Assembly: GCF_006345805.1 (NCBI RefSeq)
Contig: NW_021833024.1
Coordinates: forward strand, 248,001-312,000
Source of the DNA: Octopus sinensis
Lineage: Eukaryota
DNA length: 64,000 nucleotides
Direction: 5' to 3'
Below the pieces are notes generated by a model. That model did no database searches and had not been told where the DNA came from. It saw only the letters and a program-made list of their open reading frames with translations. Shown here one piece after another: positions 1 through 64,000 of the stretch. The position numbers were made by a program, and so were the translations under genes. The number at the start of each line of letters is the position of its first letter. Position 1 is the first letter of the stretch.

Positions 1-600
1 GATAGAAATAAAACGAGAAACAATTTCTTTCCCATTTTTATTGGTCCATCTGAATGGGGATTGTTCGTAGAAGACTGGTTTGGAGGATGTGAAGTGATAT
101 CTTGGTCTGACAAGGCTAGGAGTGGTCCCTGTCTTATCTGGCCAGTCAAGGGAGAGGAAAATGTCCACGTCGACTGAGGGGATGTCGACTGGGGACATTC
201 CTTGGTAGGCCACCACCAATCCGTTGGGTAGTTCGAGTAACTCAGAGTCACCTGGGTTTGTGATTTGTGTATTTATACTGATAAATTTAATTTTGGGGTA
301 ATTGTTGTGGTCAGTCGGTGTCTGGGGAGTGAAAATATATGTTGGGATGTTGACTGGATTATATAAATGGGAGTGATACTTTGGGAAGGATCAAATCCAC
401 TCCAATTGTATTCTGTGGCAAAAAAGTCGCCCACGCAGAAAAGTAGCTATGATAAATTAGGCAAATAAAACGTCAAAATTGCCTGCCTTTTTTTGAATTG
501 TTTCAATTCGGCTAAAAAGTCGTTCAAATAAACCGTCGACGTTTCCAGATATTAGACTGATTGGTAAGAGATTTTAAAACTACATTCGCAACGTCGACAT
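1..600 (-). CDS. CWF19L1: CWF19-like protein 1 (Drn1 homolog), 5' part; runs off window start
   Basis: Spliced translation (introns 557-583, 27 nt; 447-471, 25 nt): [43 protein letters not shown]...LPNGLVVAYQG...VDIFLSLDWP...VRPRYHF...FYEQSPF...SRFISI. This matches the motifs of the CWF19L1 N-terminal pseudo-phosphoesterase domain. Confidence 0.88.
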
Positions 601-897
601 GTTTAAACAATAAAATGTGCATCATTTACTATAGTTTAAATATTGTAAATAAAAGTCCATATTTATAGAAAAATTAGAATTGTATGTTTAAAAAAATTAA
701 AATTGATGTAAAAATATGCAGTTTATCAGAGTACTACCGATTGCTTAACCAGAGATGAGATTTTGACTTTATTTTATCAGAAGGTTAAAAACCTGGAAAA
801 TTTCCGCGACCTTGTAGTTAGTTGACCGTCCTTGTTAAACGGAAACCTTGAGATTAATTATTCCATTATTTAACAAGGTAAAATAATGTAAGTGTCT

Positions 898-1315
898 TTT
901 TTTTTTCTTTTTTTTTTTTTTCAATCAAAAAATCTATAAATTGACAAATAGTTATTAACTAACTAAATTCCGGCATCGTAAATGGAAACACAGTTTCCAC
1001 GTACTATGGCCAAGGAAATCCTTTCGAAAAGCCACTTGGACTCGCGTGGGTCTCCCCGTTTATGGAGATCATGCGGCCAAGCTTTTTTAGAAAGGAAAGA
1101 GACTTTTCGCCGATGACGCCGGAAGTCTCGACGGCGATGGGAGTGAACAGATACCGTTCAGAGAGCTCCTTGTACTTTCCAATCTTCATCTTCTCGGTTT
1201 TGGCGAGAGACTGAGCCAGGCTCGACAGCTGAAGAAGGAAGGTTGAGCTCCGAGAAAGTGTCTGAACACGTCGCATCCCATAACAGAGACTTGCCGAACT
1301 CAAACGGGAAAGTCG
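898..1315 (-). mobile_element. 5'-truncated CRE-like non-LTR retrotransposon (RLE C-terminus, poly-A tail)
   Basis: FPFEFGKSLLWDATCSDT and KYKELSERYLFTPIAVETSGVIG motifs. Poly-T on the + strand at 898-920. 12-bp TSD ATGTAAGTGTCT at 886-897 and 1316-1327. Confidence 0.85.
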
Positions 1316-1574
1316 ATGTAAGTGTCTGTCATAAAGGAATATATAACCCTTATTTTTGATTGTTTCTTTTTTTGTGGTTTCTTTGTAGTCGAAAGTTAAG
1401 TTTTTGAAAAAATTTTTCGACAGGCTTATTTAAATTAGGGCATGTTTATTCGCTTTTTCTCAAATAGATGTTCATGTCTAAACAATATTTTGATTATTTA
1501 TTAATTTGAATCAATAGATTATGTAATAATTATGTAATAAATGAAGTGTTGATATCAAATAAAGTATATCAAAT

Positions 1575-4500
1575 AAATTCAGAGAAGAGATTGATTTGAG
1601 AAATCAATTGAGGAAGCCCGCTGCCTGTATGGAAAGCGAGTTCCCTCGGAGTATGGCTATTCCGATCCTTTGTCTTAGCCATACTCCTTCACGAGGATCA
1701 TTTTTCTTTGTGGCGAGCATTCTTCCGAGTTCGCGCAAGAACTCGGCAGTCGCTGGGCCAACAGCTCCTGATGACTCAGCCGCAACAGGGGTGAATCTGT
1801 AGCGGTCCCCGAGGAAGGAATATTTTTTGGTTTTAAGGTTTTCCGCGATTGAGGCAGCTGCTCCAGGTGTCTGAACCGATTTAAGGAGATTCGTGCTTGA
1901 GTAAGTATCGACGCAAGTTGCGTCCCAGACCAAAGATCGTCCGGAGTTGAAAGGGAAAAGAGTCATCCCGTCAGGTCTCTTTCCATCACCTCGATCGAGA
2001 CCCACTGGTTCAAGCTGTGCTGGGAAGCCTGCAGCCTTCAGAGCTCTGACGATCACGTCGTTCAGAGCGGCGTGACGTGGTCCTCTTCCGGCGGATCTCC
2101 TGCAGGATAGCGGGTGCAATCCCTTCGCATCGACCGTTTTCCCGCAGCGGCATCGGTGCTCCTGGCAAACGTCTAGTCCAAGTCTTTGTCCGATTCCAAT
2201 CCTCAAAGAATCGTCGTCCAAAAAAGTCCCGAGATTTGGGCAAGGGATTGCACCAAGCCATGCTCCGCTCCCTCCACTTGAGGCTGACACCAGGCAAGCA
2301 AGGCGATGTTGATTTGCTTCTTTTTTAAGCCCTTCTGAAATTTTGGAGCAGACAATGTTATCCCAGTTCCTTTGTTTCGTTGTGTCTTCGGGGATTTTGA
2401 GTCCTGACCCGTTCCAATCCCGGCAAGCTTCATCAAATGACTCATTCCAGCGAAGTCCAATAGTGTGACGAAGGACTTGCCGTGTCAAATGGTTGCAGCT
2501 TGAGAGAGACGAAAGATATGCCGGGTACGCGACCTCCAGCGCCGATCTTAGACCGACACCCCCAAATCCAGAGGGAAGCTTACATTGCTTCCAACCGAGT
2601 TCGTCGAAGCGGACGTTGATTAGTGACTCAACAGTTTGTTTGAGAGATTTGTCTATCGAAAGTAGACTGTCGTAATGTTCGTGGCAGGGTGAACTTCGCA
2701 GTAGGTATAAAAGCTTGGGTAGTCCGATGTTGTTTCTCATCAGGAAGAAGGATGTGTGAGAGTCGAGGCATGACAATCTTTTTGCGAGGCGAGACAATTC
2801 TTCATTTTTAGAAAGTAGATGGTTCCTGAGTTCGTCTTCACTGAGTGGACATCCAAGGAAATATAGTTTATCAACTGGCACAGTCGGGATCCCGGGAAGC
2901 AGTTCGTTGAAAAACTCCTTGATAGAGAGAAAGTCGGTGTTTGAGTATGAGACATTTATTAACTCTGATTTGTTAATATTGATGTCCAATCCCAAGTGTT
3001 TTAATGCGGGAAGTGCTTGACGTAAAGAATTGTATGTTTCCTCGAATGATCCTCCAATTGTGGCATCGTCGAGATACCAGAGATTTAGTTGTGCGTCAAT
3101 TGATCTCACAACATCATCAATTGTCAGGGCAAATAAGAGGGGTCCGAGCGGATCTCCCTGCTGGACACCAGTTTTTGATTTGATGATTTCATCATCAAAA
3201 ACCAGAGACGTATCTTCTCCGTATGACAATTTAACAAGAGGGAAAAGCATGGGAGCCCTCTTCCAACACGTTTCCATAATGGAGTCTCTTCTGAGAGAAT
3301 TGAATGCATTGGTTATGTCCAATTTGATTCCAATGCATTCGTTTGCAGTATTCTTCTGTGTGAAGAAACGCCTTGCCGCATGAACCGCTGCCTCACATCC
3401 GTTCTGGATACTAACACCCATTTGTTCTGGGAAGAACTCCGCACCGAGTGGGCGGCTCACGAGGGTCGAAGCAATCTTCGCTGCGAGTCTTCTGAAATAG
3501 TTTCCGACCGCAATGGGGCGGATTCCTCCGTTGGGTTTTTTGAACGCGAGTAGCCTTGCGGAGAAGAGCAATTCTCTGGCATACTCCGGGATGTCGCCAT
3601 TCACCATTTTCCTTATTAGGTCCGTGATCGATTTAACAAGACAGCGTCCTGCTTCCGAGGTGTAGGTGGACGTTAGGTCCTTGATATGGCCGGGGCGTAA
3701 CCCATCCAAGCCTCCGCTGCTGCTAGCGGCAAAGGAAGCGATTCCGCGCCGCACTTCTGATTCGGTAATCATAATCTCTTGGGTTCCTTCAGGATTCGAG
3801 AACTTTACATAATCACTCGGTGCACTTGGGTGCTTCTGAATTAAGGTATTCAGGACCTCGGGGGTGCTAGACAGCACGGTGTCATCGGACGTGATAACCC
3901 GTAGGGCTGCCCGCACATCGCCCTCCAGAAGTTTCCGATTCACTCGCTCCTTCAGTTTGTTGGGGGCATCTTTGGTGAATGCTCCTCTGGTTTTGACCGC
4001 ATTGGCAATAAGTGGCTGTTCAAGTATTGCGTGTATGCTATGACTGCCGTAATTCAATATTCTTCCTTTCAGTTTCCCGGTTAAGTTTAGCCGGGGGTTT
4101 GTTTCTTTACTCTGGTTATCAGATTCCGTTGTAGGTGTTCCGAGTGCAACAGGTGCGAAGCATATAAGTTTTAGCCAGGATTCCCAGCTGTCAGAGGACA
4201 GTGCGTTGTCAATGAGGTCTGAGAGGCACGTTGCTGCGGCAATACGTGCTCCTTTTGGGATTTTCCTGGCTTTCCGGAGGTTCGAGATCTTCAAGAGAAT
4301 GTGGTCAGTATGTGGTGATGTAAAGTTTGGCTGGGCTGTTGTTTCCCGCCTGGGGACCTCGTTTCCAATACAAGGGGGGCACTGCCAGCTTGACAGCGTC
4401 TCGGCGCAGGCTTTGCTCATTTTTATGCAGCCCAAATGGGCGAATGATTCACATGGCGTGCAGTTAATTCCAAATTTCCTGATATTCGACTGCCCACAAA

Positions 4501-4670
4501 AGAGACATGCCCGAGTTGTCCTCAGTGGCTTTGTTCCTCGTGCTTCGTCTTCGCTTCGTTCTTTATTTACCATCTGAGGTTTCCGTTAATCACACCACAG
4601 CACACCAGTTCAACAAGCTGAATTTATTAACTGACATTATTAATAATGAAAATATTGATTTTGAAAAAAA
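1575..4670 (-). mobile_element. Full-length, apparently intact CRE-like non-LTR retrotransposon (PHD + RT + RLE)
   Basis: Single 989-aa ORF, flanked by the 14-bp direct repeat AAAGTATATCAAAT at 1561-1574 and 4671-4684. Confidence 0.9.
1604..4573 (-). CDS. Retrotransposon polyprotein: N-terminal C4HC3 PHD finger, reverse transcriptase, CCHC knuckle, restriction-like endonuclease
   Basis: CLFC..CTPC..AHLGC..WQCPPC; IRPIAVG, GVQQGDPLGP, WYLDD; CRCGKTVDAKGLHPLSC; RPDG..WDATC..KKY. Confidence 0.93.
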   Translation of the reverse strand: MVNKERSEDEARGTKPLRTTRACLFCGQSNIRKFGINCTPCESFAHLGCIKMSKACAETLSSWQCPPCIGNEVPRRETTAQPNFTSPHTDHILLKISNLRKARKIPKGARIAAATCLSDLIDNALSSDSWESWLKLICFAPVALGTPTTESDNQSKETNPRLNLTGKLKGRILNYGSHSIHAILEQPLIANAVKTRGAFTKDAPNKLKERVNRKLLEGDVRAALRVITSDDTVLSSTPEVLNTLIQKHPSAPSDYVKFSNPEGTQEIMITESEVRRGIASFAASSSGGLDGLRPGHIKDLTSTYTSEAGRCLVKSITDLIRKMVNGDIPEYARELLFSARLLAFKKPNGGIRPIAVGNYFRRLAAKIASTLVSRPLGAEFFPEQMGVSIQNGCEAAVHAARRFFTQKNTANECIGIKLDITNAFNSLRRDSIMETCWKRAPMLFPLVKLSYGEDTSLVFDDEIIKSKTGVQQGDPLGPLLFALTIDDVVRSIDAQLNLWYLDDATIGGSFEETYNSLRQALPALKHLGLDININKSELINVSYSNTDFLSIKEFFNELLPGIPTVPVDKLYFLGCPLSEDELRNHLLSKNEELSRLAKRLSCLDSHTSFFLMRNNIGLPKLLYLLRSSPCHEHYDSLLSIDKSLKQTVESLINVRFDELGWKQCKLPSGFGGVGLRSALEVAYPAYLSSLSSCNHLTRQVLRHTIGLRWNESFDEACRDWNGSGLKIPEDTTKQRNWDNIVCSKISEGLKKEANQHRLACLVSASSGGSGAWLGAIPCPNLGTFLDDDSLRIGIGQRLGLDVCQEHRCRCGKTVDAKGLHPLSCRRSAGRGPRHAALNDVIVRALKAAGFPAQLEPVGLDRGDGKRPDGMTLFPFNSGRSLVWDATCVDTYSSTNLLKSVQTPGAAASIAENLKTKKYSFLGDRYRFTPVAAESSGAVGPATAEFLRELGRMLATKKNDPREGVWLRQRIGIAILRGNSLSIQAAGFLN

Positions 4671-4923
4671 AAAGTATATCAAATTAATAAAAAATGGAAT
4701 TCTCAACTTTCAAATTTTCTTTCCGAAAACTAATAATGACATATAATTGGAGTTGAGAGTATTCCAGTCCACTTTCTAGCTTCACTTTATTGACCTCATC
4801 ACGTCTTCTGTAAGTTGATTAAGTATTTTAATGATGCTTGAAAAGTTGCTTAGAATACAATTCCAATTATGTAAACTAATTAAACACTCAAATCGAATCA
4901 ATAAAAGAATCAGAACAAATAAA

Positions 4924-6181
4924 TCAGCATTTAATATCTTCCAGGAATTTATAGTAAAAGTCATATTTCATGCAGGCGTTGTATTTCTCGGGGGAAAGAG
5001 ACAGACTTGCGCAGTAAATCGATTGAATGCACATTTTATCGCACATTTCTGTCTTATCTTCTAAATAAGTGAAAAATCTTATGTAAGTGCATATATTTTC
5101 TTTTACAGCCTGCCTGAGAATTTCAGCACTGTTCCCCAAAACACCATAAACTGAATTTTGTGTGTGCACAACCCATCCACGTTCCTCAGTCATATAAAAT
5201 TGCTGATAGTTGACAATTTCCCCAGTATTCCGATTATACGAATAAAGACGCACACCAGGGTCCCCTGTTAGCCTCGACAGTGAGGGAGCTGCGTATATTG
5301 CCTTCGTTAAAACAAGTGGATCTGCAAAAATAGCATCGTGGTGAAGATGTCCACACAACACTCCCACAATAATGTTTTCGTATTGTCCGAGTAGATTTGT
5401 CAATCGGGTGTTGAATTTGGGGACGTTGTACATTCTTGTCACGTTGGGCTCATGTCCAGGAGGCACGTGGGACAAAATCAATACTTTTTTTCCTCTCTTT
5501 TTTAAGTTGAGCAGTTTCTGTTTAAGCCAATCGAATTGGTCCGCTGGGTCCGTGCGATAAACAGATTTGGTGTTAGGATATATCCAATGAACAGAATTAA
5601 GAACGACAATTTCCAATTCCGCAGAAATTGACTGTGAGTAATAACCACCTAACAGTCAAAACAGTTCAAAAAACCATTCAAAAATTCACGCTGTCCATGA
5701 GGAGAAATAAACTGAAACCATTCAGTTTTGGTAAGAAAATTCTGATAGAACTGTGGGTTATTGACTGGCCATTCGTTTGCAGGACAAAAGTCGTGGTTTC
5801 CGAGAACAGGCACGACGGGAGTCCCAGGAAAGTATTTCCTAATCTGATTCGAGGCCCAGTTGATTATTGGCAAAGGCCCAGAACTGTCTGGTTCACAAGC
5901 CGAATGGGAAATTGTATCACTTGATTAATTACCCTTAAATATTTTTACCCAGTCCATGCAATAAAATCGGGATTGCGCATTTGGCTGGACATGAATTTTA
6001 GTGCTGATTTAACCAGTTGGAAATGTGGACTATATTCGTCGATTTTTCCTTTAGAAGTTTGGATGTGCATGTCTGTAATCTGCCAAAATGTTCCATATTC
6101 GTTTTTCTCTAGATTAGAAATAAATTGTTTTAAGTTACTATTAAAGACTAGACAAAACAGCAGACTCAAAATTAAATGCAT
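4924..6181 (-). CDS. Acid sphingomyelinase-like phosphodiesterase (SMPDL3-like), secreted
   Basis: Signal peptide, then metallophosphoesterase motifs TDMH, TGD (across a 29-nt intron), GNHD, LSHVPPG and GHLH. GGYY is restored across a 26-nt intron. C-terminal Cys motif present. Confidence 0.87.
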
Positions 6182-6355
6182 TTGTTTTTATTGATCTGAA
6201 ATCATTTATTATATTTGGGTTATCCACAACATAAATACCGAATGTTAATATTTATTAAATTAAATAATATAATTTTTTATGCGACTATGCAAAAACTCTT
6301 ATTTTAGTAAAACAGACGTTAAAACTTTGATTATGTTTATTAGTAGAATTTTATT

Positions 6356-7015
6356 TTAAGGATTAGTGCCTTTATATCTGGCATATGCGTTTGTAAATGT
6401 AGGAGGAGACGGTAAAGAACTAAACGGATTGAATGAGAATTTCTCGAGGTCTACAAACATAAAAAAGTAATATAACCTGTCACTTGAATAGATTCGTATT
6501 CATATGTTGTTTGTCTGCAAGATGGTGGGGCGTGGTTTGGAACAGGAGGTCCCGAGCTTGGTAAATTCGGCAAAGGGGCAGAATTAACTAGATAATTAAA
6601 ACATAAAACCAGTTAATGGAGGAGGGCAAGGCAGCCTTGAATAAGTCGATGATGGTTGATCAGTTAATGGAGGAGGGCAAGGCAACCTTGAATAAGTCGA
6701 TGATGGTTGATCAGTTAATTGAGAAGGGCAAGGCAACTTTGAATAAGTCGATGATGGTTGATCAGAAGTAGGAGAGCAAGGCACCTTTGAATAAGTCGAT
6801 GATGGTCGATCAGAAGTAGGAGGACATTTTGTCAGACCGCGTCCGGGAGAATTGAGTGTTTGAGCCAATGAATCTGCGAAATTTGTCTTTGGAGGAATAG
6901 GAGGCTGTTTCCTTGTACGCGAAGGAGTTGAACTATTATTTTGGACCTTAGACTTGAGCTGTTGTCTATTTGTTGGAAGGATTGGAAGTGGTGGTTGAGG
7001 ACGGTTATTCTTCAT
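6356..7015 (-). CDS. WIP/verprolin-like proline-rich adaptor with C-terminal WASP-binding motif
   Basis: Pro-rich ORF continued through introns 6588-6609 (22 nt) and 6451-6476 (26 nt) to a last exon DLEKFSFNPFSSLPSPPTFTNAYARY. This has the same spacing as the WIP WASP-binding motif FYFHPISDLPPPEPY...Y. A degenerate WH2-like segment GRGLTKCPPTSDRPS is also present. Confidence 0.7.
6610..6826. repeat. Coding tandem repeat: 3 x 51 bp + 1 x 48 bp + partial unit (17/16-aa unit SSTYS(R/K)(L/V)PC...TDQP)
   Basis: Units at 6610-6660, 6661-6711, 6712-6762, 6763-6810 and a partial at 6811-6826; all lengths are multiples of 3. Confidence 0.95.
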
Positions 7016-7169
7016 TATTGTAAAATCAGATTATTGTATAATTTCGGCCTTGATCTAGGTTAAAGATAATCTTTCATCGGCACGTTAATCCGTTTAAATA
7101 ATAAGGGAAAACTTTGATTCTTATTTTAATCAAAAAATCGTGAGGTTTTACTGTAAGTTTTTACTGTAA

Positions 7170-7598
7170 GCCCCCTTGGCTGAAGACTAAGCTATGGATA
7201 ATGGATTTGGACGGTCGTGAGTTCGATTCCGAAGGAGGCCAGTTTTTCATCCTGGGGCTAATTCTCGTTATCGTTTCCCTGCCCGTGAGGCAACGAGTAC
7301 TTCTGGCACGACACAGTTGGAAATGGGGATCTCTTACCTTCCGGGCTTAGCGTGGCGTTACGGGGTCCACCATGTCAGTTGGAAATTCCTTCGGATATGG
7401 CAACGCTCAGGAGGCACTTAATGCCTACCGAAAAAGGACTCTTAGCTTCTCAGACCCTGGGACATCGTCGTCTCAGGCCGATCTTGCGGGAAGGATTGAA
7501 CCTTTCAGAAGGATCTCCCTCGTTTGGATCGGCGATCACGGGAATAACTATAATTAACTGGCTTTGCCCGTGTTTGGTCTTTAAATAATAATAATAAT
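7170..7598 (+). mobile_element. tRNA-headed SINE-like element
   Basis: 72-nt tRNA-like head (7170-7241) with A-box-like TGGCTGAAG, B-box GTTCGATTCC and a 6/7-paired acceptor stem, but broken anticodon and T stems. GC-rich body and (TAA)n tail at about 7583-7598. Confidence 0.55.
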
Positions 7599-7959
7599 TT
7601 CATGTTATGAATAAATGTTTTTACTATTTTTACAAATCTAATGGCATATGTTGCTTTTTAATTAATATGAGCTTTTTATTTTTGTACACAAATATCACTT
7701 TCTTAAATTTGCCTATAACATACCCCAGTAAAATTTTATAACCTACTCCAGGGACTTACCGTAGCTTTGAGTGAACACTTTCTAATATCGATGGCGTTCA
7801 TTTCCCTTTTCGTTTTTTACAGTAGAGCAGCCTCAACTTTTTTTATGGAGACCTCCAAAGTGCTTTAAAAAAATTTAAGGGACCCCCTAGTATCGATTTT
7901 ATCTTAATCAAGAATTAAATCAAATCTTATTAATACAAATTTATAATGTAATTAAACTG

Positions 7960-10900
7960 TCATTTCTTTCTTTCATGTGTTTTCATTCTTTCTTTTCATT
8001 TGTTCATTTCTTATTCTATAATCCATTTTTGTAATTGTCATCTATCTAATAATCTCTCTCTTTCCATTTCTCTCTGTCATCCATTTTTTCATTGTTTCTA
8101 TCTTGCTCTCTTTCTATGTCTTTCTGTTTCCAACCCACTTCTGTTCTATGCTCTACTTGCGAAGTTAGTAACAACCGCAAGAAAGGGAGAGTCTGTTCTA
8201 GTTGCGACAGATTCTTCCACCTTTCTTGCGTGCGTCTTTCCAGGCGCGTTTCTGCCTCTCTCTTAATTTGGGACTGTCCTTCCTGCCGCTCTTGCCAGCC
8301 GGTTCAGTGTTCCAGCCCGCAAGAACTCCCCGAAAAACCGCCATTCGCAACATCCCCGTCTGCCGAGGAAGTTCTCAAATCTATCAAGCTCTTCCGTCGT
8401 CTCCGGAAAATCCCATCCAGAATCCCAAAAGCTGCGCGTATCTTTGCAGCCTCCTCCCTGTCCGCCGCAATCGATAAGGCTTTGGCATCTGATGGCCATT
8501 CCGATTGGCTTAAGCTGTTTTGCTTCGCCTCTTTGGTCTCGGTTTTGCCCCATTAAGAGCCCGTGTGAAAACCTCCTCCATTTCGCTGGCTACAACCGTC
8601 AAACAAGAATTGGCCTTGTACGATAAGAACTCTTTTTCCATCCGCTGGCTGCGGGACCACCTCGCTAGCTCCGAATTTCCCTCTGGTTCACCATCCCATA
8701 ATGTGTCCTCTCACGCGAATGACGTCGACTACCTCAACAGAAAGATTAATAGTAAACTCTTGGACGGCGACGTTCGTGGTGCAGTTAGGCTGGTTGCCTC
8801 GACAAGTCCCCTTTTGCCCACGACCCCTGCTGTTTTGAATTCCCTCAGGGAAAAACATCCCCCTCAGCCAAACGACTTCAGGCCTCAGCCGTCCCCTGAC
8901 ACCCTCGCTCTCAATCCTTTTGCTGTCTCGGAAACTCTTGTACTGAAAGCCCTGAGGGACTTTTCACCTGGAAGCAGTGGTGGTGTAGATGGTCTGAGAC
9001 CAGGTCATCTGAAAGACCTGACGTCTCCCACTACCGCCGAAGCTGGTCGAAAACTCCTACGCTCAATTACCAACCTGTGCAACCGCTTCATCTCCGGTTC
9101 CCTCCCCGATTTTGCTCGTGATATTTTCTTTTCCGCCAACCTTACTGCCCTTGGGAAAAAGGACAACGGCGTGAGACCCATTGCCGTTGGGAATATCTTT
9201 CGGAGGCTCTCTGCCAAACTTCTGTGCCACGCAATTGTCCCCTTTTTGTCTCAAGTGTTTCTCCCCGCCCAACTCGGGGTCGGTGTCCCAAACGGCTGCG
9301 AAGCGGCCGTTCATTCTCTCCGTGAACTCATCGAATCTTCCCAGTCGGCTATCATGGTCAAACTAGACGTCTCAAACGCTTTCAACTCCATCAGACGTGA
9401 CCACCTGCTGGAGTGCTGTCGCGAACTGGTTCCGTTCGCTTATCCCCTTGTACATCTCTCATACGCTTCTCCGAGTATCCTCATGTTCGACGATGTTCCC
9501 ATCTTCGGCCACCGGGGTCCAACAGGGAGATCCCCTGGGTCCTGTCCTTTTTGCCTTGGGCGTTAACAGTATCGCTCACTCTGTTCGATCCCCAGTTAAC
9601 ATATGGTATCTGGATGACGCAACCATTTGCGGTCCCCCCGACGCTGTTTTCGACGACCTTCGTTCTATCCTCCCTTCCCTCTCGGACATCGGCCTATCTA
9701 TAAACGCCAATAAATCCGAAATCGTGAACATTGCCTTAAATCCGAGTGACTTCACTGCTTCAATTTCCACGTGCCGAGGCATTCTCTCAGACGTCCGGAT
9801 TACGGACAAATCAAATCTTACGATTCTCGGTGCCCCCATGGGGCCTTCTGCCCTCGAATGCTCACTCGCTGGAAAAATTTCCCACTTATCCAAAATGATC
9901 GACAAGCTTAAAGTCATCGAGCCTCATGTGGCTTTTTTCCTCCTCCGAAACCACTTCTCCGTCCCTAAGATCCTTTACACCCTAAGATGTGCACCCTGCT
10001 TTCAAAGAGGCGACCTTCTTTCCGACCTTGACAATATCCTCAGGCTCGGTACGAGCTCTCTTTGCAATCTGGCTTTCGACGATCCAGGCTGGACTCAGGC
10101 ATCCCTGCCTGTGCGCTGGGGTGGCCTTGGCTTGAGATCCTATTCCGATCTTGCCCTCCCGGCATTCCTATCCGCTCATCACGCTTCTCGTACTCTCTCA
10201 GACATCGTTCTTAGAAACCTCCCCGAACGGAAATTGTCTGAAGTTTACTCTGCAGCCCGTGGTCGGTGGGAGGCTCGGTTTGGTTCGAAGCTGCCCAACT
10301 CTCAATCTGTACAGCGCCAATGGGACGAAATCTCTTGTCAGGCAATCTTCGAAGGCCTGCTTCCTGTCTCCAATCAACACCGTGTCGCTTGCCTCCGTGC
10401 AGGTCGCTGTGAAAGCAGCGGTGTCTGGTTAAAGGCTCTCCCTCTCCCTTCCATCGGGAACCTGTTGGACAAGGAATGCCTAAGAATTGCAATCTCCCTC
10501 CGTGTCGGGCTGAAAATCTGCCAGTCGCACAAATGCCGTTGTGGGGGAACTGTTGACGAGTACGGTTTGCATCCCCTCGCTTGCCGGCGGAGTGCCGGTC
10601 GTGCCCCCCGTCACAGTGAACTCAACTCAGTCGTACAGAGAGCCCTCGCCTCAGCAGGCATCCCGTCTATCCTTGAACCTGTTGGATTGGATAGAGGGGA
10701 TGGCAAACGCCCTGACGGCATGTCCACCTTCCCCTACGAGCAGGGGAAATCCCTTATTTGGGATTCTACCTGCTCGGACACGTTCTCGCTGGGAAATCTC
10801 GCGCTGTCCGCCGCCAATCCTGGGCACGCTTCCAGGCAGGCCGAGGAGCGAAAGATTCTCAAGTACGGCCACCTGTCCAACTCGCTGCTCTTTACTCCAA

Positions 10901-11170
10901 TTGCCTTGGAGTCCTCCGGGATCTTCGGTCCCAAGACACTCCGCTTCCTTCGCTCGCTCGGTCGACGGATTTCAAGGACTAGTCACGATCCAAGAGAGTT
11001 TTCTTGGCTCCTGGAACGTCTGTCGATTGCTGTGATCCGAGGGAACGTCTTCGCCATTCGCGCGGCTGGTCGGGTGTCTCGTGAGGCCTTTAACTAACTT
11101 AGCTATCTGTAATTTTTGTCTTGTTTTATTTCTATAAAAAAAAAAAAAATTAAAAAAAAAAAAAAAAAAA
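7960..11170 (+). mobile_element. Full-length CRE-like retrotransposon (PHD + RT + RLE) with two frameshifts
   Basis: Three overlapping ORFs (8092-8556, 8520-9566, 9397-11097) join into one polyprotein with PHD, WYLDD, CCHC and RPDG. Poly-A at 11136-11170. 10-bp TSD AATTAAACTG at 7950-7959 and 11171-11180. Confidence 0.9.
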
Positions 11171-11599
11171 AATTAAACTGCCTAATGAGACTTTTGTTCT
11201 TGAATTTAGGATTAAAATATCAATGTTCGGCTTTATCTCAGATAGGGCAATACGCAAATCATCTACTTTAAGACGATTTCGATACTTTGACTTTAAATAT
11301 GCAAGATGTGATATTGCCACTTCACACAGATATGTTGTGTGAAATGTAATTACTTCTCTAGTGCTATTGAACGGAGTAATGTATATACAGTTCCTAGTTC
11401 ACACCATAATTCCAATAATATACTATTTTTAAACGACATCAAAGAATTGGGAACTTTTTAATTCAATAAGGGATTCTTGAATTTTGAGATCGTCATTTAG
11501 ATTCATGGAAGAAAGGAAAGGATTTACAATTCAATCAATCTAAAATAGGTTATTTAGGCGTGAAATAATAACTTTTTCACTTAGCGGAGAACACCCCAA

Positions 11600-11925
11600 G
11601 GCCAAGTTTTGAATATTAATGAACAGACTCCAGATGTCTTTTTAACTTTGCCAGTTTAAATGAAGTATTGTAAAGAATGCAATGGCTTTATCATGATTAT
11701 TATCAGAAGACCGATATTTTATGAATCCATATTGAATATAAGATTCACAGCAGAATCGTTTCCTATCCGAGATTAAAACACGTGATTAAAGTGTAGAGAA
11801 AATTTATTTTTTATATTTAGAGGATCTGCATGAAAAAGAAACAAAAACTACATTTAAAAATATATTGCAAATATAAAATTCCGGGAACCCCCTATTTTTT
11901 CTGGGGACCCAGTTGAGAAACGCTG
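11600..11925 (+). mobile_element. hAT (Charlie-like) remnant ending in a TIR
   Basis: GTTGAGAAACGCTG at 11912-11925 is the reverse complement of a typical hAT TIR (CAGCGTTTCTCAAC). Upstream sequence is degraded; the left boundary is approximate. Confidence 0.4.
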
Positions 11926-12429
11926 CAGTAAAAAAATAATTGTTTTTATAGAAGTTTGCGTTACTTTCTAGTTTGCGTCATGAAGAGTTCTTAACCTTTC
12001 AAATTCAGAATGTACCTTGACAAGCTGTTTCACGTTACTTGTGATAGCTTCAATTTTATTTTTGGCGCTGTAGTCCAGGTATTCTAATTAGTTAGAAAGG
12101 TCAAGTAGAACAATACAAAACCACTTGTTTATTCCTTTTATTCTTTACACGTGTTTTGGTATCTGTTTTTCTTGTGCTACATAACTTATCAATAAAATTT
12201 AATTTTGTGCAAATTTTTTGACACTATTTAAAGTGTTTGATTTATTTCCATGTTGTTTATTTCTCCATAGTTTAGTTATTAATGACCAAAAAATCGGCAA
12301 ATTCGAAAGGTTTTATTGTATTAGCAGACTGGTATTGCCCAAAACCTCAACAATTCATTTATTTAGTACCCTCTACACATCCTTATTACCATTGGTCTAT
12401 ACACATACCACAAAAATAAAAAAAAATAT

Positions 12430-13576
12430 TCACAAAAAGTCATTTCCCTTTTTTAGAAGTAATCCACCGATTCATGGACAACACATCGTAGCCAGACCTA
12501 AACAAAAAACACAAATATACTTGCAAACAAGGCAAACGGGAGTATAATGACAAAAAACTAAAAGAACAACTCAAATTCAACAACCTGCAAGGCACACAGA
12601 ACATACAAATCCATTAGTAATCTTCTTTCCATGACAAAAACACACAGATCGCATATCAGCCGGGAAAGTTGGACATGATTCTCCATTTTTGTCACAAAAA
12701 AAGCACTTCAAATCAAAAAACACTCAAAAACTGTCAAGAATCCAAAAAGCTTGCCAACTTCTTCAACCCGATGATAGACCCCGCCAGATATAGAAGACAA
12801 CTGAGAAAGTATGGAGGACTCTGACTTCCCCAGACTGACGGAATCGATCGTAAAATTCTAAAAACGAAAATAAAAATAGAAATATACAAGAGAAGTTGTT
12901 TTATAAGAGAGTGCTGAGAGTTTCATGAACTGTTTTGGATCATCGGGACTTCCTTGGATTATCTGATCATAAAATTGACCAATTTTAACCAAAATCCGGC
13001 AGTGGGTAGATGTTTGTCTGTTTCTGACTTTGTTTATGTCTAAAATGGCTGATTAATAAACATACAGCACAGAGCACAGGTCAGTCCGTTCAATAGGTTT
13101 ACTCCCGATGAACAGTCATAATCTTAAATAATAACTATAAATGAAATATGTTTAATATTACTTATAAATATTTTTATTTATTAAATTAAAATATTTAATA
13201 ATAAATATTTAAATTTAATTTACTGTTTTGTAGTATTCGCGCTATCTTTGATGTGAAGGCCTGTTCCAGGGCATTGAGGATTTCTAGCTGTCCAGAACAG
13301 TATAGAGAGGAGGTTGTGGCAATGTTCATTAACTCAAGCGAGGAGACAACGAACTCAGACTTTCCAGAACAGCCGTAGGCAATCGCAGCAATGGATGGAT
13401 TGTTGGCCATGGAATAGTAAAACTCAATAAAGCGAAGAATAGCAGCGAAATATTCCATGATTGATGTCTTTTTAATATTTATGTGATGCAAATACTTCAT
13501 CGAAATCTACGTCTTGGTTTGATGCTCTGCAGAGCCAGGATGGGCTTACTTCAAACAAGACAACAAAGTCCACCAT
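12430..13576 (-). CDS. GTF2H3: TFIIH subunit p34 (Tfb4)
   Basis: Spliced peptides MVDFVVLFEVSPSW, CRIL|IIQGSPDDPKQFMK, ILSQLSSISGGVYHRV and DMRSVCFCHGKKITNGFVCSVCLA|VFCHYTPVCLVC match the p34 vWA domain and C-terminal C4 zinc finger. Confidence 0.88.
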
Positions 13577-14086
13577 CACCACAACACTGAGTGTTTTATA
13601 TTAATTTATTACATTTTTAGTTTAACAAAAATACAGATTGTGTCATTTTTATATTAATTTATAAACAAATGAAAATAAATGATCAAATTTACTCTAGACT
13701 GATATGGCATGGTGAGCTTGAGTTTCTTGCCCTATTCCGGACAGTCTGGGTTGACTTAATTTTCGTAGAATGCCAACTTATTTGTTTTTTAATTGGAATA
13801 TAAGTATCTGATTTTAAATGGTTCATTGAACGAAAAGAAAGCACCACATCAACCAAAAAATTTGAATATTAACCAAATATTATTAACCACAGATGAATAA
13901 ACTAATTAATATCAATTATTCCACTGACGTAAATTTTACATAAACATAAAATTAAATTCATGTCCCAATAATCAAATAATCAATTAAAATCCCCAAAAAT
14001 AAAATCCACAATTTAAATAATCTCTAAAAAATTCTCTCAAAAACTAAAATCAAAATTCTTTATTATGTTAAATACTTTTAGAATAT

Positions 14087-15187
14087 TCATATAAAGTAAT
14101 AATTGGCCAGATTATAGGATAAGGCACACGATTTAACGCAGTTTTGGAACAAACTTGCATTAAAAGTGGATATCAAGTTCGTCACGTGTGTATACTGCAC
14201 TTGCGACGGCAGAATTGAATTTTTTAGGACATCTCCCACAAACCTTTCGACTCTCTGACTCATCGACAACTGCATTCCCGCACAACAATTTTTCACTTCA
14301 GGAAAATGACCAGAAAAGTCGACTTTTTCAATCTTTTTGGCAAAATCTTTGCTTTTGTTCAAAATACAGATGAAAGCAGACTTTTTTAAAAAATTCAGTT
14401 GAGCCATTTCCTTAAATACGGAAAACGAGGATTCCAAATCCACGTCGAATCTGTCGAGAAATACAACAAACAAAATGCAGAAGGAATCCGAAAAAAATCC
14501 CACCGATCTTCTAGAAGATACCAATCTCGAGCCTTTTAAGATTGTGAGAGAATATGCGTGTCTCCGAATGATCAAAAGTGCGTTCTCCACTTCGTCCGAA
14601 GGCACAGGGACCCTCAAAATGTCATCGGCTGATGGCTGGTAGTTCTAAAAGCTGATCGGAAATAAAAACTTTGCTCAAAATTCGCTCCACCGAGTCCAGA
14701 AAGTACCGGAAATTAGGAGGCTAATAATTACAGGTTTTTTACTAACAAATTCAAAATAATGTTGGGCAATGACATCCTCGACAATAGGGTAGAGCATTAT
14801 TTGGACAATCGTGGTCTTTATTTTGTCCAAGTCGTCTTGTCGGTCTTCTCGGTAGCGTTTTAAAAGTTCTGAAAAATGTGGCATTGTGGTATCCGAATTG
14901 TTAGAAAGTATATCCACCAATTTATCCACCGTATCGAAGAGCATAGACGTGATTGCTTGACGAGCCCTTTCGGTCACTTGGGATGGAAAGGGAGTTAAGG
15001 TTTGATTTCTCAGTTGATTGAGTAAACAACTTTTTCCAGAAAGTGGAAGTCCAGTGATGAGAACTTTGGTTTGATTTTTGAGGAATCGTCTCTCTTGAAT
15101 CTGTTCATTGGTCGCCTTTAGCCATCGGAATCCTTTTTCGATCACTGATATGTTCTCTGCAGACTGCGATCTTGTTAGATTTTCCAT
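14087..15187 (-). CDS. Highly divergent heterotrimeric G-protein alpha subunit (probable pseudo-GTPase)
   Basis: P-loop GLPLSGKS, helical domain, YFLDSVERILSK|NYQPSADDILRVPVPS (two introns, 26 and 25 nt), and NKSKD in the G4 position; overall G-alpha layout. Confidence 0.8.
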
Positions 15188-15479
15188 CAATTATTTTAAC
15201 AAATATGAAGGAAATTCGTACGTTCTAATTAATAGACGTCAACCGAATGTTCGTGTTTAAATTAGTTAAAACTATATTTAAATTATATAGATTTTAATAA
15301 AATATAAACATATTATTTCTTAATTTAAAAAATAATTCTTGAATTCTATATTTCGGACATATATTAACATAAATTAATTATAAAGTGAATATTGAATTTC
15401 TTAATGAATAGAATTTAATTTTTCTAGCAAAATTTAATCATTAAAGTTAGATATTTTTACCAAAAAATAAGATAAGGAA

Positions 15480-15790
15480 TTTCATTCCAAAAAACAAGTT
15501 GTCGGGAGGTGTTATTTTGGTTTGGCATTATTCATAATTATTATAAATGAATTTAAAATATACAAAAATCTCAGATTGCGTAAAAATTATAAACCGCAAT
15601 GGTATAAATAAAGGTGTACAAAGATTTTTTCAAGGAAATTGCTAATCACTATGCGACTTGCAAATAGAGTCATTGTGACCAGTATTAACAAAAAATATTG
15701 CGCTCTAAGCTATTTAAATATACTTTTGATATCCAAATAATTTAAAATGGCTAAAGAAACGGAATCTCCTAAATCTGAAGCTATGTTCTC
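15480..15790 (+). mobile_element. Degraded Tc1/mariner transposase remnant
   Basis: GGVILVW-like and W..xSP(D/N)L-like traces with stops and frameshifts. Confidence 0.35.
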
Positions 15791-15814
15791 TTCTACAAGG
15801 CATAAACATCTTTA

Positions 15815-16690
15815 TTTATTTATTGTTACCCCAATCACAGGGTTATAAGGAAAAAGAAAAAAGTCATAGCTAACTAAGTGATCCCAGGCCATAACAATGG
15901 AGTTTTTCTCCGACGTGGACGAGAGTTCTGGATAGCTCGTCAATAGCTCGAAACGGGGAGGATTTTTAAATAGTTTAACAAGAGTTCGTAGAGGGGAGTC
16001 GCAAAAATAGAGGCTGTCCTTACCATTTTTGTTGCCTTTTGATAAAAACTGCCTTCAGGATGTTAAATAAAAGGTTCCAGCCAATCAATCTTTTGACGGC
16101 TTTATTAATTGTGGATAATTTCATTAGGGAGAAGCGGAATCGACCGCGATTTGTTTGCGTAGCTTAGAGTCGGTTGTATGAATTGATTATATACGATTGA
16201 TATGGTCTTCGTGTTCCTGCCGAGGGGTTCTGAGATCAACTTGAGGATCCTCATTTTTATGAGCCCCCCAGTGACCCGGTTTTCGACATTTTTTGCAAAG
16301 TTGAGTCCTTGATCGAAGGTCACTCCAAGGATCGTTTGCGTGGCCGTAAAAGGTATTGTCTCGTTGTTAATTGTGATTATAGATTTTCTCGAATAAGGTT
16401 TTTTGCAAGTGAATAAGGTTACAAAAGACTTTGTAGGCGATACTTCCAGTCATAGTTGTTTAAGTCAAACATTTAATAAATTAAGTATTCCTTGTACCTT
16501 TTGGGATGCGTTTTCATTAAGTCTGTCTTTAGCAGCAATGACAATATCGTCAGCATAAGAAAGGAGGAGACAGTTGTCGTTAGTTCGCTCTGGCATGTCG
16601 TGTACATATAATTTGAATAATGTTGGAGATAGACGAGAGCCTTGGTGGACCCCATTAGGTAGGAGCGTGTCTTCGATTTTCTTTTCATCT
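15815..16690 (-). mobile_element. 3' fragment of an APE-type LINE (Jockey/I group RT)
   Basis: GVHQGSRLSPTLFKLYV, SYADD, ILGVTFD, VYNQFIQPTLSYA. The 3' UTR has a hairpin and a (TAAA)n tail near 15815-15826. Confidence 0.8.
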
Positions 16691-16770
16691 TTTTAAATGT
16701 TAGACTAACACGCTAGACTATATTTCAATTGTAAGTAATAGAATATTAAATTCAGATTACAAGAGATGAG

Positions 16771-16935
16771 GTGAAAAGAATAAAAGATTTTCAAACTTGT
16801 ACATTTAATGCAGATTTGACTCATAACTATTTCTTTATTGAAGATATTGGAAAACCCTTATGTTTGACATGCTTCCATAAAGCTGCGGTTCAAAAACTTT
16901 ATAACATCAAAGAATATTATGAAATTCGTTATTAC
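16771..16935 (+). mobile_element. hAT (Charlie/SPIN-like) transposase N-terminal remnant
   Basis: KRIKDFQTCTFNADLTHNYFFIEDIGKPLCLTC..KLYNIKEYYE resembles the Charlie-family N-terminal zinc-finger region. Confidence 0.6.
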
Positions 16936-16959
16936 GATAATTCCTGCCAGGATCCCCAA

Positions 16960-17620
16960 ATTAAATACCGATATAGCACCTTCCTAACGGCAACTTTCGA
17001 CTTATCGCTGGTTGTGCCAGATTGCCTAATAATCGAAAAGTCTCACGGGCTTCACAATCGCAATGACACGTTACATCTTGCCCGGTCAGTTAACAGCAAA
17101 CTAATGCAAAAAAATGTCTCGGCTGCTGTTCACTTGATCTCATCCACGGCATCCGTTTCTTCTCTTAAAGAGTCCGTTTTGAATTCTCTCCGATTGAAAC
17201 ATCCTTCCGCCCTAGCTGACATTTGAGAACTTCCTAAAGTGAGTAAATCTGGTCGCATCGTTTTCCTTAAAGACGTGCTAGCTTCTCTTGGCTTATTCCC
17301 GTTGAGTAGCAGTGGTGGAGTGGATGGCCTAAAACCGATACACCTAAAGAATCTTGTCCCTCCCCTGACAGGGGAATCTAATACATATCTCCTGAAATCA
17401 ATTGCATCCTTGTGCGGCAGAATTATTTCTTAAAACATCTCCTATTTGCCCTTGCAGTGGACTATATTGCCTTAAAACTATCAAGCCAGCTCAATTGCTG
17501 GTATCTTGACGATATTACAATAAGTGGTTCGTTTGAATCCATACATAACGATGTAGTTGATATTATTTTGGGCTTTGGCCAAATCGGTCTATCCCAAAAT
17601 GGTTCCAAGTCGGAGTTCAC
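16960..17620 (+). mobile_element. Internally deleted CRE-like RT remnant
   Basis: VNSKLMQKNVSAAVHLISS..LRLKHP, SSGGVDGLKPIHLK, LLFALAVD..NCWYLDD, with stops and a deletion. Confidence 0.8.
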
Positions 17621-17776
17621 TCTGCTTCCCCCGACGATTCTCTATTTAATCAGGCCTTCGGATCATTTTCTGAGAAGGTTGCCGGTCTCCGATCGACAGA
17701 TCGTTACCAAGCCTAGGTGGTTACATTTTGCTTATTTTTCAAAAAAGATTAATTTATCGCTAATCCTAATAAAATT

Positions 17777-18652
17777 TTTTTTTTTTAAGAGAATTGACAG
17801 TTTATAAGGTAAAGAAATCACTAATTAAGAGGCGGAACCGCAGCCGAGAGGAGGATCGAGGAACAGTTCCCCCTTAGAACTGCGAGAGAGATGCGCTCAA
17901 AAAGCCACATCAGTTCACGGGGGTCGTTCCTTGCCCTTCCCAATGACCTTCCGATCTTCGAGAGGAAACGGAGAGTAGACGGGCCAAGTACACCGGAAGT
18001 TTCCACTGACACCGGTTCGAAGATGAAACGGTCCATCAGGGAGGCGTACTTAGATGCCTTCTTCGTCTCCGCCCTCTTGGCTGCTGAGCCAGCCTCGACC
18101 GCCGACAAGGAAAGACATGATGATGCGAAAGTATCAGAGCATGTCGCATCCCAGACGATTGCTTTCCCGTTCTTGTAGGGAAAGAGTGAGACCCCGTCAG
18201 GTCTCTTACCATCCTCCCTTAGAAGGCCAGGAGGCTCCAGCTGACAGGGAAATCCGGCAGCTTCAAGTGCATGTTTTACTACGGAATTTAATTCAGAATG
18301 CCTGGGAATCCGGCCAGGGCTTTTGCGACAGGAAAGTGGATGGAGACCTTTCCGATCTACGACAGAACCACAGCGGCAAGTGTGTGGAAAGCAGATGTCC
18401 AGACCAAGTCTAAGAGAAATGCCAATCTGCACACTTTTTGGGTCCAGCAGGGTTCCCGTATTTCCGGAAGGGTATGCGTTGAGCCAAGCGCCACTCCATT
18501 CGGAGGATGCGGCCAAAAGACAAGCGCGCCGGTGTTGATCACAGGAGGATAATAGCGAATTGTATAACTGAAGAAACATTGTTTCCGTCCACGCCTTTGT
18601 ATAGCAGGGATAGCAAGGAATGTCGAAGCCACGGGAAGACCAAACTTCGATA
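17777..18652 (-). mobile_element. 5'-truncated CRE-like retrotransposon with intact RLE half
   Basis: 252-aa ORF with CRCGSVVDRKGLHPLSC, RPDG and WDATC. Poly-A (poly-T on +, about 17777-17786). 12-bp TSD CCTAATAAAATT at 17765-17776 and 18653-18664. Confidence 0.88.
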
Positions 18653-18899
18653 CCTAATAAAATTATTCTTACTATTTAATGAAAAAACGCACGCATCACT
18701 ATAAAAAAAACCCTTGAGAGCATGATTGTTTCTTATAGAAACAGAATTGAGCCGTGGGAAAGAGCACTTGAACTGGACAAAAGAATAAGCGAGATTTATC
18801 ACCAAATGAGTGTGTATTCAACATCGCTTCTGCCTGTCAGTACTTCGAAGGGAAAGAGGCGGGCTTGCCTACCTGAATCACTTTGCAAATAGAATTTTC

Positions 18900-21500
18900 C
18901 AAGTCCATAAGTGTAACCTCCTAAGCTCTGTAACACCCTAGGCTCGTGACATAATATATTGAAGTATAAAAAACTACGACATCTGATAGCCAATGACCTT
19001 GTAAAAATGATCTGTTGACAGGTGACATGTAGCCAGCATGGGAGGCGACATATTATCACATTTTGTGCGAACTGATTACATTGAAACTACTAACATCCCT
19101 TGGATGGATATCTGTCGGAGCTATGTACTCCAAAGCAATGAAGAATTATCAAAATCTTATTGAAGAATTTTTCCAGAACAATGATAGAGGAATTCTAATA
19201 GGAGACCTTAACGCAAAACACACATCGTACGGATGTGCCAACACAAATTCGGACGGTAATATACTCCTCAGATTATAGAACTGCGGTTTTAGTGTTTTGA
19301 CCTCACGAGAACCAAACCACTTCTCTTGTTATGGAGAGGATTGTATTGGAGTTTTCCTCGTATCGGCAGATCTTGTTCATCAATGCAGCATACCACGGAT
19401 TGAGATAAACATTGGTAGTGATCACCTACCTCAATCCTTGTGTATGCGAACATCATCTACGATATGCGAAGATCTGTTTATCGGATACGATACGTCTCGG
19501 ACAATCTGGTCGGACCTTGAGGTATCAATGAAAAAGCATTTGACACCTTATCCAATACAAAACATCTCTTCGAATATACAAATTGAAAAACTTGATAAAA
19601 TTCTCAGAGAAGCTATACTGGACTTTCTCCGAAAATCTTCAATCAGGAAATACATCATGTCAAATACTAACAGAAAAACCCGGATTGACGAATCTTTGGG
19701 AAACTTATAAAATGGAAGGGAAACCTTGAAAAGAAGCTAAGACGATGCAGTGACCCCATAGATCGTATTCGTCTTCGGGATAAGATTCGTACCGTGAAAA
19801 TAGAGATAAATGATGTCGCAAAAAAACATTCAGACCTTGCTTGGAAGAGTCAATGCTCGAAACTGAATAAGAAAAACCCTCATTTTTGGAAGGTTTTCAA
19901 CAGACTGAGTAATATGGAGAACAAAGGAGAAGAGATCCGACTAAAAACAACTGAAGGAATAGATATCCCGCTCGATGAAGTTCCCTCACATCTGCGAAGT
20001 CAACTGGCAAAAGTTCAAGAGGTGGATCCGATCGACATGGTTCCGAAAGAAGTTATATGTGAGGCTCAGAGAAGTCTAAGAGCTAATTTGAGTCATACGG
20101 GACCACTGTGCAGAGACATAACGTTGGAAGAAACGTATGCCGCAATTATGAGCTGCAAGAATAATGCACCCGGCCATGACTACATTCCAATTTCTGTATT
20201 CAACATGCTCCAAATATTCTCCTACGATACTTGACCGCACTATACAATGCAAGCTGGAGACTTGGATACGTACCGGACTCTTGGAAAAAGTCAATCGTAC
20301 GTATGATTCCAAGCCTGGAAAAATAAAGGACCATGCAGAGAACTATAGGCCGATAAGCCTAATATGCTCCGTCTCTAAAATTATGGAACGGATTGTCTTC
20401 ACAAGACTTTCGAACTTCGTAGAGGAATCAGGTGCACTTGCAGTAGAGCAGTGGGGATTCCGACGAAAAAGATCCTGTGGTGATTGTTTCGGAGAACTCG
20501 AGAAAGTCATCTCGCTTAGTCTTGCTAATAATACAGCGACTATTGCTATCTGCCTCGATGTCTCAAAAGCTTTTGACAGCGTATGGCACCTGGGCCTCTT
20601 GGAAAGTGTCGCCAAGAGCAACCCGGGTCTAAAACGGTCAATTGGCTGAAGAGCTATTTATCAATGAGAAGGTCATACATACGATGCGGAAACCGTTTGT
20701 CGGAATCTGTCGATCTCAAAAGAGGGGTACCTCAAGGCTCGGTCTTGAGCCCTTTGCTTTTTAATATTTACGTTGCTGATATTCCAAAACCGAAAGATCC
20801 TACCAGTCGTCTCATGATCTACGCGGACGACATATTAATAACGGATGCTTCGTGGAGAAAAGACATCTCGTGGAGGAAGTTAAAAGGATACGTGACAAGA
20901 GTGGAAGAATGGTGCATATCAAAAGGACTGACGCTTGCAAAAGAAAAGTGCACCGCCACTTGGATTGCAAAACAGGGAGCAAAACGAAAACCGCCGAGAA
21001 ACCTCTATGGGTTTACAGTAACGGAGAACCTGAAATACCTTGGGGTTGAAGTTGGATCCAGGGTTCTTACTTCAGATACATCGACTCGAGGAGAAGGAAA
21101 TGCGCTCAAATTCTCAGGAGCATAATTCACTTCCACCTTTCCCCGGAAACGTTTTTATATGTTTATAAAACGTGCGTCGAACCATTGCTTACCTACGGGT
21201 TCGATGGATGGTATCCTACTGCTGAAAGGGATGGCATTATCGCTAAGCTCGAAAAGACGAGGCGATATGCCATCAAATTGGCAAATGGACTCCAGTTGGA
21301 CCAACCCATCCCTCAAGTGATGGAAGACGCGACGGAAACGGTTGGAAGTGTTCTTGAGAGAGCCTTTTCTTCTCGAATTAAATATTAAAAAAAAAAAAAA
21401 AAAGAGGGAAACAACGAAGAAGAGGCATACGTTGTCTCATTAACTTTCTCCTCTTTTTTCGGCTTTTCCGTTAATAAAAATTCATTCATTCATTCATTCA
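18900..21500 (+). mobile_element. Degenerate APE+RT LINE (ORF2 with multiple frameshifts), (TTCA)n tail
   Basis: GDLNAKH, GSDHLP, NYRPISL, DVSKAFDSVWH, GVPQGSVLSPLLFNIY, YADD, LKYLGV. Microsatellite tail at 21481-21500; 5' boundary approximate. Confidence 0.85.
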
Positions 21501-22574
21501 TATTATCACATTTCATGTTATTCAGAAACTACCTTTTCAGTGACTAAATAAAAGTCTTTGATTGTTAATTTCTAAGTATCTGTTAAAGTTTAGCCGTTAA
21601 ACAAGCTTTGAAGCTTAATCCATGGATTTACTAAATGAACATAAAAGACAATCTTCAATCCACTCAATTCTTGTTTCTATCACTACATAAATATCAAACG
21701 TGTAGACAGGAAGTGAGAATTTAATTGCTTTGAATACTTAATTTACTTAATTAAGTAAAATATTGATTTCAACAAATAAATAAACAGGAAGTAATGAGTT
21801 TATTAGTTGGAAAATTTATCAGTTTTATTGATATTAAAAAATATATTGAAGATTTAGAATATGCTACTGCAGGAAACTTGAAATTCAACTAATAGTGAGC
21901 TGTTAAGAGCTTTTTCATGTAGCTCTAAGAGGGTTTGCCCTAAGCTATGATAGCCATTTTTGAGTTCTTTTTTGTTGGAAACAATATATGCTGGCGTTTT
22001 TTTCTATTCCTATGATGAGGTCGCAAAACATTTTGAAAAAAAGTGAGGTGCGAGCGAAGGAAGGAAATGTTATTTTTGTTTTTGACAAGAGACATCCTTA
22101 TTGTATTGGTTTCGGTCGTTTAGAATAAAAATATTATTTAAAAAATAACAAAATTTGATTGGACATAAATTGATTTTATGGCGGTAGACTTCAAATTAAA
22201 TCATAACAATATGAGCAAGAGGTGGAATATAGATGACTTATATACAAGGATAAATAGGACTCTACTTGTGGAGTCATTTTGATAATCTTTTTAAAGTAGT
22301 TTCTAAAATTTGAAGTGCGGCAGGAGTATCTGATCAACAAAGATAAGTCTATTTTTAATAAAAATAAGGGGGCTAATCCTAGTTGATGAAAAAGTAGTCA
22401 ATAATTTGTTAAGTGCCGGTCAATTATTAAAATAGTCATCAAGTAACATGTCTGATCCACCATTTGAATATAAATTTAAAGCTTATCAATTAAATTGCTA
22501 GACACAACAAATTATTGCAGCCAATATTAATAATAAACACAAAAATCGAACATTTAAAATAGAAAACGTTACAT

Positions 22575-23070
22575 TTACTGCAATGAATTAGCCTTCAAAA
22601 GTGCCTTTTTATCACACTTGAGTACAGACATCCGATTACGTAGTGGGAGTTCAGTATTTTTATTACACAAACTGCATTTTATCGTCCATCCAGTCTTGGA
22701 GAGTTGTTTGATAATACATCGGTGGCACATTGTATGTTGACATTTTGTGAGAATTTCTGGTATTCTTTTGCATTCGTCGTAAATACGGCTACATGAGCTA
22801 CAAATTCCATTGTTTTCTTGTTCAATAATAACCCCGTCCGACTCTTCTGAGATTTTTTCTTCTATTATCTCTTCTAAAACTTTTTTTTTCTTTTTCTTCG
22901 GAATGTCTAGTCCAAACCCATTAAATGGATCGAACACCCGATCATCTTTACGTGGTTCAAGTTCACTATAATCTATATCAGAATTCTAACTATCGAGGCA
23001 CAAAGGTTTCATCATAAGTATTTCTGGGTTCCTCCTTTATCGGAAAGCCAAAATGAAGTGACCAATCCAT
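22575..23070 (-). CDS. Small RING-HC (C3HC4) protein, putative E3 ligase, with poly-Lys NLS
   Basis: CSSC...CQHTMCHRC...CSLC. A 25-nt intron (22966-22990) joins an upstream exon MDWSLHFGFPIKEEP... in frame. Confidence 0.75.
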
Positions 23071-23119
23071 TACGATTCCGCGGAAAAGTCTCAATTATAG
23101 TAAATCCTGGCGCACGGTG

Positions 23120-23153
23120 TATTTATAGTATACGCTTGATTGTTTTGAATTGG
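23120..23153 (-). promoter_or_regulatory. TATA box (TATAAATA) and CCAAT box upstream of the RING gene
   Basis: On the minus strand, TATAAATA lies at 23120-23127 (50 nt above the ATG) and CCAAT at 23149-23153. Confidence 0.45.
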
Positions 23154-23760
23154 CGGGCGCCCTGTTATTTGAAACACAATTTAATTGTAAGTAGTTTGTT
23201 TAATAAATTACTCAGTGTTTTATTTGATTATTTAATCAATTTTTGTAACACAATTTTTATATAGATGCTATTTATTTAGTTAGATTTAGTCATATGAAAT
23301 TCTTTTTTAGCCAAAGAGATCAAAATTTAAAAAATATTAAAGGAGAAATAAATTATGTATAAAACAATTTTTATTTTAAAAATATTTTTAGTCCCATATA
23401 AGTTGTAAAATGATTGAAATTCAAAGAGGTTATTCTATTTTTACTAATAATTGAAAATGTTCGATAACATTACTAAGTAGTTTCTTATTGGAACTTTGTA
23501 CTTGTCTGGATTACAAATAGTGATAATTAGGAATTTAAAATAATAATCATTAAAAATCATTTAAAAATTAAATATTTTAGAACCCACTTTGGAGAGAAGA
23601 GAAACATTTGGGCTTTTTCAGAAAATCACAGTGACGATCCCCAACACGGCGGATTCTTTCCGGCCAGATTCGCCAATTTCGGGGATTGGCAAAATCTGGC
23701 GAATTTGAAAGAATTCTCGATTTTTTAATCAATTAAAAATTTAAATTAAGCCAAAAAAAA

Positions 23761-24106
23761 TTAATTAAAACCAAAATAATCAGTAAGTTTTGCCTTGTTT
23801 CTTTTTCGAGTTTGGATCATTGAAGATCCAATGTTTTCAATATATTCAAGACTGATCTTATTTTTGATTAATTCAATGAAATCTGATACTAAATTAGGGT
23901 AAAAATTTGGAGTTGCAGATTCTCCATGCATATTACGTAACTTCAAACCATTCCTTTTTTTAAAATTAACTAGCCACCCTTTGCTTCCTTTGAATTCAGT
24001 AATCCCGAGATTCAATGCAAAGGCTTTTGCTTTCTCAGTAATAATCCTAGACATTTTAGTTTTGCTTGTGCAGGACAACACACTTTATTTTTTTAAAGAA
24101 AGAACA
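23761..24106 (-). mobile_element. pogo/Tigger transposase remnant (CENP-B-type HTH)
   Basis: IITEKAKAFALNLGITEFKGSKGWLVNFKKRNGLKLRNMHGESA. Confidence 0.75.
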
Positions 24107-24117
24107 GTTATTACTAA

Positions 24118-24483
24118 GGCCTCGCCTGGGACGCAACCTGCTGCGACACCTTTCTGCTTCTCACTTAACTTCGTGTGCTCTGGAGGCCAAATCTGCAGCT
24201 AAGAAGGCTGAAGATTTAAAGCTTTTAAAATATTCTGCCCTCTCGGAGAAGTTTTCCGTGGTGCCGATCGCGGGGGAGACGTCGGGTGCTCTCGGTCCAA
24301 AAACAGAAAAGTTTCTTCGCAAGCTCGGAGCCAAAATCTCAATGCGCACCCATGATCCTCGGGAGGCGAACTGGCTAATGCAACGGTTCTCGATTGCCAT
24401 CATCCGGGGAAACAGTTTGGCAATCCGCCAGGCTACATATCTGCCATAAACATAATCCTATTGAGAAATTAATTATCGATTTT
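24118..24483 (+). mobile_element. 5'-truncated CRE-like 3' fragment
   Basis: KYSALSEKFSVVPIAGETSGALGP..REANWLMQRFSIAIIRGN. 11-bp direct repeat GTTATTACTAA at 24107-24117 and 24484-24494. Confidence 0.8.
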
Positions 24484-24559
24484 GTTATTACTAATTAATC
24501 CGAGAGAATTTTAATAGAACAACAATTATGAAAATAAAACAAGCAATGATTAATTTTTT

Positions 24560-25930
24560 TATTAATAATCTGCTCACAGTCGATTCTGCTTCCCTTTGAG
24601 GCAGAGCCAATCTCTTTGATGGGCACACTTATTCATCTTGGAGGGCCGACTTCTTCTGTGGGCGTTCTCAATTCCGATTCAATGGCCTCACTCTGCAAAG
24701 CTTCCTCCGTTGTTTCACTTTTAAACCCAGTCTTTTGGCATTTTTCAGGCAGGATCATTCCAAACTTATATTCTGTACGCATACATTCCAATGTTTCCTG
24801 GTCTTTCGAGACCGATTGACTTGGAGTCATGTTTATAGAATTCACTTATAAGACCGCCCCATGTTAGTACCAATGGTACTATAGTTACCTTTGCGTTGTG
24901 GATTACTCCCAGTTCACTGGCAAGAAACTTGTATTTATTGAGTTTTTTATCTCAACTTGCTTGAGGTTTTTTGGGAGGTGATCCCAATTCTATAAGCGTG
25001 ATATTGTTCGTCATTTTGTCGAAGTATGAAAATGTCCAGCTTGTTATTTTCGCCTTTTGTATCCGTATTTATTGTCCTGTCAACACAAATCTCCACAGAG
25101 TTATTCGCAGTTACTGACTGAACACAATGAGTTTTCAACCTTATGAAGTTCATAATTACAGTAGACTATCCATTTAACGAAAAAAAATTTAACGAAAATA
25201 TTCATTTTACGAAAGTCAAAATATTTTTTTACGTTTTTCCTTAGATAAATTCAAAAATAAAATTTTTTTTTCTTTGTATTAGTGAATATTTAAATATTTA
25301 ACGAATATTTAAATAACGAAAATTAAAATTTTGATAAAATTTTAAAATAATTTTTCCTCGCTATTTCTTTGTAGTAAACCATGTGTGCAAGGGTGAACAA
25401 TATGAAGAAAAAAAAAACTGGAAGTTATTGATTTCAAGAAGAATAATCCTGCTGTTACAAAAAAAGTATTAAATTTAAATCACCTTACAATTAAAGATAA
25501 TAAAAGTGAAATTATGATTGAGTTTCCTGTCTGTGCACCTGTCGTCTGCGAAGAAAACGCGTATCTTGATACAATACAATGTGAGGAAGAAAATGAGCAT
25601 GAAGAAATAGATAGCACAAATGACAATCCCATTGGTTATGCAGATGCACTTAAATATTTGGAAAATATTGAAAATATTTTTTGCAAGAATCTGGTGAACA
25701 TATTCACCTAGTTACAAATTTGAGAAATATATTGGCAAAAATTAAAAAGAAGGAACCTAAAATTACCGATTACATGACACATTTTTAATTAAACAATTTT
25801 TTTCGTTAAATTCATTTAACGAATGCTCAATTTTCATTTTCGTTAAATGAATAGTCTACTGTACATACTTCCTGCATAAATGCAGATGTATGCACTTACA
25901 GAGAATCACGCATTCTATAAATTTCTAGAC
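24560..25930 (-). mobile_element. R4/Dong-like RLE 3' fragment split by a MITE
   Basis: KCIHLHLCRKY|VIMNFIRLKTHCVQ reads through once the MITE is removed; IELGITSQ..KKLNKYKFLASEL..VPLVLTWGG. Confidence 0.75.
25159..25861. mobile_element. pogo/Tigger-type non-autonomous element (703 bp)
   Basis: TIR CAGTAGACTAT(C/T)CATTTAACGAAAA at both ends, TA duplication (25157-58, 25862-63), and an internal remnant of a Tigger-like C-terminus (..KKEPKITDY). Confidence 0.88.
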
Positions 25931-26379
25931 TGTAGCACACTTATAAAATCAAATAACTTTTTGAAATTTCAAAGATAATTGAAAAATGAATAAAGTTAAT
26001 CTCCCATTTTTGAAATTTGTTGGAATTACGACAAATGGGGCTCCTTCTATGCTTGCGAACTAAAGAGCACAATTATATTACTCCAAAAAGAAATGTAGAA
26101 TCTTGGTATTCAGCACACTTTGATTAAGATTCACTGTGTTATTCATTAAGAGGCGGTTGCTAAATCATTCAATGGCAGTGGATGCTGCTTTTAATTTTAT
26201 TTTATCCCATGGCTTAAATAATCGGCATTTCAGACTATTTGTAATGGATACTGAGGCAGAATATGGAGATCTCTTATACTTTTCTAATGTGAGATGTGTG
26301 ACAATTTGATACTGCAATTCCACATCAAATGGAATTATTTGAAATTCAATGCGACACTCCACTTAAATGAAAATATTTT

Positions 26380-26620
26380 CTGGATTGGATATTTTTAGTT
26401 CCACAAAAAATTTGTATGCCAAAAAATATCCACATTTAATCGACAATGCAAAGAAAATGACATTTAATTTTATGTATACACTTATTCTCCAAAATTAATA
26501 ATGTAAAAAATTGTTTAAGAACGGGAATGACTAATTTGCATCTCAATAATATATTACTTTTAGCAACTAGCAAGATTAACTTAGATTTTTGTTAAAAACT
26601 CAATTCACTTTTTGAAAATG
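26380..26620 (+). mobile_element. hAT C-terminal dimerization-domain remnant
   Basis: KYPHLIDNAKKM...FSKINNVKNCLRTGMTNLHLNNILLLATS. Confidence 0.55.
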
Positions 26621-26799
26621 TAAGATTTTTTGTCTGACCCAAATAAAATTTTGTCATTCAATAAATAATTGGCACATTTTTAGTAATGATGCGATTATTT
26701 ATTTTTAAAATTGTGGTTCTTATTAAATTTGTTCTGTTTTTATTGAACAGAATTTAATTGTTTGTTAATTTATAGTTTCCTGGTAACGAATTAGTACAA

Positions 26800-29277
26800 A
26801 TGGGCAAAAAAGTAAACTATTTTATTCTTTAATTTTGAGAAAACAAATTCGATCAAAAAATCAACTGAACTTGAACGTTTGACTCAAATAAGTATTGCGT
26901 AACAAAATTAATTCTCAGAACTTCAAGAAGAAGCCGAACAAAGAAAATTAGAAGAATACAACCGTCAAATTGAAATTGAACGAGAAAACAAAATCAAAGC
27001 TGTAATCTTTTCAATCTATAAAACAGAAAACAACTCAGTCAATATTTGAAACAAACCAACTCGATGAAATGCGTTCAATAATATACAACCAAAGCCAAAT
27101 AGAAAAACTCAAAGAGTACGAAAACTACAAAGTTAACAAAATTCTCTAACTTAGTGGAATCGGTTTACTCGTTGTGACGGAAGTGTTGACCCATTGGACA
27201 TTAAGGAAGTAAATACATTTATCTCGTTATGGCTGGAACATGGGTCAGATGATATAAAAGAAATATTAGATGCATGTTCGAAAGTGATTAATGTACATAA
27301 CTCTATTCTAAGCTTTAGATGTTAAATGAAATCACATTTATTTCCAAATTTAAAGATTCGATTGATTATGAGACATATGAACAAGTAAAATATTTACTTT
27401 GGTTTTCAATGCAAGAAAAAATCGATAAAGGGACATTTAAAATACTTGAAAATGCAATTGGTCAGGACTTGGATGTAGATACTGGAAATTTAAACATTGT
27501 TTCGCGGAATAGGGACATTGTTTTTAACCTTTGGGGAAATTTAAGTAAAACTTTAAAGTCTTGTCGATGATAAACTCTTAAAGGGTCACAAGTCACCACT
27601 TTCCTCTTATAAATTTAACATTTGAAATATCTCGGAGCATACAATCATCAGATGTGGCGATTAGACTACTATGGGAGAGTTATGACATGCTAACCTGCAC
27701 TTCCCAAAGTTATAAAATCAGAAAACATCCGAAAAATCAAAATTCAATACGAATCGTGACAAATTGCACAAATTCTGACAGTTTAATTATTATTGACTTA
27801 TATCAGTCACAAAAAACGATTCCGAACTTGAATCGGACCAAGTAGGCAATTTAATTGTATTAAAATAACTAAAATGATTTTAATAAGACCAAAGAAAAAG
27901 AATTAGAAAGCAACATTAATGGCAACCAAGAAATAGTCGAAAGTGACTGTGAAGACCCAGAAGGTTGTTTATTTGAGATTATTTTAGATTTATGGGAATT
28001 TGGAGAATTTGACTTAGACTCTGAAATTATGGATATGCGTTGTTATCGAACTATAGGAGGACTGTACCATTTGGAATTGCTAAGTCTTCCCCCTCAACCA
28101 ATAATAATTAATCAAAATCTGAAAATGAAAATATGTATGGTCAATAATGATATTTTAAAGTGGCTGAAGATTGTTACTTACAAAAGATAATGTATGCTGT
28201 GGACGATATTCCTCAAACTGAAAAAAATAAAGTTATGAACGGAACCTCAATTCGAATAAATTTCAAGTTATATTATTTTAGCTTAAACGTAGACTACCAA
28301 ATAACGTTCTTATAACTGAACAGCCTGAAATAGCATGTTGGGACGAGAAAGAACTTAATTGGAGAACAGACTGGACGTCAAATGTAACATTCGAAGAGGG
28401 TTTTGTTTTGGTGTTATTTTTTTGATAATCGAATGCTGACATTTTATTTGAAAAAAATAAGTCCGTTCGCGATGATGCAAGACCGATATATTCACATGCC
28501 ATACCAGTCGTGGGAAATAAGACCAAAGTCCGTCAATCACGTGTTCATCAACGTAATCACTTCAATAGTGGAATTTGAAATAGAAATCAGAGTACAGCAC
28601 ATAAATGTTTATTTTAAGGATGACAAACTTTGTTTGTCGTCAATGCAAGGATATCGCGAATTGGATCACATGATTGGCAATTGGATGTCTTTAGAATGCT
28701 TTGTTCAGGTTTTTTAAAGTATTTAAATATAGGCATTATATGATTTTGGAATCAATATCTTTCCCAGCGAAGATTCAAACTACTTTTTACAAATGAATAA
28801 AAAAGTTGAATTTTTATCAAAATTTAAAGAGAAAAAAAATAACCGACAAACTATATTTTAACATTTCGGTTGCAGCACCGATGGTAGGATTTGCTTATTC
28901 ACATTTCAACGGACAAGTCGACAAGGAGACTGTCATATTACAAATGGCAAAGCCCAGCAGAGAAGGCACAATCAATGAAGTAGAATTGAGTCATTTATTC
29001 TTAGGTCGACTGGGTAGTGGTTAAGGCTTCGAATAAATACGTTGAATGTCTGAAAATATTAGAATTTGAACCAAATTTTAGCAGTGAACAAATGAACGAA
29101 GAAGCTGAGGTTTGGTTTGATTTTTGACTCTAACAGTTCCACGCTACACTTTATCACGTTGCGTGTGATTTATACGGAGAAGAAAAATTGGATGTCTCGT
29201 TTGCAGATAATTGGAAATTATACAACACATTGGAATCGTTTCTCCAAAAAGTGGATTTTTTGAATTATAGTGTTTAA
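26800..29277 (+). CDS. DNAI7: Axonemal dynein intermediate chain 7 / CASC1
   Basis: Multi-exon: WNRFTRCDGSVDPLDIKEVNTFISLW, FNLWGNL, RTIGGLYHLELLSLPPQP, NWRTD, MPYQSWEIRP, and C-terminal FHATLYH..FLNYSV*. Exact exon boundaries were only partly checked. Confidence 0.85.
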
Positions 29278-30404
29278 CCCTGATGCTAATATGAAATAAC
29301 ACAAAATTGCTATTCTTTTTTCTATTGGGTTTCGCAAGCTTCATTGGCACGTACTTTACTAGTTCAAAAGGGATATTATCTGGTCCCCAGATCCGCCGGT
29401 TTTCAGTTTTTGATTGTCTCAAATGCTTCACAATTGTTTATTGGCAAACTTAGTGCTTCTATAGTATACGGGTAGGGTTTGATTTCTAAATTGATATTGA
29501 AATACAAATCTGAAAGACAGATAATTAAAAATACAAGACTATATCATTTTCTATGCTAAATGATTATAGTTTCAAGCTAGATGGAAAAACGTCAATAACT
29601 TTTAAAACTGTAAAAAATCATTTATTAAAATTTCATGTTTTCTAAAGCTACTACATTTCCTTGTATATGGGCAATACAACTACAAACAAATCAGGAACAA
29701 TTAAAATTTTGCCTTATAATACAGGCATGATTTCGCGAATAAAAAACAATTGTACTTTTTCTAATAAAAATAAATGATTTGACTAATACCAATAAGTTTT
29801 TTAAATTCTTTACGAAAAAATAGTTCACTTTTATGTTGCAATTCTATGGAAGAAAAACTTAGGCCATTGATTGTTGAAAAATTTAAAAACCTTCAAAAAT
29901 TTCAATCATGCTAATTTCTAAAAACTGAGATAAACCGGATCCAATTTTAATATTGAACTATTGGAATCAAATTGAAAAAATTCTGATTTCTTAAATTTCA
30001 AAGATATCATTACAGAAAAACAAAAACAATTTCTTGAACAAAACATTGAATGTAGAAAGTAACGAATATTTATAACAAAGATTTAGAAAACGATGAAATT
30101 GAAACAATTGAAAACGAAAGATTTCAAAACGAAGAAAAATTTTAACTTATCTTTAAATTGCTAAAAGAATTTTAAGATCCTCGACTTAATTTTATGAAAA
30201 ATTTAAAAAGTAACAGGAAAACTGCGATAAAATAACTAATTATTTTTCTAAAATTGATTTTTGATGTTTAAAAATCGTTGGTTTTAGAATTACTATATTT
30301 ACTAACTATTTATTTATTTAATTTATTTTAAAATAGTATACATCAACTCTAGTGGTGCATGGCTGGTGTTAATATTGTCATTTATTAGAAAGAAAAGAGA
30401 ATTT

Positions 30405-33221
30405 ATGAACAGTCAGAATTTAAAAATTATAATCGAGGTATTATATAAATATAAAACAGACAATTCTCCCAAACGGAAAAAGAGGGATGAAGCCGATTCC
30501 GAAGAACGTCTCGAATCTTTGATTGCCCACATAAGCTTTAAAGTATGCCCAAACCAACATTTTAACAGTCTTCCGGTTCATTGGAAAGCACGATTGAAAG
30601 TCTTGCAAAATTACTAATGTCCGACCTCCCCAATAACATCGAATCTGTCATTTCTATCATCAGTGACTGGTAATACATATTCTAATCCAAGTATAATAAA
30701 CATGCCAGAAAAACTAACAATTTATTCAACTCTTATCGGCATAATGAACGTCCACGATTGCCACTTTGGGACTATGGTTGGTACAGTCTGACATTATTAG
30801 TTCATCGATTTTTATGCTCGACATTTAAAAAGTTTGTTAAAAAAAGGTGAATATGACAACGCTCTCATAATAATCCGTTCAATTTGCGATTTTGTGAATT
30901 GTAATATTCTCACTGAAAACTCTGTTTTGAATCTACTCGACAACTTTCTTGAAGTCACCTACGATGACGATATTCCTCAAGTTTATGGTAGGTTATATAT
31001 TTCAGAGTCGGTCTGACTGGTATTGCTATGTCGTCATGTCTTCCCTTCCTTGGGTTGATTTTCTTTTTTATTTTAGGTTGGGAAAAATTTTTATGAAAAA
31101 AGAAATTCTGATTTTATCCGTCTTTTAGACACAATTGACAGATACATGTCAAAACGGAGGAAACTTGGCACCGATTTCCTCTCAGTGTGGTCCTCTCAGC
31201 CACACCTGCCACAAGAAGAGGTATTTTTGTAACCAATCAGTCCAGTTGCTCCAAGTCACGTGGTTTCAGATCCAAGATCTCCACAAAGACAATTGGACTG
31301 AAAATGGAATAATCAGACCATATTTAGAACTGGAGGGTATTCTGTCGCAAGGATCCTGCCACATCCTGCCCGATGTTGTCCCCCCTCCACATAAGGAGTC
31401 ATGTATATATCCCCTCCCTTCTGTGGTCTTCCGTTTGTTTGACTACAACGATGTCCCAGAGGTAATCCACCGAGAATTGATTTCAGGGACTAACAATTCC
31501 TGGGAGTCACTCGATTGATAGATATTTCGTGGATTCTACCATATCTGGGATAGTCGACAGTTATCACCAAGATGTGAAAGCCTGGTATTTTCTAACTGTT
31601 TGATTTCAGTGCTGAAAAGTTGTTGGAGTTCTCTACTTTACGTCAAGTGGCATATAATTACATAATTTCAGAAGTAAGTCGCGAATTTGTTCATTAAAGG
31701 TGCTTTTTGGGAAGCTTCTGTCAATGACGACCAAAAAACTGCCAGAAATGTTTTTTGGTGCGATTTGGATAAGTTTAATAAAAATAAACCCCGTGGAAAT
31801 GCCACAAATTGTTGATAGTCAAATATATATTTTAGATGGCCCAGTCAATTTCCCTGCTTTACCGGAATATGGAAAATATGAACATGGCTTGTATCAATAG
31901 GTTGATTTTGGTTGAATATTCAGACTGGCTCGATGGTTTTCTCATGCTCTCAGTAATTTCCATTTTCGGTGGAATTGGGAAGATTGGCGTGATTGTCTGC
32001 TCGTCCACAAAGAGCACCCAAAGGCTAAATTTGTCTCCGAGACATTGCGTTTGTCGATGAGGTATTTGTGGTGAATGATCAGACTGTCGTACTACGAGAA
32101 AATAACGTCGACAGTGTTGAGTGAAATGTCCTCCATGTGGCCTCATCCCCCCGAATGCACATATCAATATCACCAAACCACTTCTGTGGACTCTAAAAAC
32201 ACGGAATCCGCCTCAAAAATCACCCAGGCTATCAAAAATAAATGCACTGTTGGAGAAATGGCAAATCTCCTCGACCAATTGTTCCCAGACTCGTCCAGTT
32301 GGCTTGTTTTCTCAATTTATTTAGACGATATGGAAACGGGAGATGCGAAAATACAAGTTTTTTTCACGACTTTGTGTTATTTGGGGTCGAGTGCAATGAG
32401 CTTCACATTTGCTGCCCTCACAAAGTATTTTCGAATAGTTTACCGAGATATTCGAATTTACTTCGACAGATGGTGGAGGGGAATAGACAAATGGTCGTCC
32501 TTCTCAATTCATTGAGGAGTTGTTGGAGAAGGAACGAACAGGTTACGTAATCTAGTCGACTTTGACTAGATGATGGTGGTTTTGGTGGACAAGATGGTCA
32601 GAATGGAGTTGGTTGAACATGCGGCAGTCATAAATTGGATTTTTGGTGAGGAAATGTCCAAAGATTTGTCTTGTTTTTACGTCTGGGAGATCATTCATCG
32701 GACGATTAGATCTGTTTCTGCAAAATTAGAATCACTAAAGATCAAATTGGAGAATTCCAGGGACGTTTATGATCTCAATCTTCGCAAATATGTATTCTTG
32801 ATGGACTAATCCTTCAGAGTGACACTTTAAGTTATGATGACGATCGTGAAAGACCAACTCTCGACTCACTTCGCCAAATGGAAGAAAATATAGTCCGGTG
32901 TCAAAGCCTGCAAAAGAAGACGCTATTTTTGATGTTGCGAGTATTTCTACTATCTAATTGAATAAGCGACTTGTTGCTACGTTGAGTGAATATATAATGC
33001 GTTTTGAAGAGAATAACGTTGCCACAGATCAGTTGATGTTTAATGCGATTATTGACAGGCTTAAGGAGATTTTATTTGATGTATATTTGTTGATGTATTT
33101 TGTGTAGTATCAGGAATATACATTTTATTTTTTGAAGGATCTCAAGTTGGAGGTGTTTACGGATGATTTGGATGAACGTATTCTTAATGTTTATTTTGCC
33201 TTTTCTTCTCTCAAGGATTAA
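30405..33221 (+). CDS. NCBP1: Nuclear cap-binding protein subunit 1 (CBP80)
   Basis: EERLESLIAHI, MPEKLTIYSTLIGIMN, RPYLELEGIL, LPSVVFRLFDY, PKEHPKAKFV, FFTTLCYLGSSAMSFTFAAL, LDERILNVYFAFSSLKD*. Many 22-30 nt introns; start codon uncertain. Confidence 0.9.
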
Positions 33222-34223
33222 TTCTGTTTTTTCTTACTACTTTTTACTTTTTGTGATAAATTTGTTGTTATAAATTCTTATCAATTTCTCAAACATGACA
33301 CAAAATTGGATTCATTAGAAAAACCTTGTCCTAGAAAAAATGACTTGGTGGATACTCTACTGCTGCTGATGAAGTCCTGCTTCATCTACTGGATATAGAA
33401 ATACTGTAAAAGCTATATTTTTTGCAATCTAGATTTACAAATATTTGTAAAGCAGTTTCTTTGATCAACCATGGAAACCTGAAGAATATAAAAAACACAA
33501 ATAAACTTCTGTATGATAAAAGAGTCTTAAATAATCTTAATTCCTATTTATACAAAATTTCTTAAAAATCTCTTCCAAATCTATTTTAGACTTTTTAGTA
33601 CCCTAATTATAGAGATGCGCAGGAAGTTTTTTAGCCAGATTTCAAGAATAGAGAAGACACGCGTGCAAATATAACTATCAAGAATTCTTCGAAACCACTG
33701 GACAGGAGTTCTGAGATTGGTTGCAAATTATAGGTCTTGACCTTCAAAGTCGGAGACGTTGGCCAAAACACAAGTCGAAATAAAACGGCGCTGGTTTAGT
33801 AGAAAGTTCTCAGCTCCTACAAACATAGAAGTCCTCTTGCAGTCCTACGAACAAAAAATATAATGCAATTGCGGGAATCAAGGTACACTTCCGAGACCTT
33901 AATTTTTTCCGTTTTTCGTGTTCCATTTGGAAAATAAAAATAAATAAATATGACAAAAACGGATCAAAGATATTCAATTAATTGTTACAAACACTAAAAA
34001 ATTCCCTAAATCGATTGTTTTGTTATTTTTATCAATAAAATAAATTGATAAAAATGTCCCGAGTCCGCACACTTTACGACGTGTTGTTAAGCCAATCTTT
34101 TCACTGGCGGCGAATATCCTCATTAGTATGAACTATATTTTGATTTTTACGTATTAAATATAATATAAACATTTATGTCATTTTTAAATTGTCCACAATT
34201 TTGAAATTTAATTAATTAACTAA

Positions 34224-37200
34224 TTAACTTTCCTTTTCCATATTAGTTTGCTCCGCCAAGTTTACTCTCGGAATCCTCTTCCCGCTATCTGTTCCCACTT
34301 CGGAGTTGTTTCCTTCATCGGCGGAAACTACAGAATCTCGCCGTCTCTTCACCGATTTCCGTCCTTCGTCAAATGAGTTACCTGAGGTAGACATATTTTC
34401 GAAGCCAAATTTGTGTTCTACTATCATGCTTTCCATTGTTTTTTTCAAACCAACAGTCTGGATGTATGCTTGCACACTTTCTTTGATTTTAAGAAGGTCC
34501 ATATATTTTCTGAAGAATGTAGAGACTATCCCATCCCACGTGAGGACAATCGGTACAATCTTTACCTTAGCCTTGTGAATTAATTGTAATTCACTGGCTA
34601 GAATGTCGTATTTATGCATTTTTTCCACTTCCACCGATTTCAAATTATCTATCGAGGTAACACCCACTTCAATGATCCATATCAAATTTTCCTTCTTGTC
34701 ATACAGGAATATATCAGGCTTGTTATATTGTATTTTTAGTTCAGTTGGAATTGTAGTATCGACCCGAATTTCCGCAGAGCTATTCGACATTATACACTGC
34801 ACGGAGTGGTTTTTCAGTCTCTTGGACTTCTTCATTCCAAATCTCCGACACAAGTGCATGTGAACACACCTCACAATCTCGTTATGCCTTCTGGTATAAT
34901 CTGAATTTAGCATTCTACTGCATCGCGTCGCAAGATGGTCCACGGTTTTAGGCGAGGATTTACAATGTGGGCATTTTCATCAGAGTTTCTGAAAAAGACG
35001 TTTCTGTCTTGAAGAAAAGAGAACATTGCCTCAGATTTAGGAGATATATTCCCTTTCTTTAGCCATGTTGAAGATGTTGGGATATCAAAAGTATTATTCT
35101 CAAGCGACTCAAATAGCTTCGAATGCAACCTTTTCTTTTTAATACTAAGCAACAGTGACTCTATCTGCAAGTCACGTAGTGATTTAGCAATCTCATCGAG
35201 TGTGGTTGTTCCATATTTACAATGCAGGAATTCTGTGATTGTGGCCATATGGGTTTTCCTTTTCTGTTCGGCCCACAAAATTGCTGCTTTTCTCAAGGAG
35301 ATTAACTTTCGCCTTTCCAAATTGGTTTTGAAGTCCAACAGCATTTTTTCCGCCTTAAGGCAACTGATACAAGTCCCCTTCCAAGTGTATCTCTTGGCAG
35401 ATACAGTCTTTCTTTACAGGCTGGCTTCATGTGAATTTTCAAATCAGCCAACAGCTTTCTGACAAACTTGTCCATTTCTTCGAAACAAGATGGTTCCAGA
35501 TCGAGTAGACCGATATAATAGTTAATCAGCGATAGAGCATGCTCATTAATTGCTCTAAATAGATTGACTGCATTTAGTTTAGTTTCCGATAGTCTTCCAA
35601 TACGCTTTTGCATTCTTCTTTAATATTTTGAGTACATCCTCTTTAAGAACATTACTGCATCTGTCTTCTAGCACCCCCAGATAGCGATAGCTATCTAGTC
35701 CATCCATTAATGTAGCTTCATTCCTCAACAAATAACAATTTGTCGCTGATTTCTCAAAATTCTTCTCCAAACCAGCCAGTTTAAAGTAAATGTTCACATC
35801 CTCCATCATGCGTGCCAGTGTCTCTCCTTCTGAGCAAAAAGCTTCAAATCATCGATGAATAGAAAATGATTGGTAGAAAAGGTTAAGGACTTGTCTTCAC
35901 CAGTATTGATTGACATACTCGGATATTTTAAAATAAAATCCTGCTTAATGGATCCAAGACCAATACAAATAACTGTGGTGACAGTGAGTCACCTTGGAGT
36001 ATACCACGATCAATATTAACTGTTCCAAGCAGCTCTTTTCCTAATCTTAACGACACTCTCCAGTTAGGAATTATTGACATCATAAATTTCGTTATCCATT
36101 TAGGTAGTCCTGAGTTTTCCAAAACTTCAAAAAGAAATTCGTGACTCACTGAGTCAAAAGCTTTCTTTACGTCGATCCATGCACATAATAATTTGTTTCC
36201 ATAAACTTCATTAACGCGTCTATTTAGAAGCGCTAATTCCTTTGCTCCTTGGCAATGGCGTTTAGATCCCAACTGGAACTCCGTTATCAGATCGTAAGTA
36301 TCAGCATATACAGCGATTTTTTCGTTCACACATTTTGTGACCAATTTATATAAGCACGGCATGCATGTAATTGGTCTAAGGTCCTTCGGATCAACAGAGT
36401 TTGCTTTCTTTGGGATTAAAAATGTAATTCCAGTGTAAAACCATCCTTGTGGTTGACTGACACCATTAATAATATTTCTGATCTCTTGGAAAAGAAATTT
36501 GTGAAGAGAGTCCAGCTTTTTGATAAAGAAATTGTACACAGCATCACATCCCGGAGCCTTCCAATTAGGAAGGTACTCAATTAAGTTTGATATAAACTCG
36601 TCGCTAACGTCAGGTGCATTATCTTCCACTCCAGTTACTCTTTTGTTCACTCCAAGGCCCAATCAGTTTTATCCCTTTTCTTCCAAACATCACCCCAAAA
36701 CTTGAGACACTCAGACGAGTCAAAACCAGCAATTTGTTTGTTATCAGAATTGGGATTCAGCTTTCTGTAGAACGATCTTCTGTTCAACTCGAAGTTTCTA
36801 TTATCTATTCCATATTGCCTTCTTGAATCTGAAACTGATAACTTTTTGTTTAGAATTTTGATTTGATCATTTATTGTAGACGATATTCTCTCAAACTCCC
36901 CCCTTTTAGACTTCTTATAATTGTAGGAGCAGAGAATGTCTACTGCTTTCTTCCGTTCCTCATCTTTAGTGGTGGACATAAAATGCTTTGATATTAACCG
37001 ATCATTCTCCATCAAAGATTCAATTTTATTTTGGATTTTTTGTTTCCAATTCGACTTGAATGTCAATTTACTTGATATCTGTTGATATACACATTGTGCT
37101 GAGTATATCAAAGACGAAATATCCTCAATACTTGCAGGAATGTTATTCGACGTGTATTCAATTAGGGCTTTATTAATCATTTCAATCACTTCATGATTTA

Positions 37201-37848
37201 CATGCTGAGATTGAATCTTTCTTGTTTGCTTCCTTTCTTCGATTGGTATTGATTTATTTTGATCAATTTGAATTAATAATCTTCAAAAATTTTGTTGTAC
37301 AGTGTCAAATCAGGTAATTTTCTATTCATATTATGTCCAGTTTTGGTGATTTCATTATTTCCGCGGAAAGTAGTAGCAAGTTTTTTCAATTCGAATATCG
37401 ATTTTTTCTTACCAAATTTAGAATTAAAATAGCTGGCCATAAGTGGCCACCCTCCCCTAGGTACTCGCTTGAGACGATCTTTGACATAGTTCAAAAGAGA
37501 TGACATCCACTCTCCTGGGTTGGACGAATCAATAGACTCACAAATAGCTTTTAAGGATAACAAAGTTGACGAGAGCTGCTGAGTTTCATTGTATTTGACA
37601 GGGGCATTAAGACAGCCATGAACAGACAAATCCACATTTTCTTGAGCGTCATTTACTTGGTATTCTGTGGATGCGTCCATGGAAATGACTTTTCCAGACT
37701 GAGAAAAACCAACCATCCTTACACCACTAAACAAACTTAATTTCTTACATTTATGTATATATAAATATTTGTTTAGGGATCGTTGAGACCCAAATAGAGC
37801 ATGCTTCTTCAAAAAAGAAACTGGACAGTTGTATAATAAGGAACACAC
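34224..37848 (-). mobile_element. Near-full-length R4/Dong-like non-LTR retrotransposon (RT + RLE), about 6 frame breaks
   Basis: WKAPGCD, LRPITC, DVKKAFDSVSH, GILQGDSLSP, FIDDLKL, YRYLGV, DHLATRC..RHNEIV, KPDI..IEV. Confidence 0.88.
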
Positions 37849-38848
37849 GGTTTATGAAATTGTTTCTTTTTTTAATTCTCCAAAGCAGTCCACTCATAAT
37901 AAAAAGTTGCCTCACTAAATGGACTTTTAGAGTTGAAATTGAGGAATGACTTAGTCATACCATATTACAAGTATAACAAAGGTTATCTTGTGTTTGATAG
38001 TAATACAACGACCATCACATCCATTTCCACTTACTTCAAACAAGACAGTGCTGATACTGAGGAAATATCATTGACTAACAAAACAAAAAAACTAAAGAGT
38101 TGTTGATTGTTGCGAAAAGTGTAGGTAAATCATCTTGGGCCTTGAACTTTAACGCGTATTTGTCAGTGAAAAAAAATAAGTGCAGTAAAATCAGATATTT
38201 TTGTGTCGAGTGTCGACATCGAATGGGGAATTGGCAGAGTATCTCTATTTTTGAAGCAGGCAATTCTTTTTAAATCCAATGTATATATGACTGTAATGAC
38301 CAGCTTTGGTAATTCTGCGCATTTAGTTACTTTTCCTTGGTTCTTTCGTCCAGAAAGTTGATCAAGCGGTCATTTCGTTTCAAAGAACATCTGATATTTG
38401 TCCGAGAAATTTCCTTTGAAGTCTGATGGCAATTATTCTAACTCGCATTTCTCTTAGGAATGCCATTTTGGTTCATTTCCTAGAAGTATAACGATTTTAT
38501 TTGTATACATATGTTTTTATATTAAAGACTATTTCCTACTGTGATAACACTTAAAAGCCCTTCGTGAATTATTCAATTTGTTCGAAATAAGATATTTTCG
38601 TGTAAAAAATCCAATTACTTATAATATGGATTATCTAAAAATGTATTTCAACAAATAATACTATCCGGATATAAGAAAATTTACTGTCAAAATATCAGAG
38701 TCGTTATCTCTAATCCATCAAAATACAAGAGCAGTGATTAATGAATATATAAGAATTCGATTAAATGTGATTGATTTTACCTCAGAGTCCTTATCATTTG
38801 TTTATACGTGTACGGGAATGAGTTAATATGACTAAAACCACGTAAAGA

Positions 38849-40712
38849 ATGAAAATAAGGGTAGTAATGGGGACGTTTTTTCTACTCCATTTGATCTTCG
38901 GAACAAATGAAGGACTCCCCAGAGTGGAGACTGATAACGGAACAGTAGAAGGATTGACGACTTTACATTTAAATAAAGAAATTGACAAATTTCTTGGAAT
39001 ACCATTTGCCAAGCCACCAATAAACGAATTAAGATTTCAACGACCAATTCCTCCTGATAATTGGACTGGGGTTTTTGAAGCAAAAAAACTTCCAAATTCT
39101 TGTGTTCAGGGCATTGACAAAAATTTTGGACGTTTTCAGGGAGTAGAAATGTGGAATGCAAACACTAATCGTAGTGAAGACTGTCTTTACCTCAACATTT
39201 GGAGACCGAAAGGAACGAAGGAATCCCTTCCAGTTATGGTCTGGATATACGGCGGAGGATTCTACAGTGGCACATCTACACTTGAAGTTTATGATGGAAC
39301 AACGTTGGCGGCAACAGAAAACATTGTTGTGGTAACATTCAACTACAGAATTGGAATGCTTGGATTTATCGCACTTGGCCACCCTCAAGCTGACGGAAAC
39401 GGAGGTTTATTCGATCAACTTTTGGCTATGAAATGGGTAAAGAACAACATTGCCAATTTTGGTGGCGATCCAACAAGAATAACAATTTACGGAGAGAGTG
39501 CAGGTGCAGCGTCCGTAAGTATTCATTTGGTGTCAAAACTGAGTCGTCCTTATTATTCTCGAGCCATTTTGGGAAGTGGGGCATCAACAAGCAGTTGGGC
39601 TGTGGTTCCATACGACGAAATAAAACGACGTTCATTGCTGGTGGCGATAAAATATTTAAATTGTCCTGCAAAGATCGACCAAATTGAACTCATTTTAAAT
39701 TGTCTGATCAGAATTAAAGATCCAATGCTTATTGCAAAATATGAATTTTATGTCGTCGATGGAATTTCTCAGTTTCCGTTTGTTCCTGTCATTGACGGAC
39801 ATTTCCTCACAAAACATCCTTCAAAATCATTCGCTTTGGGGGACTTCAAAGACTGTCCGCTCCTGATGGGAACTGTCAAGAACGAAGGAAACTACTTTAT
39901 AGTCTACGAATCACTAAAAACTTACAATATTTTAAATGGCAGTGACCTTGATGCGGCAAATTTCTCATGGACAATGTCAAATTTATTTTATTACTATCCA
40001 ATTTATCCATTTGTGTCATCAATTTTGATTACTGACTTGATCAAATTTTTTTACAGTCCGTGGAATAATCCCCAGCCATCCAACATCGACTACAGATCAG
40101 CCATTGATGCAGCAGTGGGAGATTGCTATTTTATTTGTGGTTTGAACATTATTTCGGAAGCATATTCCGACAGAGGACTACCTGTTTATTACTACAGATT
40201 TTGGCACCGATCTTCTGCAAGTACCTGGCCTGAATGGATGGGTGTGATCCATGGAGATGAACTTATTTATACCTTTGGAGTTCCTCTGACTCAGATTGAT
40301 AAATATCTTTTAGAAGAAGTCGAACTTTCAAAACGAATGCTTCGATATTGGGGAAACTTTCTAAGATCTGGGTTGATAATATTTTTTGGCTTTTTTAGAG
40401 ATCCAAATAAGCCAAATAACATTGTTTCAAATCAGCTGCTCTCTTACTGGCCTCCACAGACATCGTTGGATAAAAAATATATTTTTTTGAAGACTACAAC
40501 CGACTCAACGGTACAAATGATTGGTACAAACCCACGGTCATATCAATGCGCATTTTGGAATTCTTTTATGCCTAAATTCGCTTCAAGTATTTGATTTTTG
40601 GCTCAATAAGTTAGATATATATGAAAGGTCCAGTTGCAAGGGACATGAAAAAATGTCAAGTTTTTACTATTTTTCGGTTATTATTTTACAGCTTATAAAT
40701 TTCTGGTTATAA
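38849..40712 (+). CDS. ace: Acetylcholinesterase (invertebrate ace-1-like), probable GPI-type hydrophobic tail
   Basis: Signal peptide, EMWNAN (choline-binding Trp), GGGFYSG, GESAG (Ser), KNEGNYF (Glu), WMGVIHGDE (His), SQFPFVP. Introns at 40372-40398 and 40587-40614. Confidence 0.9.
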
Positions 40713-40815
40713 AATAGTAGTTTTTGTTGAATTATAAAATATATTTACAATCGATACTTTCAAACTAAAATACACACTTGTTTGCGTGGTGGTGTACATA
40801 ATATTATAACTCATA

Positions 40816-43800
40816 ATGCAGGACCATATGTCTTCGCAAGCTTTATTTGACTATTTAAACTGTGATCCTACTATTGGCCTATCCCGAACGGAAGTAATTT
40901 CCATTAGGCAAAGAACAGGGTTCAACGAATTGAAAAAACACAAACCAACTCCTCTCTACATACGCTATCTCCAACAGGTGAAAAAATCCCTTATTCCCAG
41001 TTCACCGAGCCTATGATACTTCTCCTCATAATCTCCGCAGCAATCAGTCTAATAATAGGCCACTACGACGACGCCACGAGCATAGCTGTTGCCATTTTCA
41101 TCGTTGTGAGCGTCTCCTTTATTCAAGTATATTTAAAAAATCTCACAATTAGGAATATCGATCTGAAAAATCGATCGATTCACTAAAAAAACTTGTCCCG
41201 ATGATGTGTCGCTGGTTTTTGACGACTTTTATATTTTAAAGTTTAAGGGAAGGAAACGTGGAACTAATTGAAGCCAAAGAACTTGTTCCCGGAGACGTTG
41301 TCCTTCTTGAAATAGGAGATCGAGTTTCTGCTGATATTCGACTTTTTGAAGTATAATTTTTAGCTATTTTAGGCCGTGGATTTGTTTGTAAATGAATCTG
41401 GTTTTACAGGAGAAAATGAGCCACAGCACAAGATTGTAGACGCCAGTGGGACTACAAATCGGTCCCTGGTTTATATGGGAACTTATATAGTTGGAGGACA
41501 CGGCAAGGTTGTTTGTTTTTTGTTTATTTTTTAGGGTTTTGTGGTAGCAATCGGAAGTAGCACACAGTTTGGGGAAGTGTTTGAACTTGTGCAATCAGAA
41601 GAGGTTGATTGTCCAAAAATGTTAATTTTAAAGCCACCAAAAAGTCCTTTGCAGATAAATATGTATATTTTGGGTAAACAACTCACAATTTTCTCTCTGA
41701 CTATAATCGGACTCATTATGGTGACGGCGTTTTTCCAACACAGAGAGATCCTTCATGTTTTTACTACTGCTGTGAGGTTATTGGCTCATTTAATACTTGT
41801 AGTTTAGCAGTGGCCGCAATTCCCGAGGGTTTGCCAATCGTGGTGACAGTTACGTTGGCCATTGCTATCATTCGAGTGGCCAAATTACGTTGTATTATAA
41901 AAAGGATGTCGACAGTGGACACATTGGGTAGTACTACTTACAATATATAGCCTGTGTCAATGTTTGTTGTTGTGATAAGACGGGGACACTCACAAAAAAC
42001 GAGATGACTGTCACTGACATGATCACCCCCGATGGGGAACATTTCAATGTGAGTGGTGCGGGCTATTTTGAGGACGGAGTTGTGTATTTGGCGGGAAATC
42101 CTGTTGTACAGGAGTCCGCACTGTCCCTTTCTTACCTCCTAGAAGTAGCCCGTATTTTATAAGTGTGTTTAGACGGCCTGTGTTTGTTGCAATGCTGACT
42201 TTCCTACACCTGGAAGCGTGAATGGTCAGCCGACGGAACTGGCGATATTAAAATGTGCCCAAAAGGTTTATTTGCTTGTGGGGATTTCTTTAGTTCAGAA
42301 TGGAGGATCCTCGGCTTAGACGTTTTTACAGAATCAGAGAATGGCCGTTTAGTTCTGAGTCAAAAACGATGGGAGTTTTGTGCACGATAAACGACGTATT
42401 GCCTACATTAAAATTCTAAAGGGATCACAAAACGGGAATGTCTATTTCTTGAAGGGGGCTTATGAAATAATCATTTCTCGGTGTTCTTTTTACTTTGATT
42501 CAATCCGTGGATATTCTCTTCCAATTTCCGCCCAGGATTTGAGTCGTTTTTCGGCACATGTAAAAGAATTGGCATCCAAAGGTCTCCGAAGTAAGACTAA
42601 AATAAATAAATCGAGTCATTTCTGTGGCACGTGGGTTTTCGGATGATGGAATGTCGTATGTGGGGTCGATTGGACTGATGGATCCACCCAGAGAGGATGT
42701 CGTTGAGTCCATACAAGTCCTACAAAGGGCTGGCATAGCTGTGAAAATGATAACCGGAGATTCACAAGACACAGCCCTCTCGATTGGTTATTTTATTAAG
42801 TGTATATTCAGCTGGGAATTTGGGAATCCGATTGCCGAATGACCGTTATTTGTCGGGGGATGAAATAGAAGAGATGGACTTGATGGAGACGACTGTGTTT
42901 TATAGGACGAGTCCCAAGCACAAGCTGATTATAGTGAAGGGACTGCAGTCGACGGGGAATGTGGTTATGATGAGTGGAGATGGAGTGAATGATGCAGCAG
43001 CACTGAGGTGTGCAGATGTGGGAATAGCCATGGGAATGACTGGAACTGACACCTGTCGTGAAGCAGCCGACTTGATTTTAGCCCGAGATGAGTTTAGAGT
43101 TATTGGGTTGACTAATTTGGCTGAAATCAACAGAAATGCTGTCGCAGAGGGGAGAAGTATAATTCATAATATCAGGAATTTTGTCAAGTTTCAGCTTAGT
43201 ACTAGTTTGGCTGCATTGAGTCTGACTGGGCTGGCTACACTCGCTAATCTGCCCAATCCACTCAATGCAATGCAAATATTGTGGATTAACATTATTATGG
43301 ACGGGCCTCAGGCTCAGAGGTGTGTTGTTTGTGTTATTTTAGTGTCGCAATGGAACCGTTTGACAGTGATGTGATGAATAGACCACCTCGCTGTGCAAAT
43401 GAACCCATTATTACTCGGAAATTGCTTTTTGACATAATTTTTGCAGCCTTTATTATAACGACGGGGGTTTTTGGTCTTTTTAAGGTGGAATTGAGTCGTG
43501 GGGGCTCCCAGTATTCCACAAAGGCATTCACGTGCTTTGTCTTTTATGATATGTTTAATGCACTTAATTGTAGATCTGCTGTATTTTGTGTATTATTTAG
43601 ATATTTTTAGGACAAATCAATTTTCTCTGTTGGTTTTTTCAAAAATAAGTCTTTTGTTGTGGCAGTTGTGTTTTCGTTAATTGGACAGCTGTTGGTTATA
43701 TATTTCCCTCCATTGAAAAAGGTTTTCCAGACTGAAGCACTTAAATTAAATGGTTTATATTATTTGATTAAAATTAATAGATTTAATCAAAATTTTATTA

Positions 43801-43902
43801 ATTTCATCGAGTATATTTATTTTATTTGAAATTAAAAAGTTTGTTGTAAGTCGAAGACACGTGTTTTTAAATTATTCAAAAAATTCAGATATTTTAGTTT
43901 AA
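40816..43902 (+). CDS. ATP2C1: Secretory-pathway Ca2+/Mn2+ P-type ATPase (SPCA)
   Basis: [62 protein letters not shown]. About 15 introns of 22-30 nt. Confidence 0.92.
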
Positions 43903-43959
43903 TTACTTTTTTTGCTCTGTTTATTTATTTAATAATAATAAATTTTTAAATAATTAGTG

Positions 43960-44645
<686 letters not shown>

Positions 44646-45057
44646 TTCACTAACATTTTTAACCGTTTATTAATAAAGTCTGAGAGTAATACATTTTTTA
44701 TTTAGAGTTTTAAATAATTGTAGAGATTGATAAAAATGGCACGGAAATTGCTTTTTTTTACATCAGTGAAAATGGTGAATTGATTGTTTACTATTTAGAC
44801 CAGTGGTTCTCAACTTTTGTTTTTGTATTGCTTCTTTATTTTTTAATGAGATCCTTATTGTTGATGAAGATTGACAAGTTTTTCAAAATTAGTACTACTT
44901 TTCGTAAGTGTGATTCTAATGTCTCCTCTTTCTTCAATGTTTAGTTTGTTTTTCTTCCGATCATACTATTCAGAGTTCCGAATCCTCTCTATATGCATTT
45001 TAATGTAGGAAAACATAATATTATTGGCATAATTTTTTACCATAATTTCGAGAATTT

Positions 45058-45175
45058 TGAATCCGCTTGTTTTAGTCAAAAATTTGAAATTTCCTATGAA
45101 TAATTCTCGAATCTGCTCTTCAAGTATTAATGAAAATTATTTTTTACCTAATTGTAAGTTAAATTAATTAAAATT
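45058..45175 (-). repeat. Partial second copy of the pogo-type MITE body (empty site for the Tc1 at 57229)
   Basis: Its reverse complement aligns with 57130-57228 joined to 59680-59720. Confidence 0.75.
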
Positions 45176-46519
45176 CTAAAATTTTCAATATACGCTAATG
45201 ATGTGTTTTTGTGTTAGCTTTCTACCAGCACAAAAATTTTTATACCAAAATATATTTGTGACAACCCATATGTTTCTGCACTTCAAATTTTCAGCATTCT
45301 TTCTTCACGAGCGAAAATTTCTTCAAGAACCATAAACGACTTTAAATAAAATAAGATTTTTGATTAGGACTGATATCAAAAAATTAAACATAACTAAAAT
45401 TCCAAACTCAAATTCAACGAAATTGGTAAAGCGATATATTCTCTCTTTGTTGTGATCTGGCCTTTCTCGTCGAGAAAGTGAGGAAGGCCGGGGATGCATA
45501 ATGGACAATCAATTGGCACTCATTGAGTCGGTGAGTGGCACGTAGTATTTTAGAGTTTTGTGGAGAAGGTGTGTTTCGTTTAATCTCGATTTTAATGGAT
45601 TCTACTCGAATATTATTAATCACTCTTGAATAGTTGAATCAATTATTGTTGAGCCAGGAGTTCCCATTACAACATTAAACATTGTACTACAGCGGCGAAT
45701 CTGGCCTTTATTGTCTCCCGGTTTCGCCCGTGCTTAAATAAATTACACGACACTACTAAAATGATTAGTCTAACAAGGTCGTTCGAGAATTACAATGTCA
45801 CAACCAATCCTGGAGCAGTATTGTACTATTCCCGATCTTGCGTGTAAAAAATAACTGAAATGAAACTTACTTGAGACTTGAAAAACCCACCAAAGACCCG
45901 CGAGCCAGCTTTTGCCGACCTATGTGCTTATTAATAATAGTAATCCGGGTTTTATAAATTTGTTAGTGACAATGAAAAATATCATTTTTGGTAGCTCGGG
46001 CCTAAATGGTGGTGTCGTAGCAACTCCTCACAAAGTGAACGTGATCCAAAGTTGGATTCTCTCTTAGGGCGGGGTCGAACTGTATTATTATTAACCCGCA
46101 AGCTTGCATAGCATAGCAAACTCAGCACAAACAGTCATAGCTAACTAATCGAATGGAGAAGCTAAGGAAGAAGAAACTGTCTGTGCCAATCACCATTAGC
46201 CTTCAAATCTTTAATACAGCCTTCCGGATCCAAAGAGAGGTAGGGAATATCTGGTTCGCCCAGTTCTCATTTGTCAGCCTCCTACCGTAGCTTACCGCAC
46301 GTCATTTGTTTTCGGAAGGGTTTTACATAATGAAGAATTTTTCATTGGTAATGTGATCAAGGGACTGTATTTTTTGTATGTTAAAGCTTGATAAATAATC
46401 AAAATGCATAATCAACCATTTTTAAATTCGAATCAGATTAATAGTAAATTGAATTAATTATGTAAATTCTATCTTAAATTATTTAAGAATCCAGATCGAA
46501 TTATTTAATTTGCTTTAAA

Positions 46520-46620
46520 CGGTCTTGCGAGGTAACTCCACTTCGATTAAATGAATTCTCTTTTCCTCTTGTCATAAACGAAAATATCAGGTTTATTGAA
46601 TTGAACTTTCGTTTCAGTCA
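46520..46620 (-). mobile_element. Small R4-like RLE fragment
   Basis: VQFNKPDIFVYDKRKR..IEVGVTSQDRLKQ-like peptide with a frameshift. Confidence 0.6.
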
Positions 46621-46819
46621 TAATTAGGGCAATTTAAGTTAAAAGTTAAAATATATGAAAATGTGTATTTTGGCTTAAACAAAATAAATAAAGTATTTTT
46701 TAAATGAAATAGTTACTTATTAAAGAAAAAAATAAAGTTAAAAAGTTAAAAAAAAATTTTATAAAGTTAAAAATTTTAACTTTATTTAAATAGCGCGTGG
46801 GGGTTTAGTATGCCAAGAA

Positions 46820-47720
46820 CTGCAAAAACAATGTATTTAAGGCAAAAAAATTGTTATTGAATATCGCTGGAGTTTTTATTACGAGAGAATGCGAGTTGCA
46901 ATGTCAATTTGCTTATGCACAGTCAGGTGTGAGGGAAAAGCATTTTGTGAATTCTCACCGAGAGAATCGAAGAAGCACCAAATTTATTAAGTTTTTACAA
47001 TTAATTTAATTTTTAGAGAATAATTTCTATCAGCTTTGTTGGACGAGTTACCAATGATGACTGGTCAATGCAAGTCACTAAGCATTTATTCAATGCGATT
47101 TACCCTTGCATAAATTGACTATGCCTCCTCTAAAGAATTTATTCAAGAATACTTCTTTGCCTCTTCCTTCCCAATACAAAGCAAGAATGTGCGTTAAACA
47201 ATTGAAAACTGAATATATTGATTATTTTCAAGAAAGTTTAGGTTTTGAATATATAATTTTTAGAATCAACTTGTATTCGCCATAAGTGACGAGGTCACTA
47301 TTCGTAGTCAAAAATTTGTTGCGTTTTAAGGGGATACTTAAAAATCCGATAAAACTTATTTGATTTCTTTCGTAAAAATTGATAAAACTTCTACCAAAGA
47401 AACAATTATTCAAATTGTTGACGATACGATTAAATGCGTTTAATTGAAGACAAAATTTCCTTCTCCTAATAACAGATTCCGCTAAATATATGCTAGCAGG
47501 TTTTAATTTACATATAATTATAGCTGGAAAAGTTCTTAAGCTTTTATATCCAAGGTTATTTCACGTAACTTGTGTTGCTCATCTGATGCCATAATTGTTC
47601 AATGAAAATCAGGACTATTTATCTGAAATGATTCTCTTATTGCATCAATTCAAGCGGCAATAACAAAAAATAACAGAGAAAACGACTATTTAATGAAATT
47701 GGAATTCCACCTATGTAGTT
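46820..47720 (+). mobile_element. Degraded hAT/CGGBP-type transposase remnant
   Basis: LTDSAKYMLAG..LKLLYPRLFHVTCVAHL motif, with stops and frameshifts throughout. Confidence 0.5.
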
Positions 47721-47724
47721 TTAA

Positions 47725-48903
47725 CTAGATGGGGTACTTGGCTAACTGCTGCATTTTATTATGCAAAAAATTTAATGGACCATTGTTCCCTTTCGATAGC
47801 CATTGCGAAGAAGTAGATATGTCGACATCTGATTCCTCCATACATTTGAACATCACCGAGTGTAGTGATTTACTGTTAATTCGGTTAAGCAAGAGTTTCC
47901 TTTGTGCGTCCTTCAGTAACTCAATAATCAGATTTTCCCTGCCGACAGCTGCATATTTGAAGACAAGAATTCTGCGATTGTGGCTAAGTGCCATTTTTTT
48001 CCTTTTATTACTCGCAGAATACCGACCTCCGCAGACAGGTAGTCGACTGTTTTTCCAAACTTTAAGAAACTGGAAGAGTATTTATTCGTTTTGAAAGAAA
48101 TTGAGGCAAGTCCTCTTCCAAGGTCTTGCGGTCCAAATAACCTCTCCTTATTTGCAGGTGTGTAACTGAGAATCGTAAGTAATCGGCGTATTGTTGGTCA
48201 ATCTCATCAATTCGCCATCACCAAACCCATATAGGGTGGCTTCGTTGCTCGAAAATAAATTTCGATAAAATCTTCTGCGGTTTAATTCAAAACACGCATG
48301 CCTCTCCGGAAATCCTTCCTCAAGGAATGGATAGATATCTGTTTCTTTTTTATTCTAATTAGATCATTCAATAGAGTCTCCATTCTGGTTAGCTCCCCCT
48401 TCTTAGACTTCTTATATCCGTAGCGGCAGAGAACATTCATTGCCTTTTGCTTTTCTGCCTGAGGCAAGGTTTGTTTGAAGAAGGAACGAACTGTGTCAAT
48501 TTCATCTGCTAATTTAGAGATTTTTCTTTCCATGTTTTCCAACCATGTGGTCTGGCTCTCGTAGTTAAGGCCAAATAAGCACACTGTGCAGAGAATATCG
48601 GTAATTTGATTAATATCTTGGGGCGGATCATCTTTTGTAATATGATAAATTGCAGAGTTTAATCCAGCCAGGATATCAATCATCTTGCACTCTGGAAGAG
48701 TCGCATCTCCCTTGCACATTGTTATTCCGTCTAGCCATGCTCTTTAGTTGACATAAAATGGAGCACTTTGCCGAGTAATTCTCATTGAACTTCTCCAGGA
48801 CAAGGTTCCAGCCACCTCTTGGCATCCTTCCAAGTCTACAGGAAGGCCCGTAAGTTTCGTTTTCCTTAACTGCTTGGAAACGTACATGCACACACCACAA
48901 CAA
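47725..48903 (-). mobile_element. Internally deleted R4/Dong-like copy (divergent relative of 34224-37848)
   Basis: RMPRGGW, YGYKKSKKGE and LHSVMFK..DISTSSQWLSKGN align with the larger copy; the RT core is missing. Confidence 0.75.
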
Positions 48904-49168
48904 CTATTATGACTTATTTATTTATTAAATCACCAAGACCACGCTAAAAACCGAACAAACGGATAATCAATAATGATTTTAGAAATAAATATTCTAACCT
49001 AATTAAAAAGTGATAAAAACGAATAAAGTTTTAATAATGGTTCTCAAGTAAACTATTCGCATCCTCATCTATAGCGACTTTTGAGTTTACTGAGAGATGA
49101 CTTGATAAGCATTCAAAGTTTTCAAAAGAAAACACTTTTGGCTGGTGAAGCGAATTTATCCTGAAATA

Positions 49169-50991
49169 TTAGTTTCTAAAATCATACGGAAAGTAGTCAT
49201 TATAATCTAAAAATATATTGCCATAATTTAACCACTGTAGCTGTGGCGAGTCTTTCGAAGCCAAAGGAATATCCCCAACAATAAAAGCCCAAACACAAGA
49301 ATCAGCGCTAAAGGAATCCATAAAACGTAGACAAGGGAAATTCCTTCTTCCCACTTGATTCTCACTGGGATAATCAGACACCATAAACTTACAATTTGCT
49401 AAAGAAATTGTAACTGTGCGGTTTAATTTAATAAATCCGTCGGATAAGATACACGTGAAAGATTTTGTCTCATTTTCCATTTTTTTCAGTTTGTCGGACG
49501 GCAATGTAATTATGAAACTACTCTTGTTTCCTTCATCTAATATAAAATAGATTGAATTGTTCAGTTCAGTAGGTTTGCCTTCATATAACCAGCTTATTTT
49601 TATTTCTCGAATTGGGTCAACAGTTCCTTGGCACGTAATTCTTGGTCGGTTAAACAAAACTATTTCTTTGTTGTTGGGGACAGAGATTGTTGGATATTCT
49701 ATAATTTTGAGGTAAACTGTTTTCGCATTTCGTCCAAACTGATTTTGAGCAATACATTTAACACTCAGCGATTGAGTGGCCTTGGAAATTTCAAAAGTTG
49801 TTTCATTTTTGATATGCATATTATTATGTTTATTTAAATCTGAAACGATTAATTACTACAACTACCGTATTCCACCGAATCGACATACCAAGTTAAGGTA
49901 GGAATTGGGTAGCCTGCTTTTGGGACACATTTAAATGTCACATTATCTCCTCTTGTGGCATTCACTGAAATTAATGAACTGGAAATGATAGGCATTTCTG
50001 GCAATATTTAACAAAATATAACCATAAATAGAAACAGTGAACTCATATTTGTGTTTAAGAAGATACTTTTTAAAAAAGGGAACACACGAATATAATTTTT
50101 TTGGAATTATTTCACTCACATTAATTGATATAAAGTTATTTCCGATGAACGTGTCTCCTTCAAAAATGCCAATAGTATTATAATTTCTAAAAAAAAATTT
50201 TCGAAGGAAACCTCCCAAAAAACAAACAAGGGTAAATTTTTTCAGATTTTCCAAGCTCAATTTTTATGTCCTGTCCTCTTGGGTAAACATGGACCAAATC
50301 AAAAAAAGTTTCTTTTATAAGAAAATAATAATACCATTAATTGGATTTTCAAAAGTGTACGATAAGTAGTAATTTGGATCAGCTTGTTTAATGCACTTGT
50401 ACACATATTTTAAGTCTTCTTTGAGCAAATATTTGATGTACAAATCGTTATCTATAATCACAAGTCTGTGACTCATTGACGTCGAGATAATGTCTTCTGG
50501 ATCGTTTCTCATTATTTCATTGTTGTCTATTATCTTAGAATTCTGACGTTTGATCCAAATACAGTCATTGCCTCTAAGGACTGCATAAGGGGAATTTTGT
50601 TTTAAAACTATAATAAATTGTCTCAGGTATACCAATATTCATATTATTGAATGACGTTACATTCATTTCGAGAGATGTTTCACGACCGCATTCGTTTTCG
50701 ACAGAACAGGTAAAGACTCCTGGCTGGATGTAGTGCTTACTGAATACGAGGTTTCTTCCGTCCATATGGAAAGGTACAATTTGCTTAAAATCAATGGAGA
50801 CACCATCTATTGTCCACCTGACTATAAATAATAATATCAAACATGTAGTTTTTTTCAGGAAATGTATTTATAGGACATTCTATGTGATAATACGTGTCAT
50901 TAAGAAGAATTGTAGTGTCGGACGTGTCCATATATGGAGGGAGACAGACATTCGCTGTAAGAGTAAAAAATAGGAACAGATAAAGCAGCAT
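49169..50991 (-). CDS. Type-I membrane protein with about 5 Ig-like domains (paralog 1)
   Basis: Signal peptide; Ig motifs HIECP..W..FTCSVENECG, FKCVPKAGYPIPTLTW..KCIAQNQFG and TCQGTVDP..ISW..FTC. Splicing a 28-nt intron reveals the TM segment LVYVLWIPLALILVFGLLLLGIFLWL and a Tyr-rich tail. Confidence 0.78.
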
Positions 50992-51945
50992 TTATGTTTA
51001 TTATCGGCTTTTTTATGTTAAATATTTGCGGAAATTCTTTTCCGATATTTGGTGCAAAGAAAACAAGGTTTAGTCAAAATCAATATCTTACATTATCACA
51101 TTCAGATAAGCCATATCTCGGCCTAATGCTAGTTTTACTGTGTCAGGGTTAACTAATGGGATCAATTATTGCTATATTAGTCTCATAGATGGAACATGAA
51201 CTCATTTTATTTCCAAATATGTCAACTAAGTTGTTTTCTGATAGGGCTAAAAAATTAATTCAAAGTTTTATTGTTATAAATGTTTAACTGAAATGAACAG
51301 ATTGAATCAATTTCTTTAAAACCAACTGAGAAAAATTATAGAGATAAAATTACCAAGAAAAATATCAAACAGACATTCAGGACCGATCAACGTGAATATT
51401 CTGAATTCCAGATAGCGAGTGTTTGGCCACGTATTAAGACTGGACAGTATCATTTCTCCAAATATCGCACTAGAAAGCTATTTTAATTGATCCGAAGGCG
51501 CATTCCGTAAAAAGCCCAGAGCCACTCTACCTACTCAAAACTTTTGATTTTTAGTTACTGCAAAATAATAATAATACATAAATGTTTAACAGAATATAAA
51601 ACATTATCCAGCCAGAATAAGATTAATATATAAACGTATGAACATAATTGTTTTCAGATTTTCAACTATCTGTTAAAAATTAGTCAAGATCCTTGTTGAA
51701 ATAAAAAGTAGGTCAATTAATTTATATAAACCTTTTACAAGTTTAAAACCCACTTGTTGGAAACACTCAAAGACAAATTAGTTAATGTATCACATAAAAA
51801 CACTAACAAACAGTCGTTCTGTTTCAATAGAAACAAATTAGAGTGATGTTAAATGCTCAAGGAAAAGAATAAGGCTATTTTATAGAGATTCGAATTTAGA
51901 CAATTTATTTATTTTACTAGTTAGGAAGACAGGAAATACTAGCCA

Positions 51946-52460
51946 TTATCGACGACGGGAAATTTTTAAAAGAATGAGGCACCGGAGTGTCTCTACTGAG
52001 CAGCATATTTCCCTGATAGACACTTTAGATATCTGACGTCCACTACAAAGCAACCGCGCCTTCTCCAGGACGGACTGTATTTTGGGGACGCAGGATTCAT
52101 AAGCGTTATCCAATTTTTCTTTGAGATCGAGACCGTAGGCCAACTTAATGGCGTAACGCCTCGTTTTCTCGAGTTTGTTGATTAGACAAACCCTCTCACT
52201 TGTGTCATACCAGCCCTCAAACCCGTATGTGAGAATCGGTTGTACACATGTCTTGTATATGTAGATGTATGTTTCTGGTCTCAGATAAAATCTGATCAGG
52301 CTTCGTAGGATTTTAACGGCTCTCTTCTTTTGGGTATCGATATGATTTCCCTAACTCCAAAGACACGAGCAGTTTCGTTCCTCCGCTTCGACAGCCTGCA
52401 CACTGTGCTCTTGTCACGGGCCAGCGTTAGACCTTTGCACGAGTCCATTCCATTATCCTT
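51946..52460 (-). mobile_element. 3' fragment of the same APE-LINE family as 18900-21500
   Basis: YKTCVQPILTYGFEGWY..KLEKTRRYAIKLAYGL versus LTYGFDGWY..KLEKTRRYAIKLANGL. Confidence 0.8.
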
Positions 52461-54231
52461 GCAAGGTATGGTTCGAGCCCCGCCTTCGAATTCGACTGTA
52501 AAACTTCTTTGTTGAATCAATCCTGTTCTACAACTCAAAGACCTGGGGTCTAACTGCCAAAGAACTAGAACAGCTCAATTTTCTACAGAAAACAATTAAT
52601 ACTACTACTAGGAATCCGCTGGCCAAAAAAGATGAGCAACGAAGAACTCTACATAATTATTCATACATCTGAGATCGCAAAAAAGTGATTTCCAGGAAGT
52701 GACTGCTTTTTGGACATATTCTAACAGCCTTGCAAATAACACCAGCCAATCAGGCCATGAAATCTTACTTTGTTTACCGAACAAAAGAATAACATTACCC
52801 ACCACGCTCGACTATGAACTCAAGTCGATTAGAAGAAAACTAAAATCGGTCGATTATCTGGACGATCTGAGAGATTTTCCACAAAATAAGAAAGAGTGGA
52901 AACAAATAACAGGGCATATCCTCAGTCGCATGGGAAAATTGGAATCTTAATTAACCTATTGATTTCGTGAGAATTGCACTAATAATATCCGAGTGCCTGA
53001 AATCAACATCCATCAATTTCCTACACTGTAAAACTAATTTTCTTGCAATAGAGAAACATCTAAATATAAGTTCCTATTTGACACAATTCCTTTTTGCTTT
53101 GCGAGATTCCTACCACCCTTGATCTGCTCTAAATGTTCAAATGACAATTGTCGTTTATTTAATAATACTCCTGCAAAAAAATACACCCGTATCCTTGCTA
53201 AAAGCAATGCCCTAAACCAATGGTCATATTCATTGAAATGAATTCAAGATTACATTTCAACGTTGACTATTCTAAAATTGACGCCGAACTCCGTCCTCAA
53301 TAAACTTCCACCGGATGTTTACCTCTTCGCAATGCTTCTTGACTATTATTTTCTGTGCTCTTTTCCGCTCTGGCCATCATCATTCATCAAATTACTACGC
53401 TCAAAAAATATAAGATTCAATCTCTCCTTTTTGTAACCTTTGCTGTATTAATTTAATTCGATACTCCAAATATAAAAAATTCAAAACAAAACAAATGAAA
53501 TAGACTATCAACGTCAGATACGTCGGAGTGTCAGATTGGTCACGTTTGAAATTTCCAATAAAAGTTACATTTCTCGAATATTTTTTCCTATGTGGCCTTT
53601 CGGCCGGGGAAAATTTGCAATGGCATAATTATTTCCCAAATCTGGAATTTAATAATAACCAGATCTCAATCTGAAAATCTTTTTTCTTAGTGATGACAGG
53701 AAGGTTTCTAAGTAGTCTTGATCAGCGGATAAGCGGATGATATTCTACTTAGACCCATTAAATAAAAGTTCGATATCGGAAAAACAATACATTATACAAA
53801 CTTTTTCCGACCGTGGGCAAACTTTTTCAGACGGACAGCAAAAAAAATGAGAGAAATTCTAGCAAACGATATTAAAGTACCCAAAAGGAATAGATACAGG
53901 GCGCTCGGTTTTACAGAGGAACAACAAGCACATTTCTAAAAAGGCAACTTTTCAGAGCCCTAAAAGTTTGACGCATGAAATGTTGAAAAACCTTTCACAG
54001 CGAAAACAGACGCTTCCTGGTTTCAGGAGGTTCATATTGTTACATAAAGCACAGGCACAGAAATAGAAAAGATGATCAAACAATGAAATAAAATAGAGGA
54101 CGCCAAAAAAGGGATAGCTAAGAATAGGAATACGAATAAGAGGAAAATCGGAAAAAGGGAATAAAGCGAATAAAAAAAGAATAACGTATAATATTCGGAA
54201 ATAAAATATATAAATATACAGTAACTTTTAA

Positions 54232-56120
54232 TTATTTTTTGTTTATTTTTTTATAAACCAAAGTGCGCGGAACATTTTGAAAATTTGAAAAGCATTCCAA
54301 ATCTCTAACCCAGAAGTCTTTTAGTTTTGTAGGGTCATTAGAGCTAAAATAACAATGACTAAAACAGTACCAGTTATTCGCCAATAAATTTGAACGCCTT
54401 CTCCAAATATAAACAGATGCACCAAATATAAAAATTCCAACAATCCCAAAAACGACCAAAAATACTGCTACTTTTGATACAGATTCAACTAAATTTATGG
54501 CACTAGAAATACTCACCAGAATTTATTAAAACTTTTATTGTTTGATTTACTTGTGATGTTTCATCAGATACGATACAGGTTAAAGATATTACTTCCTGTT
54601 TCATTTTTCGGAACTGCTTGGACGACAGGGTAAATAAAAACTCACTTTCGACTTCGGAATTTATTGTTAAATAGTTTTGATTTCTTGTATCACTCTTTAT
54701 CAATTCGTTGTTATATAACCAGTTTATCTGCAATTTATAAATTGGATCGACAGTTCCCCAGCATTTAATAGCATGTTGGTCGAATTGACTTATTTCGACT
54801 AGTGATGAGTGCGACATGAAAATTGTTGGTTTTTCTGTTACTTTGAGGTAAACAGTCCTTGCAGCTTTTCCGAAATCGTTTTTTATAAGACATCGAATAC
54901 TCATTGATTGAGTTATATTGTAGAAAGTTAATATGGTGCTATTATGATTCAAAGACACCTCAAAAGAATACAATTTTGTTTCTAAATCTAATAAAAACAC
55001 AAAATACGATATTCCTCAGAATCCAGGTACCACTTTATTCTAGGCTTTGGGTATCCTGATTTCGGAAAACATTCAAAGATTGCTGTTGCTCCAGTAGTAG
55101 CATTCAGTGAATGAAATGTGTCGGAAATAGAAGGCAATTCTGTGAATATTTTATACAATCAAACCGTAAAAACTAACTGTGAAATTAAGGTCGTAGTTAT
55201 ATAAAAAATTATTGCTTAACGAAGCGATCCCATAAAATTCATATGTATCTTCTCTCTTCTGTGGACTCAACGTTATCTTGTTGAAGCCCATAAAATGTTC
55301 ATCCTGATAATACAGTATTGTATAAACTCCCCTAAAAAATATATTTTAAAAAAAACCATCCAAAAAATATACAAGGAGTAATTTTATGGAAACTTCGAAA
55401 CTCAAGTTTTATATTTTGTCCTCTTGGAAAAAAGGGAACTGCTTTAAAGTTGGTTTCTTTTTTGTTTAAAATTATCAAAAAAAACTTGTAATAGCATATC
55501 TGAAATTGAATAACATTTTTCCGTGGTTAAAATCGCACATGTACTGAGAAAACGAGTCAGTTTCAAGAAAATATCTGATGTACAAGTCGTTGTCCAATTC
55601 AAATATTCGGTTATCACTTTGTGGAAGAAGTTTAAAGAATTCAGACGAAATGTAATCTTTTTTGAACCAGGTGCAGTTATCATTAATGCCCTTAGTCTTG
55701 AGAATTGCAAACGGGTGATGATGAGTATAAAAATCTAAACTCGTCAATCTAAACTCGTCAAATATACCGTTTTCTAGATTTAAATAATTCACTTTAAACG
55801 GAAGAGATGTTTCTTTTCCACATTTATTCTCGACAGTGCATTCAAACACTTGTGCGTCGACTGATTTTTTGTAGAGAACAAGATTTTTTCCCTCCGTATG
55901 ATACAATGAATTATTAAAGTTAATGGGAACCCCGTCTCTAGTCCACCTAAATGTGTCATATAGTATTTAAATACTTGTAATTATCAGAAGATGATGATTT
56001 GATTGGGCAGGTTATGCTGTTGTGTTTTTTTATAAAAATAAAATTCGTCTCCAACATTTCCATTACTGGAGGAAAACAAAAAGCTTTAGTCTGAGCAATT
56101 AATATGAAGAAATAATACAT
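54232..56120 (-). CDS. Type-I membrane protein with about 5 Ig-like domains (paralog 2)
   Basis: SITCPIK..KWTRDG..FECTVENKCGKETSL, FECFPKSGYPKPRIKW, KCWGTVDPIYKLQINW; TM VAVFLVVFGIVGIFIFGASVYIW. Shares intron positions with paralog 1. Confidence 0.78.
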
Positions 56121-57299
56121 TCAGATTTATTACCGTCTTTTGGAATTATATTGGCATTTATTGTAGCTAAATTTGGCTAACTTCCTAAAAATCTTGAGTT
56201 TATCATAATTGACGTTATTTACTTTTTTGATTAAAATTATAATTAAAGACTTAATAATTTGCCTGTGGTTTACCAAGTAAGTTAGATCTATCAATTCAAA
56301 TGGATTTGGAAACGTTCACGGGGAACCTAATGTCCACCGAAAAAAGGACCATTCGATTTCCTTCCCTTGAAGACATTTTTGTCCCAAAGCGATGCACTTT
56401 GCGTAAGAATTGACCTTCCCGGAAAAAATTCCGGACCCATAGAAGTGGAAAACACTTTACTGCTTTTCAGCAAAACATAAATGGATTAAATTGGACTGAC
56501 ACGTGATTATAAGTGTGACAAGTGTCAAAGTCACTCACTCAGCTCGCGACATATTAAAATTAGCGTTTATCTTTTTTGGAATGGAAAAATTGCAAATTGG
56601 GCCTTCGCTGAGAACTCTTTCCATAATTTTCTGCTTTATTGTAAAATAAGATTGTAAACATTCCTGTTACATTATACGAATTCCAGAATTGCTATTCCAG
56701 TAAATAGAATCTGCAATAGTTTGCATTTCACTTTTGTTATATATGAAATAACTAGTTTCTGCTTTTGAAATCTTTAAGGTATAAGCGGTCATCAATAACA
56801 ATAAACTTTGTGGATTTTTCGAATTTTCAGTCAGTGAAGAACTCAAAAACCATCTATTTTAAAAAATGAAGAATTAACAAAGCTCGCGAAAATATATCTC
56901 GACTCTTGTACATCTTTCTTCCTGCTGATGAGATACAACATCGGACCAGCAAAGCTTTTATATGTACAGTAAAACCTCTCGAATACGCCGATTTTTTGGT
57001 CGGTCCCAAAATTGGCGAAATATAACGAATGGGTTGTCAGAAATATAATGTAGTATAGAAATTTTTTCGTTGATAGAAAGTCTAACAGAACGACGCATCA
57101 CAAAAATACAATTTAACGCGTAATGAAAATTTTAAAATGTAATTAATTTAACTTACAATTAGATAAAAATTATTTTTTATAATCTTGAGGAGCAGATTCG
57201 CGAAACAAGCGAATTCAAGAATTATTTACACCCCTCGACAAAAAATTTGGTTATTTAATCTTCTTGAAAAAAAACTTTAATACAGTCAAATTAATTATA

Positions 57300-57640
57300 G
57301 ATAATTAAATGTCGTGAACTTGAGGGTTAGTCCGACGACGAAGCACTGCGGATAGAGAGGCAGTTCCCGCGAAGAATTGCACCGAGATGCGCTGGAAAAG
57401 CCAGCTCGTCTCCCTCCGGTCATTTGTATTCTGTGAGATTCTTCCTCCCACAACCCGTAACAGATTTTCTACCTTCTTTCTCCAACCACACCGGAGGTCT
57501 CAAAGACTAGGGTGACAAACTCAACGACGTTCGGAAGCACAGCGTACTTCGTCACTTTCCTTCTTCTGTCTGCCAGCGCACATGCGTAGCCTGGTACTGG
57601 CTGTTCTGTGAGCACAGTATCTGAAAAGGAGTCGACGCAA
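57300..57640 (-). mobile_element. CRE-like 3' fragment nested in the Tc1
   Basis: KYAVLP..FETSGVVG..RETSWLFQRISV-ILRGNCLSI..SD*. Confidence 0.78.
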
Positions 57641-57834
57641 TCTTCCTGCTTTTTTTTTCATTTAAAACGAATAAATTCATCTTTAAGATCCTTTAGATCT
57701 TCTAAAATAATATTATTTTGTATTTATAATTAAATAGATTTAAATTTTAATATTGCAAGAAATTTAAAGCATGTCGGCAATTAGGTTAGTGACATAAAAA
57801 TTGGTTTATAAATTTTAACCGTCAAATTATGCTA

Positions 57835-58444
57835 GTATGTCGCGAGCGCAGCGAGCGACCGGCGCAGCGAGCGACCACTCAATTTCTAGATCCGATCAAT
57901 CAAAAAATCTATAAATTGACAAATACCCAGGCTTGTTATTTGGGATTAAATATATTCGATAACAAAAATAAAATCGATGCCAAAGCAGAATGAGCTTTAA
58001 AACAACCGATTTCATAAATAAAAATATATTTTAAAATTATAATTGATATTTTAGAATAATGAGAAAAATCTAAATGCTTCAAATTTATAAAATGTCAAAA
58101 CAAGAATCTTCTGAAGGAGCAAGCCTGTCTGCACAGTTCATTTTTGATTAAAGACCTAATTTTAGAGATTAAAACGAAAAATAGCAATGAGATCTGTCAA
58201 ATTATTACCCCCCTCACAACCTAAACCAAATTAGCGTTCAGTATTCATTGATTTTAACTTTTTCTATTAAGGTTCTACTTATAAATTATTTTATGGGATT
58301 CAATGGAAAACTTAAGTTATTTCAATTTTAATTTTAATCATGTTAAAATTTTAAATAATTTAATAAATATATTTGTTGATGATAGGCTTGTTACGTGTCA
58401 AAGTTGCGTCTAGCGCTCGGTCGCGCGCTGCGCTCGCGACATAG
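57835..58444. mobile_element. About 610-bp MITE with GC-rich TIRs nested in the Tc1
   Basis: TATGTCGCGAGCGCAGCG(A/C)GCGACC inverted at 57836-57860 and 58419-58443, TA-flanked, with an AT-rich non-coding interior. Confidence 0.75.
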
Positions 58445-60741
58445 TATTTAGAGATTGATCTTATAAAAAATATTTTTAGGATAATACTCCTCGATTCGTT
58501 TATGAAAGGGAAAATAATTGCGCTAAACGACTTAAATATGTCATATATAAAATTTCTAAAGAAACCGGTGTTCCATATTCACAGTCGTAAATTTATCAGA
58601 AATACAATAAAACTGGATCATATGACCGCCACATGGTTCTGGAAGACTATCATTTTGAATAATGTGCAAATTTAATCATTTGGTACGCACATCAGAGGAA
58701 AATTCATCTTTAACTACTGCTTCTGAACTCTCTAATGAAATATAAAAGTTTTCTGGCAACACGTGTCTCGTCTCGAACCATAATACGAAATTTAAATAAA
58801 AATGGAATTTTCGGAAGAATTGCAAATAAAAAACCACTTCTAACAAAAAAACACATGGTTTCCAGATTCCAAAAATCTTTAAAATTCAGACCATTATTTT
58901 GGATCAATAATCCTTTCCTGATGAATGTATTTTTTAATTATTAAACGACCCAAAAAAGAAAAATTGTGTATAGAAAAATTTAAAAACCTAATCCTAAAAT
59001 ATTACTCAACTGTCAAATTTGAAAAAGGTAATTGTGATGTAATCAAAATTAGGAAAATCATGGTGTGGGGTTGTTTTTTCCTATCATGGGGTAGGCGATT
59101 TGGTATTTATAGACAAGACGCTTAATGCTGCAAAATATCATCTATTTTGACAATAATTTGCCATATTCTGCACAAAAAATGAAGATTGTTATATATTTTT
59201 CACCCCAGCCATCCCATCAAATGATTATTCAATATTTTTGCGAAAAACATATTAAAACATTAGAATGTCCTTCGCAATCTCCGGATTTAATCCCGATAAA
59301 GCATTTGTGGGCTTATGAAGGTTCAAATTAGGCAAAGAAAACATGAGAACATTAAGGCACTGAAGGAAAATCTATTAGATATTTGGAATTCTATTCCATC
59401 AAAAACACTTGAAAAATTAGTTGAGTCAATGAAAAAAAGGTGTTGGAGATCTATTCGGCAAAGGAGGTTATTCTACATATTATCTCACAATAACCAAATT
59501 TTATGCCATGAAAGTCGTTGTTTTTTTCCAAATTTCTTAGACAAAATTTCAAAATTTAAATAATTAAATTAATTTTTTATCAATTTTATCAGATTTTAAA
59601 TATATCTGAAGAAAAAATTAAATCATTCTTTGTATGAATGAAGTAAGTTGTAGATTCACCAAATTTATGTCGAGGGGTGTATAGGAAATTTCAAATTTTT
59701 GATGAAAACAAGCGGATTCAAGAGGTTTTACTGTACACCGATTTTCACCCTGCTGCGAACAATACGACAGTCTACTTTTGATAGACAAATCTCTTAAACA
59801 AACTTTTAAGTCACTAATCAACGTCCGCTTGACGAACTTGATTGGAAGCAAGATTTGAAGTGCTTCCCCTAGATTTGAGGTGTCGGTCTTAGTCGGTGCT
59901 GGAGATCTTGTACCTGGCATATCTATCGTCTCTCTCAAGTTGTAACCATTTTTCACGGCAAGTCCTTCATCAAATTGTTGGACTTCACTGGAATAAATCA
60001 TTTGACGAAGCGTGTCGGAAATGGAACGAGTCCGGACTCAAAATCCCCGAAAACACAACGAAGCAAAGTAACTGGGATAACATTGTCTGCTCCAAAATTT
60101 TGGAAGACCTTAAAAAAGAAGCACATCAACATCGTCTTGCTTGATTGGTGTCAGCTACAAGTGGATTACGCCACGGTGCTCCGAACCATGTGATCGTTAG
60201 AGCTCTGAAGGCTACAGGGTTCCCAGCACAGCTAGAACCAGTGCGTTTCGATCGAAGATATGGAAAGAGACCTGAAGATCTTTGGTCTGGGACGCAACTT
60301 GCGTTGACACATATTCAAGCACAAACCTCCTTAAATCGGTTCAGACATATGGAGCAAGTGCTTTAATCGCGCAAAATCTGATAATCAAAAATATTCCTCC
60401 CTTGGAGACCGATACAGATTTACCCCTGTAGCGGCCAAGTCATCGGGAACCGTTGGCCCAAAAAGTGCTGAGTTCTTGCGCGAACTCAAAGAAATGTTTC
60501 TCGTAAAGAAGAGGGATCAACGAGAAGGGTTATGGCTAAGATAAAGCGGTGAATTTGTATTTTAGCGTCAGGTGAGAGACCTGCTGCTTTGATAAATATT
60601 GTTGAAACAACTCTGCCCACTTCATACTTGTTGACTTTGGATATTTCACATTATCCACATGTCATTGACCATTCCTGATGCTGTCTGAGATAGAAACAAA
60701 GTATTTGCATCGAAAATATGACAGAGAACGTGCCATGAGGG

Positions 60742-61800
60742 TCATTGGATGGTCGGGGGAAAGAAAGGAAAAATCAAAGTTCCATTTTTTGTCCAAAGCA
60801 GAAATTCTTGGAATATCTTCTCTTTATCAACTAACGAGGTCCGCCACGTGAATTCGTCCAAATAAGACTCAAATAACGATCGCGATGTTCCTAAAATAAA
60901 TTTACGAGTTTTACCAAATTGCCTTTTTAGCTTTCTCTTCGCTCGCATCCATGTGTTCACAATATTTTGAGTATGGATGGAGCGGTTTAAAGGGTCAACA
61001 TTTATCACAGAATGTGAATAAATCCCTCCTCCAATCTGCCCAATCCCATTATAGGCTGCCCAACCATCAGTAATGATATGGGTGCCGGGAAGTATGCGTC
61101 GAACGATAATTTCATTAAGTGTTTTCGCTGTTCTGTCTAAAGGATAAATGGAAAAAAGAACCTGCAACTTCTTCAAAAAAGCACTTTCTAGTTTCTCTGT
61201 CTATTCCACCCAATACCCAATGGCCTGGTCGCCAATAACCTCGATGGTACTTTCTGTGAAAAAATTTACACTCGTCGATTTCCACTATCGACTCGTCTAA
61301 AAATTAAAATTAAATGAATTACGTAATGTATCTTCATTGACCACAAGTCCCCCAAGTTTAATAGGAGCATTTGCAAGAGACACCGTAATAAGTTCTCTGT
61401 AAAAGTTCGTCTAATCTGTAATCGTATTTTGCGAAATTTCTAGTTCGTACGAGATAAGATTTCCCTGGTAATTTAATGCTCACATATACGTAAGCATCAA
61501 AATTTACGTTAACGGTAATTACTTTTTAAAATTAGTTTAAGGATCACTTACTGCAAAACCAGCTGTTCTACTTCGAGAAGTATTGCATGGAATACATAAC
61601 CAAATTGCGTTGTCCACGTTCTTCTTGACTTAGATAAACGACAGCGTCTCTATTTGTGAGAATATAGGTCTTACTTTACAGCGAACGCATTTCATTGTGT
61701 TAGAGATCAACCGCCTCTCTGCGCACCAAATTACACACTCTTCTATATTATCGCCGAAGAGCCTGTCTAGAGACAATAACCGGTTATATTCCTGCATGTG
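60742..61800 (-). mobile_element. Merlin (IS1595/ISXO2-like DDE) transposase remnant
   Basis: VEIDECKF..KYHRG..WVLGG, ILPGTHIITDGWAAY, HTQNIVNTW, YLDEFTWR; upstream CxxC...CxxC traces; frameshifted. Confidence 0.75.
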
Positions 61801-61863
61801 AATAAATCCCTATCTAAATTTCTGGTGTGGTGCAATCACTATTTTTAACACAGAGTCAGTGCA

Positions 61864-63490
61864 ATGAAGATTAATGAGGTAAATAAGAAAAACAGCCATC
61901 CGTGCGAAAAATGCAACATAATTAACACGAGAAAGAGAAAGATCACTTGTTCAGCGTGCTCAAGGCTCTTTCACATGTCATGCGTAGGAGTTTCTAAGAA
62001 GGCCCTTACTAACATTTCCCATTGGCACTGTCATCTATGCCTTCCAGCTGGCACTGCTCCCTTCAATCAAACTGCTTGCACTGTGCCGTTGGATCACGAA
62101 CGCCTACTTGACACGATTTCTAAATGGTCATCCTCAAGACACATCCCCACAAGGATCCCCAGAGGAGCTCGTTTAACCTTTGCCGACTGCCTTTCAGCCA
62201 GCATTGAAAGCGCATTATCATCGAACGACATCAGTTACTGGATCCGCCTGCTTTGTTTAGCCCCTTGTGTTTTGGGTTTACCTTCTGGTTCTACAATTCG
62301 TGGTAGATCTTTGTCATCGTTCGTCAAAGAAAACATACGCCTGTTCGATTCCGGACTTACAGTGATTGATCCCCCATTACAACCGGCTACTGTGAAGAGT
62401 CCTCGAAAGATACCAGAGGATACACTTTCTGAAGAGATACATTTACGGAGGACCATTCATTCTAAATTATTTGAAAAGGGAATACGCTCGGCTTTGAGAG
62501 TGCTCTCCAGTGATAGTTCATTCCTGAAGCCTTCAATTGAGACTCATGAAGCTCTCCTGGATCGACATCCGGCCGCTCCAAGCGACTCACGAAATCCACC
62601 TCTCTTAGGGATTCTTTAGCCATTATCTGTCTCGGACGATGACATTAAAGCCGGAATTTTATCCTTTGCTCCAAGCAGCGGGGCGGGTCTAAACGGGCTA
62701 GACCAGGACATCTTAAGGACCTAATCTCGCCGGACACTGGAAACTCGGGATCACGGCTTCTTTCGTCGATCTGTTCTCTTATCAACAGAATGCTTTCGGG
62801 AGATCTTCCAGAGCTAGTCCGTCACTTTTTCTTCTCTGCAAAACTGATCGCGCTAGAAAAGAAACTGATCGCCCTCGTCCATGGCCCTTACCATATTTCT
62901 TCGTCCTCGGGGGTTCAACAAGGAGACCCATTGGGTCCTGTTCTCTTTTGCCTTGGAATTAATCACATTGCTAAGAGCTGCTCAACCCCGCTGAATGTTT
63001 GGTACCTTGATGACTGCACCCTCGGAGGTCATCCCGAAACTGTCTTCAAGACGCTCGTTGACCTAATTCCGAGACTTGAATGCGTTGGTCTTATATTGAA
63101 CACTTCAAAAAGTGAAATCATTAATTTTGGGTTCCGTCGTGATGAATTCGAGGTTATTGTTTCCTCTTTCAGTGAGATAATTTTCGGAGCGTCCATCACG
63201 CCCAGTATCAGTCTGGAGATATTAGGCTGCCCATTGACAGATGGTGAAATCAAGGACGTTCTTGAAACTAAGGAAATGCTACTGGAAAAGACTTTTGTTC
63301 GTCTTAATTTGTTGGACCCACATACAGCCTTCTTCCTGCTCAAAAATGCCCTTGGCATCCAAAAATTAAATCATGTGTTACGAGGGTCACCCTGCTTCTT
63401 AGAAAATGATCAACTTCATTCTATTAATGTCCTTTCCCGGAAAACAACCGAACGCATCATAAACATCAAATTCGACGATCTGATTAGCGT
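61864..63490 (+). mobile_element. CRE-like retrotransposon with PHD finger; frameshifted, internally deleted, 3'-truncated
   Basis: CEKC..CSAC..FHMSC..WHCHLC, RIPRGAR, GVQQGDPLGP and WYLDD. RT domains 2-3 are deleted after ALEKK. Confidence 0.85.
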
Positions 63491-63700
63491 GAGAAGGAGT
63501 CGCCTTCTTTCGCTTTGCGGTCAACCTGATAGCCTTGTAACCAGAAAATGAAGGCGTAGGATCGTTCAGAGATAGCTTAGTCTCTTGCATCATAGCCATG
63601 CAGGTTTGTCAGAAGTGAACGCAGTTCCGGATTTTTTAAATCCCATTAATGTTTAGACGGAGAACCGTAATGTATTCTCTGATACAGCCAGCTGGTTTCC
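63490..63700 (-). mobile_element. APE endonuclease N-terminal fragment of a LINE, truncating the CRE copy
   Basis: NING..MMQETKLSLNDPTPSFSGYKAIR..GG-like motif. Confidence 0.6.
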
Positions 63701-64000
63701 CGGTGGTCAAACGTCTTCTTTTTGATCAGTTTCCCAATTATAAACAGAATCCTCTTCCCGGCCTGCCTAATTGATAAATTATAATTTTTAAAAATAATGT
63801 TTAATCTTTTTTGCAAAAAAATTTTTTCCCGTAAATTAGACATTATTTTTTCCTTAAGGAATAAAAATCATTTAATAGTTCTGGAGAAAGTTTACATGTT
63901 TTCCTCCATTTGATTAATAACACTCAGTGGATCAATGATGTCCGTTGATTCAGGTCCATTATAAAAATTTATTTCTCCTTCAAAACATTCTACGGGTAAA

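What the first reader, a model, noticed from the sequence alone, without database searches (positions are those of the whole stretch)
447..56000. Window-wide ultra-short (22-30 nt) spliceosomal introns
Seen in sequence: conserved proteins (CWF19L1, SMPDL3, GTF2H3, G-alpha, CASC1, NCBP1, AChE, SPCA, NDUFS7, both Ig genes) are restored only by removing GT-AG segments of 22-30 nt. Examples: 447-471, 557-583, 6588-6609, 40978-41000, 41127-41152, 41351-41372. I saw no obvious branch-point consensus. Established: typical animal introns need roughly 45-70 nt for spliceosome assembly, and introns this short are known mainly from ciliates, nucleomorphs and dicyemids. Inference: a remodelled metazoan spliceosome in a dicyemid-like animal, since ciliary CASC1 argues against myxozoans.
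Basis: partly seen in the sequence, partly recalled or inferred. Interest (0 to 1): 0.8.

Follow-up and report, generated by a model that had tools for sequence, protein, structure and literature searches.

The report
Ultra-short introns of a dicyemid-like animal
The genes in this window really are interrupted by dozens of tiny 21-31-base GT-AG introns, but this is the already published hallmark of dicyemid parasites, which every indirect clue says this DNA comes from.

Summary
I aligned homologous proteins to the DNA with a spliced aligner that allowed introns of 10-400 nt. Eleven genes are restored only by removing GT..AG segments. 59 introns are supported by orthologues and 10 by shared position and phase in two Ig paralogues. 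Their mean length is 25.7 nt (sd 2.0, range 21-31), and none is longer. As a boundary rule, GT-AG ranks first of all 256 dinucleotide pairs in both genes tested.

The introns are AT-rich (26% GC, against 42.5% in the SPCA coding sequence). Their signals are reduced to GT[A/T] and [T/C/A]AG. They show no significant branch-point motif, only a modest depletion of AG in the last 8 nt.

The source organism could not be identified directly, because nothing closer than about 50% identity exists in the protein database. Four lines of evidence point to a dicyemid: NCBP1 similarity ranks lophotrochozoans first, the window carries a ciliary CASC1/DNAI7 gene, its GC is 36.9%, and it is rich in LINE elements. 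These values match the published Dicyema figures (introns 26.2±1.9 nt, genome GC 36.7%, 49% repeats).

The phenomenon has been published since 2007, so it is real but already known. A "remodelled spliceosome" is neither tested nor required by the data.

Two side notes: the esterase gene hides an in-frame, stop-free 27-nt intron, and one CASC1 junction seems to need a non-AG acceptor.

The parts
447..471 (-). CWF19L1 intron, 25 nt, phase 0, GT..AG
   Evidence: gap-free junction vs human CWF19L1 8ro2_L1
557..583 (-). CWF19L1 intron, 27 nt, phase 2, GT..AG (6 codons after the ATG)
   Evidence: gap-free junction vs human CWF19L1 8ro2_L1
354..379 (-). CWF19L1 probable intron, 26 nt, GT..AG
   Evidence: joins the ORFs; small alignment gap at the junction vs 8ro2_L1/8ro1_L1; weaker
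5649..5674 (-). SMPDL3 intron, 26 nt, phase 1, GT..AG
   Evidence: gap-free junction vs human SMPDL3A 5ebe
5920..5948 (-). SMPDL3 intron, 29 nt, phase 2, GT..AG
   Evidence: gap-free junction vs human SMPDL3A 5ebe
   Evidence: GT..AG and AT-rich, joins two ORFs; no homologue, so unverified
12570..12595 (-). Tfb4/GTF2H3 intron, 26 nt, phase 2, GT..AG
   Evidence: junction continuous vs human GTF2H3 8ebt_F
12706..12731 (-). Tfb4/GTF2H3 probable intron, 26 nt, phase 0
   Evidence: 1-aa gap next to the junction vs 8ebt_F; weaker
12858..12887 (-). Tfb4/GTF2H3 intron, 30 nt, phase 0, GT..AG
   Evidence: junction continuous vs human GTF2H3 8ebt_F
14645..14669 (-). G-alpha-like intron, 25 nt, phase 0, GT..AG
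   Evidence: gap-free junction vs G-alpha 4fid; Pfam G-alpha spans it
14721..14746 (-). G-alpha-like intron, 26 nt, phase 0, GT..AG
   Evidence: gap-free junction vs G-alpha 4fid; Pfam G-alpha spans it
26892..26918 (+). CASC1 probable first intron, 27 nt
   Evidence: ORF-joining model only; outside the aligned part of human DNAI7
27002..27026 (+). CASC1 intron, 25 nt, phase 0
   Evidence: spliced alignment to human DNAI7 8j07_k3; coiled-coil region, gaps near the junction, weaker
27132..27154 (+). CASC1 intron, 23 nt, phase 0
   Evidence: small gap at the junction, weaker
27293..27318 (+). CASC1 intron, 26 nt, phase 0
   Evidence: junction continuous vs human DNAI7 8j07_k3
27558..27583 (+). 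CASC1 intron, 26 nt, phase 2
   Evidence: junction continuous vs human DNAI7
27781..27806 (+). CASC1 intron, 26 nt, phase 1
   Evidence: poorly conserved acidic region, weaker
27857..27887 (+). CASC1 intron, 31 nt, phase 0
   Evidence: poorly conserved acidic region, weaker
28135..28160 (+). CASC1 intron, 26 nt, phase 1
   Evidence: junction continuous vs human DNAI7
28267..28292 (+). CASC1 intron, 26 nt, phase 2
   Evidence: junction continuous vs human DNAI7
28400..28424 (+). CASC1 candidate non-canonical intron, 25 nt, GT..TG (or a base error)
   Evidence: the GT-AG solution 28377-28398 deletes the conserved SNVTFEE and translates a T-run; every relaxed-acceptor run places a non-AG intron here, and GT..TG gains 29 score units
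28592..28618 (+). CASC1 intron, 27 nt, phase 0, in frame, no stop
   Evidence: spliced alignment to human DNAI7; listed among the 3n introns
28709..28732 (+). CASC1 intron, 24 nt, phase 0
   Evidence: junction continuous vs human DNAI7
28805..28829 (+). CASC1 intron, 25 nt, phase 0
   Evidence: junction continuous vs human DNAI7
28980..29004 (+). CASC1 intron, 25 nt, phase 0
   Evidence: junction continuous vs human DNAI7
29110..29136 (+). CASC1 intron, 27 nt, phase 0
   Evidence: junction continuous vs human DNAI7
30543..30568 (+). NCBP1 intron, 26 nt, phase 0
   Evidence: coordinates from Solemya P0121; same 18 lengths with Octopus P0124 and Owenia P0132
30670..30691 (+). NCBP1 intron, 22 nt, phase 2
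   Evidence: three queries
30777..30800 (+). NCBP1 intron, 24 nt, phase 0
   Evidence: three queries
30981..31005 (+). NCBP1 intron, 25 nt, phase 0
   Evidence: three queries
31054..31076 (+). NCBP1 intron, 23 nt, phase 0
   Evidence: three queries
31221..31245 (+). NCBP1 intron, 25 nt, phase 0
   Evidence: three queries
31462..31486 (+). NCBP1 intron, 25 nt, phase 0
   Evidence: three queries
31585..31609 (+). NCBP1 intron, 25 nt, phase 2
   Evidence: three queries
31674..31699 (+). NCBP1 intron, 26 nt, phase 0
   Evidence: three queries
31811..31835 (+). NCBP1 intron, 25 nt, phase 0
   Evidence: three queries
31901..31923 (+). NCBP1 intron, 23 nt, phase 2
   Evidence: three queries
32062..32082 (+). 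NCBP1 intron, 21 nt, phase 2 (shortest found)
   Evidence: three queries
32298..32324 (+). NCBP1 intron, 27 nt, phase 1, in frame, no stop
32425..32447 (+). NCBP1 intron, 23 nt, phase 2
   Evidence: three queries
32542..32569 (+). NCBP1 intron, 28 nt, phase 0
   Evidence: three queries
32792..32817 (+). NCBP1 intron, 26 nt, phase 0
   Evidence: three queries
32941..32966 (+). NCBP1 intron, 26 nt, phase 0
   Evidence: three queries
33081..33107 (+). NCBP1 intron, 27 nt, phase 0
   Evidence: three queries
40372..40398 (+). AChE-like esterase intron, 27 nt, phase 2, in frame and stop-free (hidden inside a 581-codon ORF)
   Evidence: exact 9-aa insertion vs Anopheles AChE 5x61, bounded by GT..AG
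40978..41000 (+). SPCA intron, 23 nt, phase 0
   Evidence: spliced alignment to Owenia SPCA P0003
41127..41152 (+). SPCA intron, 26 nt, phase 0
41215..41241 (+). SPCA intron, 27 nt, phase 2
41351..41372 (+). SPCA intron, 22 nt, phase 0
41508..41534 (+). SPCA intron, 27 nt, phase 0
41604..41633 (+). SPCA intron, 30 nt, phase 0, in frame, no stop
41777..41802 (+). SPCA intron, 26 nt, phase 2
41928..41950 (+). SPCA intron, 23 nt, phase 1
42145..42172 (+). SPCA intron, 28 nt, phase 0
42266..42293 (+). SPCA intron, 28 nt, phase 0
42396..42421 (+). SPCA intron, 26 nt, phase 0
42591..42615 (+). SPCA intron, 25 nt, phase 1
42787..42811 (+). SPCA intron, 25 nt, phase 1
43107..43133 (+). SPCA intron, 27 nt, phase 2, in frame, no stop
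43320..43342 (+). SPCA intron, 23 nt, phase 2
43581..43610 (+). SPCA intron, 30 nt, phase 0
43753..43780 (+). SPCA intron, 28 nt, phase 1
44046..44072 (+). NDUFS7 probable intron, 27 nt, in the presequence
   Evidence: ORF-joining model only; outside the region alignable to homologues
44185..44207 (+). NDUFS7 intron, 23 nt, phase 0
   Evidence: gap-free junction vs Drosophila NDUFS7 (82% identity overall)
44388..44411 (+). NDUFS7 intron, 24 nt, phase 0
   Evidence: gap-free junction vs Drosophila NDUFS7
49840..49865 (-). Ig gene A intron, 26 nt, phase 1
   Evidence: position and phase shared with paralogue B
49998..50022 (-). Ig gene A intron, 25 nt, phase 1
50187..50211 (-). Ig gene A intron, 25 nt, phase 2
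50312..50334 (-). Ig gene A intron, 23 nt, phase 1
50818..50842 (-). Ig gene A intron, 25 nt, phase 2
54489..54516 (-). Ig gene B probable intron, 28 nt, phase 1
   Evidence: the counterpart in gene A is unclear
54982..55007 (-). Ig gene B intron, 26 nt, phase 1
   Evidence: position and phase shared with paralogue A
55140..55164 (-). Ig gene B intron, 25 nt, phase 1
55332..55356 (-). Ig gene B intron, 25 nt, phase 2
55457..55485 (-). Ig gene B intron, 29 nt, phase 1
55947..55974 (-). Ig gene B intron, 28 nt, phase 2

Best explanation
The window is a piece of nuclear genome from a dicyemid-like spiralian parasite. Its statistics match those published for Dicyema japonicum. Compact genes sit between LINE-type retroelements.

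The genes keep many introns (17 in SPCA, 18 in NCBP1), but every intron has shrunk to 21-31 nt. These are ordinary U2-type GT-AG spliceosomal introns, most likely recognised across the intron (intron definition). What remains of the signals is GT followed by A or T, a weak exonic AG before the donor, an AT-rich and T-biased interior, and [T/C/A]AG at the end. The branch site is degenerate and probably lies 8 nt or more upstream of the AG.

The very narrow length distribution (sd 2 nt) is best read as introns sitting at the physical minimum at which the 5' splice site, branch site and 3' splice site can still be held in one spliceosome. Deletion bias and selection for compactness would push them down to that floor.

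Shown here: the boundaries, the lengths, the composition, and that removing the segments restores conserved proteins. Inferred: that removal happens at the RNA level (shown by cDNA and RNA-seq in the dicyemid literature, not here), where the branch point lies, the ruler mechanism, and the identity of the organism.
For: - Alignment: spliced protein-to-genome alignment with introns of 10-150 nt allowed returns only 21-31-nt GT-AG introns. SPCA has 17, with 51% identity over 876 columns. NCBP1 has 18, with the same 18 lengths from three independent queries. CASC1 has 13-14. NDUFS7, SMPDL3, G-alpha, CWF19L1, Tfb4 and the esterase add more. The two Ig paralogues share 5 intron positions and phases.
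- Controls: GT-AG ranks 1 of 256 boundary pairs in both genes tested, and the 20-32-nt window is enough to reach the full score.
- Catalogue: 59 + 10 introns, mean 25.7 nt, sd 2.0. Position +3 is A in 27, T in 27, G in 4 and C in 1 of the 59. Position -3 is T in 29, C in 15, A in 12 and G in 3. No GC-AG donors were found. Intron GC is 26% against 42.5% in the SPCA coding sequence.
- 3' zone: AG is depleted in the last 8 nt (6 observed, 13.1 expected, p about 0.01), and G falls from 15% to 8% towards the 3' end. This fits choice of the first AG downstream of a branch site.
- Organism: the NCBP1 hits are led by molluscs, a nemertean and an annelid. CASC1/DNAI7 and NDUFS7 are present. GC is 36.9%. 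There are at least 6 RT-bearing ORFs.
- Literature: Dicyema introns measure 26.2±1.9 nt with cDNA proof (PMC2222250). The median is 27 nt in Dicyema sp. (PMC6543705). D. japonicum has GC 36.7%, 49% repeats and many LINEs (PMC6736024). Its splice signals are reduced to GTa and AG (PMC13644364).
Against:
- No dicyemid reference sequence could be compared. The best database relatives reach only about 35-50% identity, even for LINE ORFs.
- No branch-point motif or positional A signal reaches significance. CTAA occurs in 10 introns against 4.7 expected, uncorrected; positional A gives p of 0.1-0.2.
- One CASC1 junction fits a non-AG acceptor better than any GT-AG intron.
- The published logo for D. 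japonicum is described as GTa, whereas here A and T are equally frequent at +3.
- Introns whose length is a multiple of three are not clearly depleted (16 of 59), and five of them lack an in-frame stop. So there is no visible sign of selection through nonsense-mediated decay of the kind described in ciliates.
Confidence: 0.85

Rival explanations
1. The organism is not a dicyemid. It could be a myxobolid myxozoan, the other animal group known to have introns under 30 nt, or an unsampled lineage that evolved them independently.
For: Myxobolids have median intron lengths of 22-27 nt and similarly reduced splice signals (PMC13644364). No sequence in the databases identifies the source of the window.
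Against: The NCBP1 similarity ranking is led by molluscs, a nemertean and an annelid, and no cnidarian is among the 120 listed. A full-length axonemal CASC1/DNAI7 is present, E=4e-69 against the human protein. Myxozoans are not ciliated; this is general knowledge, not tested here. NDUFS7 is 82% identical to the fly protein, which argues against Henneguya salminicola; that species is reported to lack a mitochondrial genome and to have lost aerobic respiration (PMC13644364). GC and repeat content match D. japonicum (PMC6736024). A similarity ranking is not a phylogeny, and dicyemids are long-branch taxa.
Confidence: 0.08
2. The segments are not introns but short sequences cut out at the DNA level, like the internal eliminated sequences of ciliates. 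The window would then be germline DNA.
For: From memory, Paramecium eliminated sequences have a similar modal size. Also from memory, dicyemids have been reported to eliminate DNA and form circular DNA. Zverkov et al. report many circular contigs (PMC6543705).
Against: TA..TA boundaries, the ciliate excision signature, score far below GT..AG: 1542 against 2018 for SPCA and 1146 against 1488 for NCBP1. GT-AG is the best of all 256 boundary pairs. In Dicyema, comparisons of cDNA with genomic DNA showed these segments are spliceosomal introns, some at positions conserved in other animals (PMC2222250).
Confidence: 0.02
3. The interruptions are frameshifting insertions in pseudogenes, or assembly or sequencing artefacts.
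For: No RNA evidence is available here. One CASC1 junction (28400-28424) lacks a canonical acceptor and could be a base error.
Against: 69 segments in 11 genes all carry GT and AG, are AT-rich, and fall within 21-31 nt. The exons are under strong constraint; NDUFS7 matches at 136 of 165 positions and E=2e-97. Two diverged paralogues keep introns at the same positions and phases while the intron sequences differ. Random indels would not do any of this.
Confidence: 0.01
4. One reading: the introns are spliced by a substantially remodelled spliceosome that has lost or replaced branch-point and 3' splice-site recognition factors.
For: There is no significant branch-point consensus and only a minimal polypyrimidine tract. 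In human cells, short introns with truncated pyrimidine tracts use SPF45 instead of U2AF (PMC8363638), so a swap of factors is conceivable.
Against: Nothing in the window bears on the content of the spliceosome, and there are no snRNA hits. The boundaries and the AG-exclusion zone are canonical. U2 snRNA and U2AF1/2 are reported to be conserved in myxozoans, and a similar analysis is cited for Stentor (PMC13644364).
Confidence: 0.15

Closest known systems
Ultra-short spliceosomal introns of dicyemids (Dicyema japonicum, Dicyema sp.; Aruga 2007 PMC2222250, Ogino 2010, Zverkov 2019 PMC6543705, Lu 2019 PMC6736024)
   Same: GT-AG introns with a very narrow length distribution: 25.7±2.0 nt here, against 26.2±1.9 nt and a median of 27 in the literature. 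Many introns per gene. Proteins are divergent but bilaterian/spiralian. Genome GC is about 37% and LINE repeats are abundant. Splice signals are reduced.
   Different: Species identity is not demonstrated. Position +3 is A or T in equal numbers here, whereas the published logo is summarised as GTa. No intron longer than 31 nt was seen in the aligned genes, although the D. japonicum annotation has a mean of 38 nt, which implies a tail of longer introns.
Ultra-short introns of myxobolid myxozoans (Henneguya salminicola, Thelohanellus kitauei; PMC13644364)
   Same: Animal introns with a median of 22-27 nt, splice signals reduced to GTa and AG, and a parasite with a compact genome.
   Different: Those are cnidarians. 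The proteins here rank closest to lophotrochozoans. An axonemal dynein-associated gene (CASC1/DNAI7) and complex-I NDUFS7 are present.
Ciliate introns (Paramecium about 25 nt; Stentor 15-16 nt) and Bigelowiella nucleomorph introns (18-21 nt)
   Same: The same size class and narrow distribution, GT-AG boundaries and AT-rich interiors.
   Different: The genes here are metazoan (Ig-superfamily, CASC1, SPCA). All three standard stop codons are avoided in the spliced reading frames. No clear depletion of 3n introns: 16 of 59.
Orthonectid (Intoshia linei) short introns
   Same: A reduced spiralian parasite with short introns.
   Different: The median there is 57 nt and most introns exceed 30 nt (PMC6543705). 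Here none exceeds 31 nt.
Human SPF45/RBM17-dependent short introns (PMC8363638)
   Same: Short introns with truncated pyrimidine tracts. They offer a possible model for 3' splice-site recognition without a long pyrimidine tract.
   Different: The model intron in that study is 56 nt, about twice the length of those here. No factor dependence was tested here.

Membership tests
U2-type GT-AG spliceosomal introns | GT at the 5' end and AG at the 3' end | tested here: met
   69 of 69 catalogued introns. GT-AG ranks 1 of 256 boundary pairs for SPCA and NCBP1. No GC-AG or AT-AC improves the score by more than 7 units. One extra CASC1 site may be GT..TG.
U2-type GT-AG spliceosomal introns | Removing the segment restores a continuous, conserved reading frame | tested here: met
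   Junctions are continuous against orthologues for 59 introns in 9 genes. Without introns the alignment scores fall to 428 and 223.
U2-type GT-AG spliceosomal introns | Branch-point adenosine in a recognisable motif upstream of a pyrimidine tract | tested here: inconclusive
   No significant positional A (p 0.1-0.2). CTAA and TGAC-type words are only weakly enriched. The last 8 nt are 49% T and AG-depleted.
U2-type GT-AG spliceosomal introns | Removed from the RNA as a lariat, and absent from mature mRNA | not testable with these tools
   No transcripts of the source organism are in the collections searched. Published cDNA evidence exists for Dicyema (PMC2222250).
Dicyemid nuclear genome | Intron lengths tightly centred on about 26 nt | tested here: met
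   Mean 25.7, sd 2.0, median 26, against 26.2±1.9 (PMC2222250) and a median of 27 (PMC6543705).
Dicyemid nuclear genome | Spiralian (lophotrochozoan) affinity of the proteins | tested here: inconclusive
   The top named NCBP1 hits are molluscs, a nemertean and an annelid. SPCA gives no resolution. This is a similarity ranking only; no tree was built.
Dicyemid nuclear genome | GC about 36.7% and a repeat-rich, LINE-rich genome | tested here: met
   Window GC is 36.9%. At least 6 RT-bearing ORF regions and a DDE transposase are present. Reference values are from PMC6736024.
Dicyemid nuclear genome | Sequence identity to a dicyemid reference assembly or transcriptome | not testable with these tools
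   No dicyemid sequences surfaced in any search.
Myxobolid myxozoan genome | Cnidarian affinity and no ciliary apparatus genes | tested here: not met
   No cnidarian is among the 120 listed NCBP1 hits. A full-length CASC1/DNAI7 is present.
Ciliate-type internal eliminated sequences | TA dinucleotide at both boundaries | tested here: not met
   TA..TA scores 1542 and 1146, against 2018 and 1488 for GT..AG.

The most novel reading that the evidence does not exclude
The window comes from a spiralian lineage outside the sequenced Dicyema species, or from an independent third origin of sub-30-nt introns in animals. Its splicing machinery would tolerate stop-free in-frame introns, which could be retained to make protein isoforms, and occasional non-AG acceptors such as the GT..TG candidate in CASC1.
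Probability: 0.07. Interest if true: 0.6.

Novelty: already known. Interest (0 to 1): 0.2.

Why it matters
Introns of about 26 nt in an animal mark the lower size limit of the metazoan spliceosome. They are a natural experiment on how little sequence is needed to define an intron. That question is still open: no branch sites have been mapped and no factor requirements are known.

The existence of such introns in dicyemids has been documented since 2007, and genome-wide since 2019, so this window adds an independent, homology-based confirmation rather than a discovery.

There is also a practical point. Standard gene finders and read mappers, whose minimum intron size is usually 20-50 nt or more, will mis-annotate such genomes. 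My own simple gene finder, which scores only ORF length, got just 6 of the 17 SPCA introns right. In-frame, stop-free introns like the one in the esterase gene are invisible without homology or RNA data.

Tried and rejected
- ORF-joining statistics without homology (counting GT..AG pairs that link open frames, compared with the other 255 boundary pairs) were uninformative, because any two neighbouring ORFs offer many candidate pairs.
- Chaining by ORF length percolated across the whole window.
- Scoring by codon usage trained on two genes was too weak.
- A length-restricted ORF chainer got only 6 of the 17 SPCA introns right. I used it only to draft queries, never as evidence.
- Identifying the organism failed. 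An exact look-up of the esterase ORF found nothing. The LINE ORF search found nothing above about 50% identity. Rfam and tRNA scans of the window were empty.
- The branch-point searches (k-mer enrichment, degenerate yUnAy motifs, positional A anchored at either end) gave nothing that survives multiple testing.
- The partial G-alpha query produced a spurious 102-nt 'intron' at its truncated end. I discarded it.
- Introns of 10, 16, 20 and 58 nt proposed in poorly aligned parts of the Ig genes were not accepted.

Full report
**What was claimed.** It interpreted these as ultra-short spliceosomal introns of a dicyemid-like animal with a remodelled spliceosome.

**Checking the examples.** All six example segments begin with GT and end with AG on the strand of the gene they interrupt. 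The window is 36.9% GC. It contains no tRNA genes and no Rfam family above the gathering threshold.

**Approaches that failed.** Statistics based only on open reading frames could not separate signal from noise, because neighbouring ORFs can be joined by many arbitrary dinucleotide pairs. A codon-usage model was too weak. A gene finder restricted to 20-32-nt introns recovered only 6 of the 17 introns later established in SPCA. I therefore used homology as the arbiter.

**Method.** I wrote a local protein-to-genome aligner. It uses BLOSUM62, handles all three intron phases, charges a fixed intron penalty, and takes any chosen boundary dinucleotides and length range.

**SPCA (40828-43845, plus strand).**
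- With the Owenia fusiformis SPCA as query and introns of 10-150 nt allowed, the optimum uses 17 GT-AG introns, all 22-30 nt. It gives a continuous alignment of 876 columns at 51% identity.
- Leaving the boundaries free raises the score only from 2018 to 2070 and finds gaps of the same lengths at the same places.
- Among all 256 donor/acceptor dinucleotide pairs, GT-AG is best. The next best scores 1798, and the mean of the others is 1376 (sd 202).
- Forbidding introns gives 428.

**NCBP1 (30465-33215, plus strand).**
- Three independent queries (Solemya, Octopus, Owenia) return the same 18 intron lengths, 21-28 nt.
- GT-AG again ranks first of 256, at 1488. The runners-up each share one of the true sites (GT..TT 1282, TT..AG 1249). 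The mean of the others is 872 (sd 221).

**Length window, both genes.** Allowing only 20-32 nt gives exactly the score obtained with 10-400 nt. Allowing only 35 nt or more, or only 19 nt or less, loses roughly half the score or more.

**Other genes.**
- NDUFS7 aligns without a gap across introns 44185-44207 and 44388-44411 to Drosophila NDUFS7, at 136 of 165 identical positions and E=2e-97.
- SMPDL3 aligns across 5920-5948 and 5649-5674 to human SMPDL3A.
- The G-alpha-like gene aligns across 14721-14746 and 14645-14669.
- CASC1 aligns end to end with human DNAI7 at E=4e-69. Its 13 accepted GT-AG introns are 23-31 nt. Four of them lie in poorly conserved stretches and are weaker.
- Tfb4 aligns across 12858-12887 and 12570-12595.
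- The two tandem Ig-superfamily paralogues are about 35% identical. They share five intron positions with identical phases, while the intron sequences themselves differ.

**The catalogue.**
- It holds 59 orthologue-supported and 10 paralogue-supported introns in 11 genes. The mean is 25.7 nt, sd 2.0, median 26, range 21-31.
It sits in a proline-rich repeat gene with no homologue, so it stays unverified.

**Anatomy of the introns.**
- Donor: among the 59 orthologue-supported introns, position +3 is A in 27, T in 27, G in 4 and C in 1.
- Exon context: the exon positions before the donor weakly favour A at -2 and G at -1 (34 and 26 of the 56 introns in the first catalogue).
- Acceptor: position -3 is T in 29, C in 15, A in 12 and G in 3.
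- Composition: introns are 26% GC, against 42.5% for the SPCA coding sequence.
- Non-canonical types: there are no GC-AG donors and no convincing AT-AC type.
- Phase: 0 in 36, 1 in 8 and 2 in 15 of the 59.
- Length class: 16 of the 59 have a length that is a multiple of three, which is not clearly fewer than one third. Five of those lack an in-frame stop.
- Branch point: I found no significant motif. CTAA occurs in 10 introns against 4.7 expected, and TGAC-type words are somewhat enriched, but neither survives correction for the number of words tested. Positional enrichment of A, anchored at either end, gives p of 0.1-0.2.
- Positive sign: AG is depleted in the last 8 nt (6 introns against 13.1 expected, p about 0.01), and G drops towards the 3' end. 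This is what a branch site 8 nt or more upstream, followed by use of the first AG, would produce.

**What the organism is.**
- Direct identification failed. The best relatives of SPCA (about 46% identity), NCBP1 (about 35%) and even the intronless 993-codon LINE ORF (up to 50%) are distant. An exact look-up of the esterase ORF found nothing.
- The indirect evidence agrees with a dicyemid. The NCBP1 ranking starts with bivalves, cephalopods, gastropods, a chiton, a nemertean and an annelid, and contains no cnidarian. The axonemal gene CASC1/DNAI7 and a highly conserved complex-I subunit are present.
- The window has at least six reverse-transcriptase-bearing ORF regions and one DDE transposase.
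- The published description of Dicyema japonicum gives GC 36.7%, 49% repeats and many LINEs (PMC6736024). Dicyema introns measure 26.2±1.9 nt (n=16, cDNA against genomic DNA; PMC2222250), with a median of 27 nt in a second species (PMC6543705).
- The orthonectid Intoshia has a median of 57 nt (PMC6543705) and is excluded.
- Myxobolid myxozoans are the only other animals known with such introns (PMC13644364). They do not fit the protein affinities or the ciliary gene.

**How it most likely works.** These are canonical U2-type introns at the minimum workable size, recognised across the intron. The signals are stripped to GTW, an AT-rich spacer with a degenerate branch site, and YAG or AAG. The 2-nt standard deviation suggests a steric floor set by the spliceosome plus a deletion bias, rather than a positive length code. 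Nothing in the window tests whether the spliceosome is remodelled. In myxozoans, U2 snRNA and U2AF were reported to be intact (PMC13644364). Human short introns can use SPF45 instead of U2AF (PMC8363638), so a change of factor is possible but is not indicated here.

**Rivals.** DNA-level excision is disfavoured, because TA..TA boundaries score far lower. Pseudogenes or artefacts are excluded by the uniformity of 69 segments and by strong exon conservation.

**Verdict.** The taxonomic inference is reasonable. The mechanistic inference (remodelling) is unsupported. The phenomenon is already in the literature (2007, 2010, 2019, 2026), so novelty and interest are low.

**Two details for anyone with the reads.**
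- The esterase ORF hides a 27-nt in-frame, stop-free intron (40372-40398). It is revealed only as an exact 9-residue insertion relative to acetylcholinesterases.
- CASC1 at 28377-28430 is better explained by a 25-nt GT..TG segment (28400-28424), or by a base error, than by any GT-AG intron.

Noticed in passing
window 40372-40398 (+): The 581-codon AChE-like ORF looks intronless. It contains a 27-nt GT..AG segment that is in frame and has no stop. The segment corresponds exactly to a 9-residue insertion (LIIFFGFFR) relative to acetylcholinesterases. It is a hidden 3n intron that ORF-based annotation would translate.
   Followed up: yes
window 28377-28430 (+), CASC1: The only GT-AG solution (28377-28398) deletes the conserved SNVTFEE and translates a T-run. 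All relaxed-acceptor alignments place a non-AG intron here, and the best is GT..TG at 28400-28424 (25 nt). This is either a non-canonical acceptor or a base error in the assembly.
   Followed up: partly
window 1607-4585 (-), 8514-11094 (+), 19689-21122 (+), 35931-36662 (-), 61849-63548 (+); 60745-61200 (-): There are several non-LTR retroelement copies, some with reverse transcriptase plus an N-terminal PHD finger. One has an intact 993-codon ORF and others are broken by frameshifts. There is also an IS1595-like DDE transposase fragment. None is interrupted by short introns. Together they fill a large share of the window.
   Followed up: partly
window 1607-4585 (-): Among named database hits, the LINE ORF's closest relatives include Octopus sinensis proteins (47-50% identity over about 60% of the query) and barnacle SLACS-like elements. 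Cephalopods are the hosts of dicyemids, but the similarity is far too low to argue for transfer.
   Followed up: no
window 14090-15190 (-): The G-alpha-like protein is very divergent (PDB E about 1e-11). Its P-loop reads GLPLSGKS. The switch II motif DVGGQ is replaced by ILKGS in the alignment to 4fid, so it may not hydrolyse or even bind GTP.
   Followed up: no
window 6359-7030 (-): A proline-rich gene with tandem repeats of roughly DQPSSTYS(K/R)LPCPPPLT has no Pfam match and no homologue.
   Followed up: no
window 48900-51200 (-) and 54000-56300 (-): Two tandem Ig-superfamily paralogues, about 35% identical, share five intron positions and phases. The introns flanking the Ig domain are phase 1, as is usual for Ig exons. 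RT-like ORF fragments lie between the two genes.
   Followed up: partly
window 40594-40828 and 43845-43960 (+): Where no transposon is inserted, the genes are packed very tightly. The esterase stop codon is about 230 nt from the start of the SPCA alignment, and the end of SPCA is about 115 nt from the putative NDUFS7 start codon.
   Followed up: no
whole window: No protein encoded here, not even the multi-copy LINE ORF, has a relative above about 50% identity in a 5.8-billion-protein collection. The source genome and transcriptome are therefore absent from that resource.
   Followed up: yes
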